A DNA stretch of 64,000 nt from Penicillus capitatus. Its lineage: Eukaryota > Plantae > Chlorophyta. The translations under genes and the position numbers were made by a program. Position 1 is the stretch's first letter; every line of letters begins with the position of its first letter. Location of the stretch: positions 124,001 through 188,000 of the forward strand of contig OZ287697.1 of NCBI GenBank assembly GCA_965649825.1, given 5' to 3'. Under the pieces are notes generated by a model, which ran no database searches, was not told the origin of the DNA, and saw only the letters and a program-made list of their open reading frames with translations. Of the stretch, positions 1 through 64,000 are shown piece by piece.

Positions 1-1202
1 GCGATGTGACTTGCTCCGATAGAATCCGTTTGATCGTTACCGGATCAGAGTGTGGCTGGGCGTCGACATTCGAGACCACCGGAATCGACGGCGTCACGAT
101 ATCCGTCGTTTCGAGTGCCTCTCTGAGAGCGTCAACGGCCGGTCGCATAAACGGCGTATGAAACGCTCCGGCGACCGCCAGCTTCACAGTCATACGTGCC
201 TTAAACTCAGGCTTCGCTATCTCCTGTACGACCTCGCACGCCGCCTGGGATCCCGAAACGGTATAGTTCCCAGGGCACAGATAATTCGCAATCTGCACCG
301 TCTCGCCATCGCCAGCACGAGCAGACGCCTCCGTGCACAGTGCATCCACCTAAGAACACATATAAGGAGCATCAGCCATACGGGAGTAGAGTGGGGTAGA
401 TGGATGACCTTTTCGGATGCCAGTCCAATGACGCTCACCATTCCGGAGGTACTCGCATCGGCCGCCGCCTGCATGGCCTCTCCCCGTAGCTTCACCAATC
501 GCAGTCCAGCTTCGAATCTAGAACGCGTATATCTCTTGTCGCGTCTTGGCGGAACGACAGCCACAGAGTGGGTCGACTCACGTCATCGCGTTGGCAAAAG
601 TGAGAGCGGTGTACTCTCCGAGGCTCAGTCCACACGTCACATCACACTTCTTTAGCACTTCCTGCGCGAACAGCTGTATTGATCGGGCGTTTGTCATAGT
701 GCGGCCTGTACTTCTCCGTGCTCGGCCTTCAGCTTCTCGACAGCTGCCAGGCTGGCGACGAATAGAGCGGGTTGGCTGAAGGCGGTCGAATCGAGTTTCT
801 CTTTTGGACCGTCGACGCAGATCTGATACAGATCATAGCCCAGAATCGCCGTCGCTCTGTCAAAGAGCCCTTTCGCGGCGGGCACCGTTTCCACGACCTC
901 CTGCGACACACATCGCCGCCGCCACTTTTCGAAGACGGCGATCACTTTCGCCATGCCGATTTTTTGAGCGCCCTGTCCAGGAAACAGAAACGCCACGGAC
1001 GGCCTGTACTCCGCAAATCCGCCGTCGTCAGCAGCGGCCTACCAAAAACCCTCAGATACAGAACCACACTCAAAGGCACGCTCGCCACGACAGAGGAGCC
1101 CCGAAGAGAAGATGTCGTGATCCGTGGAGTCCTCCATAGAGTCGTCCGGGTGATGTGGTGACACAGGGGCCGTCCACGAGGCAAGGAGGCAAAACAGGAC
1201 AT
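1..1202 (-). CDS. fabD: Malonyl-CoA:ACP transacylase (MCAT), plastid-type, multi-exon, 3' end runs off the window
   Basis: Exons encode [34 protein letters not shown] and AGAFH motifs. ATG at 1202 gives an Arg/Ser-rich transit-peptide-like leader ([13 protein letters not shown]). ~55 nt GT-AG introns join the frames. Confidence 0.93.
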
Positions 1203-1243
1203 CACAGACGATACGTCCTTCAGAGTGCGTTCGTGCGTGCAGG

Positions 1244-2788
1244 ATGGACGTCTGCCTCTCCGACGATCGTCGTTGGTGTGCCCTCGACGCTCTGTTAACA
1301 CGGGAGGGCAACTCCGTCGGCGAGAATTTTGCAGCGAGTGACGAAACGCGTCTACTGCTGTCAGAGGTCGTCCGCGTTCTTGTCGTCGGTGCCGGAGGCC
1401 TCGGCTGTGAACTGCTGAAAGATCTTGCCCTGACGGGATTCCTCAATCTCGATGTGATCGATCTCGATACCATCGATGTCTCCAATCTCAACCGACAATT
1501 TCTCTTTGGGTGCGATACCGTCGCCTCGAGGCTACGTTAGGTCTGACGCGATGTAGACGTGACGATGTGGGGCGACCCAAAGCGGAGGTGGCTGCCGAGA
1601 AGATCCAGCGTCGGATTCCGGGCGTACATGTCACTCCACACTTCTGCAAGATCGAAGACAAACCGTCGGATTTCTACGAGACGTTTCATCTCATTGTACT
1701 GGGACTAGATTCATTGGAAGCCAGACGTTACATGAACTCCCTGGTCTGCAGCTTCGTGCAGTACGATGCCGAAGGCCATCCCGATCCGGCAACGGTAAAG
1801 CCGATGATCGACGGCGGTACCGAAGGATTCAGAGGACACGCAAGGGTGATACTCCCTGGCACCACACCCTGCTTCGAATGCACCTTGTGGCTCTTCCCCC
1901 CTCAAATCCACTATCCTATGTGCACACTGGCCGAGACCCCTAGGTGCGATGCCAAGGCCAAAATCGATCCCTCGTGAACCTGAAGGGCACAGGACGGCGG
2001 CGCATTGTATTGAGTATGTGCATCAGGTGCTGTGGGAGAAGAAGAAAGGACAGGAGCCGTTCGATGCCGACAACGCAGCGCATATGGAATGGATGTATCA
2101 AGAGGCCAAGAGCCGTGCGGACGTTTACGGCATCCCAGTGCGTAACCTGGTTGTGTGAGAAGCCATCTCAAAAGTGTGATGTTAGGGTGTGACCTATCAG
2201 TTGACACAGGGCGTCGTGAAGAATATCATTCCGGCCATTGCCTCGACCAATGCCATCGTTTCGGGCATGTGCGCCATGGAGGCGTTCAAAATCGCAACGG
2301 GATGTTGCAAGCCGATGGACAACTATACCATGTCGGATTCTCTCACACAAACGCTGTCGGTCACACATGATTTCTTATCAGGTACATGGGATCCGATGGA
2401 ATCTACACCCATACGGTTCAGTACGAACGGGATCCGCATTGCCCTGTCTGCAGTCCCGGCGTCCCAATCACCGTCTCCGCCGACTTGCTCCTATCGCAGG
2501 TGAACCATGCTCGCGCAGCACTCTCTGTTTCGCCCCACCCACGATCTTTCTTCTCAGTTTTTGCAAGTGCTCACGGAACAGCCTGCCTTTGGATCGCAGC
2601 TTAAGGCACCGAGTGTGAGCATGGGCGAGACGCCGTTGTTCATGCGAGGTGCTTTCGAATCCCTCACCCGTTCGAATCTCTCCAAACCGATGTCTGTGTT
2701 GGTACCCCACTCCAATACCTTGCTCCATGTGAATGACAAGAATCTCAACTACACATTACGCATCAAGCTGCTGTACGACACAGCCTGA
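1244..2788 (+). CDS. UBA3: NEDD8-activating enzyme E1 catalytic subunit, 6 exons
   Basis: [47 protein letters not shown], catalytic-Cys region [31 protein letters not shown] and a C-terminal E2-binding-like segment. Confidence 0.95.
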
Positions 2789-2871
2789 GATTTTTTGAGT
2801 TCTCCAGAAACAACGGATCTCTCAAAATGAGAATGTCAAACATGGAAGGGGTTAATGGATGTTGAGTGATG

Positions 2872-4380
2872 TCATTCTCTAAAAGGTGCGAAGATGACCG
2901 ATGAGTTGTGCCCACCAAATCCAAAAGAGTTCGACATCGCTGCCGTAATCTCAAGATGCTGTTTCTCGTGCGGAACTGTATTGAAATACGTCATCTCTTC
3001 CTCCAGATCGTCTTGATTGAGTGTGGGATGAACGGTGCTTGTACGAATGGCTTGAATAGTGGCGATCGCTTCAATCCCAGCCGCCGCTCCTAGCGAATGC
3101 CCCAGCTACAGAAACAGAACGCCGGATCAGAGAGCGACAGGCCACAGAAGGCAGGACCATAGATTTCGTGCCGTTCACTGTGAGATTCGGCGAGTCGCTA
3201 AACACTTGACGCATCGCCTTGATCTCAGAGATATCGCCGACTGGTGTGCTCGTTGCATGCGCATTGATATAGTTTACCATCTCACGCTCAATACCTGCCC
3301 AGATCACACACAAAACCGTCCGATCTCCCAGGGCTCACCAACATCACACGCCTCACCTGCATTATCGACGGCGCCTTGCATACAGGAGGCGACACACATG
3401 CCATCGGGACGTGGATCCGTCATGTGATAGGCATCGCAGTTTGTTGCTCCCCCTAGGTACTCGCAGATGATGGCGGCGCCTCTCTCCTGAGCGTGCTGAA
3501 GGGATTCCATGACCAGGACACCACAACCCTCGCCCAACACAAATCCATCTCTGCCTTTGTCCCACGGCCTCGATGCCTTCTCCGGTTCATCGTTCCGAGA
3601 GGAGAGCGCTCGACAGGCAGTGAATCCTCCGACGCCCACAGGTTTGATTGGGGCCTCCGAGCCGCCGGCAATCATCAAATCCACGTCGCCCTGTCGAATG
3701 TGTGATGCCGCCGCCACAAAGGCATAGTTAGCTGTGGCACAGGCCGTCGAGATCGAATAGTTCGGCCCCATGAATCCAGTTTCGATTCCCAGCAATGCCC
3801 CGCCCATGTTCGAAATGGCATACGGTATGAAGAAAGGCGACATGCGTCGGGGTCCCTTTGAAACCAGTGTGGTCACACCATCGGCAAACACAGAGAGTCC
3901 ACCCATTCCTGATCCAACCAGGACACCGCAGCGCATCTTGTCCAATGCTTCAAACGCCTCAGTATTCTCGCTGATATCCAGTTTGGCATCTTTGAGTGCT
4001 TTCTTGCCAGCAACGATGGTGTATTTGATGCAATCGTCGTACCGTCTGAGATTTCTCCCTTCGATGAGACCCTCGGCGTCAAAACTTTCGATCTGCGCAG
4101 CGAATGTCGTGGCGAAGCCGCTCACGTCGAACCGAGTAATGGGCTTGGCGGCGCTCTCTCCTGCACAGAGACGACGGTAGAATTCTTCCGGGTCATTTCC
4201 GAATGGCGAAACGACGCCGAGTCCCGTGATCACGACGCGGTGGTCGTGGCTTTGCCCTCTGGCCGCAATGGTCGTCGAGAGGTGGCGCCGCCCATGACGC
4301 GCAGGCGATCGAGTACACACGACGCGTCGGCCAAACAGTTTGGCATTGTTGCTCGAAATGGCTGCTACAGGTGTCGACAT
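2872..4380 (-). CDS. KASI: Plastid 3-oxoacyl-ACP synthase (KAS I type, FabF family), 3 exons
   Basis: RVVITGLG, SPFFIPYAISNMG, GPNYSISTACAT (catalytic Cys), NAHATST, KSM/IGHSLGAAAGIEA and SNSFGFGGHN. Start ATG 4380 (MSTPVAAISS, transit-like), stop TGA 2872-2874. Confidence 0.93.
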
Positions 4381-4428
4381 TGCCTGTCCAGATCCAATCG
4401 CCCTGAGAAATCGCCACGTACGACAGCG

Positions 4429-6295
4429 ATGCAGAGATGGCTGTCGTCCTCGACACGGCCACTGCGTTTCGTCCACTCCCACGCGCCATCCAAACGCCAA
4501 TGCACTGTCGACGGCAGTCAACGACGGACCGCATCCAAAACCGTACCGTCGACCTTTCTTATCAAAACCCTCTACGACGACCGTTATCGCATTCTCTGCG
4601 AAGGAACGGAGTCTGTTTGAAGTGAAGGAGAATCCAAAGGAGGTGACACGTCGTGAAAGGGCAGAAGATTTACTGGAAGGGCAGGTGGTGTATGTGCGTC
4701 TGAACAAGCGTATCATCTCGGCCGTTGCTTCGACGATGGAGATTGTGGAGGTGTATGGACGACGGGATCCACGATCGGAGGAAGCTGCCCTGCAGCTAAT
4801 AGAAGATTATGGGAAGCTGATGAAAGAAGAGACACTGAATATCGTCAACTGTGTGACGATGATCCATCGCGTCGGTCTGATCTTTGGCGCCGTGAATCGG
4901 ACGTCCACGCTTCTCGATCGCTGTCAAGATGTGCTGATCGATCTGATCCACCTTCTCAGCAGCTTCTATCACAAATTCGATGCTCGACAGCTATCGAATG
5001 TTGTCTGGGCGCTGGGTAACATCGGCCGTTCACTCTTTGTGCTCCCATACAATGGGATCTCTTTTCCTCGGCTCTACTCTGATCTCCTTCGTCGGGTGAT
5101 GGAGATTACTGATTATCGTCCACAGGAAATCGCGAGCTGTATGACAGGAATGGCCAAAATGCAGCTCAAGGCACAGACATGTCGATTGGCCCTTGATCAT
5201 CTCACATATCTCGCTGTCATGTCAATGAATGAATTTCGGCCAAAAGCAATGGCGGGTCTGTTTTGGGCACTGGGCAGTTTTCCTTACCGACCGAAAAACG
5301 GCTTTATCCGATCCGCTGTACAGAGAATGTCGCAAACATTGGACGATTTCGAGCCGCGGGAGATGTCCAATGTCATCTGGGGTTTCGCTCATCTGGACGC
5401 CCGAGCGTCCCTTGTTCGTCTACTGCCCCTCATGGAGAAGCACTTTCTGAGAGAAATCTGGAACTACACTGAACAAGGAATGTCGTTGGTCCTATGGAGT
5501 TTTGCAAAACTCAGATATCTACCACAGAAGGGCACAATGGACAAGGCAATGAAGTACCTGAAGTTTCGTCTGAACAATCTCTCTCCCCAGTCGATGTCGC
5601 ATGTGGTCTACGCCTGTGCCATCTTTGGCTACTCTCTGCCTCCAGACATCCTCGATCGACTGCAGATATCTTTCTTAGAGAGAAGCCAGGACTTTACACT
5701 TCAGCTGAGATGTTTGTTTGTGTGGTCTCTCGCCATTCTCTTCTCTCTGGAACTGAGTCTCTTCCAGAGTGTCGTGCGCGATATGGAGAAAGGCGATTGG
5801 AAAGGAGAACTGTCAGAGTCTGAAAAGCGGCAACTGTATCAATGCATGATCCACGTGCAGTTCTTTGTCCCTGGAGGGAATCGCGCGATGCATCAGGTGC
5901 CGAAAGAACTGCTTGCCGATTGCCAGATGGCATGGGAGCATGGACAGTATTCCAAATGGAGGGACGCTGTTTGTCTGGCAGTTCTGGTGCAGTTACAAGG
6001 AATGGGCTACACACCATTCTCGCAGCTCTTGACATCGAAGGGATTGGCTCGCTATTCCGTCGACGTTGTTCGCCGTGCCGATCGTATCGAACACATCGCC
6101 ATCGAGATCTCGATTGCAAAGCACTGCTTCGCGAACAACAAGACTATGATCGAGGGACCCCGGTTATGGGCAATGAAACTCCTGAAACGCAACGGATTTA
6201 AGGTTTTGCAAATCCACGCAGAAATCTGGAAGACATCATCGATTGAGGAGAGACGCGCTTATCTAACACAACTGCTCAACGAAAAGGAGAAGTAA
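4429..6295 (+). CDS. Octotricopeptide-like repeat protein with C-terminal RAP domain (organellar RNA-binding)
   Basis: About six ~38-aa repeats (FDARQLSNVVWALG, YRPQEIASCMTGMA, FRPKAMAGLFWALG, FEPREMSNVIWGFA, YTEQGMSLVLWSFA, LSPQSMSHVVYACA) then RAP-like IAIEIS...MKLLKRNGFKVLQIHAEIW. Start uncertain: 4358, or 4429 with an intron at 4543-4603. Confidence 0.8.
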
Positions 6296-6799
6296 GCTCA
6301 GTGCATTTCTAAGGTTCCTGTTATCGACTGATAATCTCGATGTAGTCTGGGATCTGCGTACGCCGCCAGATACAATGCTCGAACCGCTGCAAAGAGAGTG
6401 ATCGTCCAACCATCCTCCTGAGCTGCGACACAGTCGCTGTTCTCTTTTGTTTAGAACATACGCCGATAGAGGCCGCGAAAAATGGCATCGATGATTAAGA
6501 GAAGCGTGCAACATTCATGGTGTAAAAGCCAAAACATGACGATTGTCACATTTGTCAAGCAACATAAGGCATGCATGATCATCATCTTTATTTTTCAGAC
6601 GCTTGCCACAGCATCATACACATTGGAAGTTAGCTTTCGACGGTTAGATAGGATGGTTTATAATGCAGACATGCATCAAGGCATGAACGATACCATGAAC
6701 AAGGCGTCAGTCAATCTTGAACATTCATCCGATATGATTCATTATATGTCCGTCCTGGACCTTCACACATATCCATCGATTGTTGGCCAGAGTGCTTGC

Positions 6800-8092
6800 T
6801 TACTCTTCATCATGTGTCAAAGTCTGCTTGAGAGGATGGCACAGATACGGTATCGCATCGACGATCGCTGGATCACAGTCCGATTCCGTTGGATCCAGCA
6901 TCTGAATATGCAATCTGAGAATAACGTTTCTATCTCTGCAATGAGGGCTTCTGTTCTTCATGATAGATCGGGTGCATGTCAGACCATCGATCTTCAATTC
7001 TTCATGCGAGGCAATCGTTTTCTTAATACCTAAGATCACGCTGCTCGCGAATAGATGCGTGCAAGCGTCACTCTTATGTACTTCGAGATTTGTTCAGGAA
7101 CGACCACCCGTTGTTGTGCACAAGGGAGGCCGTGCATTTGACTGTCACTCTTTTTCGCCTGAGTGAGGCGAGCGTGATCGAAAGCAGATGGTACTCATGA
7201 CGCAGCCACCAATAGACTGGACAGCAGTGACATACTATGCAGACAGCTGTCACAATAAGTAAGCCCAGGACGCCGAGAAATGCCGTACAGAAAAAGAAGA
7301 GCACAATCGAAGGAAACAAAAGAGCAATCAACAGGCGGAAGAACAGCAAAAGGAGACCATGAGAGATAAACACACACGCATGCAGGACGGCAAACAACAG
7401 ATAGGCGAGCAATTGCAACATTATGACGGTTGAGATCAAGGCCGGCCAACAGAGAGCACAGGCAACGAAATTCCATTCGTGGAGCTTCTGCAGCCACACA
7501 CCCTTTTCATTCCATGACGTGAATCCACGGTATTCTCCGTTTAGCCAACAGGTGACCGAAGAGAAGCACGCATCTAATCGCTCGACACATTCTTTGTCCT
7601 CCTTAGCCTGCCATTTCAGGTATTCCTGAATCGCAGATCGCGTCACGGGTCGAAAGATCTCGCTAAAGTGTGAGACGAGTTTCTTGTCGAGGCGGCTGAT
7701 AAAGACATCCCATCCTGAGATTCTTAATCTCGAGGTGCGACACATTTCGGCCTTCAATCGCCTGCATTGGTATAGGGAGAGATGAGGGCGAGCAAACAGC
7801 GTTGACGTTCCTACCATTGCTGGGCTCCTTGCGAAAGCGTCGCGTCCTTGACGAGGACTTCGTTGGTCGCGATGTCACCATAAGAGTCTTGTATCTCGAT
7901 CTAGAAGATGGAAACTGACGCAGTAGCCGCGGGGAGGAGCGCGTTACTTCGTAAGTAGCAGTCGAAGCGACCGAAACCGACGCGTCCGTGCAGACGCTGT
8001 ACGAATACGAATTGACCATTCCTTCCGCTACAGAAGATCGAAGGATGCGCAGACAGACAGTTGATGTTTGGTAGGCGACCTGATTTCTGCAT
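6800..8092 (-). CDS. Hypothetical multi-pass membrane protein, ~5 exons
   Basis: Four consecutive ~47-53 nt GT-AG introns join in phase (MQKS|AEGMVNS...TYE|IEIQDSYG...QQW|RLKAEM...KSRS|IKKTIA). A long hydrophobic Cys/Phe/Leu stretch lies at ~7200-7450. No family recognised and the 3' end is uncertain. Confidence 0.55.
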
Positions 8093-8337
8093 TGTTGTCG
8101 TTCATGCCAAGGTTATTGCCCGGCGAACAGTTGACCTTATAGAGCGGAGCGCTCTGAGAACACGACACGTGTTTTGAAAATGCTGAGGTGTGTGCGTTCG
8201 GCTGTCAGATGATACATCACTTCGTCAACAGCAGCTGAGCTGTTCAAGACAGTATTTATAAAATAAATCCTCTGCGTCAGTCGACACGTGAAACGATATG
8301 TGGGTTGCGATTCTCTGTTCGGCATTGGCTGTGTTGA

Positions 8338-8496
8338 TGTCAAGTTTTGCTTTGTAATTGATTGCGTCGGAAACAGAAACCTTGTTACAAAGAACGTAAA
8401 CAAGAAGTTATTAGATAAACGCGCCTGTCCATTTTATGCATGTGATGTGACAGCGATTATGGTTCAATCTTGGCTCAGTAGAATCTTCTCGCGACA
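8338..8496 (-). repeat. 3' LTR of the gypsy element
   Basis: Identical by eye to 12971-13129, with termini TGTC...GACA. Confidence 0.97.
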
Positions 8497-11442
8497 CGCT
8501 TCCAGCTGCGCTGTTGTCCTTGGAGGAATCCGCCTCAACTGATCATCGTGTACTCGTGATACTATCCCAGATAACATCCCTTCAACTAACCACAAATGAT
8601 CACCAATGGCTTCCATGACGACGCATGGCTCTTCGTCCCACGGGGAAGTAAATAAGCCGATTTGAGCTCTCGCTCTTGGTCTTAAAACCTGATCTCCTAT
8701 CTGAAGCGGTGGTGTGCTCCCGTATTTTCTTTTCTTCATCTCATTTGCGTCTAACTGGGTTTTCCTTGTCCTCTCCTTTGCTTCCTTTATCCAGTTCTCT
8801 TGTATTTCCCGTGTCACTTCCTTTCCATTTCTCGTAACTCCATTTTTTAACTCCGCAGCAGTGTGCAAAGTTGTTTCATTGACTGAATTGTTCATAATCT
8901 TCACTGCCCTTGGCAGAACTCTCTTCCAGTCTTCCGAATTTCCACACATTCGCTTTAACCTTCCCTTTAGGATCCCAATCTGTCGCTCACACAGTCCGTT
9001 CGATTTCGGCATATAGCTTGCAGTAAGCCTTTGCGACACTCCATGCTCTTTGCACCACTCCCTTACACTCCTTGAGTTCCACGTCTGTGCATTGTCCGAG
9101 ATTAGCATTCGGATGTCTCCGTTCTTCTGCCTCCACTTGTCCAATGCTTTTATAGCAGCTTCGCTACTTGGTTTCAAACAGGCCCAAGCCTCAACCCATC
9201 GTGACAGATAATCCACCATGAGTAAGATAAAACGTGGCTCCTCCGATTCACCGGTTGGTAACGGTCCTGCAAAGTCTATTCCAACTGCGTCTCCCACCTT
9301 GTTAGCATCCGTAATTCCTAAAGTTACCCTATGTTGTGACTGCCCCCATACTTGACAAGTCCAGCAATTCTCAACAAATCTTTTAACATCCCTTTCCATT
9401 CCCGTCCAACACCGGCCACCATCTCCCTTCAGATTTAAGATTGTCTTGCGAACTCCCCAGTGACCCATATGCGCCTTGGCTATACGCTTCTGCTGCTCTC
9501 CACAACATCCCTTAACCTCATTTAGCTCCAAATCCTTCCGCTGCGCTAGCATGGGCCATCGGGAGAGACAATCAGCCAGAAAATTATCAGAACCCGGAAG
9601 AAAATGAAGGAAAAGGCGAGAGTCAAGTGGAAAATTTTCCCATAGCCATCCCAAACGGCGTCCAATGCGAAGGTCAGAACGAGACTTGTACCACACATCA
9701 TGTGTGCGTAATTTCTGCAAAGCGCTCAAGGAATCCGAATACAAATGGACTGGGCAGCCAGTGGTAAGAGCAAGTGTATCTTGAAGGCACCAAACGATGG
9801 CATCTAACTCTCCAAGGAATGAACTAACAGGAAAACCACGTATGGCATGAGAGTTAGTGGCAATGAGGCGCCGATCTGAACGGTGTCCTGCGTAAAGAAG
9901 ATAACCAACCCCAGAGCCCGACCAATCTACTTCAATATGAAAAACAGGTGAGGACACACATCGTAAGAAAGCAAGTGAATTGCGTAAGAGATGGGCAGCA
10001 ACAGAGCGAACAGTAGTCTGCACAGAAGACCAATCAATGTGTCGCCGATCAGTCTGTAAAAAGGAGTAAAGGGGAGCAATGGCTAGTCCCAAGCCGGGAC
10101 AGTTCCCTCGACAGGCTGTAAAAATACCCAACATTTTTTGCAAATCCTTCTTCGTTCGCACTATCGGTAGTTGTGTGAGCTGCTTAGAAATGTAATTATG
10201 CTGATGATATTGATCACCCGATATTGAGAAACCCAAAAAATGTACGTGTGGACTACAGAACTGTACTTTTTTCGGATTAACATGGAATCCAGCTGATTGA
10301 AGGGCTGACAAAACGGCCTCAAGGTTACGATCGTGAGATTTCTGATCGCGACCGCCTATAATAATATCATCAAAGTATGCCGTTCCAGGAAGATGTCCCA
10401 GAATGCGGCGGACACGGTCGTTAAAAAAGCCTACACTTGAAGCCCATCCTTGAGGCAGAGTGGCAAAACGGTATCTGCGGCCAAAACACGAAAAACAGAA
10501 AAGACGACTCAAAGAGGGGTCGACCGGGATATGAAAATATCCATCTCGAAGGTCAAGTACCGTAAACAGGCGCCATGAAGGATCAACGGCGCGAACAACT
10601 GTGCGAGTATCAGGTGTGTATGAGTTCCACACTTCGGAGTACTGATTCAGTTTTTGAAAATTAACAACCACCCTGACTCGGCCATCCGGTTTTTTCAAAA
10701 ACACAACTGGGGAAAAGAAACCGCGATCAAAACAGGAAAGCTCTTGAATGATCCCGCGAGAGAGCAATGATCGAAGTTCGGCCTGTGCAGCTTCCATGGA
10801 ACAATCAGTTAAGCACGGCGGTGAACCTGAGTTTGAGAAAGGAACTGATGATTTCCAAACAAGTTCCTCGGCTTTCACAGTAAGGGCACGAAGTGTAGAA
10901 GATGTGGCGTAACTTGAGTTGTTATCAGCAAACAAATAAGGAAAACGAGATTTCCAGACAGAAAAAGAGTTCACTCTCGAATGGACATCTGGGCGCTCAG
11001 ATGAATCAAGAGCATCAGTTATAACCTGAGTAACCAATCTGGGGTCATGCAAAAGTTTACCAGTACCGGAGAAGTTCCCCCGAACAACCTTCAGTTTAGG
11101 CGACAAAGTAACCAAACGATCTGAAAAGTTATGCACTCGAACCGATATCCGTCCATTTTTGCCTAAAATCGGTGTAGCCGACACCTCTCGGAGGAAACAA
11201 CATGAAAAAAGGCCAATAAGTCCGTCTCCGTGTACACTAACAGGCAACATGACCAAACGACTTTCAAGAGGAGTAAGGTAAACAGTTCTTCCCAATCTAA
11301 GAAAAAATGAGCATTGAGAAATGCTCGGTTCTGAACCCTTGACAAGCTGTCGATCAACACGTAGCGTCACGCCAGGCGAAGCGCCATGACCTGGCGGAGC
11401 TAGTTTGACGAAACAGAACGACAGAAAACAACATGCCCATCT
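8464..11442 (-). CDS. pol: Pol ORF: reverse transcriptase, RNase H, integrase
   Basis: LDLRDGYFHIP, LPQGW, YFDDIII, RH (EVDWSG, GELDAI, YSDS, NFLADCLSR), integrase HHCC, GIDFAG, SDNA and NGLCER. The frame is open from 11442 with no ATG before the ORF1 stop. Confidence 0.93.
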   Translation of the reverse strand, partial: RWACCFLSFCFVKLAPPGHGASPGVTLRVDRQLVKGSEPSISQCSFFLRLGRTVYLTPLESRLVMLPVSVHGDGLIGLFSCCFLREVSATPILGKNGRISVRVHNFSDRLVTLSPKLKVVRGNFSGTGKLLHDPRLVTQVITDALDSSERPDVHSRVNSFSVWKSRFPYLFADNNSSYATSSTLRALTVKAEELVWKSSVPFSNSGSPPCLTDCSMEAAQAELRSLLSRGIIQELSCFDRGFFSPVVFLKKPDGRVRVVVNFQKLNQYSEVWNSYTPDTRTVVRAVDPSWRLFTVLDLRDGYFHIPVDPSLSRLFCFSCFGRRYRFATLPQGWASSVGFFNDRVRRILGHLPGTAYFDDIIIGGRDQKSHDRNLEAVLSALQSAGFHVNPKKVQFCSPHVHFLGFSISGDQYHQHNYISKQLTQLPIVRTKKDLQKMLGIFTACRGNCPGLGLAIAPLYSFLQTDRRHIDWSSVQTTVRSVAAHLLRNSLAFLRCVSSPVFHIEVDWSGSGVGYLLYAGHRSDRRLIATNSHAIRGFPVSSFLGELDAIVWCLQDTLALTTGCPVHLYSDSLSALQKLRTHDVWYKSRSDLRIGRRLGWLWENFPLDSRLFLHFLPGSDNFLADCLSRWPMLAQRKDLELNEVKGCCGEQQKRIAKAHMGHWGVRKTILNLKGDGGRCWTGMERDVKRFVENCWTCQVWGQSQHRVTLGITDANKVGDAVGIDFAGPLPTGESEEPRFILLMVDYLSRWVEAWACLKPSSEAAIKALDKWRQKNGDIRMLISDNAQTWNSRSVREWCKEHGVSQRLTASYMPKSNGLCERQIGILKGRLKRMCGNSEDWKRVLPRAVKIMNNSVNETTLHTAAELKNGVTRNGKEVTREIQENWIKEAKERTRKTQLDANEMKKRKYGSTPPLQIGDQVLRPRARAQIGLFTSPWDEEPCVVMEAIGDHLWLVEGMLSGIVSRVHDDQLRRIPPRTTAQLEACREKILLSQD

Positions 11443-12971
11443 TCACCCAACAAACAGTCATTCGAACAATCCACCATAACACCAAAATTCTTTAAAGCAG
11501 AGTAGCCAAGAATCACCTTGTCGGTGGCATCCGTCACATAGTACGGAATAGCCTTGTTCCAGCCCCCAATTCTAGTGGGCAAAGTAACCTCTCCTGTTAC
11601 CTGACTGACTGTGTTGTTGAATCCTCGCAGGCGGGTGTTTTCGAGACGCTTGACCTTTACCCCCCAACGCTGACAATAACTCAGAGGCAGAAGAGAGACT
11701 TCAGCTCCCGTATCCACCAGAGCTTGTTCCTTGTCAGGACGATTTGCAAGGTACATCGCCACCTTTAGAGAAGAATGAGACCGAACAGGATTAACGCGAG
11801 CTGTTTGTTCGACTCTGGGATAATCGATGAACTTGATACTTCCATCCTTCACCGTCCTCTGAGAGTGATTCGGGTTCTTCCGTCCTTTGTCCTGTGGGCG
11901 ATGGTCTTTGATTTGCGCGGCCACATCTTGTTCTTTTGGACCAATTTCAGTAGTCTTCAATCCCACAGAAAGCACTGAAGAGACTTCCTCGCTCTTCTCC
12001 TCGTCAAAAGACGCCAGTGCTTCGAATCGATTGTCCGTGGATACCGGTTGGGCCTCCCGAACCTGGGGATAGCGGTTCCGGCAGAACTTAGCAGAATGTC
12101 CAAATTGTCCACATTGGTAACAATTGCCTTGAAACTGGTTTCTTCCCGGTGGCCTTCTGGTTACTGCCCGTCGCGCCCCACGTTGTTGTCCTTGTGCGCC
12201 ATGGTGGCGCCACTGCCCTAAAATTTCCTCCATGATGCTTGCAAAACGCGGGTTCTTCGCGAGCTCCGCCCTCATTGAATCGCATAGCTCCCTAAGGGGC
12301 AGACCCCTTCCTATGGCATTAACGTTCGCGGAGCTTTCGCCACATTCTACGTCCAGAGCATCGACATCCATCGCGTCTTTGTCAATTTCCGAAGCGGGAG
12401 CTGACCCCATCCAAAACGTCACATTCTTTATCATTAACACCATCTCGGGCATTGTGGTGGTCGTGGGCAAACTCGAAATTGCCCTTCTCAACTGTGCCGG
12501 AAGCTTCTTGAAAAACGTTTTTATCTGCATTTCCCGAGGGAGTCCAGATTGAGCTGCCAAAATGCTGAACCGTTCAGCAAATTGTAGCCATGACTCGTCC
12601 TTTCTCTTCGAGGCTCCAGCTAGTCTCTCTCCAGACGTGGCGCCTGCATTCGAGCACAGGTTAAGGAGTCCCATCTTGAAAACTTTCCATTTTTCCGCGT
12701 CTCCAACCGCAGCCTTGTCCGCGGCGAAACAGTTCATGATTGCGGCCGCTCTTCCGACAAACGCGGCATTGAACATGTCCTTGTCGGCGAAATGGGGTTC
12801 TATGCGGTCAACAACCTGCCGCATCAATTCGAACAGAGGCGACCCGACCTCCACCCTTTCCATAACCTTTCCAACCCTAGCCCTGTAACCGTCTGCCACC
12901 ATGGCAGCGGCGTTAAGAGCCGTCTCCACATCTCCACGGTCCGTCGTCAGAAAACAACGCTCCGAAACCAT
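11400..12971 (-). CDS. gag: Gag-protease ORF
   Basis: CCHC knuckle CYQCGQFGHSAKFC and aspartic protease ALVDTGAEVSLL...VILGYSAL, ending in TAG. Confidence 0.92.
   Translation of the reverse strand: MVSERCFLTTDRGDVETALNAAAMVADGYRARVGKVMERVEVGSPLFELMRQVVDRIEPHFADKDMFNAAFVGRAAAIMNCFAADKAAVGDAEKWKVFKMGLLNLCSNAGATSGERLAGASKRKDESWLQFAERFSILAAQSGLPREMQIKTFFKKLPAQLRRAISSLPTTTTMPEMVLMIKNVTFWMGSAPASEIDKDAMDVDALDVECGESSANVNAIGRGLPLRELCDSMRAELAKNPRFASIMEEILGQWRHHGAQGQQRGARRAVTRRPPGRNQFQGNCYQCGQFGHSAKFCRNRYPQVREAQPVSTDNRFEALASFDEEKSEEVSSVLSVGLKTTEIGPKEQDVAAQIKDHRPQDKGRKNPNHSQRTVKDGSIKFIDYPRVEQTARVNPVRSHSSLKVAMYLANRPDKEQALVDTGAEVSLLPLSYCQRWGVKVKRLENTRLRGFNNTVSQVTGEVTLPTRIGGWNKAIPYYVTDATDKVILGYSALKNFGVMVDCSNDCLLGEDGHVVFCRSVSSN
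12959..12970 (-). promoter_or_regulatory. Primer-binding site TGGTTTCGGAGC
   Basis: Lies immediately inside the 5' LTR, begins TGG, and has 2 mismatches to the classic tRNA-iMet PBS TGGTATCAGAGC. Confidence 0.8.
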
Positions 12972-13129
12972 GTCAAGTTTTGCTTTGTAATTGATTGCGT
13001 CGGAAACAGAAACCTTGTTACAAAGAACGTAAACAAGAAGTTATTAGATAAACGCGCCTGTCCATTTTATGCATGTGATGTGACAGCGATTATGGTTCAA
13101 TCTTGGCTCAGTAGAATCTTCTCGCGACA
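12971..13129 (-). repeat. 5' LTR of the gypsy element
   Basis: Identical to 8338-8496. Confidence 0.97.
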
Positions 13130-15702
13130 GTTGACGTCGCGCTTTCTGTACAGAAGATGGAAATACGACCTGCACAAGATACCTTGTCCTCCAGGACTGC
13201 CAATCTTAGGCCATACGCTTTCGTTGACGCGGGGCGAGGGACTGAGAGATTCTGCAAAATGGGTGGGGAATGCACTGAAGAGATTTGACTACCCGAAGTT
13301 GATGCGGGTGAGCGATTCCTATATCTTCGTCGCCTTTGGAGAAAACGGTCTAGCTGAACATCATGGGCACGTCGGAACTCATCGTGACGGACGACGCCTT
13401 CGTCAAGACGGTGATCCTTTCCTCACAGAATCCGTTCCCGACAGCAGCAAACGGACATTTCGTACTGCCGGTAAGTAAGCAGATATCCAAAAACTGTCTC
13501 CTATTATCGACTGTTTAGACGATTGGAGACGATGTACAAGCAAAGAGCCTTATGTTGAACGCCAAAGTTACACCATATGTGAAGGCGGTTTGAAGGATCT
13601 ACACAGAAGCCGTGCAGTCGTCGAGTCTTAAGGCAGCAATGCCCAGACTTCAGAACGTCATGCGGAGAATGCTTTCAGTTGTCGAGTCCAAAAGAAAAGA
13701 TCGTCCGGTCGAACTTCAGAAGCTGTTCCTAAGTATGACGATGGATGGAATCGGTGCACTGGCTTTCGATGTCAACATGGGCAGTCTGGATGACAGCAGC
13801 GAGTTCCTGAATCTGCTCAGGGCTGCAGCATACATCGGAAGGCAGAGGTTCTCGAATCCCCTGGGCGAAATCTACTGTCGAATCTTCCCGAACTCATCGA
13901 CGGCTCAGCAACGGCGCGAGACCATAGAGAATCTGAATCGCAAGTGGAAGGAACTGACAGACGACATCTTGCAGAGAGAGGCACCGACCACAGGAGAGAA
14001 CCCCGTCTGGTATGGACTGAAGCGTCTGGTGGATCCCGAAACGAAGAAATCCATTCCCTACAACAGACTTCTCTCAGAAGTCGCCACCGTCGTGTTCGCT
14101 GGGACAGAGACAGCTGGACAACAGCTGGCGTGGGTTATGGCTCTCATCGCATCCCGGCCGGACGTGGCGGAGAAGATTGTCAAAGAGATTAATAATCATG
14201 GGCTCTATGGCGAAAACACACGAGAACTGCAGTTTGAAGACTTGGCCAATCTGACTTACCTGACAGCTGTCATTAAAGAAGGAATGAGAGTGGTCTGGGT
14301 GGCTGCAGCCACCTTTCCTCTCATCCTTCCGGAGGATATGACGATTCTGGGATACAGAGTGCCAAAAGGCACTCAGATCACACGCTTTGGACACAGAGCA
14401 TTTCAGGTCGATACCGACTGGAACGATCCAGATTCATTTGACCCGGAAGGAGAGTTCGCAGACGATGATCTTCGCAACAGGTGCAATGTCATGTTCTCAT
14501 CAGGTCCGAGAGATTGTGTCGGCCAGAAACTGGCCATGCTCGAAATGCGCCTTGCCGTCATCTCTCTCTCTTACAGAAGTATAGACTCTCGCTGGTCGGC
14601 ACCATTCAAGATTTGATGGACAACGTTGTTATGAGTGCGGCTGTTGAAGTGGAGGGCGGCATGTGGATTAGCGTCGTGCAAAGGCAGAATCCTTGAGTCT
14701 TCCAATAGCTCTTCATCAATATTGTTTCATTGATTGAGAAAGAGTATTGATTTTCGGATAGAAATGCTCAACACGCAAAACACATTGTCATGAAGTTGAA
14801 GCGCAGGAAGGGAAGAACGTCGCATCGTTACAAGAAGCATGACGAATCATGACTTTATGCTGAGGGAACATGATAAAAGGGGGTTTTTGGAAACATACAT
14901 TCTTTTCAAAGAAAAGAAACTCTTCATCTCAAACATATGTGTGTTAACATGTTATCAATTTTTCCTTTCTACAAGACTCGCGACTCGTTTGGCGAACGCC
15001 GATGTCGGGATGCGACGAACGCATGTCCATCATCGATCCTCATCGGTCTTCGACGACAAGGACAATTCTCTAGATGCCAACACAGCATCTACTGTGAGTT
15101 CAGTTGGAGACGTCGGGCGCCGAGACGGTGAGCGAAGAGACAGGATGGTTGAAGAACAGTCCGATTAATTGCCTCCATTGAGATCGTCACGCAGAGCGAC
15201 ATGACGTTCTGGACCGAAAGCGAATGCTGGACTGATCGCAGTACCCAGTCAGGTAAACCTTTGGTGTATATCATCGCAATCGTCTCGTTTGTATTTGCAA
15301 TGACTAAGCGAGGTGTTCTGGGTCGCCGAAGCCAGCCGTCTTAAATCTAATGAATTTAAATGCAAGACTTCTAGTAGTCCGTGCTAACAAGAATGCGTTC
15401 AGAATTGTTTTTAGCGTGTTTGATGAGCAAAAAGGTGACAGTGACTATCATCTAAGTCAATCTTCAAATGCTTCCTTCCACCATAAACTAGTCTACATGA
15501 TCGCACCAAAAATTGAAATGAACATTTGCCTGTGCATCAAGTTAACATTGATTAAAGCGATCACTTTAGCTTCCGTCCATTAGATCCCAAATCTAGTTAA
15601 ACAATGGAATTTAGCTTTGCGGCAATGTGTGTGTTAGGCAGTGAGTGTGTAGTGATGGTAAGCAATGACAACGCCCGTGATGCCATCCATCAATCGGCAG
15701 CG

Positions 15703-16556
15703 TCAGAGACCGAAGCCTTCGCAGTAGTTCCAGCATGAATCGAATGCCTTTGCAGCTAAGTCTTGCACAGCTGCGATGAACTCGGCCTCTGTACTCACGG
15801 AGGGCGTATCTGGTGTCCTGCAAATACCATCGTCAGTATTGAGCTTCGCATACACGCTCTTCGCAGCGTCAATCACTGCCACGATGTTCTGTTCGCAAAT
15901 GGAATCGCCAAACGTATTCACTCTCTCGGCAACATCCCGAATAGCTTGGCCGACGAGGCACGAGACTTCGACCGTATTCTGTTTGATCGAACCACAGTAT
16001 ACACCAATGGTGCCCGGAGGACAAACGACCACCAAATTTCCGAGTGTGCTCGTAACGGCTTTGCAAAAGCACTCCGCGTCTTTCATGACGTTAACGTTGC
16101 GGCACTCCGTCTGAGACGGTTGTTGCTTCGTCCTGAAGCACGCATCAGTTGTTTTTGGGAAATCCTGGGCAAAACAGCGTCAGAGATTCACGTTGTTTAC
16201 GTCGGGTTTACACTCGGAGCATAGGACATCGTCGCCGTGCAATTATTGACGCCCTTCTCTATGCTAGACATGCTGCCATAACTTGTCAGCGGAGCTGGCT
16301 CGCCTGCAATGAGATATATGCCCTTGCCTCCACCATTGCTACTAGCGGTAATTCCCCCGTCCTTGTAGATAGTCTTCATATTGTCTGACACTCCGGGTTG
16401 GGCTCGTCGAGCAGCTTTCACGATTTCCAGAGAACACCTTTCCTCATATTGTGCTAAAAACAAACTGCCGTCTCACATATGACACCAGCAAGAATTACCG
16501 TCCGAGACGACGCTCAACAACGCGGTAAGAACAACCATAAGTGTGAGCTTCGACAT
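15703..16556 (-). CDS. Secreted Cys-rich protein of unknown family, copy 1 (3 exons)
   Basis: Signal peptide MSKLTLMVVLTALLSVVSDA|QYEERC. The 45- and 47-nt introns join in phase, and the C-terminus DAECFCKAV...DSCWNYCEGFGL is shared with the 31757-32676 paralog. Confidence 0.8.
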
Positions 16557-17613
16557 TCTAGGAATCCACAGACTAGCGAATTGGAGTGAAAGCTTTTGGC
16601 GAGATTGGAAACCCGACACGGAGAACGGCTTAAAATAGCGGTAAACGTCCAGCCGTTGGGAAGTTGTGCGAAGCTGGGCACGTGTCCAAGATACCCGTCG
16701 TCTCCGACAGTCACTTCATTCAGTGTCAGATCCGTTTATTCAATGCGAATTGCATCTGAAACCGCCACGTCGTTTCATTGCTCGCCGATTCAGAACTCAT
16801 GAAACGTAATCAAAGTCTGAATCTTGTGATGGCTAGATTAAAAAGCAAAACGACTGAGTTCCGACGCTGAATGACGCAGAGGATTCTTGAAAGAACGAAC
16901 TGTCTGGCGTAGGTATCTAGATAAGTTCGAGGCAAAGGTATCAGTAGACTTAACCGATTGCCAGCCTTGTTCTGAAAGAGCAGATCAATCATCCATAAAT
17001 CACATCACTGGTATGCTCAGTTATCTTTGTTCAGTATGGTAATTAAGTTACCTTTTTGTAGACCAGTAGCCACGATCCAGCAAGACAACGCATACTCTCC
17101 CACACAAGACGGTCGTCTTACGTTAAGGCCATACGCTGCGTCCACGCGTCCGTGTTCGATCGCCCAACTTGCAGATGGGAGGGCAACGGCGCATGCATCA
17201 CATCAATCAAAGTTCCGTGTCCTTTCAGGCTCGTCAATGAATTCAACATTTGTTGATCGATTTGCGCTTTCTTTGCGCAAAGTCTTCATGCAGCAAAGAG
17301 TGTCACCAGTCAAGAAACGCAGAAGAAACGATACAAGCCCCTGTGCTTGGCTCTCGTATTCACAACCGAAACGAACCGCCGCAAAGGAGACGGACGGACG
17401 CAGTCTCTTCGACGGTTCGCACATTGCGACTTCGCTGACCTCATCTGCCTTCAGAGAATGTGTCTAACGATTGTAGGAGATGGAGATAATGATGAGGTAT
17501 AAAGACAGCGGTCGACGTTTGGAATCCCATTCTGCCTTGTGAGCAAGAGTCTTGTTGTTTCGCTGCGAAGCCACTGCATCGTCCGTTTCGTCGGGTTATT
17601 CGACGCAAAAGCC

Positions 17614-19220
17614 ATGTGGACTGCCATCCTCTGTTCTCTGCTCGTCGCACTCGTGACGCGTATCTTCTGGCGCAGATGGAAATACGACCTCCACAAGGTA
17701 CCGAGTCCGCCTGGCTGGCCGATTCTGGGGCATACGCTCGACTTCGTCAACGGCGAAGCGCTCAGAAACATAGCCAAATGGACCGGACACGGTCTCAAGC
17801 ACCTCAACTACCCAAAGCTGATGAGGGTTTGATGCACGCTGTCCATGTCGACAGCTCAAAATTTCGCCGTAGGTTGACGTTTTGGGCAAATCTTTGGTGG
17901 TCGTCACAGACGACGAGTTCATACGAAACACTATGTTGTCCACCAAAGATCCCTTTCCGCGAGTCGCTGGAAAGAGGTCACCTGTGCTTCCGGTGAGCTA
18001 AATGCCAAACACGATGGGATCAAATGATTTTGTGCTTGCAGATGATAGGAAACAATCCAGAAGCAAAATCATTCTTTCTGCATGCTGAGCCGACGCCATA
18101 CGTCAAGGCCGTTCGCCGGATTTACTCCACAGCGTTTCAAACGAACAATTTAAAAGGGTCGATGCCGAAAATCCACAGCGTTATGGGAAAGATGATCTCC
18201 ATCGTCGAGTCTAGAAGAAAAGACGGACCGGTCGAGGTCCAGAAAATGCTCGTCTCTACGACGTTGGACATCATTGGTTCTATCGCATTCGAGATGAATC
18301 TGGGAAATTTGGACAATGATGGAGGAATGCTCGATATCATGTTGGAGACAGCAGCCGTCGCAAGAGAAGCTTTCAGCAATCCACTCAAGACTGTCTACTG
18401 TAAGCACTTTCCGAACTCAGAGGCGGCACGATACACAAGCTCGGTTTTCGAGAAGATGAACAACAAGTGGAAAGAGCTCACAGATGAGATACTGGCCAGA
18501 GACGACCCAGTCAACGGCGAAGAGCCCATCTGGTACGGACTGAAACACCTGAAAGATCCAGAAACAGAGAAGCGCATGGACTACGACGTCCTTCTGGCCG
18601 AAGTGGCGTCTGTAGTGATTTCCGGTACGGACTCCACTGGCCATCAACTAGCATGGATCATTGGTATCTTGGCAAGTCGTCCCGATATCGTTGAAAAGAT
18701 CGTGGACGAATTGAAGCAGTACGGTTTGTACGGAGACACTCAGAAAGAACTGCAGTTTGAAGACTTGTCGAACCTGACCTATCTCAATGCTGTCGTTAGG
18801 GAGGGTATAAGAGTAGCACACGTTTTCCCAGGAAACGCCGTTCGAAGTGTGCCAAGGGACATGAGTATTCTCGGATACAGAATCCCGAAGGGGACGACGA
18901 TTCTGCAAATTGGCAACCGCGCGTACCAAATCGACGCAGACTGGAACGATCCAGAAAGCTTCAAGCCAGAGAGGTGGCTCGATGACGATGCGATCTGCCG
19001 TTCACATAACCTGCAGTTCTCTACTGGCCCCAGAGATTGCCCCGGACAGAGACTTGCAATGCTGGAAATGCGAGTTGCTATTGCGACTATCCTTCAAAGA
19101 TATGAGATCTCCTTGGTCGGATCTTGTGCAGACATAATGAACAATACTGTGACGAGGCTTACCGTCGAAGCTGTGAAAGGGATCTGGATAAACTTTGCGC
19201 CTAGAAAGACTTCTGCTTAG
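17614..19220 (+). CDS. Cytochrome P450 (type B copy 1), intact, 3 exons
   Basis: N-terminal anchor plus PxPPGWP hinge, I-helix SGTDST, ExxR (EGIR), KPERW and heme motif FSTGPRDCPG. Confidence 0.95.
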
Positions 19221-20341
19221 CGCAGATGAGATTCTTATTCATGGTTCTATGTGACAGAGTCTTTTCCTATCTCGTTTTCTTGTTTGTGGGAACCGATTAT
19301 TTAACACCGAAGTAGTGTGAGGTCTGGCTATTCTTTACACCTGCAATGTATGTTATATGGACAGTCACTCTTCGTTGAGATTCCTTTGTAATGGCAGTGA
19401 AGGTTGATGTTAATGTATGCATCTCTCATAATCGTCTTGACGTCGTTTTGCCGTACGTTGTTGTCTTACTTATACCTCAACAAATGACGTCCATCACGGG
19501 CGTCGTGATGATACGGTGCGTACCTTTTTAGCCGGCTATCTCGTTCACGATGTCTCTTGCCCCGGCAGGGTGTCGTGAAGAGATGAATCCAAGTACTGGT
19601 GTACGCGTCGACAGCCAGCGTCGCCAGTGGCATGTGGACCGGCGTGAATCTAAGTGCAACAGGTCTGTTGGTTGCGAATGATGGAAACAAAGACTTGCCG
19701 GATGATGACAACGATGCAAGAGGAATGCAAGTCATTGATGTAATCGCGTCAAGGTCGTTTGGGAGTCCCAGAATAGCAAACAGCTCCTTACAATTCGTCA
19801 ATCGGAACTTCGTGATCAAACTGTGGAGGACTGACTCCGTGTCAATGAAGATGACAGAAGATGAGTAAGAAACAAATAAAAGATCGACATAACCGCGCTT
19901 CTTGTAGGATGTGTCCAGTCTGAGATCGTTCGATTGCCAGAAAAGCGAATCGCTCGTGATTGGAAGAAGTTAGGTTGTCGCGCTATGCAAAGAGTTCTCG
20001 GCCTTTGTGTGATTTGAAACTACAACGGCAGGAGGGATCGGAGATTTTGGGATTGATGTAAACAACTTCGAAAGCACAGAGTCGAACTCACATGCGACGA
20101 CGATGCAAACGAACGCTCAGACGATGTGAAACCCGACTGGCGTAGGGACCTAATGGGGGGTGAAAAGGAGACACGACTGTCGGCGATCAAATAAATGAGG
20201 GAAGCCGAACAGTCGGATCATCATTTTTCTGTTCTTTTACCTTTGTCCGACGTTCCCGATTGTAACGAATCGTTCTGGGCGTCGAAGCGCGTGCAAGCTC
20301 CGTTATGGGCCCGAGACGGCGTTTAACAGACGTTAGCACAA

Positions 20342-20570
20342 GAACTCGAGGATGTTTACAACAGGAATGTCAGTCTTAAGTACCCACGGTGGTTATGAAT
20401 TCCAAACCATAACATTCAACAGTCGAGAACTTCTAAGTTATCTTCAAAAACCATCGCCCTATTGTTATGAGGAAGTTGGCTCAAAGGTTAGCACCTGTCG
20501 CAGCCGATGGTCAGCGCGCCGAGGTGGTTACCATGACATTGAACCGCTTCCGACGGCTACGAACAACGGA
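20342..20570. repeat. ~230-bp non-coding segment duplicated at ~44840-45062
   Basis: Shared blocks such as ACAACAGGAATGTCA, AAACCATCGCCCTATTGTTAT and GAACCGCTTCCGACGGCTACGAACAA. Both copies lie downstream of type B P450s. Confidence 0.8.
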
Positions 20571-21686
20571 TTTTTTTCCGTTTGATTGGATTTACATCTC
20601 CCTTTGACAAGATCGGGAGAGCATCAACACATGACAAGATCAAATTCGTTGTGTTGCAACATCAGCGGCCCCATTTGCAGCCAGTAGTGCGCCAGTGAGA
20701 TGCAATTGATTCTACAAAGTCTGATAGAGCCATTGGGTGCGAGAAAGCGCATGCAACCGATAGCGAGGCATCGAGTTTTCGGGTGAAGAGTCTTCGGGCT
20801 TCAAACAGGCGGAGGTATTCAAGAAGTAGATGGTCCGGGTCTTCTGATTCCGAGCCGCAACCGCAGCGGGAGTCCCCTGCCCCTAGGCTAAATCTACGAA
20901 GATTTTTGGATTTTACATGGCGTCACTTAACAAGTATATGCCATGTCCCTCAGCAGAGAAGAAAGGGACAGCTATATATCTGTTCTCACTGCAAGAACTT
21001 CCCACAGCGCAAACTCTGCATAACCGTTGTGGGCTGAGCCGAGTGGAAAAAAGGGGGTCCATCCCGACTCGAGGTTAGAATAGCTCGGGGCCGTGCTTCG
21101 TCTGTCTTTGTCAATTCGTGCACTTCCAGCTCTCCGCAGCAAACACGTCGTCCACACTCCAGACCACAGCGCCAACCATGCACGCCTCGGATCTGACCGT
21201 TGCCCACCTTCTCGAGAACGCGCGGTCCACTTTCGTCAGTCGTAACCCAGAGAACCGTCGGAGAACCTCCGTCCAAAAGCGCCGCCACCGGCAAGGGCAA
21301 ACAGGAAGTCGACGACATTAACGAGCCATTAAAACCTCGGCTAAATTTATGAAGGTACCGGTTTAACGGGGAATGATTCGCCGCGAACCGACTCAAGCGG
21401 GATGACGGATCTCGGTCTAGGTGTTTCGCCGGGAAGTTGCCTCGGTTCTCCTGATCTTTTAAAAAAGGAGTTGTAAAAGCCCTTAAACAAAAAAAGTTGC
21501 CTCGGCTAAATTCTAGTAGATGTTGTGTGAGATGACTACTGGCTTCTCTATCTTGAATGTCCTTGAGGGAGCAGGTGTTAAGATATCGTGTAATTTTTTT
21601 TTCTGAACCAGATTCGAGCGGGGGTGGCCGTGTGGCGTCTTGTGTCCGTGTGCTGCTGCCATCTTCGCGCAGTTCTTCTCAACCAT

Positions 21687-21818
21687 TGTCAGTGGACAGC
21701 TGTCCACCTTCGTGCAGCTGTCCAAAGGATTATATAAATTCTTACAATTATTGTACAAACAGTCTTTGTAAGCCATACGCCTTCGTCGTCAACCCGTTGT
21801 CCGTCAACGAACACGACA
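21687..21818 (+). mobile_element. Solo LTR related to the TRIM LTR
   Basis: TGTCAGTGGACAGCTGTCCACCTTCGTGCAGCTG...GCCTTCGTCGTCAAC...GACA, flanked by CCAT on both sides. Confidence 0.8.
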
Positions 21819-21849
21819 CCATGAAGGGGCTGAGGCATGGGTTCCAATC

Positions 21850-22990
21850 CGTTTTGGTCCAGAACAGGTAAATGGCTTGAGTTCAGCCAGTCAAGCAGGA
21901 GACACTGGATTCTGACGTTGTCCGCTTGTACATTGTGCCATTTCAGTGCCGCGTGTTTCGTTCTAAGCGAGTCTACGCAAATGCCGAGTGTCTGCGGGTA
22001 CATGGGGGGCGCAGAACTCGTGAGGTCGAGGAGCGTTTCAATGCCATTGCAGAGACAGTGGAGAAACGACTCTGTAGCGTCTACCCAGTTTACCTCCCAC
22101 TAGGTTTCTCCTTGGCGAGCTTCTTTCTGAAGGAGGCCCCAGCTCGTTCCCAATCTTCCGGACTGGTAATCTTTGTGAGTGGCTACAGACAGTAGCCAAG
22201 ATGGCCTGTGCATGCCCGAGGTGAATGTCGAGCCTGATAAGCGGCCCAGCTGATGCGGCGGGATCGGTCTCCAAAGTATGGTCGATTGAGGGCTGATTGC
22301 CATGGGTCTGTGGTGAACCGAGCGCAGCCAGCGTGACCAGGCGTTTCTGCGAAGGCCCTGGCCTGAAGGAAGTTTTGGTCGTTCCGCAAACAGCCTGTCT
22401 CCAGTTTCTTTAGTTCTTCTTCGGAGGTCTAAGTAGAGCGTTTGTTGAATGATCTGCTGTGTAGGGGGCGGACTCCCGCGAGGGCATATGCCGTTGGATA
22501 CGATGAGGTCCGGAAGGAGCCGCTTAGAAGAAGGCAGGCTTGTCGGAGCGCTTTCTCCAGTAGGGCCAGTTTCTGTTTGTCGTAGGCTACCGGTTGCCAG
22601 ACCTCCGCGCCGTAGTATGCTGCCGGCTCGATCACTCTGCCGACCAGTTTCTCAATGGCTTCCGGGAGCAGACCCCAGAAGGGGCTTGCCATTCTGCGAA
22701 TGAGTGCCAGTCCGGAGAGGACTTTGCCTGCGGCACTCTGCACCTGTGGGATCCATGAAAAGGTTTTCGTCCAGCCAAATTCCAAGATAAAGCACAGCGT
22801 GCTTCTGGGGCAGCTGGTGTCCCTGAATGTAAAGCGTCCGGGGGTCGGTACGTCTTTTGTTGCGGGCGACTCGAATTTGTAGGCATTTCTCGGGGGCAAA
22901 GATGAGGCCACGTTCTTGAGCCCATTCTGGCATAATGTCGAGTGCTCTCTACGAACAACGAATTGGGCGCTACATATCTAACAGAGATAG
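21850..22990 (-). mobile_element. 5'-truncated, frameshifted LINE fragment (C-terminal RT region)
   Basis: WAQERGLIFAPEK...YLGIWLD...WGL...IEPAAYYGAEVW...LLSGSFRTS...AGVRPL, typical of the RT thumb region of I/R1/Tad-like LINEs, with stops and frameshifts. Confidence 0.85.
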
Positions 22991-23715
22991 AGTTGCCAAG
23001 TCAAGAAAGATAATTCTGAGCTGGAAGATGTACTGCGAGGAACTGATGTATTGCAAAGCTTGGGGTTGGGTTGTTCACGAGTAGTCTTGAACCGCGGTCG
23101 CCAATCAGAGAAGTGTTACTTTCCAGCCGAGGTGCTTGAGAGATTCGCCTCGATCGCCGTTTTGTCACTGTTTTTCGGCTTTCAACGCATGGCGAATACA
23201 CCTTTGTCTTCACGCCTGTTCTGCTAGTACGGGATTTCTTCACATCAGTAATGCATCGTCCACATTCTGTCGTGTCTGATAGTAGGGGTGGCTTTTGTTG
23301 CGGATCTGTTTTGCATGGAAAAGGGCTAAAGCTGTGAGGTGCGTGCGATACGAGGGCGAGTGATTGGAATATGCACTTCGTGATCAACGACACTGTATGA
23401 GTAACCGAGGTCCACGTTACTGGGTCAGAAGAGTGTGCGTATGCACTGGAAACTTGCCAGTTTCGAGTAAGGCGGTTGACTCAATTGATGTAAAGCGTTG
23501 CCTCACCGGCGACACAATCAAAAAGCTCTTGGTTCGTAAGAAGTCGCACTCTATGTGTCCAGGTGTGGTTAGTATAAAATCATTGAACGTCATTATTTGC
23601 AGATTGTGTCAGTTTTGGGATTTCCGTTTTGCTGTGTGAACAAGAGTCTTGTTTTCTGGTTGAGAGGCCGCATTGTCCACTTCGAGTTTCGACGTGGCAT
23701 TCGACGTGGAAAGCC

Positions 23716-25317
23716 ATGTGGACTGCCGTCCTCTGTTCTCTGCTCGTCGCAATCGTGACGCGTGTCCTCTGGCGCAGATGGAGGTACGACCTCCACAAAG
23801 TACCGACGCCGCCTGGCTGGCCAATTCTGGGCCACACCCTCGACTTCGTCAACGGCGAAGCACTCAGAAACACCTCGAAATGGTTTGGACAAGGTCTCAA
23901 GCGCCTCAATTACCCGAAGCTGATGCGGGTGAGATGTTCTGCATACATGACAGCTACATAAGAAGTCGCTGTAGATTAATGTTTTTGGCAAATATTTGCT
24001 AGTGGCCACGGATGACGAGTTCATAAAAAGTTGTATGATGTCCAATAGACATCCCTTTCCTAGAACCGTTGAAAACGAAAGTTTCATTCTTCCGGTGAGC
24101 TCATTTACAGATGGGCCCAAATGATCATGTGTTTACAGATGATAGGCAACAATCCACAAGCGAGATCACTTTTTCTGCATGCTGAAGCAACGCCATACGT
24201 CAAGGCCGTTCGCAGAGTTTACCTAAACGCGTTTCAGTCGAACAATCTGAAGATGGCGCTGCCGAAGATTCAAGACGTCATACGAAAGATGATCTCCGTC
24301 ATCGAATCTGCGAGGGAGGATGGACCGATCGACGTCCAGAAACTGTCCGTATCGGTGACCCTGGACGTCATTGGTTCTATTGCCTTCGACAAGAATCTGG
24401 GCGGTTTGGATGGCCCTGGAGAGATCATCGACCACATCTTGGCAGCTGGATATGTCGCGAGAGAAGCTTATAGCAATCCACTCAAGTCAGTCTACTGTAA
24501 GATCTTTCCACACTCTAAGGCTGGAAAACACCGAAGCTCAGTTCTCGGCAACCTGTACAAAGAGTGGAAACGGCTCGGTGATGAGATACTGGCCCGAGAC
24601 GACCCTGTCAATGGTGAAGAGCCCATCTGGTACGGGCTGAAACATCTGACAGATCCGGAAACGAAGAAACGCGTGGACCACGACGTTCTTTTGGCTGAAG
24701 TTGCGACTGTATTTTTTGGCGGGATGGGCGTTACGGGCCATCAACTCGCATGGATCTATGGTCTATTGGCCTCTCGTCCAGACGTCATCAAAAAGGTCTT
24801 GGACGAGCTGAAAGAGCACGGCCTGTACGGAGACACTCTGAACGATATGCAGTTCGAAGACTTGTCGAAGCTGACCTATCTCAATGCTGTCGTTAAGGAG
24901 GGCATGAGGGTGGCGTGCGTTCTTGTACAAATATTTGGTCGGAGTGTGCCAAGAGACATGAACATTCTCGGATACAGGATCCCGAAGGGGACGACGATTC
25001 TGCAGATTGGCAACCGCGCGTACCAAATCGACGCAGACTGGAACGATCCAGAAAGCTTCAAGCCAGAGAGGTGGCTCAGTGATGACGCGATCTGCCGTTC
25101 ACGCAACGTACAGTTCTCGACAGGCCCAAGAGATTGCCCTGGGCAGAAGTTGGCAATGCTGGAAATGCGAGTTGCCATTGTCGCCATCCTTCAACGTTAT
25201 GAGATCTCATTGGTCGGATCGTATGCAGATTTGGCAGACAATGCGGTGACAGGACTAGCCATCGAAGCTGAGAACGGCATCTGGTTGAATTTTGCGCCGA
25301 GAAAGACTTCCACTTAA
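23716..25317 (+). CDS. Cytochrome P450 (type B copy 2), intact, atypical I-helix
   Basis: Same 3-exon structure, I-helix FFGGMGVTG, EGMR, KPERW and FSTGPRDCPG. Confidence 0.94.
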
Positions 25318-26199
25318 CAGGGCAGAAGTTTTTCATCATCCATCGATCTTCACTTTTAGAATTACATCACTTTCTTTTGCATGAGGATACTGAATGCCAA
25401 GCGCAAGAGAAGTGTGATTCATGACTATTCTTTTCACTTGCAATGTATGTTAGAAGGATTTTCACTCTCCGTTGAAACTCATCTGTAATGCAATGCAGGT
25501 TGACTTTATACATCTCTCTCGGCATTATCCGTCGTTACTTCACTGCGCGGCATAATCTCACTGGTCATCTGACCCTCACTCGGATGCATGATATCCATTA
25601 CGGAAAAACGCGATTGCGCGAGATGCGGGTCATTTCAATCCATTTGCGCACACACCTGTCACCAATGCGACCTTTCTTCGGAGACTATCTGATAGAAGAC
25701 TGTTTGTCATTGGGAGCTGTACATTTGATCGGGACTTTCATTTTTATTCGCTTTACCGACCGCATGCTTCGGTCGCAACGAAAACGTGAGGAAATGCAAA
25801 TCAATCCCAGAGGGCTTGACAAAGTCAAAAAACGCTTCCCGTGGAGAGAGATGTCGGCTAAAGGATTATCGCTAGAAAGTTAAGAAACAAAGAAAAGGAT
25901 GCTGCTAGATACGTTAGGATGCGAGACGTGACGGGGATGCGTTGGACACCGTGTGCCGCGGGCGTGCACACGCGGAAAGACAAATAGAGGGAGCGAGCAG
26001 TGTTGAGTCGATGCAAAGACTACTTACACGGTGCGTCCAGTCAGTTAAATACCCGTGGCGCCCGCGGACCGCTGTCCCATCAAGAAGCTGACAGCCTGTC
26101 CGGTCCGCGGGGCCAAACCGTTGTCGACCTCCCGTCAAGACGCCGTATCGCAAATCCATAGGCGAAACGAACGAAGAGTTCAAACGGGATCAAACTCTG

Positions 26200-26650
26200 C
26201 AGCTATGGCAAACGTCTGCCGATGGGATTAACGGCACCCCTTGTGTGCATGCAGTAGATGTGATCGCACGATTGATGGCCACAACTGAATCTTAATTGGT
26301 GTGGATCTTGTCCGCTATCGCATGTCACCCTCATATCGCCGAGAAAAGTGAAATAACTCAAGGAGCACGAACTCTACGGAAGACTCCCTATGACTTGCAG
26401 TTTCAAGACTTATCATGTTTTACGTACCTCACAGCCATCATCAAGGAGGGAATGCGCGTTGCACATACGGACTGTGCTTCGTTTACATGCCGGGGCATCG
26501 AGAGACATCACATTTCTCGGTATACAGAGTGCCAAAGGGAATTCGCATCTTTTACGTTGGCAATAAATCATTCTAGATCGTTAGGGAGTGGGACGAGTCA
26601 GAAAGTTCCAAGCCTGAGAGATGGTCGGTCGGTGTCTCATTCAATGTGGG
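26200..26650 (+). pseudogene. Decayed P450 fragment
   Basis: LQFQDLSCFTYLTAIIKEGMRVAH, then GYRVPKG and KPERW in shifted frames. No intact heme motif. Confidence 0.8.
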
Positions 26651-26904
26651 GTTTTTACATGGGCTCCGCACAGTGGTATATCACATAGTTCTTGATAAGT
26701 TCAGTAAGGCATCGATAGATTTATGAAAGCTTTTTCGAGATGCAAGAAAGGCATCTATCTAGTCGGGACAGATAATTCAGTGCTAGCGATGGAGGAAAAG
26801 TTTTAGCAAATAATTGCCACTTGCTTCGGTTCGACTCTAGGTGTGGATAGCAAAGATGGTCCCTGGTCTCTTCCATATTTGGCATCTAAAACGATATTGG
26901 TTTG

Positions 26905-27854
26905 TGTCAGTGAACAGCTGTCCACCTTCGTGCAGCTGACGACGGAGACGCGTTTGTGAGAGTCGACCTGTCGGCCGAGTCCGAACCGGATGGCGAGTCG
27001 CGCTGGGAGCTCCGTCAGCAATGTCTAATTACATAACTCGACGGATAAGACAGAACAGTTCTCGCATAAGTACTCGGAATGACGTCAGTCCTCTCTCATG
27101 CCAACGTCGTGCATGATGAGCGTCTTGCGCAACGTACGTCACAGCGTTGATGTGACGTTCGACGCGTATATAAGCCGTATTGTTAACGATTCAACAGTCT
27201 TCTGTAAGCTATAAGCCTTCGTCGTCAACCGACAACGCGACATGGTTTCGGAGCTGCAAAGATTCCGGCGATAGAATCCCGTCATCGAAGACTGAAGACT
27301 TTCCCAGACACGTCCGTGGTGACAGCGTTTCACCTGTCACTTGCAGTCTGGAGTTCGTTTCATCGTCCGAGTTGCTGAGTTTCAGTTTCACGCTGCGATA
27401 GCGTGCTGTTGTGCATTTGTCGTTGTTTGCGTTCACCGTTGCTGCGCTTTGTCTGTGTTTTCGTTTCATATCTGAGTCACCACGGACGTGTTGTCGCTGT
27501 GAGAGTTGGTTCGTACTTCCCGTGTCAGTGCCGAAGTATCAGAGACGTAAGAGCCACAGAGCTGCGGTGAGCGGGCCGCAGAGGGAGAAGCCGTGGGAGC
27601 GCGATGGCCCATGGCTCGACTCCTGGCCAGCCTGATGATGTCCCGGTCGTTGCGAGATGCGTTCCTTTCACGCCATTCGGAGCCTGCACAGCGGAAAGGG
27701 GGTGGGCACATGTCAGTGAACAGCTGTCCACCTTCGTGCAGCTGACGACGGAGACGCGTTGATGTGACGTTCGACGCGTATATAAGCCGTATTGTTAACG
27801 ATTCAACAGTCTTCTGTAAGCTATAAGCCTTCGTCGTCAACCGACAACGCGACA
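26905..27854 (+). mobile_element. TRIM (non-autonomous miniature LTR retrotransposon)
   Basis: 144-bp identical LTRs TGTCAG...CGCGACA (the 5' copy is split by an insertion), TSD GTTTG (26900-26904 and 27855-27859), PBS TGGTTTCGGAGC at 27243-27254, purine tract GGAAAGGGGGTGGG before the 3' LTR, and 468 bp of internal sequence without pol. Confidence 0.92.
26955..27143. mobile_element. Solo LTR nested in the TRIM 5' LTR
   Basis: 189 bp with TGTGA...TCACA termini and TSD GCGTT (26950-26954 and 27144-27148). The empty site is visible in the TRIM 3' LTR. Confidence 0.88.
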
Positions 27855-28654
27855 GTTTGTAATTCACGTTTCCAAGCATTAAAAAAGGGCGAGGTAAATG
27901 ACGGATGGGCCTTAACGGTTTCAGCCAGCGGGCTAGACACGCCGCTGGCTTCCGATGTGACAGCGTCCGCGTCACCGAGGGGTATAAAGCCGACGTGTAC
28001 GCTCACCCTGCAGTCCTTGCATTGACTAAGGTGTTGTTCCTCCTTCCTCGTGACGCGTGTGCGCGTCAGCGGCGTAAATTTCTCTGACGTTCCCTGTCAG
28101 TAGTCCCTTGTCGGCAGATGTCCGGCCAGAAAGCGATTAGGTTGCTTTTCGCTTGTTCTAGAGAAGTGTTTCCACCAGGTTTATTCCATGTCCATCCAAT
28201 TTGCTTGAGTGCTTGGCTTTTGAGGTCAACATGCCACAGGTCACAAGCGATGGTGCCGAGGTATGCTTTCCGTGCTGTCTGAACGAGTTCGCTGCAAATT
28301 TCTGACTCGGTATGTTCGAGGATGAGTTGTTGAACGCCCAACAGTATCCATTCTTGGGCGGCTACTTTTTTATTCCTTTCGCTCTCTATGCATCTGAGTT
28401 TGATATGTGTTTTTAATCGGATTTGTTGACCGGGACGTATTCCATGGGAAGTGGCAGTTGAGGAGTAAGCCTAGGATGTTGATTTCTGAAGAACGAAGGC
28501 CAACCAGTGAGATGTGAGAGCAGGTGAGGGTTATGCGATTAGCTCCAGTGATCAGGATGCCTCCAAACCGGTAGAGTGAGCGGAGAATTTGTATCGAGCC
28601 TTGAGGATTTTCCTCGTGAGAGAAGTCCAAAGATGGAGACGTTGCACAAAAAGA

Positions 28655-29287
28655 CTGGTACGTGCACACATGTAAAGGATTATTTGGTGGATACTTGATT
28701 TGTGTCATTTGAGGTGGAATCGTTGGTTTCCAAAGTGCGCCGGAATTCTGTCTCATCTCCGAGTTTCTTCTTCTGACTTCTGACTATAGTTTGGGCAGAG
28801 ATCTATCGTTTAAACGGACCAATTAAAAATGCAATGAATTCTGATTCCCATCGTCGATGCTAAACGCAGTGAATACAGCTGATTCGCCTCAGCGCCAGGC
28901 AAAACTTCTCAAGGAACCCAGGGACCTGCACAGTTCCCTGCCGCTGCGCCTCATTGCTTTCATGTCATTGCACTTCGTTCAACTCTTTCGTCTCCAGAAA
29001 AAAACGAGGCAGAACAATGCCAAGCCCTCAAGCATTAGAAGCATACCTGTTGTACATTGTGCTGGGACAATGAGGTCTTCATAGACGAGCATTAGGCGCG
29101 TGATCCGGCAGCGATGGACGCCGCTCTCGTCTGTTATAAACGTTCCACCGGCACCGCAGAATTTGCTCGTTCGTGGGATATACGGTTAATCGTCAGCAGC
29201 GTATGGTTAACCGTTATTAAGATTCGTTTCTGCGCGTGTTCCTTCACTGAGGACAGCCACTATTAGTACTGGACATCGCAGAAGGAA
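28655..29287. repeat. Upstream/promoter region of type A P450 duplicated at 47614-48246
   Basis: Long near-identical stretches, e.g. GATTCCCATCGTCGATGCTAAACGCAGTGAATACAGCTG. Confidence 0.9.
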
Positions 29288-30887
29288 ATGTGGACGGCAT
29301 TGCTTTGGTCGCTCGTCGCCGTATGGCTTTCACGCTTTCTGTGGAGAAGATGGAAATACGACCTGCACAAGATACCTTGTCCTCCCGGACTGCCAATTTT
29401 GGGCCATACGCTTTCCTTGACGCGCGGCGAGGGACTGAGAGATTGCGCAAGATGGGTGGGTAATGCGCTCAAGAGACTTGACTACCCGAAGTTGATGCGG
29501 GTGAGCAATTCTCGAACTCGAGTCGCATTTAAAGAGAACGGTTTCAGTTGGACGTCATGGGCACGTCGGAACTCATCGTGACGGACGACGCCTTCGTCAA
29601 AACGGTGATCCTTTCCTCTCAGAATCCGTTTCCGATAGGAGCAAACGGACATTTCATACTGCCGGTAAGTAAGCAGCTGTCCAAAAACTGTCTCCTATTA
29701 TCGACTGTTTAGACGATTGGAAATGATGCACAAGCTAAGAGCCTTATGTTGAATGCCGAAGTCACGCCATATGTGAAGGCGGTTCGTAGGATCTACACAG
29801 AAGCTGTGCAGTCGACGAGTCTTAAGGCAGCAATGCCCAGACTTCAGAACGTCATGCGGAGAATGCTTTCCGTCGTCGAGTCCAGAAGAATAGATCGTCC
29901 GGTCGAACTCCAGAAGCTCTTCATGAGTATGGCGCTAGATGGAATCGGTGCGCTGGCTTTCGATGTAAACATGGGCAGTCTGGATGACAGCAGCGAGTTA
30001 CTGGATCTACTCAGGGCTGCAGCATACATCGGAAGGCAGAGGTTCTCGAATCCCCTGGGCGAAATCTACTGTCGAATCTTCCCGAACTCATCGACGGCTC
30101 AGCAACGGCGCAAGACCATAGAGAATCTGAATCGAAAGTGGAAGGAACTGACAGACGACATCTCGCAGAGAGAGGAACCGACCACAGGAGAGAACCCCGT
30201 CTGGTATGGACTGAAGCGTCTGGTGGATCCCGAAACGAAGAAACCCATTCCCTACAACAGACTTCTCTCAGAAGTCGCCACCGTCGTGTTCGCTGGGACA
30301 GAGACAACTGGACAACAGCTGTCGTGGGTTCTGGCTCTCATCGCATCCCGATCCGACGTGGCGGAAAAGATTGTCAAAGAGCTGGACAAACATGGGCTCT
30401 ATGGCGAAAACGCACGAGAACTGCAGTTTGAAGACTTGGCCAATCTGACTTACCTGACAGCCGTCATTAAGGAAGGAATGAGAGCGGCCTGGATTGGTGT
30501 AGCCTCATTTCCTCGCATCGTTCCAGAGGTATGACGATTCTGGGATACAGGGTGCCAAAAGGCACCAAGATCACACGATTTGGACACAGAGCATTTCAGG
30601 TCGATACCGACTGGAACGACCCAAATTCATTTGATCCAGAAGGAGAGTTCGCAGACGATGATCTTCGCAACAGGTGCAATGTCATGTTCTCATCCGGTCC
30701 GAGAGATTGTGTTGGCCAGAAGCTGGCCATGCTCGAAATGCGCCTTGCCGTCATCTCTCTCTTGCAGAAGTATAGACTCTCGCTGGTCGGCACCATTCAA
30801 GATTTGATGGACAACGTTCTCACAAGCGGAACCATTGGAGTGGAGGGCGGTATGTGGATCAACGTGGTGCAAAAGGAGAATCTTTGA
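29288..30887 (+). pseudogene. Cytochrome P450 (type A copy 2) with a 1-nt frameshift
   Basis: CCAGAGGTATGACG at ~30525 versus CCAGAAGATATGACG / CCGGAGGATATGACG in paralogs. The rest of the frame is intact, including FSSGPRDCVG. An assembly error is possible. Confidence 0.85.
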
Positions 30888-31756
30888 GTTTTACAGCATC
30901 ATCTCCAGATTCCAATAACTGGAGAAGCAAGCATTATTTCATTGATCGAGGAAGGGAAATGATTTTCGGAAAGAAATGCTCGAAACGCAAACCACATGTT
31001 CATTATTTTTTTTTCTTTCTACAAGGCTCGCGACTCGTTTGGAGAACACCGATGTCGGGACGTAACAAACGCATGTCCATGATCGATCCTCATCGGTTTT
31101 CGACGACAAGGACAATTCTCCAGATGCCACCACAGCATCTACTGTGAGTTTTGTCGGAGCCGTCGGCGGCGTGACGGTGACGGTGTTCGAAAAGACAGGA
31201 CGGTTGAAAAACGGTCCGATTGATTGCCTCCGTTGAGATGGTCAAGCGGAGCGACATGACATTCTGAACCGAAAGCGAATGCTGGACTGATCGCAGTACC
31301 CAGTCAGGTAAATCTTTGGTGCATATCATCGCAATCGTCTCGTTTGTATTTGCAATGACTAAGCGAGGTGTTCTGGGTCGCCGAAGCCAGCCGTCTTGAA
31401 TCTAATGAATTTAAATGCAGGACTTCTAGTAGTCCGTGCTAACAAGAATGCGTTCAGAATTGTTTGCAGCATATAAGATGCGTAAAAGGAGGTTATAACT
31501 ATCATTCAGATCCTGTCTCAGATACTTCCCATCTATCGTCGACCACCCGACATGATCGTACCAAAATTAAGATGAACATTTCCCTGTACATCAAGTTAGA
31601 TATGTCCAAAACGATCATTTCAGCTTCCGTCCATTGAATCCCAAATCTAGTTAAACAGTAGAATTTAGCTTTGCGGCAATGTGTGTGTTAGGCAGTGAGT
31701 GTGTAGTGATGGTAAGCAATGACAACGCCCGTGATGCCATCCGTCAATCGGCAGCG

Positions 31757-32676
31757 TCAGAGACCGAAGCCTTCGCAGTACTTCCAGCATGAATCGAATG
31801 CCTTTGCAGCTAAGTCTTGCACAGCTGCGATGAACTCGGCCTCTGTACTTGCGGAGGGCGTATCTAGTGTCGTACTAGTACCAGTAGTACTAAGCTTCTC
31901 ATACACGCTTTTCGCAGCGTCAATCACTGCCACGATGTTCTGTTCGCAAATGGAATCGCCAAATGTATTCACTTTCTCGGCAACATCCCGAATCGCTTGG
32001 CCGACGATGCAAGAGACTTCGACCGGACTGAGTGAAATCGAACCGGAAACTGGGCCACTCATCAATATTTTGTCGACCTGGCAAGCGACTCTATCCGCAA
32101 GCTGTTCTTTCGAATCGCAAGATTCATGATTCGAAGTACAGTCTATTGAAACGGAGCCGAGTGTACTCGTGACAGCTTTGCAAAAGCACTCTGCGTCCTT
32201 CTGAACATAAAAGTCGCGGCACTCTGTCGGCGACGGTTGTTGGTTCGTTCTAAAGCAAGCATCCGCTATCTTGCGGAAATCCTAAACAAATCACCGTCAG
32301 AACTTCGCGTTCAACAATTGTGGTTTACGCGCGGAAAAAGGGTTGTCGTCGTGGAGCATCCGCCTCTAACCGATGTAGAGTTTATGGACTTGCGTTGCAT
32401 GAGCGGAATTGGCTCGCCATTCGAGTTCACCGGATGCCCGCCGCTCTTCGAATAAGCAGTAGAGTGAAAACCCCGTTCGCTAAAAGTAGTGCTGCTCCCT
32501 GATAACTTTCCGGTTCTCGACAGTAGATCAGCAGCTACGACTTCGGACGAACACTTTTCCTCGTATTGCGCTAAAAACACAGTGTCGTCGTCTAGCAGGT
32601 GACAAAGACGAGTTTTACCGTCCGAGACGACGCTCAACAACGCGGTGAGCACAACCACAAGTGCCAGCTTCGACAT
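31757..32676 (-). CDS. Secreted Cys-rich protein of unknown family, copy 2
   Basis: MSKLALVVVLTALLSVVSDA|QYEEKC, with the same two intron positions as copy 1 and the conserved C-terminus DSCWKYCEGFGL. Confidence 0.8.
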
Positions 32677-33841
32677 TCTTGGAATCCACAGACCGGCGAA
32701 TTGAAGTGAAAGCTTTTGGCGAAATTAGAAACCCGACACGGAGAACGGCTTTTAAAGCGGCGAATAGTCAGCCGTCGGGAAGTTGTGCGAAGCTGGGCAC
32801 GTGTCCAAGATACCCGTCGTTCTCAACAGTCACTTCAGCGTTAAGTGCGTTTCTTCAATGCGAAGTGCATCCGAAACCGCCACGTCGTTTCATTGATCGC
32901 CGATTCCGAACTCATGAAAGTCAATCGAAGTCTGAACTAGTGATGGCTAGGCTAAGAAGCAAAACGACCTAGTTCCGACGCTGAATGACGCAGAGGATTC
33001 TTGAAAGAACGAACTGTCTGGCGTAGGTATCTAGACAAGTTCGCGGCAGAGGTGTCAGCAGACAGAGCCGATTGCCGGATCCGTTCTGAAAGAACAGATC
33101 AATCATCCATAAATCACATCACTGGTACGTTTAGTTGTCTGTGTTCAGCGGGGTGATTGAGTTACCTCTTTGTGGACGAGTAGTCACGACCAGGAAGATA
33201 ATGCGTGTTCTACCACATGAGATGGGCGTCCCAGATCATGATCATACTCAGTCCTGGCATTTGTATTAAGTAGAGCGACTTGCACATCGGACTGCACAGG
33301 CGCTCGCAGAAAATGACATCTGCCGTTGAATGTGTTCGAGAGAACGGACCGCTTAAGGTCTAAAATCGGTGTCTTCGGAAGGACATTAGGAAGCAAAAGA
33401 CACTGGCGCATGCATCGTTCCGATTGTTCGCAGATGGTGTCGCCGCATCGGGGACGCTTGGACGTCAGAGATAAACTGGTCTTTACACTGGCGTCAGAAA
33501 CCCACACACGTTCCTCGGGACACCTTTACGGCGTTTCTGCGCCATCGAGGTTACACATCCGAAGCGACGTATCATTCGGATAGATTTGACTCCCAAACGC
33601 GATCCATCGACCTGTTGCGCCGATGGACCTCACAGACGTCGTCCTTCGTTCCATGAATTCGTCTGACGATCGTAAGAGATGGAGATGACAGTAGAGGAAG
33701 GAGTCAGCATTAGTCACTTGGGTTTTCGTTCTGCTGCGTGGATTATATTTGGATTCTCGTTTTGCCGTGAAAACGAGGCTCCTGCCGTGTGGAGCTGCGC
33801 TGTCCGTTTTCAGTTTCGCCGGGCCATTCGACGTGAAAGCC

Positions 33842-35442
33842 ATGTGGACTGCCGTCCTCTGTTCTCTGCTCGTCGCACTCGTGACGCGTATTCTCTGGCG
33901 CAGATGGAGGTATGACCTCCACAAGGTACCGAGTCCACCTGGTTGGCCGATTCTGGGGCATACACTCGACTTCGTCAGCGGCGAAGCGCTCAGAAACACA
34001 TCGAAATGGTTTGGACGAGGTCTCAAGTGCCTCGATTACCCGAAGCTGATGAAAGTTTAATGCTCACTGTCCTTGTCAGCTGCTCAAAATTTTGCTGTAG
34101 ATTGATGTTTTTGGTAAATCTATGGTGGTGGTCACGGACAACGAGTTCATAAAAAACGTTATAATGTCCAGCAGAGATCCCTTTCCTAGAACCGTCGAAA
34201 ACGACAATTTCACTCTTCCAGTGAGCTTATTGACAGATGAGATCAAGTGATTTGTGCTTGTAGATGATAGGCAATAATCCACAAGCCAGATCACTTTTGC
34301 TGCGTGCTAAAACGACGCCATACGTCAAGGCGGCTCGTAAAGTTTACTTAACCGCGTTTCAGTCGAACAATCTGAAGATGGCGCTGCCGAAGATCAACGA
34401 TGTCATGAAGAACATGATCTCGATCATCGAATCTGCGAGGGAGGATGGACCGATCGACGTCCAGAAACTGTCCGTATCGGTGACCCTGGACGTCATTGGT
34501 TCTATTGCCTTCGACAAGAATCTGGGCGGTTTGGATGGCCGTGGAGAGATCATCGACCACATCTTGGCAGCTGGATATGTCGCGAGAGAAGCTCATAACA
34601 ATCCACTCAAGACTGTATACTGTTAGCTTTTTCCATACTCTAAGGCTGGACGATACCGGAGCTCGGTTCTCGGCAACCTGCACAACGAGTGGAAAAAGCT
34701 TACGGACGAGATACTGGCGCGAGAGGACCCTGTCAACGGAGAAGAGCCCATCTGGTACGGACTGAAACATCTGACAGATCCAGAAACGAAGAAACGCGTG
34801 GACTACGACGTCCTTCTGGCCGAGGTTGCAACAGTTGTGTTTAGCGGGATGGACACTACAGGTCATCAACTCGCATGGATCCTTGGTCTCTTGGCTGCTC
34901 GCCCCGACGTCGTCGGAAAGATCTTAGACGAGTTGAAGCAGCACGGTATGTACGGAGACACTCAGAAGGACCTGCAGTTCGAAGACCTGTCGCAGCTGAC
35001 CTATCTCAATGCTGTGGTTAAGGAAGGAATAAGAGTGGCGTACGTTTTAGTGCAAATCTTTGCTCGAAGTGCACCAAGAGACATGAACATTCTCGGATAC
35101 AGGATCCCGAAGGGGACAACGCTTCTGCAAATTGGCAACCGTGCGTACCAAATCGACACAGACTGGAACGATCCGGAAAGCTTCAAGCCAGAGAGGTGGC
35201 TCAACGACGATGCGATCTGCCGTTTACATAACCTACATTTCTCTTATGGCCCCAGAGATTGTCCCGGACAGAAGTTGGCGATGCTGGAAATACGAATTGC
35301 CATTATCGCTGTCTTCCAAAAGTACGAGGTCTCCTTGGTGGGATCGTATGCAGATTTAGCAAACAATGCGGTGGCCGGACTAGCCATCGAAGCTGAGAAC
35401 GGCCTCTGGTTGAATTTTGCGCCTAGAAAGACTTCCACTTAG
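33842..35442 (+). pseudogene. Cytochrome P450 (type B copy 3) with a single premature stop
   Basis: TAG at 34624-34626 where paralogs have AAG (Lys). Otherwise intact: SGMDTT, EGIR, KPERW, FSYGPRDCPG. Confidence 0.87.
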
Positions 35443-36410
35443 CAGGGCAGAAGTTTTTCATCATCCATCGATCTTCACTTTTAGAATCGCATCGCTTTCT
35501 TTTGCATGAGGAGAATGAATGCCAACCGCAAGAGAAGTGTGATTTATGACCATTCTTTTCACTTGCAATGTATGTTAGAAGGATTTTCACTCTCCGTTGA
35601 AACTCATCTGTAATGCAATGCAGGTTGACTTTATACATCTCTCTCGGCATTATCCGTCGCTACTTCACCACGCAGCATAATCTCACTGTTCATCCGACCC
35701 TCACTCGGACTGATGGTATTAGTGAGCTTATCTATCATCTGCCGAATGATCGAGACGATTGATTATTATGGTTTAATTTTTGGCTACGTTTTGACCGGTG
35801 AACAGTAAAAATTAGAATCAGACTTTTACAGGTCGTAAGAATGACAATGTAGTTAACGATCCAATATTATTAAGGGCCACAGTCGATTAATTGCAATAAC
35901 ACAACACTGGTTTTGCGCGCGCGTTTAACGTTTACGAAGACCAACGCCTTCCGCCAACAGCTTCTGTCGCAGTATTCTCCAGAGGGACATTTGATTGTGC
36001 AAGATGCAGGTTATTTCGAGACATTAGGAGACATACTCCGCACAACTGTGCCTTCTTTGGAGACAATTGAAGATAAATGTGAGATCAAGTAGGCATCGTG
36101 GAACTCTTCGTGTGAATTAAATGTGTGTGTGCTATACGATTACTTGTCCGTGCCATGAATGCGGCTGGCGTCTTTTCGTTCTCTCAGCCCAGATCGCTTT
36201 AATCGACGAGTCCCAACACCGCGGTAAGTGGAATTCCATCTGCAAGGCAGTGCTCCTGTCTGAAATGCGAATTCTGCAATCTCCGATTACTCCGAGTCGA
36301 AGAAATGGTACCCGGTGGGAGAAACCACTAAGTGTGTTTAAACGAGGGCACGATAAGAAGAATGTTTGTCTGCACAAGGAGGGGTCAACGCGACGGTTGA
36401 AGTGTCTGTC

Positions 36411-37393
36411 AAAAGAAGGCGCCATTCTAATGGAACGGTGATGGGACGGGACACTGATGTAACCGGTGACATTGCTGTCACTTCATCTTTCCGCGCCCTT
36501 GGCTGCGCGACGTAACTGTCGCCCCTGAGTCGCGATGAGTAGGCGTGAGTCAGGTTGACTAGTAATGAGTTCTTATGACGTTCATACTGAAGTTCTTGGA
36601 AGCTTCTAGAATCTTATTGGGAACTCACTCTTGAACTTCGTATGTTTTTCCTGTTGACACATCAGGGATTGCGTATTTTGGAGGGGTCGGACACATAAAA
36701 CATCTTTCGCTTGACATTTGAATTTACACTTGTGTCTGTGAACTGCATACAATCGGTTTCTGAAAAACAATTGTTGTTATGAAGAACTCCCTCCAGCCGT
36801 CTTACGCTCCACATCCCCGAGGATATCCTCGGCGTGGACCCGTATCTCCCCCTCGCTGGCGCGACGGCGGAGACGTTGGCGTAGAGAGTGAGCGCCTGAA
36901 TCGTTTCCGGGTTGACTCATCTCACAATCGCAACGGAAGTCTTGAAGTTAGATGAGGATGGGCGAGAGTTCGGATGCCACACCAACAGCTTTGCAGCAAA
37001 GAGACGGCTTGTTACACTTGACGATAGACAGCGAATGTTTTATAAGACAGAAACAGATTGTATGCGATTCACAAACGATAGTAGAAACTCAGGTGTCAAA
37101 CGAGAAATGTTTTGTGTGTCTGAGCCTCGCTTAAATACTCAATCCCTGATGTGACGATAGCAAAAATCGATGAACTTCAAGAGTGAGTTCGCAATGAGAT
37201 TCACAAGGAGACTAGGAAATTCGATATGGAATTCTAGAAGCTTCCTAGGAATTTCGCAGGAACTCACTCACAATCAACGCGACTCAGCGGCCACGGTTAC
37301 GTCGCACACCCAAAGACGCGACAAGCTAAGTGACAGGAATGTCACTAGTACATAGACGTCCCATCATCGTTTCGTCAGAATGGTGCCCTTTTT
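36411..37393. repeat. Long imperfect inverted repeat (foldback/MITE-like)
   Basis: Arms ~36411-36677 and ~37134-37393 are reverse complements with shared blocks (GTGACATT.CTGTCACTT, GAAGCTTCTAGAAT, GAACTCACTCTTGAA, CACATCAGGGATTG). Spacer is ~455 bp. Confidence 0.8.
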
Positions 37394-40300
37394 CATAGCT
37401 GTCTATCGTCGCTCTAATAAGTTGTCTTTTCGCTGCAACTTTTGGCACGGCCTCCGATCTTTATGCCCATCCTCATCTTGCTTCAAGACGTCCGCTGCGC
37501 TTGTGAGATGGGCCAACCCGGAGACGTTTCAGACACGCACTCTCCCTGTCGTCGTCTTCCTCGCCGCGCAAGTGAGGGGGATACATGTCCATACCGAGGA
37601 CATTCTAAGGAACGTGGAGGGTGAGGCTGCCGGAGGGAGTTCTTCACAGTGTCTATTTCTTTGTTGCTCTTTTATCTGTTCATCGTGTCCATTTGATTCA
37701 CATGAAGAGCGCTATTCAACAACACGCCTTTGTTTTCTTCCCAATCGCTACCGCTTCCCGCCTCTCCTCTCACATGGCCTCGGCACGGTGCCCGAGTGGA
37801 TACCAATAGATGCACTTTGGACACGTGCATTTGTATCCTTTGCCGAAACCGGTTTTACTCCTAGCCAAGCAGCACATAACAATTGGCCGCTGCTCCGATA
37901 GAAGCACTTGTAACGCGTCGTGGACTTCGAAGTGTCATTCTGTTTTCTCAATGACTGCGGAACGGATCGAGTGAAATCTGGGCCACATAACATCGGTCAC
38001 TTGAAGAGTGTCGCGCCGGCTGCGCTGCGCTTCATAGACTAACAGTGGAAGACTTTTTAGCTTAACGGAGCAGAGTTGTTTCAAGGTTCGAATTCGCCAA
38101 GTCATATATGAGATGTGAAAGGTTTTCATTGGGCAGGCGAGTCAGCTGGCTCTCATAGCCAGAGAAAAGCACCTCTGAGAAGCCGTGAACCCTATACGAG
38201 CGCCTTGGAAGACAGGACTCCCAGAAAACGAGGCAGACACGATGTGACAACCCCAAGTGAATGACAGTCGTTAAGCAAGAGCGTGACAAAAAGGGACAGT
38301 CTTTAGGGTTTGCATTCTTGAACTCCCTCGTTTAGAGGAATTTTCAAAAGACCTTCAATGATCCACTTCATCCGATCAAGGAGTGGCAAAACTGTCTTCG
38401 TCCTTTAAATTCGCCGACCCTGGTTCTGTAACCGTCTGCCGCCCTGCCCCACCATTAAGCCTCCGGCTATAGCCACCCTCTGTGCCAGATTTACTCTATA
38501 CTGTCAAGGATAAGCCCTTCTGTGGTAGCCCGCGAGGTAGTCTGGTCTCTTTTCACAGCTAACAGGACTGTTTCGGACACCAGAGTTATGATCCGTACAT
38601 CTTACCTTATGGATAGAGATATTGACAACGTGTTGTCCTTGTTCGTGGGACTGACATGCATTATGCACTGGCACAATGCTCCTCCCCTTCGAATGATGAT
38701 GATCTGGAAACCCAACAAAGACGGTGGTGGCACGCGTAGATAACTTGCATAACTTTTTGTTAACGGCGGCCCTCTGTGCCAAACCACTGTTCATGTTCTT
38801 TCTGTGAGACGTCCGGTGTAAAAGGTTAAGCAGAGCGTTGAATGGTAAAGGATTTCAGTGCTGCGCAATACAACACGGTAGGCCAAAACTCGACAAGGTA
38901 CCTCTAGGGGTAATGGAGCCTTCATTCGTAAGAGGACAGTAGTGCGGAAGGACGGGCGGAGACCGCCGGCGAAAATACTCCGCGGAGTCGTGTGGACACT
39001 AAAGCGTGTTAAATGGACGAGGAAAACATTCCGACGTCACTTCAGAAAGACGCGACAAGACGCGACGGATGTGAAGGACAGACAGGCACGTACGACACAG
39101 AGGCAACGACCGGTCTCATTGTGGAATGACTGTTTTGGAACAGCTTTTAAAATGAATCGCGCTCGTTCTCAAGACGACGTGTTGGTTGACGCACACAAAT
39201 TCACTCGACTCCTTACATGCATCCTCCAACCCCCCTTGTAAAACCTGCAAGAAGGAATCGGCACGCCTTCCAGAACATTGAGCACACTCTCCACTCCAAG
39301 CGCTCATCTCATTTGTCTCACGGACCATTCTCATCAAAAGAATCATCTACTCCTTCGATTTTTCCGCATCTGGGAATCCTAAAACGTCAGCAGATGCCTT
39401 TTTCGATTCGGCTTGAAGGTCGTTGTCGTCTCTAAGCGTTCAACGCTCAATCCGCTCCGCGAAGCTGAGGCTGCGAGATCGACATCCGAGAAGACTCTTT
39501 CTAACGAGCGCAGAGACCCAGGGATGCTCGGAATGGTGCGTGCCGAAGCAGCAGTCGGCAGAATCCGGTGCACGAGGCTTGTACTATCACAACGTACATG
39601 GAAAACTTGACATCGGCCAAGCTCCGCATGCAAGGGCAGTTCTTGCCCGTCACGCACACGACCCGATCGTCCACTTGACTTCGAGGACAGTACCAAAGGA
39701 GAACGTCAGACTCGGCTGTCCAAAATTGCGATCTGACCCTCTCACCCTTTGCGCGTGTACTCTGTTTGAGATAGCCTCCCGTTAGGCCGAACAACAGTCC
39801 GGATCCAAAAACTCTTGAGAGTTCATGGACTGCGAACAAAGGACAACAAGAGTCTCAGCACGTTGATCTTCTTCGTCCGCCGATCGATCATCGACGCTGG
39901 CGTGTCCAATGAGTTCTCCGAGGTATCGAAGATGATGAACGGCTTCAGAGTCCCAGCCGAGAACGACATCAGTCCATTCCCGAGCTCAAAGTCGATATCT
40001 TTCAGTCGTCTCAGTACAGCACCGTTGGGTTCGCGCCGTTTCGATTCCATCTTCAGCAGAGATGCTTGCGCATCTGCACTTCAACGAGACTCGTCCGGAT
40101 GCAGAGCCCAATGACGTGCGCCAGTACCGTAGAGAGCAGACTATTTCCACAGACGACTCGGCAACTAAGAGAGCTTCCAGACCTAGAAGACAAAGGAGAT
40201 AGGTCTCGGCTGCGGCCAGCATGATTCCGTTCGGCATACGTGTTTTGAAGGAACTGGGTGCTCAAGCAAAGTGGTAACTCGCCTCGCGATCGTCGAGAAG

Positions 40301-40889
40301 GGATCTGAACAAGTCGAACCGAAATCGAGCGGGGACGACACTCGAAACCAGTCCTCTGGTGGGACGTCTATTCTCTTCTCGACCACGTTCGGGTGCCGCA
40401 TTCCTTTTCCTGGCTGCAGAAAACGTTCCAGAAGTCGGTTTGACAGATATGGTTTCTTTCATGTCGAGTCTCACACCTTGTCACTGCAGCACATCTTCCT
40501 TGATGATCCCCGTCTGTTTTGCATCGTCTTTCAGTGACAGCTGCTGATCCAATGCGTCAAGCAGACGGATTTGGAAACGACGTCGCCGAAGGCTTGTTGG
40601 GCGCCTTTCTCCGAGACCTTGACTGCAGCAACAGAGGCTGGCGGACGCAGTCGCTTCGACGGTTCGCACGTTTGCGACTTTGCGGACTTCATCTCCTTCA
40701 TGAATTCGTCTAACGAGTGGAGGAGAAGGCGATAATGATGAAGGGTTGAAAGAGTCAGCATTAGTCACTTTGATTTTCGTTCTGTTGCGTGGATTATATT
40801 GATTCTTTTTTGTCGCGAGATCGAGGCTCTCGCCGTGTGGAGTCGCGCTGTCCGTTCTCAGTTTCGCCGGGTCGTTTTACGTGAAAGAG

Positions 40890-42491
40890 ATGTGGACTGC
40901 CGTCCTCTGTTCTCTGCTCGTCGCAATCGTGACGCGTGCCCTCTGGCGCAGGTGGAGGTACGATCTCCACAAGGTACCGGCACCGCCGGGCTGGCCAGTC
41001 CTGGGTCACACTCTCGACTTCGTTAGCGGCGGAGCGACCAGAGACCTGACGAGATGGGCCGGACACCGTCTCAAGCGCCTCAATTACCCGAAGATGATGC
41101 GGGTTCGATGCTCGCCGTCCATGTCAGCTGTGAAAAATGTCGCCGTAGATTGACATCTTCGGGAATCCTTGGCTGTTGGTCACAGACGACGAATTCGTAA
41201 AGAGCACTATGATGGCCAACAAAGATCCCTTTCCTAGAAGCCTTGAAGGCTCCACTGCCGTACTTCAGGTTAGCTGATTGACTGATGGAATCACATGATT
41301 CTGTGAATGCAGATGATAGGGAACAATCCACAAGCAAAATCATCTGGACTGCATCCCAAATCGACGCCATACGTCAAGGCGGTTCGTAGAGTTTACTTAA
41401 CCGCTTTTCAGACGAACAATCTGAGGGTGGCGATGCCGAAGATCCTCGGTGTCATGAAAAACATGGTCTCCGTCATTGAATCTAAAAGAAAGGATGGTCC
41501 GATCGACGTCCAGACTCTCTTCGTCTCCCTGACGTTGGATGCCATCGGTTCCATTGCTTTCCACAAAAACATGGGAGGTTTGGATGGAAGTGGAGAGTTG
41601 CTCAGTCTCATCTTGGAAACAGGGTACATTGCTAGAGAAGCCATCAGCGATCCACTGAAGACTATCTTCTATAAGCTCTTTCCATACTCCAAGGCCACAA
41701 AGCACCGAAACTCAGTAATCAACAAAATGCGTAACGAGTGGGCACTTCTCACTGACGAGATTCTGGCGCGAGAGGACCCTGCCAACGGTGAAGAGCCTAT
41801 CTGGTACGGTCTGAAGCATCTCATAGATCCAGAAACGAAGAAGCGCGCCGACTTCGAACTCCTTCTGGCAGAAGTTGGGACTGTAGTGATCACCGGTATG
41901 GACACCACAGGTCATCAACTCGCATGGATCCTTGGTCTCTTGGCCACTCGTCCCGATGTCATCGAGAAGATGTTAGACGAGTTGAAGCAGCACGGTCTGT
42001 ACGGAGACACTCAGAAAGAACTGCAATTCGAAGACTTGTCGAACCTGACCTATCTCAATGCTGTCGTTAGGGAGGGCATGAGAGTAGTGCATATTTTTCC
42101 GGCAGGCTTCGCTCGAACTGTGCCAAAAGACATGAGCATTCTCGGATACAGAGTCCCGAAGGGGACGATGATTATGCAAATTGGCAACCGTGCGTACCAA
42201 ATCGACACAGACTGGAACGATCTGGAAAGCTTTAAGCCAGAGAGGTGGCTCAGCGACGACGCAGTTTGCCGTTCACACAACATTAATTTCTCTTTGGGAC
42301 CCAGAGATTGCATCGGACAGAAACTTGCAATGCTGGAAATGCGAGTTGCCATTATTACTATCCTTCAAAAATATGATATCTCCTTGGTCGGATCGTATGC
42401 AGATTTGGCAAACAATGTGACAACGGGTATCGTCATTGAAGCTGAGAAAGGCATCTGGGTGGACTTTTCTCCGAAAAAGACTTCTACGTAA
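40890..42491 (+). CDS. Cytochrome P450 (type B copy 4), intact
   Basis: 3 exons, TGMDTT, EGMR, KPERW, FSLGPRDCIG. Confidence 0.95.
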
Positions 42492-43149
42492 CGCGGCTGA
42501 AATCCTTGTTCAAAATTCAACGTTCAACATTACAAAGTGTTTCACAATGTTGCTTTTTATGTGTGGATGCACTAAATTCTAAACACAACAAAAGAAGTGT
42601 GAGGTCTGACTATTTTTTTTCACCTGCGATGTACGGCGCAAGGGCTGTCATTTCCATGCAGATTCCTTTGTAATGGCATTGCAGGTTGACTTAATGCATC
42701 TGTCTTGATTGTCTTGACGTCGTTTCGCCGTACCTTGTCGTCTTACTTATACCTTAACAAATGATGTCCATCACAAGCGTCGTGATGATACGGTGCGTAC
42801 CCTTTTCAGTCGGCTATCTCGTTCACGATGTCGCTTGCCCCCACAGGGTGTCGGGAAGCGATGAATCCAAGTACTGGTGGTCTCGTCGACAGCCAGCGTC
42901 GCCAGTGGCATGTGGACCGCTGTGAATCTAGGTGCAACAGGTCTGTTGGTTGCGAATGCTGGAAACAATGACTCGCTGAATGATGACAAACATGCAAGAG
43001 GAGTGCAAGCTATTGATGTAATCGCTTCAAGGTCGTTTGAGAGTCCCAGAATAGCAAACAGTTCCTTACAATTCATCAATCGGGACTTCCTGATCGAATT
43101 GTGAAGGAATCCGTGTCAAAGAAGGTGGCGGAAGATATATATAATTCCT

Positions 43150-44640
43150 ACCTTACAATTTTGTGTGCTAGTGGCATGTGGGGTTAATGACAGTACAATG
43201 CAGGTTGTTAAGAGATGGATTTGGGACGTTTCCCATCGTTTACACATCTTTCCCCGCAGGGATATCAGTGAATCGATGAACTTGCGGTTTTGAATCAGTG
43301 CGATCGCTCTTTGAGAGTACTATGGTGCGCCCCATAATCTCTGTCGAGTGTCTCGAAAGTGTTGACAAGAGCAGAGGTGATCCTGCTCGTGGGATAGGTA
43401 TAGGCGGACTTCGTCTTTCTATTCTGAGTGCTTGGGTATCTCTGTAGCGGTTCAAGGTCGGCCTGGATTCTTGCGCGGAGCTATTCCTGAGGTTCCAGCT
43501 TTCCAGATGTGTAGGTGGTAGGCTTCGAGTTGCCCTTCATTGTTCTTCGATCTTCTTAAAGATATTGCAGACCCTTGCGTGGGGTAAATCAAGCTGAGCG
43601 CAGTAGAAGTTCATGATAGCGATTTTTGCTGCATGTGAAGCTAGCGAGGAAGATTGTTTCAAAAGGTGATGAAAAGGGTAGTGGTCCGATGATCCAGATA
43701 CAGCACAGTTAGATGATAAGATCCAAGAGGTTGCGTGATGGAGATAACTTCCAGCCGAAAGCCCCATGCTTCGATTGCATATGCATGAACGGCAAGGATA
43801 TCACCCCTAACGAGCTGTTGGACGATTGATGGGCGAGAGCCAAAAAAAAGTAGTAACGATCATCTTCATTTAGGCTAGTCTTCGGAGCGCAGAAGCTCGA
43901 ATCTGGTTCGCATGTCGGTTTATTCGAAGGCGGAAATCGATTTGGATTCCCAGGGAGAGCAGTAATTAAGTGGACCGTTGGTTCCATAAGTATAGAGCTC
44001 GGCAGACTTTCTTGCTTTGTCTGAAGACAGCTACAGCCTAAGTTTTCTCAATGCTGAATTTCATCTCGGTTGCAATCCGCCTATTTCTCCAGCTTTATGA
44101 GGGTTGACTGCATGTCAGTTGCATTTGTTCCGTCCTCCTCGAGTTTTTTCCAGAGTACTAAACCATCGGCATACATCTGTCCAGCAAATTGGTCTGATAG
44201 TTCCTGGAGTAATCCATTGGTACAAGGGATGATGAACGCCGGGGGTAATGGTGAGTCTAGCGGCAACACCTGTGTTGGGTAGAAGGGCCAGATTTCAGAG
44301 CTAACTTTGCAGTTTCGCGGTCCCAGAATAGACAATAAAGAATGCAAAGAAGATAGCGAGGTATCTTAGTGTCCGAGATTGCCTTCCACATTATGTCTAG
44401 ATCTGTTGAGTCGACGACTGCTTGGAGATCGAACGACATTGCTAAAAGCTGCTTTCGGATATAAAGGGCTCTGACTGCTCTGTCCAAAAAATCTGCTTAT
44501 GGCTTGTGTAGTGGATCTGTTGCGCCGAAAGCCATATTGGCATTCCGATCAGATTCTCGATTTCTCCGGATGGAGTTGTGAAGAACAACCTTGGGCCGGA
44601 CTTCGGTTCAGGTGACGAGTCGCGCACAGAGACTTCGGCA
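43150..44640 (-). mobile_element. Degenerate LINE reverse-transcriptase remnant
   Basis: DLQAVVDST...LW-like motif, PLDSPLPP (QG/SP region) and MYADGLVLW (YADD relic), with many stops. It interrupts the duplicated type B downstream block. Confidence 0.75.
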
Positions 44641-47600
44641 AGGTTAATTACATAGCCGAAGGCGAATACAACAAAACTGCTCTCTCCTAAATACTCAGAA
44701 AACTATGTGTCACATCATCAGGTAATCGTCTCGGCATGATGACGGCCGGTGTTGTGATCGTTGAAACGACTTTGCAAGAACGGAGTCGAACAGGCACGCG
44801 ACGACAACGAAAAACAAACGCTCGAACGATAGCACAGGAACTCGAGATAATTACAACAGGAATGTCAACTTTAAATACCCACGGTGGTTGTGAGTCCCTT
44901 AACTTTAATGTCTAACTGTCGTGAACTTCAAGGTATGTTCGGAAACCATCGCCCTATTGTTATAAGAAAGTTGGCTCGGAGGCTAGCATCCGTCGCGTCT
45001 GATGGTCACCGCGCCAGGGTGGTTACCCAGAATCGAACCGCTTCCGACGGCTACGAACAATGAATTAGATGCTACATTTCCAACACCCGGGTCTCAACTA
45101 CTCAACCCTAATCGTCGCGCACAGGCGTGGCGACGTGTCCAACCCGCGAGGCTTAGACTGTTGTCGTACTCCCGTCATTGACTGTGGCTTCTAATTCCGT
45201 CGGTGTACTTTGGGAGTCTATCAGGAGGTCTACATTCGAGAATGCTTCGCCCCAGGTGTGATATCGCGTCTAGGGCCCATGACGAAGGACACGCTTCGAC
45301 GCCCAGACAAAACGCTTCATACTCGAACTCGTTCGAACAAAATCGCAAAAAAAGTCCAACACAGAGCGAGATGACGGTTCAGCTTCCCTTCATTATTCTT
45401 TCGCCGAGATTGTCGGCCTCGTGGACTTGGTCTTGTGACACTCCTCGCAGGTTCGTTGACCACTCGTGAATACGGTGGCTGTTCTTCCACTTCTGGATGA
45501 TTTGACGAACTAGCCCCGTTCAGGTTCTCAATCCGATCTTCTTGTGCGGAGCTTCTTCGGGACTCGTACAGTTCGGCGTTGTGCACTACCTGTTCGGCAC
45601 CGCGTTGGAATAAGTCGGAAGCGTCCACGCTCCGCCGTTCTCCTTCTCGCCAGAACCTGAGTGCCGAAATGTATGGTGACTCCTGATACAGCGGTGAGTA
45701 ATGAATAGTCGCGTGGGAAACGGCGCGTTGCTCGTCGTCGTCTGCCAGGCTGAAATCGCACCCGAAAACCTTACAGCGTCAGAGAGTTCTTTGTTCACCA
45801 AAAGTCTCCTTTTATGTTCCCTCAACGATGTGACTCTCACCGACGATGAGTCACCCCTCGCCCCTAGCCAGAGACGCGCCCCCCCCCCTTTCAGCCCAAG
45901 ACCCCCCTCTGACAAGACCCTGAGTGTCCCTTGACGGTGTGGCCCCAAGACCAGCCAGGCAGTCCCCTCAGTCGTTTTCCGTCCTCTGTGTTCGCCCCAT
46001 CATGATCTCATTATGGAGCCGGAGCCGTTTTCCTATCTTGCCGACAGAGATGCCTCTCGCTTCCCCCTTTATTCGTTCTTGTTCAACCTGCCGGGTTCAC
46101 ACCAGGCAGGCGTTTTAAGGCCGGCCACATAGTGTCGTTTCCCGGCGACGAGCGGTGATGGTGCGCTGAGTATGTCGCCAAGATTTGTTCTAGCGATGTG
46201 ATTGTCTTGTGATGAGGGGGTCATCTATGTCAAGGGACGCTCCTGTTTTCTCAAATGGAGTTCAGCTGCATCAAGGAACGCAATTCTCTGGTTCTAAGAC
46301 TTTGATGACTCAGCTGCCTACACTGTCGCGTCATCATGCGAGTACATAATGGGCAGTTCGAACCAATTAGGACCTTATTCTGTAAACGCCAGAAGTCTTC
46401 CGCTGTGAAACGTTTTCTGCACGGCCACCGCCAACAAAGTGGTCAGGTGAAGAAGTTTTTGGTGACGGTTTGAAGGCCGACGAGATTGGTCGCTTGAACG
46501 TGAAGAAGTACTCAGCGACGGTAAAAAGGTCTGGAGAGGGTCGCGAAGTGACCAAAGAAGGGTGAAAGACGAGACCGCAGTAGGACGTGGAAGTCGTGAT
46601 TGGCCAGATGCCCGAGGTTCGAGTCTAGATGACGTGCATTCTTATAATGTTTGGTAAAACGCCACTGTCATCCACGGGCACTGAGACACTGGCCAGAAAT
46701 CTCAGAAACTAGCGAAACTCGATAGTTGCCGAGGTCGCGACGACGTCGAGTTTGACGTTGCAAATGACCTGCGAGGTGTAGGCGACGTCGAGTTCTGAGC
46801 CGGAAATCCGAGGCGACGAAGAATACTGTAACCTTGAATGATCAACCTGAATTACAGCAAAAAACGAGAAAAACGTGGCAGTGAGTTGACGCGATGAAAT
46901 GGGCAGTCAACGCGCTGAGAAGAAGACGCAGTGTGCGGTAGAAGTCTGAAGATGTGGTGTCGCAGTGAGGCAACATCATATAATAAAGATGTCTCCAAAA
47001 GGCGACAAAAAAGCATGAATTTTGTTTGTGTAACTGAGAAAAACGCAAAAGAAACGGAGTACATAGACATACAAAATAAAAACTTTAGGGGCAAGTTTAG
47101 GTTTAAAAGCTTCCGGTGTTACGTGCGAATTGTGTCGATCCAATCGCTTTACGTCGCTGACGACTTTAAGCATAATCCCGCTTCCGTGCTGACGATTTTG
47201 GCCTGTTTTTTAGCGCCAATTTTGTCCCATCGTCGCATAGTACTGCAGAAAACCAACAAGCAGAATGCTGAGAACACTTTCTTTTTCTTCTGTTTGCTAG
47301 CTTGCCGAATTTTTAGATGCATTGTTCCTTCTCGACCTGCATGCTGAAGGAATAATGCTGTTTCCATTCTCGTTCTGCGTCTTCATGCGATTATGGAGAA
47401 CTTTGAGCTCTATTGTATGCGTATAGTAGGTTCAACTTACTCATTGCTACGCAGTTCCCCCGAGCGACTCGCATCCGATGAAGACCTATCTCCGTATCAG
47501 GTTTACACCCAGGGAGTCGTTCATGCCGCACCTACGCATTCTTGTTGTTCGAATCGACATACAGTATGCAGCTAGCGAAAAAACGATATACCCAAAAAGG

Positions 47601-48246
47601 TCGAAAGAACATCCTGGTACGTGCACACATGTAAAGGTTTTTTGGTGGATACTTGATTTCTGCCATCTGTGATGGAATCGTTGGTTTCCAAAGTGCGCCG
47701 GAATTCTATCTCATCTCTGAGTTTCTTCTTCTGGCTTCTGCTTATAGTTTGGGCAAAGGTCTATCGTTTAAACGGACCAATTTAAGATGCAATGAATTCT
47801 GATTCCCATCGTCGATGCTAAACGCAGTGAATACAGCTGATTCGCCTCAGCGCCAGGCAAAACTTCTCAAGGAACCCAGGGACCTGCACAGTTCACTGCC
47901 GCTGCGCCTCATTGCTTTCATGTCATTGCACTTCGTTCAACTCTTTCGTCTCCAGAAAAAAAACGAGGCAGAACAATGCCAAGCCCTCAAGCATTAGAAG
48001 CATACCTGTTGTACATTGTGCTGGGACGATGAGGTCTTCATGGACGAGCATTTGGTGCGTGATCCTGCAGCGATGGACGCCGCTCTCGTCTGTTATAAAC
48101 GTTCCACCCGCACCGCAAAATTTGCTCATGCGTGGGATATACGGTTGATCGTCAGCAGCGTATGGTGGACCGTTATTAAAACTCGTTTCTGCGTGTGTTC
48201 GTTCACTGAGGACAGCCACTGTCAGTACCGAGCACCGCAAAAGGAA

Positions 48247-49847
48247 ATGTGGACGGCATTGCTTTGGTCGCTCGTTACCGTATGGCTTTCGCGCTTTCTG
48301 TGGAGAAGATGGAAATACGACCTGCACAAGATACCTTGTCCTCCCGGACTGCCAATCTTGGGCCACACGCTTTCGTTGACGCGCGGCGAGGGACTGAGAG
48401 ATTGCGCAAGATGGGTGGGTAATGCGCTCAAGAGACTTGACTACCCGAAGTTGATGCGGGTGAGCAATTCTCGAACTCGAGTCGCGTTTAAAGAGAACGG
48501 TTTCAGTTGGACGTCATGGGCACGTCGGAACTCATCGTGACGGACGACGCCTTCGTCAAAACGGTGATCCTTTCCTCTCAGAATCCGTTTCCGATAGGAG
48601 CAAACGGACATTTCATACTGCCGGTACGTAAGCAGATTGAATAACACAGATTCACTCAGAGATCTGTATAGATGATCGGAGACGATGTACAAGCAAAGAG
48701 CCTTATGTTGAACGCCGAAGTCACGCCATATGTGAAGGCGGTTCGTAAGATCTATACAGAAGCCGTGCAGTCGTCGAGTCTTAGGGCAGCAATGCCCAGA
48801 TTTCAGAACGTCATGCGGAGAATGCTTTCCGTCGTCGAGTCCAGAAGAAAAGATCGTCCGGTCGAACTTCAGAAGCTCTTCCTAAGTATGGCGCTGGATG
48901 GAATCGGTGCGCTGGCTTTCGATGTAAACATGGGCAGTCTGGATGACAGCAGCGAGTGCTTTTATCTGCTCAGGGAGGCATCATACATCGGAAGGCAGAG
49001 GTTCTCGAATCCCTTGGGTGAAATCTACTGTAGAATGTTCCCGAAGTCGGCGACAGCTCTGCATCAGCATAAGACCATAGAGAATCTGAATAGCAAGTGG
49101 AAGGAACTGACGGACGACATCTTGCAGAGAGAGGCACCGACCACAGGAGAGAACCCCATTTGGTATGGACTGCAGCGTCTGGTGGATCCCGAAACGAAGA
49201 AACCCATTCCCTACAACAGACTTCTCTCAGAAGTCGCTACGGTCGTACTTACCGGGATGGAGACTATTGGACATCAGCTGGCGTGGATCTTGGCCATCAT
49301 CGCATCCAGATCCGACGTGGCGGAAAAGATTGTCAAAGAGCTGGACAAACATGGGCTCTATGGCGAAAACGCACGAGAACTGCAGTTTGAAGACTTGGCC
49401 AATCTGACTTACCTGACAGCTGTCATTAAAGAAGGAATGAGAGTGGTCTGGATGGATGCCGCCTCATTTCCTCGCATCGTTCCAGAAGATATGACGATTC
49501 TGGGATACAGAGTGCCAAAAGGCACTCAGATCACACGATTTGGACACAGAGCATTTCAGGTCGATACCGACTGGAACGACCCAAATTCATTTGATCCAGA
49601 AGCAGAGTTCGCAGACGATGATCTTCGCAACAGGTGCAATGTCATGTTCTCATCGGGTCCGAGAGATTGTGTCGGCCAGAAGCTGGCCATGCTCGAAATG
49701 CGCCTTGCCATCATCTCTCTCTTGCAGAAGTATAGACTCTCGCTGGTTGGTACTGTTCAAGATTTGATGGACAACGTTCTCACAAGCGGAGCCGTTGAAG
49801 TGAAAGGCGGTATATGGATCAACGTGGTGCCAAGGGAGAATCTTTGA
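48247..49847 (+). CDS. Cytochrome P450 (type A copy 3), intact
   Basis: 3 exons, TGMETI, EGMR, FDPEAEF, FSSGPRDCVG. The only undisrupted type A copy. Confidence 0.94.
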
Positions 49848-50730
49848 GTTTTAAAGCATCATCTCCAGATTCCAATAACTATCAGCAGTGTTTTTTGTAT
49901 CGATCGAGTAAAAAGGACGCGGGAGCAAACAGAGCACGTTCATTGATCTTGTGTATACAAGATCCGCCTATCGTCTAATGGTTGTTTGCTTTCGAAATTT
50001 GGTGAACATTAGCTCACGGTGAATTCTCGTGACCTCGCACGACATGGACAGTATTCGACATGAATCCGCACACTCGATCTTATCTGAAATGGCCTGGAAT
50101 GTTTAACTGTGATGTTGAGGGCAGCACGTTTATGCCATACGACTGAGATTTATCACGCATTGGGTGAGCGTCAAGGGGCATAATGGACTCCATTATCCGC
50201 GTATAAACGGATCACATCTTGTGAAGATTCGATCTTTCAAGTCTGAAATAGCTTTCTGTTTGTCGTAGGAGCACTTATTCACAGCGATGACTATCTTACG
50301 ATCACAGAGCGCATGGAATAAATGCGAGGTTATACAGCGGACTAAAATTGCCCACTAACTATGATGATTAAAATCTCCTGCGCGACGATGAAAACCAACA
50401 ATTGCGTACGCAGTTTGGCAAGCCTCTCACAAACCTCACAAGCAGTTGTCCACATCGTTTTGTCATGTAACAGATGTTAGAAGATATGGACTGCTCTGAT
50501 ACACACTTTATCTGTCGTCAAATTAGGCGTATACTATCAGCTGGGTCTTTAATGGATTCACCGTCAGCGTTCACTCAAAAACATCTCCGATGAAATGATC
50601 GATTGAGTGGTTGGCTTGTCGGCATGATCCGGTAGGGGAAGTGCAATGTCGGTTTCTTTAAAGTGCGCACCACTGCACAGTGGGATCCACGTCTTTTAAT
50701 TCTTTCCACATTCAAAGAATCAAAAGAAAA

Positions 50731-52336
50731 TCAAAAAACACGTCTTTCCATGCGCAATCGAATCCCGTTATGAGACGCCATCACTGTTCCATTGACGATT
50801 TTCGAAAAATGCGATTCAAACGAAGAATCCTTTTCACTCCATTGGAAAGAGTATTTTGAAACAAGAATAGCAACGATCCAACGCATGAGACTCATTGCAT
50901 ATCTCTGGCCGATGCAATCTCGTGGCCCGAGAGAGAATGGAACGTAATACTTCTGAGACATATCTTCGCCAGATAGCCACCTCTCAGGTATGAAATCTTC
51001 AGGTGCACTCCAATCTCCATTATGCCGCATCATTGTGTGACTTGGCAGAAAGAATTGTGTCCCCTTCGGCACGCGATACCCAAGGACATCGATATCCTTA
51101 TCCGTGCATTTCCTCAGAATGAAGATAGCGGTGTGTGCCAAGCGCATGGACTCTTTTATCACTGCCGTCATGTACTCCAAAGAGGCAAGATCGGCGAAGG
51201 CCACTTCTCGAGCCTCCGGTCCACAGAGTCCATGGCACTTCAGCTCATCGACAATTTTATCCGTCACTCGTGGATAGGTGGCCAAAAGAGCAAAGGTCCA
51301 TCCGAGTGTGTGTCCTAGATTGTCCACCCCGCCGTAGACGAGAGTGGCGATCTCGCCTTTCATCAACTCCACAGATATTAGATCGTCCGTCTCGGGATCG
51401 CGGACATTCTTAAGTGCTCTCCATATTCTCGCCTCGCCGTTTTCCGTATCCGATCGCTTTCGAATCTCGACAGCGATTTTGCGCCAGAGACACATGAGGT
51501 CGTCGAAATCCGATTGGATCTTGCGACAACGAGGCATCCATGGTAGAAATTTCATCTGCATCTTGAGGAGCGGACTCAGTGAGATGTCTCGGAAGTGTCT
51601 GCCACCGGTAACGATGCATTCGTAATACGGTTTTGTGCGATCCAGAGCGCCAAAGTCGAAATCAAAGGCGAAGGCGCCGAGGTTATCGAGGACTGTCCGC
51701 TTGAAAAGAGATTCGACATCGATCGGCCCTCTCTCGCGCTCCCGCTCCACAACCTTCACCATGTTCATGAGTACTTTCCGCACAGATGGCGCCGCCGCTT
51801 CGAGCGCCACGGAGTTCATGCAAGGACTTAGTGCACGACGCATAGCTTTGACATATGGCGTCACTTTGGGGACTGCCACAAAGGCGAGTTTGCCTGGGAC
51901 ATCTGTCAAGATCTAGAAACACGTCCTCGTGCCTTTCCCACACAAGTGCGATCATACGAGCTTGGAATCTTCGGAAAAGCCCGGCGCCTTTGGCATCTCA
52001 TCGCGTTTCGAAAGTATCACATCTCGCGAGAAAGCCGTGTCCAGCACAACGAGGTAGGTCTTGCTGCCAAGCAGAAGCTGCGCCACAAGGTTTATCACTT
52101 CCGTCTGTCAAAGAAGAGACACATACGCGGATGACTTTGGGATTGCCGAGGTCTTGACGCCACTTATTAATAGTTGCATACATCGGCGTGTTGGATTCTT
52201 TGATGAAATGCAGCGCGTGACCCAGGAATGGCAGACGAGGCGGTGTAGGGATCTTGTGCAGATCGTAATTCCATCGCACCCACAGCCACGTCGTCACTTT
52301 CCAGGCAACGAACGCCGCAAGCACGTAGAGCCACAT
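50731..52336 (-). CDS. Cytochrome P450 (divergent copy C), intact
   Basis: MWLYVLAAFVAWK...RWNYDLHKIPTPP, same intron positions as the other copies, I-helix YGGVDNLG, ESMR, IPERW, FSLGPRDCIG. Confidence 0.94.
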
Positions 52337-52417
52337 GCTTAGCGAGAAAGATATCTGCGTAGAGATGGACAACGTTATTAAGTGGATGGAAGTGTCGCTG
52401 TCTTGTCATCCGGAGAA

Positions 52418-53178
52418 ATGCGCGTTCCCATCGCCTCGCCGAGTTCCAGGCAAGCCATGGATTTCTTTCGTCTCGTTCGTCAGCTGAAAGTGCGCAAGCG
52501 AGCGGGATGGGCTCGACACGATGTTCACCATCCTGAGAGCATTGCCGGTGCGCGCACCGATCTTTCACGACTGCGCCTATCGCGGATCTGGTAGATCATA
52601 TGTATCGCATGGCCATGATGGCATTCGTCGTCCGCCAACCCAATCTCGACACCGACAAGTGTATCAAGATGGCACTCGTGCACGATATTGCCGAGAGCAT
52701 TGTGGGAGACATCACACCTCACTGTGGCATCAGCAAAGAGGAGAAGCATAGGCTCGAGTCCGAAGCCATGGAACAGATTCGTTCCAAGTTGAGTCACCAT
52801 GAAGCTGGTAGGAAGCTATGGCAGGGGTGGACCATTGAATGATATCCATTTGATGTGACAGCTGCTCAGGAGATGATGGAACTGTGGCAGGAGTACTGTG
52901 CAGCCCAGACACCGGAGGCCAAATACGTCAAAGATCTCGACAAACTGGAACTGATTCTTCAAGCAGATGAATACGAAGCGACGCAGAATGTCGATCTTCA
53001 GCAGTTCTTCGACAACACTCAGAATATTTTTAAGACGGAAACAGGGTACCCTTCCGTCTTGCTATTCCATCTAGTGGCCGCACGGAGAGATGTGTCCTGC
53101 AGGAAAGCGTTTGCAAAGAATGTTCGTTCGCAACGAGAAAACCGAATGACGAAAAACGATCGTACCAACCATCAATAG
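52418..53178 (+). CDS. HDDC2: HD-domain protein, HDDC2/YGK1-like 5'-deoxynucleotidase, 4 exons
   Basis: LKVRKRAGW, PESIA|DHMYRMA, MALVHDIAESIVGDITP, VKDLDKLELILQADEYE. Confidence 0.9.
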
Positions 53179-53261
53179 CTCATTCAGATGCAGCATAAAG
53201 AGACAAAAGGCGGCGCCAGATGTCCTTCATTTGATTCGAACTTGTGATGTGACATCTCTTC

Positions 53262-54439
53262 CTAAAAATGCGCATAGGCGCCAGCACTAAAAGCGATTGG
53301 CTTCGCGGCCTCGTGTTCGATCATCGTGGGCGGATTGACGGCCATCTGTCACACAGATGACGATGACTGAGCACATCATGATGGAAGGTGTGTGAGTGAG
53401 GTACTGTCATGTCATCGAATAGCAGAGCGCACAGCGGCCGACCCTTCAACACAGCAGTCATCAATTCATCGTTCTCTCGATCCTCCTCCTTTTCAAACTT
53501 CAATTTGAGCGGCACCACTGGACGAATGTTCGTTGTCAAACGGCAGGTATACTTCAAAAGCTTTGGCAGATCCGGCGTACAGCCACTAGACGTCACATCA
53601 CATCCCGTCACATCTTTCCCACCAACACGACGCCATGCCTGAAACTGGGGAGTGAGATTTTGATGCGTGGTCCCTTAGGGGCATCTTTGAATCGATTGTG
53701 ATCCATGAGAAAGGTACAGACTGATGACTTGAGTCCTCGTCCCTTACTGAACCATCCCCTTCTCTCCACATTCTTAACATTGAGCGAGGCCATCGGCGTG
53801 TCCTCAGACGCAGGTCTCCACCACGATCGCGTCGACGGATTCTGTGAAGAGGTCGTTGCGAACTGAGCCAAACGCGATGGCAATCCAATCTGGTTCAGTC
53901 CATGATCTCGTGCCTCTCTGTAGATACAGGGTGAAAAGAGTGAGAGATGTATGAAAGGTGTGACTTGTTGTTGACATAGACTCGAGCGGCCCAGGCACAG
54001 GAGGTGGGTGGATTCCAAACCAGACCACTCATGACCACAAGCTGACAACCAGAGATAAGAAGGACAGGGAAGTGAACGGTTAAGTGTTGTTGCCTCATCA
54101 AATGCACCGACAGGACTGTCTTTGTAACGTGCCAGGTAGAATCCTCCCAACGTGTAACTGTCATACAAATGCTCCGATAGAAACACCAAGGAAGGATCTC
54201 GCTGACCCAAAGAGCTCCACGAGTTTAAGATCTGATGGGACGTATTGCCGGGCCTAGAGAACCACAAAGACGCGAATTCGATCTTTGGGCAGGCGGTCGA
54301 AAGACAGCACCACTCGCGATTCGACGAACTGCAGTTGATACAGTGCCCTGAGCGCACAAAGGTGTGGGACTCAAGGGAAGAGGAGACGACGAGAGATGTG
54401 CCTTCCCGTGAAGATCCATGGAATCTCGTTGTATCCCAT
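53262..54439 (-). CDS. NXD1: Neoxanthin-deficient 1-like protein, multi-exon
   Basis: PWIFTGR|ALYQL, YTLGGFYLARYKDSPVGAFDE|LVVMSGLVWNPPTSCAWAARVYVN, EARDHG...GLPSRLAQF match the plant NXD1 signature as I recall it. Confidence 0.88.
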
Positions 54440-54508
54440 GGCCAAACGCCCGTGGAGCTTTTCTTAAATGGAATCGTTGATGTGACAGCACACACGTGTA
54501 TCAACCGA

Positions 54509-56384
54509 TCAAACCAGACATCCCGCTTCGTCGCCTGACGATGGCTCAGACTTTGTCGGCACGGTACCACGTGGCACAAATTCCCCATAGCGTTGCATCT
54601 TTTTGCGAAAAGACCGATTGCGAGAGAAGGCGCCTTCGATGGGTATTCCTTCTTCCATGCAATCGCGAATGGCATCGGCCAAGTCTTTGTCTGCTGCTGT
54701 ACACAGACAGGTCACTTTTCCAGGACGACCCAGTCGACCAGTGCGGCCCACCCGATGCACAAAGGCGATCGCACTGGGGGCGAAGTCCGCTTGGATCACG
54801 TGTTCAATCTCTTGAATGTCCATGCCACGCGACATCCCATCGGTACATACCATCACCACACCTTCCTCCTTGCGGAATCGTTGCAGATTGGCCGTGCGGT
54901 AGACGCCGCCGAGTTTCTTGTGATAAGGAATGCAGGTCAGATTGTGCTGTATGAGGAAATTGCAGATGTCTTTGACGCGGGGCACATCGTTGGCAAAGAC
55001 GAGAATTTTGCCGCGGACGTCGGATTCGAACGCGGCATCTTGTTCGATGGCATCGAGCAACGCGTCTTGCCGCTGATCTGGCTCAATCTCGATCCAATTG
55101 CAGTCCAGTCGCGTCGACGTCTTGTGCAAATTGGCCGTCGAGATGACCTGCGCCGCTGGGAAGATTTTGCTAATTTCGCTTCGAACGTTTTTCGTTCCGA
55201 GAGACGAAATCGTCGATCCAGCTAAAATGATCTGCCTTCTCCAAAACGGCCGTCCAGTGGAAGGCGTCAGCTGCTTCGTAGGAGAGTGGTACCCCGCTTC
55301 GATCATGGCACTCAAGCCGCCACGCAGTCCTGCCTTTCGGATATGTTGTGGCAGCAATGCAAAGTCTTCTCGTGTTATCCCCAACTCCTCCGCGAGATTA
55401 GGCTCAGCAACGGCTAGTTCGCATTTATGAAGCATCTGAGAGAGCGTTTAGATTTTGGCATCGATCATCAGGAGAGAAGTTAACCTGAAGGAGACGATCG
55501 AGTTGCAATCGATAGGAACCTGTCAGCATCAAGTCTGCCTCGTCCACGACAATATACCCCACTCTGTCGAGAATCGGCGATCTCCACGCTTTGTGCATGT
55601 CCTTGATCGCGACCAAGATGCTCCCAGGAGTGCCGAGAAGGACATCTGGCCGCTGCGTATACCGTGACAGACCGCCAGGAGAGATTTCCGTTTTGATCGG
55701 TGCCGCATCGGAAGAGAGCAAATGGATCATAGACTGAACTTGAAGGCAGAGATCGGCACAGGGACACAGGATCCAAGCATATCGACGCTGATTCCTAGAA
55801 TCCGTGCCTCTCCTGAGAGTACACCCCCTGCATGCGTTCCTCACTTGAGCAGATGACTCCTGTGATGGAACGGCTCTTCATCTTCCAATGCATCTGCCTT
55901 CGGCGATGTGACAGGTGTTGATGGGTTCTCCTTCAGCTGCTGCTTATCATGCAAGATATGGGTGAGGAGGGGGAGGAGATATGCCAATGTCTTGCCGCTT
56001 CCCGTTTCGGCTGCCAATACGACATCCTCTCCCGTCATCAACGATGGTATACCCGATGCCTAACGAAGGGACACCAAAAGCACAGTGACAAGTAGACCAT
56101 AGGGAAATCACTTGGATCTGGGTGGGCCGTTGGATGTCATTTCGAAAGAGACTATCAAGGAGATGTCGATTCAGACCGAATCCCTCAAACGATGGTGCAT
56201 TCTTGGCGAAGACCCCATCGGCGATGTCCGCTTTGGATTTACGCCTCTCGACGTTAGGTCGCGTGGCGTTGCGCCGCCAGGTGAAGCGCGCCGCGTTGCC
56301 CCATAAACGCCGGAGAGCAGTCGGATGACGATAAAGAGAAGACGTCCGCATCATCCGCGTCGCATGGAAGGCGTTTTCGTTCAT
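54509..56384 (-). CDS. DEAD-box RNA helicase, plastid RH22-like
   Basis: Q motif (FEGFGL...PTQIQ), AETGSGKT, TPG, DEAD, SRGMD, HRVGRTGR and C-terminal AFSRNRSFRKK. Start at 56384 or 56354. Confidence 0.92.
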
Positions 56385-56385
56385 T

Positions 56386-57091
56386 ATGGTCGACAAAACA
56401 ACAGACGAAGCGTTCTTGGCTCGCCTCATCGTACGCGACGTGCAGAGACTTGAAGAATTGGCCAAAGGTCTTCTCCGAATCTCGCTCGTTCACAAAACCT
56501 CGCCACTGTCGTTTCTGCAGTCGATGGCGCGCGGGCGTACCTGCGTAAGAATGTGTCGTGCAGTACGAAGTGCACGCCCAACCAAACATTCCTCAAAAAT
56601 ACGTTACGCAACGTCGCCTATCGTAAGCCCCCCATCAAGCCGCGCGAGAGATCGAAAGGAAGGACGCATGGGATAGGAAATCAGAAGACAGAGGAAGACA
56701 TGCTGTGGAAAGCACGGGCGAAACAGCTGAAGAATGAACACTCAGGCAAACGGAAACGCAGACGGGAGAAGAAGAGCCGACAAGGCAAGACCCATCGCGG
56801 ACAAGACCAAGACGTCCCCGCAGAAATCGATGTCGACATCGGTGAGCCATGGGATGACGCACAACTCCATGCCTTTCTCTCTTCTCGACGAAAACGGTAC
56901 GTCGCGTCACTCTTCGACGATCGCCTTCCGATTGGATCAGGCGTTTCTGCGGCAGGGGACGTGGAGGTGTGGGGACACGGCATGATCGTGTGGGACCGTC
57001 CCCACTGGAAGAACCGCAGATCGAGATCGGTCCGGCGAAACCGAGCTGGATGAAAGGGAGATCACGAAGACGGCGTTGTGATGAGGCATGA
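56386..57091 (+). CDS. Small conserved basic protein of unknown function, 4 exons
   Basis: Spliced model MVDKTTDEAFLARLI...DGARAYL...PNQTFLKNTLRNV...EEDMLWKAR...AFLSSRRKRGRGGVG, resembling the uncharacterised eukaryotic PNxxFL...MW...RGRGxVG family (from recollection, not a search). Confidence 0.7.
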
Positions 57092-58021
57092 AGGCGAAGG
57101 GAGGCCATTGGCGTCTCTTCAGTCGCTTCGTTTGCCGCGCACGATCGTTCATATCAGCACAGGACTCGTTGTCTTGCCCATTCGTGTCAAGTGTCGACGT
57201 TACCCGTTTCGACAGCGACTACGTCCCGGCCGAGTTTTCTGACGCCGCTGCTGCGTTCATCGATTCTTCGTCTGTCGCTTTCTCCAAAATAAGAAATTCT
57301 GACGCATATCTTCTCCTGCTGTATTATAAATTCGGCGCTTTCTATCGAGTCGCGTTCAGACGAACACGTGGACCAACCAAAGGTACTGCCTTGTCATAAC
57401 GCTCTCTTCTCCCGCGCCGTCTCGTTGCGACCTTCACGGAAAAGCACCTTCTCTGCGTGGCGTGCCTCAAATTGCCGAGGCATGTGCGTTCGTTCGGCGA
57501 ACGGGGCCCTCGCGGAAATGCGTTGGGGCCTTCTGTTCTGGACAGAGCTTCGGCCTAACCGCCGAACGAGCGGCCATTGGTGGCTTCCCTATGAACACTG
57601 ACCGTACAAAAGCGTACCTCCACCACGCTCCTTCGTACTTACTTATTTCTGTTGGCGGCTTTTTGCCAAGCAGTGTTTGCTTTATCGACCGAGACGCTTC
57701 TTTACTCTCATCTGTATCGACGCATTTCGTGACGACGACTCCACTGTATCCAATCTGTACAAGGTCGGTGTGCCCGCTTACATGACCGCCTCGGTGGACA
57801 ACGCCACTTTCCCCTTCCGCATCGGTCGACGGCCCATGCGACGCGCGGACCCGTTTGGCAGAAAGTGTCACCTGATATACTCCGTGGCTGTGTAGAAATA
57901 TGGAGTTCGTAAACCGTTCTCTCGCTATTGTCGACGAATTGGAGCGTGAGCTTGTGCGAAACGTCACGCACATGTCCCCACGTCTGCAAAAGTAAAGACC
58001 GTATGTTTGCTGTCCACATGA

Positions 58022-58497
58022 TTGACCTGTGCCGTCAATGCTCCTGACAGATGTGTCTCGGAAATATTACCTCTGTTCGATCGCCTGAAAAAATTCCAGT
58101 CTCCATGGGGATCCAATACGCTCACCGCTCTGAAGAAACTTCATGAAGCACTTGAATCGATCCATTCCTTGTTACCCGTCATTCAAGAGGGTGACGTAAG
58201 ACACCCACCTATCGATGACCACTCGGTCCATCGACTGGGTCATGATGATGCTGACTGAGGTGCCGTGTGGTGTAGAATACGGAAGAGCTTGTAAAATTGA
58301 TGATTGCTATACGTCACCTGTGGAGACGTCAAATCGAATTGTACTTGGCAATTCAATTGCAAGAAGTTTTGGAGAAGACGCACTGCTGTGCGACAGCGTC
58401 ATCGTCTATGTGTCCTCCATCACGGAAAGTAATCCATCCTGCTGCTGCGTGCAGTAGTGTGAACACACCGACCATCCAATCCCCTTCACATAACTAA
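58022..58497 (+). CDS. Possible exons of a hypothetical protein
   Basis: Protein-like segments (SEILPLFDRLKKF...LKKLHEALESIH; QIELYLAIQLQEVLEK) with plausible splice sites. No full model. Confidence 0.3.
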
Positions 58498-58696
58498 GGG
58501 GTCGGGATACGGGTTTTTTGTTTTTGTTGTGTTTGTTGTGATTCGAACTTTGCGAAATCTTAAGATAGGATGAAAAGAATTAACGTGTTTGCGGATAAGG
58601 AATTAGCAAGCTTGTCGGAATTAGTAGTTGGATTATACCTGGGTCTCTTCTATCATCTCCCAGTATTTATCGCTCCAAATTGGCGCTGGAAGAGTT

Positions 58697-58726
58697 AACA
58701 ACAACAACAACGATAACAACAACAAT
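58697..58726. repeat. (AAC)n microsatellite, imperfect
   Basis: AACAACAACAACAACGATAACAACAACAAT. Confidence 0.9.
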
Positions 58727-60312
58727 TTGCATTTTCTACTAGACCATGTGTATGTGTTTGTGTTAACGGCCCTTCGTTCTGGTACTTTGTCTACACATGG
58801 CATGAAGCTATTAACGTGTGATGATGGTTGCCCGGAAATATGCACTCCAAAGAATACGTTGCCACTGAGACACGACTTTCTTACGGCACGTTCATGGAGT
58901 TAAAGTTTCTGGAATTGTCTGAAAGAAGGTGTATGTTCGACGCATGTCTATATCTCTTGGTGAATGTTTGATTGACATAGAACGGCGGCTACTCTTTTGT
59001 TCGTTTCCTCATTTCCTCCTCTGAGCTCTGCGAATTTGCTGATTGATGATCTTGGCTGTCAAATGAGCAATGCTCTCTTTGAGAAACGATATCTGCAATT
59101 TCCTTCTAGTTCCGTTTTGAAACCCACCACCACCGTCCAGAGTGGAAAAGGATGGAGTCTAATAGTACTATCTATCCTTTTGAACTCAGGAAGCAACACA
59201 ACGGGCTGGTCCAACTGTGCAAAAGCATTGTCCCGTCGATTGACCTGTTTTTGATTTCGTTGTCGTCTTCGTAACCGAACAAACAAACAATGACAAGGGG
59301 TTCATTTTTTTCGTTTCTGCCATCCTGTGTGGCACCGTAACGTATTTTTTGACGACTCCCTGAAAAACTCCCCAGACCTGTTCCCTCCCTTCCTTGACAG
59401 ATGATCCAGACTGGATACTCAATCGACAAGTGTCCAATAAATATCCCTTCCTGGCCTTCAAGCGATCAGTCGTTTGAATAAGGGGTTGGTTTTTTATCCC
59501 CCAAATAACGAGACGTACACGGACTTGGATGATGCAGTTGCGTAGATTAAAAAATCTGGAGCCAACTAATAGTTGATAAGTCCTCTTCCATTAACAGAAC
59601 TAAAGGGTACAGGACTAAGAAGTGCTCACGGATCGTGGACGGCTGTCGGATCCCGCACTCTGCAACTGGGTGCGACAGTCGCATCAGGCAGCGGCACTGA
59701 AAGCTGATGATCGGCTGCGATGAGACGTTCACGTTCACGAACAGCGAACCGCCTTTTCAGTCCCTGTGCTCTTGGTGAATTACCCGCTGTGGAGTGTAAT
59801 AAGTAGAATAGACAGTAGAGAACGATATTGGTCTGTTCATGAAACTACACACTCTTCGATCATGATCGATGTGATAGACACCGCGATCTGCGTCTCTCGT
59901 TGCCTTGACGAAATGACGATGCCATCGCATGATGGGACGGCTGTAGGAAGTCAAGCAGAAGATGCCTCTTCTGGTCAGCTTCCTGACAGAATCCTGTACG
60001 AACAGACAACAGAGAGATAAGGGCAGGTGACAAATCGGCATCTCGGCGGCACGACGCTGGAAATGCGAGATTCTGTTTGTGCACATGGAGACGGATCGAG
60101 CTGTTCCTCTCCCTGTTGTCCACGTTGGGATCAGGAAGAGTCCGGCCGATCTGTGCCATCCCGACTACGCCATTGAGTGAATCTCAGCCAGACATCTTCA
60201 CCATTTGCGGCTCCTAGGTGGTCGTCCGTCTGTCTCTCATGTGTCAGCATCGATGATGTGATGCGCTTCTGTGAAATGGCGACATCTAACGGACTCCGTC
60301 ATCAAAGTACAG

Positions 60313-60336
60313 GCACGCACGCACGCACGCACGCAC
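60313..60336. repeat. (GCAC)6 microsatellite
   Basis: Six perfect GCAC units. Confidence 0.9.
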
Positions 60337-60589
60337 AGATGGACGACTCAAAATGAGAATCGCGTTCAATTTTTTCTTGTTTTCGTGACATGCAAGTATT
60401 GTTAAACGCAGTATTTGAACATTGAATGTTTTTAATCAGTCGACAATGCTGTTGTTTGCAAATTGCGTAAGAAAAAATGTTTGCGGCACTTCAGCACAAG
60501 AATCGTTGAATAAAGTATTTGAAGCAAAAACGCCCGGCGTTTGCTAAAGGTGAACCGAAAGAAAATCAAAAAGAATTCCACGATTTGCA

Positions 60590-62224
60590 TCACGCATCCG
60601 CATGAATAAACAAATGAGATTCCCTGGGTGTCACATTCACCCGTATGCCGTGTTTCGCCTCGATCACAAGGCCAGTGACGGCACTGTCGGCAAGTTCCCG
60701 GTAACTGCCGATCAGTTGAAGCTCGTATCTCTTCACGAGGGCGATGATGGTGAGGCGCATCTGGAACATCGCCAGTTTTTGTCCGGGGCAATCCCTCGGA
60801 CCCGTCGAGAACATCATGTTCTCTTTGTAACAGGAAGGACGATCGGTCAACCACTTCTCCGGAGCGAAGGTCGACGGATCTTCCCAATCGGCGTCACTGT
60901 TAAAAGCTCGATTCCCGATGCGCATGATGCGTGTCCCTCTGGGAACTCTGTACCCGAGAATCGTCATGTCACGTGGGACGGTTCGAGCAAAGCTCGCAGA
61001 GCTGACGTGGGCCACTCTCATGCCTTCCATGATGACTGCTGTGAGGTAACGCAGCTCAAACAGATCCTCGAACTGCAGGTCTCTTGCTTCGGGTCCAAAC
61101 AGTCCGTGTTCGGCCAGTTCTTTCAGGATCTTGTCGACCACGTCGGGGCGATCGGCCAGGAGGGCCAAGATCCAGGCCAGCTGGTTTCCTGTCGTGTCCA
61201 TTCCCCCGACAACGACGGTAGCCACCTCCTTAAACATCGCCGAAGCAGAGATCGGCATTTTCGTCACGGGATCCACCAAGTTTCTGAGTTTGTACCAAAA
61301 GGGCTCTTCGCCTGCCTCTGGGTCTTCTCGGTCGATGATTGTGTTCGTCAAGGACTTCCATTCGTTCACCAGTTTGAAATACACGTCAAAATTTTTTTGT
61401 GCCTGTTGGCACTTCGGGAAGAGGTAGCAGTAAAGGGCCTGGAGAGGATTGGCCATGACTCTGCGAATCACTTCACCCATCTCGATGGCAATGTCATGAA
61501 ATTTACGACTGCGATCCAAACCGCCCAGATTGGTATCAAAGGCCACAGTGCCAATGACATCGATCGTCAGACGGTTGCACAGATTCTGAAAATCTATCGG
61601 GCCATCGAGTCTTTCGGATTCGATAATGTCTGTCATTGTCTGAATGACATCTGATAGCTTTGACATGGCTGTTTTTAGATGACTCGACTGAAACGACGTC
61701 GCGTAGATGCGACGGACGGCCTTGACGTGGGGTGATAACCCTGCGCTAAACAGGAGGCACTTTTCTTTGAGTTCGTCTCTCAAAAACTAGAACACTCGTA
61801 TGATCGCGAGAGCAAAAGTTACCGAATCTGACTTACCGGTAGAATGACTCCTCCATCGATGACAAGCTTCGGAAACGGCTCTGTCGGCGACATCATGACC
61901 GTCTTGATAAAATCGTCGTCTGTCACGACGAGCATCGTCTTACCCATGACATCAAACTAAACAAGCCGTCCGGGTTTCTTCTGCCACTGCGTTCGAGAGT
62001 GATGTATGTACCTTCATGAGCTTCGGGTAGTTCAATTCTTCGAGGGCGTGACCGACCCAACGCGTGATGTTGTCGCCGGCGCGACCCGTCATGAAGTCCA
62101 AAGCATTTCCAAGCAACGGAAGTCCGCGCGGCGAGGGTATTTTGTGTAGGTCATATTTCCATCTTTTCGGCAGCTGACGCAGCAACAGCGCGAGGAGAAG
62201 GAGACAGAGAATCTCGGTAAGCAT
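60590..62224 (-). CDS. Cytochrome P450 (copy D), intact
   Basis: MLTEILCLLLLALLL...RWKYDLHKIPSP, same introns as the other copies, GGMDTT, EGMR, APEKW, FSTGPRDCPG. Confidence 0.95.
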
Positions 62225-64000
62225 CGTTCAACGTAACAAGCGAGGCTGCGGCGTTGAGAAGATCTCGAAGAACACAACGACGTGTCAGGCACAGAAGCGC
62301 TTTAAAGTGTTTCGAGCACAGCGCCTCTGTCGCATCCGCCAGCCACAAAAATGGGGATGATGCGATTTGTAGAGGATCTCTGTCTCTAAGATCTTCTGCG
62401 TTTACATTCGTCTGTTCCCGAGAGAGCGATAACTGACTTCTTCGGTTTTAGCGCAGCGCGGATTTCGGATCTGAGAACTTTAAAAGAAGAACATGTAGAA
62501 TCACGATTGCTGCTAAGAATATCCCATCGACTGTTCTAGAGAAAACAATACGACAGACGCAGATACGCCAGAGCATGGTAGTAGTGGTGTAAGACCAGCG
62601 GCACTAATGGTAGGTACTCATAACTCGGGCTCGGCCTACTCCTAACACAAACAAACTTAGAGAAACCGAAGCCATTATCCGAATCAGAACAGTTCAGTTT
62701 TATCAAAGAAACTGGCTCCAAGGGAAGACGAGGTTTCCAATTCCTGAATACTATCTAATCAAATTGCATCTGGAAACGCTTTATTTGGAACGCCACATGG
62801 TGTCATGTTTCTGTCAATGGAGACAGCTGTTAGCTTCAAACTGTCTTACTATTTGGACAGCTGTTCCCTTCCGGTTTCCATCAGCGTCTACCTATATAAA
62901 CAGTCTCTTGTTACGCATTCTACTCTCTGTAATTCCGTTGTGTTTGTGGCAGTATACCTCGACGGCTTCTCGTCATGATTTATGCCATATTTATCTCATG
63001 CATAAAAAATGCCTCACCAACGTCACACGATTCATCATGAATCTGTGAAGATCGTTTGCTACTACTCTCCCGCTCTACCGCGTCTACGATGTCCTCGGGC
63101 CTAACGCGAAACCTTCTCTTGGTTGCGCGACACGCGAGAACGCCGAGGGGGAGAAGCAGAGGGGTCGTGCTCATCTTCGGAACGACTCATCTCACAAACG
63201 CAGCAGAAGTCTTGAGGTAAGATGATGATATGCGGGCAAGAATGGCGAAGACCTGCTCAGAGATGCAGCCAAGAGAGACAACTTGTTACAGCAACGATAG
63301 ACAGCAGAAGTTTTGAACGACAGACTAAATGATAGCAAACACAAATCTTAATGGAGATGCTGTGCGTCAGTAGTCGATGAGGTGGGAGAAACAAGAGGTG
63401 AAGGATCGCGAAACAAATGTTATACGAAAGATTGTTGGACTTCCCTTTTAATGTCCTCTAGTTCATTTTATTGCTTCAACTTAAATCATTCATTTCCACA
63501 ATGCAAAGCGAAAGACGTGTTATCTGTAAAGTCTTGGCTTTTATACTTTTCTATGGTTTGGACCAATAGGACAAAGTAGGAACACTCAGGAAGTTCAAGA
63601 GTGAGTTCCCGAGGAAAAAGTTCAAGAGTGACTTTGAAAAGTTCAGCATGACATTCTAAAAACTTTCGAAGAACTTCAATGTGAATTCCAAAAGAGTTCA
63701 CAGCCCTCGTCATCACGCCTTCCTCCCAGCAACCGGTTGGGGCAATGGTTCGTCGCTCGGCCAAAGGCAGAAACTCGACAAATGACAAACAAATGCTCAA
63801 GTTAGAATGCTGTCCCATCACCGTCAGGCCAGAGGTGGTGCCATTCTTTTACAGAATCGTCCGCCTCTTCACAAGTCTTCTGTCGACAGAAGTTCCAAAG
63901 TAAAATACACCGCCAATTTTTCATCAACAGGTATCCGATGAAAACCATCTCGATAGTGAAGGCACGTAACAATTGCCGATGACGCAGCAATTCTTCCACC

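Follow-up and report, generated by a model that had tools for sequence, protein, structure and literature searches.

A tandem supercluster of at least 21 cytochrome P450 genes in the green alga Penicillus capitatus

Background

Why would a green alga carry a long run of related cytochrome P450 genes, and do the differences among them reflect diversification of function or the decay of redundant copies? Green algal CYPomes are usually small, with a few dozen genes. P450 blooms in animals and plants include the human CYP3A and CYP2C clusters, insect CYP6 and CYP4, and plant CYP71 and CYP76, and variation among their members is concentrated in Gotoh's substrate-recognition sites (SRSs). The window analyzed here is the whole 64,000-nucleotide stretch of Penicillus capitatus DNA at positions 124,001 to 188,000 of contig OZ287697.1 (assembly GCA_965649825.1). 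An earlier reading of its letters, here called the original prediction, had proposed a ten-member P450 array with hypervariable active-site segments, forming a candidate algal specialized-metabolite locus.

Results

Extent of the array

The tandem P450 array is genuine, and its genes encode membrane-anchored oxidases. Searches with tblastn and motif scans find nine P450 genes of full length and a single relic fragment in the window, which are numbered c1 to c10 in order of position. The span given in the original prediction, 8298-62224, is correct: c1 has its true ATG at 8298, and the ATG of c10 lies at 62224. Its count of ten describes the nine genes and fragment within the window and understates the whole array, which is twice as large. 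On the public metagenome contig ERZ25074695:ctg340516, at least 21 full-length copies are spread along about 170 kb (~0.959 to 1.128 Mb), and this 1.46-Mb contig is 99.3-99.8% identical to the window outside c1. The window thus holds about half of a P450 supercluster of at least 21 genes.

We rejected the possibility that the copies stem from an assembly artefact or from haplotig collapse. They differ from one another by 8-60%, an independent haplotig matches the window at 100% identity along the 8.8 kb that was compared, and the match to the 1.46-Mb contig likewise opposes this explanation. Scans of the window for tRNAs, Rfam families and tandem repeats gave no matches.

Gene structure and P450 signatures

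A single gene model fits all nine full-length copies. It comprises three exons and two phase-0 GT-AG introns, with lengths of 210-216 nt (exon 1), 46-55 nt (first intron), 117-120 nt (exon 2), 43-50 nt (second intron) and ~1.18 kb (exon 3). The spliced proteins align end to end with full-length homologs from metatranscriptomes (for example, P0011). The gene model and motif scan recover the shared anchor, hinge and two intron positions of the original prediction in every full-length copy. The N-terminus reads MWTA(I/V/L)L..., continues through about 20 hydrophobic residues and then enters RRWKYDLHKxPxPPG; the hinge pattern RW.YD..K.P.P is present in 9/9 copies. The predicted signal-anchor helix, the basic and proline-rich hinge and the lack of an organellar transit peptide suggest proteins of the microsomal (ER, class II) type.

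The P450 profile PF00067 matches c2 with an E-value of 1.9e-58 (residues 30-470) and c9 with 2e-56. An AF2 model of c2 (pLDDT 84.8, pTM 0.86) has the canonical helix order and an N-terminal helix at residues 2-23, and Foldseek matches this model with probability 1.00 and TM scores of 0.7-0.85 to CYP3A5, BM3, CYP46A1 and CYP97C1. The cysteine-ligand loop FS(S/T/L/Y)GPRDC(V/P/I)G occurs in all nine full-length copies, and ExxR is invariant across copies.

Other signatures vary. The PERF position is PER(W) or PEK(W) in c2, c3, c6, c7, c9 and c10, and is PEGEF or PEAEF, without the arginine, in group A (c1, c5 and c8). The I-helix motif (A/G)Gx(D/E)T(T/S) is canonical or near-canonical in seven copies and atypical in two, with c3 having GGMGVT, without the acid and threonine, and c9 having GGVDNL, without the threonine. 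All nine I-helix hexamers and six post-ExxR strings quoted in the original prediction were recovered exactly. Judged by these residues, catalysis may be atypical or impaired in some "intact" copies, namely those of group A, in which the PERF arginine is missing, and c3 and c9, which are without a canonical acid-alcohol pair.

The copies

Six of the nine full-length copies in the window are intact (c2, c3, c7, c8, c9 and c10), and three are broken (c1, c5 and c6). Identity to c2 ranges from 34 to 72% among the remaining copies.

The first gene, c1, is a group A pseudogene on the forward strand that is split by a retrotransposon. The first 40 nt of its exon 1 (MWVAILCSALAVL...; 8298..8337, forward) are severed from the remainder (13135..14698, forward), which has a TGA at codon 135 and a 2-bp insertion (TC) that shifts the frame near the 3' end. 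A motif scan places its I-helix sequence AGTETA at 14098-14115 (forward). Joining 8298-8337 to the sequence from 13135 onward restores the anchor and hinge, and the other haplotype (L003) has exactly that uninterrupted sequence. The intervening element (8338..13129, reverse strand) is an LTR retrotransposon with a Ty3/gypsy-type domain set; its reading frames encode RVT_1, rve, Integrase_H2C2 and gag aspartyl protease domains. Its LTRs (8338-8496 and 12971-13129) are 100% identical and have TG..CA ends, and the target-site duplication GTTGA lies at 8333-8337 and 13130-13134. The insertion site is empty on the other haplotype of the same sample (an ENA contig), and no second copy of the element was found in the fetched loci.

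Four copies on the forward strand belong to group B. The genes c2 (17614..19220; I-helix SGTDST at 18621-18638, cysteine motif at 19017-19046), c3 (23716..25317; I-helix at 24718-24735) and c7 (40890..42491) are intact and encode 503 amino acids each. The unusual hexamer of c3 also is present on the other haplotype. The fourth, c6 (33842..35442), is broken in this haplotype by a TAG at codon 232. We considered an alternative nuclear code in which TAG and TAA specify glutamine, as in some Ulvophyceae, such that this stop would become a sense codon. This was rejected, as TAA, TAG and TGA each terminate paralogs at homologous positions.

The remaining group A copies, also on the forward strand, are c5 (29288..30887), a pseudogene that has lost 1 bp after ...PRIVPE and whose sequence recurs identically on the independent haplotig ctg322903_27x_l, and c8 (48247..49847), an intact gene of 501 codons with PEAEF at the PERF position (49596-49610). 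The relic c4 (26260..26678, forward) is frameshifted, covers about residues 302-445 of the family (from the I helix to the cysteine loop) and is ~43% identical to any copy.

The two copies on the reverse strand both are intact. The most divergent copy, c9 (50731..52336, 503 amino acids), clusters with g332 and g8395 of Caulerpa lentillifera. The last copy in the window, c10 (60590..62224, 509 amino acids), is the first of a same-strand run that continues with c11-c13 beyond the window end. An exact look-up of the c10 reading frame returned no record, and an allele of c10 was found via L006.

Homologs and family placement

The original prediction placed the locus in an alga, which agrees with three observations: a chloroplast-type KAS I gene adjoins the array (72% identity to Caulerpa and 70-71% to Tetraselmis and Tetradesmus), the nearest named relatives are green algae, and the nearest named homologs of the P450s are all from Bryopsidales. 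Members of the P450 family are present in Caulerpa, Bryopsis and Ostreobium, at 30-35% identity to the window copies, and the closest matches among annotated algal proteins are P450s that bear no family name and are recorded as "hypothetical". Homologs at 90% identity or more are all genomic contigs.

The best phmmer match is CYP46A1 (6e-27), and identity to the best solved or named P450s is 17-26%. The copies stay below the >40% identity to a member of CYP46, CYP3, CYP4, CYP97 or CYP102 that the Nelson rule sets for membership of those families. A profile search of 1.84 billion representatives grades into generic P450s after about 20 matches, and many of the later matches are fused arthropod CYP4-type predictions, such that the search does not delimit the family edge or the clan.

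A literature search on P450s of Bryopsidales and on P450s of siphonaxanthin biosynthesis found nothing specific besides the C. lentillifera genome paper. That paper lists 32 "strigolactone biosynthesis MAX" homologs, including g332, g333 and g8395, and describes tandem duplication and lineage-specific expansion of these homologs (g322-g326, g332-g336 and others) (Arimoto et al. 2019, DNA Res; PMC6476727). Expansion of the family in Caulerpa was therefore already known.

Duplication, gene conversion and loss

Self-BLAST of the window reveals repeated blocks of gene plus spacer, in agreement with the local duplication that had been proposed. Paralogs are of several ages: dS is 0.15-0.25 among the copies of group A, 0.35-0.57 among those of group B, and saturated between the groups. 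Haplotypes also differ. On the ENA contig, the c1 allele is intact, encodes 501 amino acids and is 8% different from c1 of the window, and the c6 allele has a lysine at codon 232 and is intact. Nonsense mutations, frameshifts and a retrotransposon insertion are eliminating copies, and such lesions are still polymorphic between the haplotypes.

A related species (ERZ26696514) has a syntenic, smaller array beside the same helicase and ZUO1/ankyrin anchors. Some genes are 1:1 orthologs between the two species, and both species have lineage-specific duplicates; no 1:1 orthologs of groups A and B were found in the fetched loci of the related species. Birth-and-death, the mode of evolution originally proposed, finds expression in the several ages of the paralogs, the haplotype-polymorphic pseudogenes and the copy-number differences at this syntenic locus, and the description of the array as a birth-and-death P450 bloom is supported.

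The original prediction made no mention of gene conversion, which is an important part of the dynamics; hence, the process is not pure birth-and-death. The c1 allele of the other haplotype is a mosaic, in which a tract of about 300 bp matches c5 at 100% identity and the I-helix region is c8-like, and trees made from different partitions are mutually discordant. The paralogs therefore exchange tracts by gene conversion.

Selection at substrate-recognition sites

Purifying selection dominates, with gene-wide omega (NG86) of 0.26-0.36, or about 0.3. Pooled regional values are 0.58 for SRS1, 0.54 for SRS3, 0.86 for SRS5 and 0.54 for SRS6, compared with 0.35 for the non-SRS framework, and no region has omega above 1. 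At the protein level, the substrate-contact segments change at about twice the framework rate, chiefly in SRS1 (the B-C loop), SRS5 (the strand after ExxR), SRS3 and SRS6. Outside the SRSs, the hydrophobic anchor has a pN/pS of 0.8.

The original prediction had singled out the I-helix and the segment after ExxR as hypervariable. Both short segments exceed the framework value of 0.35 in pN/pS (0.63 for the I-helix hexamer and 0.85 for the post-ExxR octamer), but neither is above 1, and the term overstates their variability. SRS4, the I-helix SRS, is as a whole no more variable than the framework (0.33 versus 0.35), and the main hotspot lies outside the I-helix.

Codon site models were fitted with in-house code that reports NEB posteriors. 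M1a assigns 30% of codons to omega = 1, and SRSs have more than their share of such codons (53/99 versus 98/404, p = 4e-8). The excess of non-synonymous change at SRSs, whose absence the original prediction had named as evidence against itself, is thus present, with an odds ratio for the neutral class of 3-3.6 (p ~1e-6 to 4e-8). Comparison of M2a with M1a on the full 14-sequence tree of the window species is not significant (LRT 0.67, p = 0.71), so we make no claim of family-wide positive selection. The same comparison in the 11-sequence B clade gives an LRT of 19.6 (p = 5.5e-5), with about 2% of codons at omega near 4. The candidate sites are 91, 106, 123, 256, 374 and 375, of which 106, 123, 374 and 375 are in SRS1 or SRS5. 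Gene conversion is known to inflate codon site tests. When partition-specific trees are used, p-values are 0.005 for the N-terminal third, 0.07, and 0.09 for the SRS5 partition, and only the N-terminal third stays significant. The signal of positive selection at a few SRS codons of one subclade is therefore only partly robust to recombination.

Neighboring genes

The genes found around the P450s encode KAS I, FAST-like, ThiF, DEAD-box helicase, ankyrin, DnaJ/ZUO1 and TPR proteins, along with retroelement proteins. The DEAD-box helicase gene (54509..55844, reverse strand, in partial reading frames) interrupts the array between c9 and c10 without belonging to it, and serves as a synteny anchor shared with the related species. 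A Pfam scan of the window's reading frames, spacers and flanks detected neither a scaffold-former nor any other tailoring enzyme, and the precomputed domain calls for the matching contig, which cover about 190 kb, also include none. The locus therefore does not have the three or more biosynthetic enzyme classes, including a scaffold-former, by which plant-type clusters are recognized. To call it a specialized-metabolite or defense locus is a guess.

Discussion

We favor, with a probability of roughly 0.7, the interpretation that this locus is about half of a green algal supercluster whose ER-anchored class II P450s, at least 21 in number, are diversifying in function and have their nearest named family relatives in Bryopsidales. 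The family grew by tandem and segmental duplication, with paralogs swapping tracts by conversion and copies being lost through lesions. Individual copies might act on distinct but related small lipophilic substrates, or might oxidize the same ones at different positions. If so, the array would be a diversifying oxidation toolkit for endogenous specialized metabolites or foreign compounds, and the enzymes would presumably receive electrons from an NADPH-P450 reductase that is encoded elsewhere.

A rival proposal, which we regard as possible but doubtful, is that the array is a detoxification battery similar to the CYP2, CYP3 and CYP4 clusters of animals, oxidizing foreign compounds (for example, allelochemicals of microbes or competitors, or pollutants) and not building the alga's own metabolites. 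The closest solved structures by both sequence and fold are CYP46A1, CYP3A4/5/7 and BM3, and the profile search beyond the algal family reaches arthropod CYP4-type proteins. However, identity to those animal enzymes is only 17-23%, and such values for solved P450s justify no inference about substrate. The lack of clustered biosynthetic partner genes would suit a detoxification role, as would the presence/absence polymorphism and rapid turnover, which are typical of such batteries, but no observation here separates detoxification from biosynthesis.

It is also conceivable, although unlikely, that the copies are redundant duplicates drifting neutrally. The SRS loops would then vary because they are the least constrained part of the structure, and most copies would be interchangeable and on their way to becoming pseudogenes. 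Such drift would explain why every regional omega is below 1, why 30% of codons fit omega = 1, why M2a is not significant on the full tree, and why the anchor, outside the SRSs, also reaches a pN/pS of 0.8. Three of nine copies and the relic are dead in this haplotype, and loss-of-function alleles segregate, which also would be expected. Yet most copies have held omega at about 0.3 and retained every catalytic motif across dS values of 0.2-0.6 and higher, deep subclades keep 1:1 orthologs in the related species, and the site test is significant in the B clade, with candidate sites clustered in SRS1 and SRS5. These observations argue against simple drift.

Functional diversification could be taken further. 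Perhaps the supercluster is an oxidative tailoring toolkit for defense or signaling lipids of the Bryopsidales type, such as caulerpenyne-like terpenoids or carotenoid-derived compounds. Conversion would then move whole SRS segments between paralogs, shuffling them as modules, as the c1 allele with its c8-type I-helix and c5-type N-terminal half might illustrate, and populations would keep functional and null alleles of each copy as a balanced chemotype polymorphism. We consider this elaboration speculative and improbable.

A long shot of another kind is that the genes encode MAX1/CYP711-like enzymes of carotenoid-derived (strigolactone-like) signaling that have diversified in siphonous green algae. 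It stems from the closest named homologs of the array, g332, g333 and g8395, being listed as strigolactone MAX homologs (PMC6476727). However, that assignment is a grouping at the level of orthogroups or BLAST and is not functional, no carotenoid cleavage dioxygenase or other pathway gene is near the array, and a family of 20-30 genes is hard to square with a single hormone step.

Lastly, an incidentally duplicated housekeeping family (a sterol, carotenoid or fatty-acid hydroxylase) is very improbable: a chloroplast KAS I gene adjoins the array and the P450 clan includes fatty-acid and sterol hydroxylases, but the Caulerpa, Bryopsis and Ostreobium members are only 30-35% identical, copy number varies widely among taxa and even between haplotypes, and groups A and B have no 1:1 orthologs in the fetched related-species loci.

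Siphonous green algae produce notable defense terpenoids and unusual carotenoids, and to our knowledge no biosynthetic P450 has been identified for either. A large P450 family with fast turnover that is restricted to these algae is an obvious pool of candidates for such enzymes. The locus also offers intact and null alleles of one gene in one sample, natural conversion chimeras and an orthologous array in a sister species. It is otherwise a textbook P450 bloom, and its chief value is as an annotated resource.

Comparison with known systems

The closest known relatives of the array are the MAX1-like genes of Caulerpa, which belong to the same family. The proteins g332, g333 and g8395 are the best named matches (34-35% identity), and the Caulerpa genes share the RW(K/H)YDLHKIP hinge and the tandem arrangement. 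The host is a different alga, however, and groups A and B and the c10 type are clades without a Caulerpa counterpart, with only c9 joining Caulerpa genes. The Caulerpa paper contains no analysis of SRSs, selection, pseudogenes or gene conversion (PMC6476727), features that are described here for the window array.

The closest solved structures, those of CYP46A1, CYP3A4/5/7 and CYP102 (BM3), share with the array the fold (TM 0.7-0.85), a cysteine loop of the PRxCxG type and the helix order, whereas their sequence identity to the array, 17-23%, is far under the 40% family threshold.

Plant clusters such as those for thalianol, avenacin and momilactone resemble the array in having several P450 genes side by side. 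In contrast to the array, which consists of P450 paralogs only, among unrelated genes, these clusters combine a scaffold-former with varied classes of tailoring enzymes.

The nearest parallel in mode of evolution is with the P450 blooms of animals and plants, which are marked by tandem duplication, pseudogenes, copy-number polymorphism, conversion, a conserved framework with faster change in SRSs, and gene-wide omega of about 0.3. The same features were measured in this array, although its host is a green alga and its family lies outside the named animal and plant families. Duplication, conversion, loss and extra change at the substrate-contact loops are the ordinary route of P450 family expansion.

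The P450 array and its gene model

Nine full-length P450 genes and one fragment, numbered c1 to c10 along the window, are found between positions 8298 and 62224 by tblastn with one long ORF and by a six-frame motif scan. Position 8298, where the original prediction began, is the exact start of c1. A single gene model fits all nine full-length copies, and comprises three exons and two phase-0, GT-AG introns. Exon 1 (210-216 nt) codes for the anchor, hinge and A helix, and is followed by intron 1 (46-55 nt), exon 2 (117-120 nt), intron 2 (43-50 nt) and an exon 3 of ~1.18 kb. Because full-length metatranscriptome homologs of related organisms (P0011, P0017, P0019 and others) can be aligned with the spliced proteins from one end to the other, at 45-50% identity, the splice sites are validated. 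The proteins match PF00067 (Pfam, E 1e-56 to 1e-58), and all nine have the RW.YD..K.P.P hinge, an ExxR motif and the FSxGPRDCxG Cys loop. The fragment, c4 (26260-26678), is an old relic reaching from the I helix to the Cys loop, with ~43% identity to any copy. Six copies are intact (c2, c3, c7, c8, c9 and c10), the number predicted, and the predicted I-helix hexamers and post-ExxR strings were found again letter for letter.

Although the ten predicted members are all in the window, the array is larger, with at least 21 full-length genes in ~170 kb. It runs on past the window edge, and more intact copies with the same two introns, placed via loci fetched around other family members, occur on the 1,457,751-bp ENA metagenome contig ERZ25074695:ctg340516_41x_l (41x) at ~0.959, 0.970, 0.976, 0.988, 0.994, 0.999, 1.001, 1.003, 1.012, 1.019 and 1.021 Mb, with one at 1.127 Mb. 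Ankyrin, DnaJ/ZUO1, DEAD-box helicase, 3-oxoacyl-ACP synthase I (KAS I) and FAST-like genes are interspersed. Family matches at E <1e-50 are also found on seven contigs besides this one and that of a related species, species B.

Some copies depart from P450 consensus motifs. Group A (c1, c5 and c8) has PE(G/A)EF, as PEGEF or PEAEF, where P450s normally read PERF/W (14443-14457 in c1, 30636-30650 in c5, 49596-49610 in c8), so that even intact c8 lacks the E-R-R triad's meander arginine. The c3 I-helix hexamer GGMGVT (24718-24735), the same in both haplotypes, lacks both members of the oxygen-activation pair, the acid and the Thr, and that of c9, GGVDNL (51333-51316), lacks the Thr. The two genes show no other damage, and omega for c3 versus c6 is ~0.26. 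These motifs suggest that the chemistry of some copies may be atypical, or their activity reduced.

Haplotypes and broken copies

With c1 excluded, identity between the window and ctg340516_41x_l is 99.3-99.8%, and the 8.8 kb compared with ctg322903_27x_l, a 25-kb, 27x haplotig of the same metagenome sample, match it at 100% (window positions 25746-34534). Sample ERZ25074695 therefore contains two haplotypes or strains of the alga. Alleles other than c1 have 0-11 nucleotide differences between haplotypes, and when the c2, c3, c6 and c7 pairs are pooled, 8 changes are non-synonymous (the c6 stop/Lys difference among them) and 12 are synonymous.

Three full-length copies are broken in the window. 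Exon 1 of c1 is split after its first 40 nt by a 4,792-bp LTR retrotransposon (8338-13129) with 100% identical 159-bp LTRs and TG..CA ends, flanked by the 5-bp target-site duplication GTTGA (8333-8337 and 13130-13134). The element looks intact, with two long ORFs that encode a 523-aa gag-protease (gag aspartyl protease) and a 968-aa RT-integrase; a search of related loci, ~190 kb in all, revealed no other copy. Because the other haplotype of the same sample has an empty site on ctg340516_41x_l, with only one GTTGA, the insertion is very recent and polymorphic. Further lesions in c1 are a TGA stop (codon 135) and a TC microsatellite that has slipped by +2 bp; c5 has a 1-bp deletion, and codon 232 of c6 is TAG. 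Because TAA, TAG and TGA each end paralogs at homologous positions, the standard code applies and the c1 and c6 stops are real. On ctg340516_41x_l, c1 is intact (501 aa) and c6 has Lys in place of the stop, so of the three "pseudogenes", at least two are segregating null alleles.

Other insertions were also observed. A separate, unrelated RT/integrase retroelement lies between c13 and c12, two copies in the continuation of the array past the window end (locus L006, 4159-6294). In the other haplotype, 1.9 kb of extra sequence is inserted at window position ~37392 (locus L002, 4170-6074); it has internal direct terminal repeats (88 and 138 bp) and is LTR-like or TRIM-like. Around this spot the window itself (36411-37646) has two pairs of diverged inverted repeats with 74-76% identity, and no Pfam domain was found there.

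Duplication, gene conversion and synteny

The history of the array is one of birth-and-death evolution in which old subfamilies have been retained. In a neighbour-joining tree, the window contains four deep lineages, namely group A, group B (c2, c3, c6 and c7), c10 and c9, the last being the only window copy that groups with Caulerpa genes. Values of dS are 0.15-0.25 within A and 0.35-0.57 within B, and are saturated between groups. Self-BLAST reveals duplicated blocks of gene plus spacer, for example 13137-17117 with 29330-33230, and 28655-30920 with 47614-49880.

The two c1 alleles (window 13135-14698 and locus L003 of the other haplotype, 5110-6677) differ by 8%, whereas their flanks differ by 0.5-2%. 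Site patterns reveal that the intact allele is a mosaic: its first 165 nt are c1-like, alignment positions ~400-700 are 100% identical to c5, the I-helix segment (994-1049) is c8-like, with TGMETA instead of AGTETA, and c1-like sequence recurs beyond it. A chimeric assembly is a less likely source of this pattern than interlocus gene conversion, to which the site patterns point. Trees of group B made from three thirds of the gene are also mutually discordant. Given this discordance and the c1 mosaic, whole SRS-bearing segments (SRS, substrate-recognition site) appear to move between paralogs.

Species B has a syntenic P450 array on a 4.08-Mb contig (ERZ26696514:ctg303836), which is bounded, as here, by ZUO1/ankyrin anchors on one side and a DEAD-box helicase on the other. 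The helicase is at 54509-55844 (minus strand) in the window, between c9 and c10, and at 19811-21059 of the species-B locus (L010), at the end of its P450 run, and so serves as a synteny anchor for comparing the arrays. The corresponding interval has at least 7 copies in species B versus at least 12 here. Some are 1:1 orthologs (species-B copy L10ii with s1000k, L10iii with s1003k, L10iv with c13, and L10v with c10 and c12). Each species also has duplicates specific to its lineage, and a frameshift breaks one of the species-B copies. The predicted birth-and-death diversification is supported, and is extended by the larger array, the polymorphic null alleles, gene conversion and the syntenic array.

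Selection at substrate-recognition sites

Six SRSs were placed on c2 from AF2 secondary structure. Gene-wide omega within groups is 0.26-0.36 (Nei-Gojobori). Pooled pN/pS is 0.58 for SRS1 (residues 96-129), 0.37 for SRS2 (214-224), 0.54 for SRS3 (236-247), 0.33 for SRS4 (296-312), 0.86 for SRS5 (369-381) and 0.54 for SRS6 (479-490), versus 0.35 for the non-SRS framework; a 15-codon sliding window peaks at ~1.0-1.1 at residues 91-110. Both segments emphasized in the original prediction are more variable than the framework, the post-ExxR octamer at 0.85 and the I-helix hexamer alone at 0.63, but the I helix, with SRS4 at 0.33, is not the main hotspot.

Goldman-Yang site models, in our own implementation, give an M0 omega of 0.29, and M1a assigns omega 0.16 to 70% of codons and omega 1 to 30%. 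M2a gives no improvement over M1a with 14 sequences (LRT 0.67). In the 11-sequence B clade it is preferred (LRT 19.6, p = 5.5e-5) and assigns omega ~3.7 to 1.8% of codons; sites with posterior >0.8 are 91, 106, 123, 256, 374 and 375, four of the six being in SRS1 or SRS5. With partition-specific trees, the M2a signal is significant only for residues 1-170 (p = 0.005); in the two remaining thirds it is no more than marginal (p = 0.07 and 0.09). An excess of non-synonymous change at SRSs, set beforehand as the test of the prediction, is present; neutral-class codons are commoner there (53 of 99, versus 98 of 404 elsewhere; odds ratio three to four, p = 4e-8). The case for positive selection is suggestive rather than firm.

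Neighbouring genes and possible function

The KAS I gene beside the array is of the chloroplast type; its best named match is from Caulerpa lentillifera (72%), followed by Tetraselmis and Tetradesmus (70-71%). Its exon-ORF (3304-4716, minus strand) overlaps a FAST-kinase-like ORF (4340-6295, plus strand) by ~380 bp. The PF00109 match starts at residue 159 of the KAS ORF, and the N-terminal ~150 residues, which have no ketoacyl-synthase Pfam match, are probably non-coding. A ThiF-family (E1-like) ORF lies near the window start (1510-1977, plus strand), and a 247-aa ORF with no Pfam match (7074-7817, minus strand) is also called in the other haplotype, with length and position unchanged.

Genes for terpene synthases, PKSs, methyltransferases, acyltransferases or CCDs were not found in the window or in ~190 kb of contig with domain calls, so the locus is an array of paralogs rather than a multi-enzyme biosynthetic cluster. 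Its predicted role as a specialised-metabolite locus is unproven. Transcripts of these particular copies were not found among the sequence-search matches. The array consists of complete, mostly constrained, ER-type P450 genes in rapid turnover. The copies probably oxidize various small lipophilic molecules that are related to one another, and the B-C loop and post-ExxR strand would be where their specificity is tuned. The substrates may equally be specialised metabolites that the alga makes itself, signals derived from carotenoids, or foreign compounds. As a pool of candidate genes for Bryopsidales chemistry, the array has moderate interest.

Relatives and known P450 systems

All named relatives belong to the Bryopsidales: Caulerpa g332 and g333, which are adjacent genes, and g8395 (34-35% identity); BSKO_11119, BSKO_09050/09054/09055 and BSKO_06422 of Bryopsis sp. 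KO-2023; and CAD7698929 of Ostreobium quekettii. The KYDLHK hinge is present in recognizable form in the Caulerpa and Ostreobium proteins, BSKO_11119 and BSKO_09055, and is more degenerate in BSKO_06422. The next tier comprises uncharacterized P450s of Chlamydomonas, Coccomyxa, Dunaliella, Botryococcus and Myrmecia, and the KYDLHK hinge is absent from those examined. The closest solved structures are CYP46A1 (E 6e-27), CYP3A4/5/7, BM3 and CYP97C1, at 17-23% identity, and by the 40% rule the array P450s fit no named CYP family. In the Caulerpa genome paper, g332, g333 and g8395 are among 32 "strigolactone MAX" P450 homologs, described as tandem duplicates in a lineage-specific expansion (PMC6476727), so P450 expansion is already on record, at the level of a supplementary figure, for a relative. 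The array is a P450 bloom of a well-known kind, in a family whose expansion had been noted before in Caulerpa.

Follow-up and report, generated by a model that had tools for sequence, protein, structure and literature searches.

The window (the whole 64,000-nt stretch of DNA that was analysed) contains two genes for secreted Cys-rich proteins, A (15703-16556) and B (31757-32676). Both are located on the minus strand, are intact and consist of three exons separated by GT-AG introns of 45-48 nt. The spliced models give products of 253 aa (A) and 274 aa (B), each with a signal peptide and 13 Cys (Table 1). Splicing is required for gene A, because a retained intron introduces an in-frame stop. The two copies had been predicted at these positions with similar signal peptides, and 17 of 19 signal peptide residues are in fact identical.

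A and B belong to a segmental duplication (13137-17117 versus 29330-33230; blastn E = 0), and their likeness is therefore far above chance. The duplicated unit is P450 - Cys-rich gene - P450, arranged in tandem inside a large P450 array. A functional tie to the P450s was rejected, as paralogs D-H of the Cys-rich genes do not adjoin P450 genes. The 56 matches listed for the P450 neighbours comprise only ENA, JGI and Logan contigs, none of them named. No rRNA, tRNA or other Rfam matches were found in the window, and an antisense ORF in exon 3 was rejected as a true gene, because the purifying selection fits the minus-strand frame. The genome is that of a eukaryote, with ~49% GC and few introns per gene, of roughly 45-65 nt. 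Two haplotypes, 0.2-2% apart, are present in the assembly.

Table 1. Coordinates of genes A and B, their flanks and the adjoining P450 genes in the window.
Feature	Position	Strand	Remarks
Gene A exon 1	16499..16556	-	58 nt; ATG and signal peptide; ends in phase 1
Gene A exon 2	16212..16453	-	242 nt; AQYEERC, variable loop, second Cys
Gene A hypervariable core	16242..16433	-	Codons 27-90, flanked by Cys26 and Cys91; 15/63 aa identical to B
Gene A exon 3	15703..16164	-	462 nt including stop; conserved domain, 11 Cys, predicted helical
Gene B exon 1	32619..32676	-	Signal peptide; gene model
Gene B exon 2	32329..32570	-	242 nt; gene model
Gene B hypervariable core	32359..32550	-	Codons 27-90
Gene B exon 3	31757..32281	-	525 nt including stop; gene model
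B-specific 22-codon insert in exon 3	32060..32125	-	Carries Cys155 and Cys167
Gene A 5' flank	16557..17117		Homologous to 32677-33230, 85% identity; common to divergent P450 17626-19211
Gene A 3' flank	14959..15702		Homologous to 31009-31756
Polymorphic conversion tract, gene A 3' flank	15074..15424		91.5% to paralog B, 87.3% to own allele A'
Gene B 5' flank	32677..33230		Near-identical to 5' flank of paralog C
Gene B 3' flank	31009..31756		Near-identical to 3' flank of paralog C
Type-1 P450 gene	13131..14698	+	Co-duplicated with A; partner 29300-30889, third copy 48259-49849
Type-2 P450 gene	17626..19211	+	Divergent from A; partner 33851-35433 adjoins B

Identity between A and B varies along the genes, from 86-94% in the flanks to 48% in exon 2 (115/239 nt), with a trough of 38-51% in sliding windows. 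The original prediction described close alignment of ~480 bp of upstream DNA, near-identity of the last ~200 bp of coding sequence and the 3' flank, and an exon 2 barely alignable between its two Cys. The upstream 480 nt are identical at 414 of 474 positions, and only 15 of the 63 residues between the two Cys of exon 2 are shared. Near-identity at the 3' end likewise holds (183/197 in the final 200 nt of coding sequence, where the differences cluster in NTDDGICRTP versus STTGTSTTL, and 141/150 in the first 150 nt of 3' flank), although "a handful of differences" was slightly generous. In the first third of exon 3 (exon 3a), 34 of 48 residues are identical. Non-homologous origins of the two versions of exon 2 were rejected, as these agree in length, phase, Cys positions and the anchors AQYEE[RK]C and GEPxPL.

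The protein family

Relatives were collected by an exhaustive HMMER search and a profile search, and the sequences compared are those of one metagenome assembly and the window. At least eight paralogs occur in the same metagenome-assembled, heterozygous eukaryote; paralog C (L003) is found ~50 kb from B and paralogs D-H on another contig (L004). Apart from that assembly, the searches yielded a single distant homologue, P0058 (26% identity). In two SRA runs, P0058 lies on contigs of ~1 kb that lack introns and whose ends resemble UTRs. Ten Cys are invariant across nine sequences, including five L004 paralogs and the distant P0058, and by alignment these proteins form a true family. Six copies (A, A', B, B', C and D) keep open frames and agree in their three-exon plan and intron phases; because of this and of an exon-3a omega of 0.14-0.22, the A/B-type genes are judged to be functional. 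Their classification as pseudogenes was rejected, the reading frames and splice sites being intact and exon 3 under purifying selection.

Exon 3 had been predicted to carry an indel that adds two Cys. The insert, with Cys155 and Cys167, is present in B, but there is no net gain: B alone has no equivalents of A Cys157 and Cys215, which are otherwise conserved in the family. Its total stays at 13, one pair of Cys having been exchanged for another.

The precomputed Pfam field is empty for the exon-3 ORFs of A, C and D, the ORF of B exons 1-2 and full-length P0058, nothing relevant was found in NCBIfam, and the family profile gave no match to the PDB (best E 0.88). Two loci from a JGI metagenome scan with the C-terminal alignment were discarded as chance CWxYCEG matches in a stop-filled frame. 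AlphaFold2 models are of low confidence (pLDDT 36 from a single sequence, 42 with a 7-row alignment), and the Foldseek matches of the low-confidence model to the PDB (best E 0.19, TM ~0.2) are noise. From these searches the family is classed as an orphan, restricted to its lineage and matching no curated family or solved structure; the statement that it was not recognised was fair. The proteins are probably mostly helical. The exon-2 loop is composed of about 44-52% S/T/G/N/P, and the tails of several paralogs are Ser/Pro-rich or acidic, with PSP repeats in one. It is from this composition and the paralog tails that we infer an extracellular, matrix- or surface-associated location.

Silent divergence and interlocus conversion

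Silent divergence is uneven along one and the same gene. The ML dS between A and B is 0.90 in the exon-2 core, ~1.2 in exon 3a and 0.08 over its final third (exon 3c); across estimates, exon 3a ranges about 1.2-1.7 and exon 3c 0.08-0.11. Synonymous changes in exon 3 amount to 20.5 of 32.3 sites in codons 101-150 versus 6 of 57.2 in codons 169-253 (Fisher p = 4e-7). K is 0.14-0.20 in the flanks, 0.45-0.48 in the introns and 0.88 in exon 2. The introns are thus 2-3 times more diverged than the flanks, and silent divergence in exon 2 and exon 3a is 5-10 times that of the flanks or exon 3c. At the protein level, the 48 codons of exon 3a are under purifying selection (omega 0.14-0.22, p < 1e-5).

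The original prediction took the divergence of exon 2 relative to its own promoter and 3'UTR as evidence of diversifying selection. This argument fails, because conversion can reset flanks in tandem arrays: the silent sites of exon 2 (dS ~0.9) have diverged like those of exon 3a (~1.2), and the flanks contain conversion tracts. These are the very observations that the original prediction had named as speaking against it.

Paralog C is a mosaic with B-like flanks and an A-like core. In the 5' flank, 95 site patterns group B and C against A and 12 group A and C against B; the corresponding counts are 59 and 120 from exon 2 to the end of exon 3, and 79 and 7 in the 3' flank. The patterns fall into 200 runs versus 278 expected, and none of 20,000 permutations gave a number as low. 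K in the 5' flank is 0.20 for A-B versus 0.05 for B-C.

The second haplotype is 98-99.8% identical overall. The alleles of gene A differ at 13 positions in exon 2 versus none in the 747 nt that make up the 5' flank, exon 1 and intron 1; gene B has one and the same exon-2 sequence in both alleles. Where A and A' differ in exon 3a, A' has the B state at 7 of 8 positions. Between 15074 and 15424 in the 3' flank, A resembles B (91.5%) more than A' (87.3%). The haplotypes still differ in this converted tract, so that conversion is visible in progress. The allele of a neighbouring P450 gene is 7.7% diverged, its flanks being 99.5% and 98.1% identical. The flank identities form a graded series (92, 89, 85 and 80%), which suggests several events of differing ages.

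Shifts in silent divergence between adjacent segments, switches of nearest relative and haplotype-polymorphic tracts were thus all observed. The mosaic, the conversion tracts and the contrast in rates are direct results of the sequence comparison. Because of the uneven silent divergence, the mosaic structure of C and the 3' patch, we favour a reading, to which we give a probability of roughly 0.7, of old genes in the tandem P450 array with ends reset by conversion and a fast exon-2 loop. A and B would be old paralogs (silent divergence ~1) of a lineage-restricted, secreted, disulfide-rich family. Interlocus gene conversion or unequal exchange in the array would repeatedly have overwritten the promoter and exon 1, the last third of exon 3 and the 3' flank, leaving the old divergence in the stretch from intron 1 to mid exon 3. 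In the 64-residue exon-2 loop between two conserved Cys, about half of it Ser, Thr, Gly, Asn or Pro, amino-acid change would proceed at or above the silent rate, with the remainder of the protein under purifying selection. The loop may be exposed and either tolerant or diversified, and conversion across it may now be blocked mechanically by its divergence, or by selection.

The exon-2 loop and alternative histories

Conversion accounts for the alike flanks but not for amino-acid changes outpacing silent ones in exon 2. The ML omega of the exon-2 core is 1.6-2.7 between paralogs and 3.75, not significant, between the two A alleles, values that come from 63 codons only and could be inflated by multinucleotide changes or unsampled conversion donors. 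Likelihood ratio tests against omega = 1 gave p = 0.012 (four sequences), 0.0135 (A, A' and C) and about 0.044 (A, B and C), a parametric bootstrap reached the observed value in 4 of 537 replicates, and omega > 1 was stable under three codon-frequency models. The allelic differences in A exon 2 comprise 10.5 nonsynonymous versus 1.5 synonymous changes. Exon-2 K (0.88) exceeds intron K (0.45-0.48), the direction expected under positive selection, with the caveat that the introns are only 45-48 nt long and partly constrained by splice signals. Taken together, the tests lend moderate, nominal support to selection on the loop; the diversifying selection originally proposed thus retains the omega values in its favour, but not the contrast with the flanks.

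An explanation that comes close to even odds accepts the conversion mosaic and regards the loop as an unconstrained, disordered and possibly glycosylated linker, with omega > 1 as an artefact of multinucleotide changes, the small sample or unsampled conversion donors. NG86 omega spans 1.0-2.4 over the comparisons, and no pairwise test (1.0-1.5) is significant; the A-B pair alone gave p 0.28 by ML. One allelic change in A is a run of four adjacent bases (16385-16382), and multinucleotide mutations are a known cause of inflated omega (bioRxiv 10.1101/165969). The S/T/G/N/P-rich composition and structure models with no confident fold in the loop fit as well. On the other hand, omega = 1 is rejected in the three- and four-sequence sets (p 0.012-0.045), and the loop is not free of constraint, because its length (242, 242 and 239 nt), frame, GEPxPL motif and both Cys are maintained.

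More tentatively, the loop may be a target of diversifying selection, exposed and possibly glycosylated on an undescribed disulfide-rich helical scaffold, such that paralogs, and the A alleles, are kept different while conversion homogenises their surroundings. If so, the family would serve an unsampled lineage of eukaryotes as a system of the recognition, defence or effector type.

A different history, which we consider unlikely, reverses which part is old: after a recent segmental duplication, the core of one copy was replaced by ectopic conversion from a distant, unsampled paralog. Family members do exist elsewhere, both near B and on another contig, conversion is demonstrably active, and replacement from an unsampled paralog would look alike. 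However, word-index and exhaustive searches of the assembly gave only A, B, C and D types, none of them near A or B in exon 2, and the graded flank identities suggest more than one event.

Very improbable is a history in which A and B duplicated recently, at the age that their flanks show, and diversifying selection then separated their versions of exon 2. It draws on the exon-2 core omega above 1 (NG86 1.0-2.4, ML 1.6-3.75), on the excess of nonsynonymous allelic differences clustered in A exon 2 and on an exon 2 more diverged than its introns. As the sole cause, selection is contradicted, because synonymous sites do not become saturated through amino-acid selection: exon 3a retains 34 of 48 residues, yet its dS is about 1.2-1.7 versus 0.08-0.11 in exon 3c. 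The excess divergence of introns over flanks and the segments that switch nearest relative, in paralog C and in the haplotype patches, also speak against it. Chimeric assembly of paralogs or haplotypes, or decay of pseudogenes, is hardly credible despite the metagenomic source and a search for A and B transcripts that found none, as an independent contig record reproduces positions 13257-38455 of the window base for base, the paralogs are >5% different over most of their length, six copies have open frames and splice sites with exon 3 under purifying selection, and the P0058 contigs of the two SRA runs lack introns and end in UTR-like sequence.

Related systems and significance

In the MHC-type pattern, introns and flanks become uniform through recombination or conversion, and one exon stays diverse under balancing selection. 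The present genes are alike in having a diverse exon amid homogenised DNA (13 differences between A alleles in 242 nt versus 0 in 747 nt upstream) and differ in that the B alleles are identical in exon 2; the comparison here covers the two haplotypes. Among helical, disulfide-rich secreted proteins of plants and oomycetes, fold leads are the nsLTP 8-Cys motif, elicitin and the four-helix bundle of PMEI/invertase inhibitors. The A/B family has in common with them a signal peptide, multiple disulfides and predicted helices of ~20 residues that are rich in Ala, with optional Ser/Pro-rich tails in some paralogs; the number and spacing of Cys differ, neither Pfam nor PDB profile matches were obtained and the model has a pLDDT of 42.

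Cone-snail toxin superfamilies consist of secreted Cys-rich proteins in which the signal or pre-region is conserved and the mature region hypervariable. This organization, with an invariant Cys framework, is also described for mussel MgCRP-I (PMC4558851). Common to these systems and the A/B family are a conserved signal exon and Cys framework, a hypervariable exon-encoded segment, tandem genes and omega estimates at or above 1 in the variable part. The A/B proteins are much larger (about 235-255 residues without the signal peptide, 12-14 Cys), and their variation is confined to a loop, exon 3 with the bulk of the mature protein being conserved. Much of the flank conservation results from conversion rather than constraint, and there is no sequence or motif relationship.

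A parallel in mode is interlocus gene conversion, known from duplicated blocks in Drosophila (PMC2588116) and from human segmental duplications, in which it is a source of segregating variants as well (PMC4467073). Tandem and segmental duplicates of this kind have in common with the present array the patchy identity, several-fold shifts in silent divergence between adjacent segments, switches of nearest relative among three paralogs and haplotype-polymorphic tracts. The difference is that here a short central segment, the exon-2 loop with omega > 1, escaped homogenisation in all three array copies.

In conclusion, an ordinary evolutionary mode acts here on an undescribed family. In tandem arrays, a promoter and UTR that are less diverged than the coding region between them are not by themselves a signature of selection. 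The analysis adds a lineage-restricted secreted family with ten invariant Cys, a three-exon plan and a loop with omega ~2, in which one copy has swapped a conserved Cys pair for a new one. If the selection signal fails with more haplotypes, the loop would be an ordinary fast-evolving linker; if it holds, the loop would become a candidate for a determinant of recognition in this little-known eukaryote.

Structure of the two genes and their repeat unit

The genes under study, A and B, are both clean three-exon genes with introns of 45-48 nt (see table). Exon 1 encodes a typical signal peptide, MSKL(T/A)L(M/V)VVLTALLSVVSD, exon 2 opens with AQYEE(R/K)C and ends just past its second Cys, and exon 3 supplies a further 11 Cys, giving 13 per protein. 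The contrast described in the original prediction between alike ends and a divergent exon 2 is confirmed. A and B agree at 414 of 474 positions in the upstream 480 nt, at 17 of 19 signal peptide residues, at 183/197 positions in the last 200 coding nt and at 141 of the first 150 nt of 3´ flank. Exon 2 agrees at 115 of 239 nt, with only 15/63 identical residues between its two Cys, and appears as a trough of 38-51% identity in sliding windows. The reported exon-3 indel exists, and it brings two Cys to B, but B is without two others and the total is thus unchanged. The 48-nt first intron of B is in frame and stop-free, resulting in a read-through ORF, unlike the same intron of A, which contains a stop. 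A YAG-like acceptor motif (CTAG, CAAG; CAGG in C) is found one base 5´ of the ATG in A, B and the paralog C, not in paralog D, and could be a trans-splice acceptor or due to chance.

The two genes lie within a segmental duplication in a dense cytochrome P450 array, in which a type-1 P450, a Cys-rich gene on the opposite strand and a type-2 P450 make up the repeat unit. Many more P450 copies are found on two large contigs of 1.46 and 4.08 Mb. The host genome is eukaryotic, has ~49% GC and few, short introns, and is represented by two haplotypes. Part of the window matches a 25 kb contig of ENA assembly ERZ25074695 without a difference, and the 1.46 Mb contig of that assembly represents the entire region in its other haplotype, at 98-99.8% identity. 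This contig is the source of the alleles A´ (L007) and B´ (L006) and of C (L003), which lies in a third unit ~50 kb from B. A 945 kb contig (L004) holds D and four more distant tandem members, E-H, in P450-free surroundings. All copies have the three-exon plan in common, and A, A´, B, B´, C and D are intact.

Several other features were observed in the window. One is a Ty3/gypsy LTR retrotransposon with reverse transcriptase, RNase H and integrase matches, identical LTRs and a target-site duplication of 5 bp (GTTGA); the other haplotype lacks it and has the empty site instead. The type-1 P450 allele beside A is probably knocked out, since the element lies within its N-terminal membrane-anchor coding region. 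A FabF-type 3-oxoacyl-ACP synthase II gene has an N-terminal extension resembling an organelle-targeting peptide, and among PDB entries it matches bacterial enzymes best (E 4e-80), far above the plant and human mitochondrial enzymes. Exact direct repeats lie beside a P450 fragment, and a diverged inverted duplication, within which the other haplotype has extra sequence, is possibly a transposon.

Positions of the features discussed (window coordinates unless a sequence label is given)
Feature	Position	Strand	Remarks
Gene A	exons 16556-16499, 16453-16212, 16164-15703	minus	253 aa; GT-AG introns
Gene B	exons 32676-32619, 32570-32329, 32281-31757	minus	274 aa; GT-AG introns
YAG-like motif, A and B	16558-16562; 32678-32682
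Intron 1 of B	32571-32618
Read-through ORF of B	32311-32676		121 aa
Exon-3 insert of B	32060-32125		22 codons, two Cys
Segmental duplication	13137-17117; 29330-33230
Tandem P450 array	13131-62167		~ten loci, two subtypes, one or two introns of ~45-50 nt each
P450 fragment	26275-26663		in addition to the ~ten loci
Direct repeats	26905-26954 = 27711-27760; 27144-27242 = 27756-27854		100% identity
Type-1 P450 adjoining A	13130-14698; L007 5110-6677
3´ flank patch of A	15074-15424
Stretch identical to 25 kb contig	13257-38455
Ty3/gypsy retrotransposon	8338-13129		LTRs 8338-8496 and 12971-13129, 159 bp
FabF-type gene	3304-4716	minus
Inverted duplication	36411-37032; 37048-37646		74-76% identity; whole 36411-37646
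Extra sequence, other haplotype	~37390; L005 4170-6074		~1.9 kb
Tandem family cluster	L004 4504-18853		five members: G, D, E, H, F

Silent-site divergence and gene conversion

The original prediction took the divergence of exon 2 relative to its own flanks as evidence for selection. This argument fails on the terms that the prediction itself gave for its refutation: the divergence of exon 2 extends equally to its silent sites, and conversion tracts occur in the flanks. Synonymous differences between A and B (Nei-Gojobori) amount to 25.6 of 46.2 sites in the exon-2 core (codons 27-90) and 20.5 of 32.3 in exon-3 codons 101-150, compared with 6 of 57.2 in codons 169-253 (Fisher p = 4e-7 between the two exon-3 segments). 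Maximum likelihood (ML) estimates of dS are 0.90 for the core, 1.2 for the first 48 codons of exon 3 (exon 3a; omega 0.14, p = 3e-6) and 0.08 for its last third, and K is 0.45-0.48 for the two introns and 0.14-0.20 for the flanks. The block from intron 1 to the middle of exon 3 is thus old, including a part in which the protein is well conserved, and the sequence at either end of the genes is young. An old middle with young ends cannot result from selection on amino acids; the alike ends of A and B are best explained by gene conversion.

Paralog C displays exchange between paralogs directly. Informative sites group B and C against A in the 5´ flank (95, versus 12 grouping A and C against B) and in the 3´ flank (79 versus 7), and the preference is reversed from exon 2 to the end of exon 3 (59 versus 120). 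These site patterns form 200 runs against 278 expected, with none of 20,000 permutations as low. Comparison of the haplotypes reveals that conversion is still under way. From the 5´ flank through exon 1 to intron 1 (747 nt), A and A´ do not differ; in exon 3a they differ at eight positions, at seven of which A´ has the B state. A patch of the 3´ flank in the window's copy of A has 91.5% identity with paralog B, compared with only 87.3% with its own allele. The alleles of the adjoining type-1 P450 are 7.7% diverged (92.3% identical) between flanks of 99.5% and 98.1% identity, which looks like another polymorphic conversion tract. Interlocus gene conversion of the ordinary kind, acting within a tandem array, accounts for the pattern and has known precedents in duplicates (PMC2588116, PMC4467073).

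Possible selection on the exon-2 loop

The apt test of selection on the loop is a comparison of dN and dS inside codons 27-90. By Nei-Gojobori, paralog pairs have omega values of 1.0-1.5 and the A alleles 2.4, none significant singly, and the paralog values favor a live alternative, namely that the loop is a neutral linker. The ML Goldman-Yang codon model gives omega 2.13 on a four-sequence tree (LRT versus omega = 1, p = 0.012), 2.67 for A, A´ and C (p = 0.0135) and 1.89 for A, B and C (p = 0.044), all on just 63 codons. Because the A-C alignment is essentially ungapped, the estimates do not depend on doubtful alignment. Results are consistent across equal, F1x4 and F3x4 codon frequencies, and 4 of 537 parametric bootstrap replicates under omega = 1 reach the observed LRT with omega > 1. 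In exon 3a, omega is 0.14-0.22 (p < 1e-5). One A allelic change in the loop comprises four adjacent bases, and omega is known to be inflated when several nucleotides change in one event (bioRxiv 10.1101/165969). Conversion that drew on unsampled paralogs could likewise mimic bursts of loop change. Exon 2 does not differ between B and B´. Overall, the proposed diversifying selection on exon 2 retains moderate, not robust, support from the codon models within the loop, and loses the support drawn from the flanks.

A family with a conserved Cys framework

In an exhaustive HMMER search of 1.84 billion representatives, a profile of A/B exon 3 had two matches only, this genome's own ORFs and P0058, a 242-aa sequence of 26% identity from ~1 kb intron-free contigs of two SRA runs; a profile word search added only B´, C and D. 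The search for a known family gave no sequence match in Pfam, NCBIfam or PDB. AlphaFold2 places in exon 3 four or five helices, each ~20 residues long, at pLDDT 42, which precludes fold assignment.

An alignment of nine sequences has ten invariant Cys plus the two missing in B alone. Since B lost both together and gained two in its insert, the lost pair is predicted to be one disulfide (Cys157-Cys215 of A) and the two Cys of the insert to pair with each other (Cys155-Cys167 of B). The distant members, among them those of the L004 cluster, have a short exon 2 that forms a four-Cys module. Its counterpart in A-D consists of two Cys and a loop of 52-64 residues, in which S, T, G, N and P together make up 44-52%; A, B and C have one or two N-glycosylation sequons there. 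C-terminal tails vary in the cluster; those of some paralogs are Ser/Pro-rich, PSP-repeat or acidic, and H ends in a long PSP/SPTPSPAPA repeat. A role in the extracellular matrix or at the surface is a guess from these tails.

In conclusion, the observation behind the original prediction is real, and what was concluded from it is right in part only. The proteins belong to no described family. In their mode of evolution they resemble other secreted Cys-rich families (e.g. PMC4558851), in which a conserved signal region is combined with a hypervariable segment. What is new is the orphan family itself; its way of evolving is already known.
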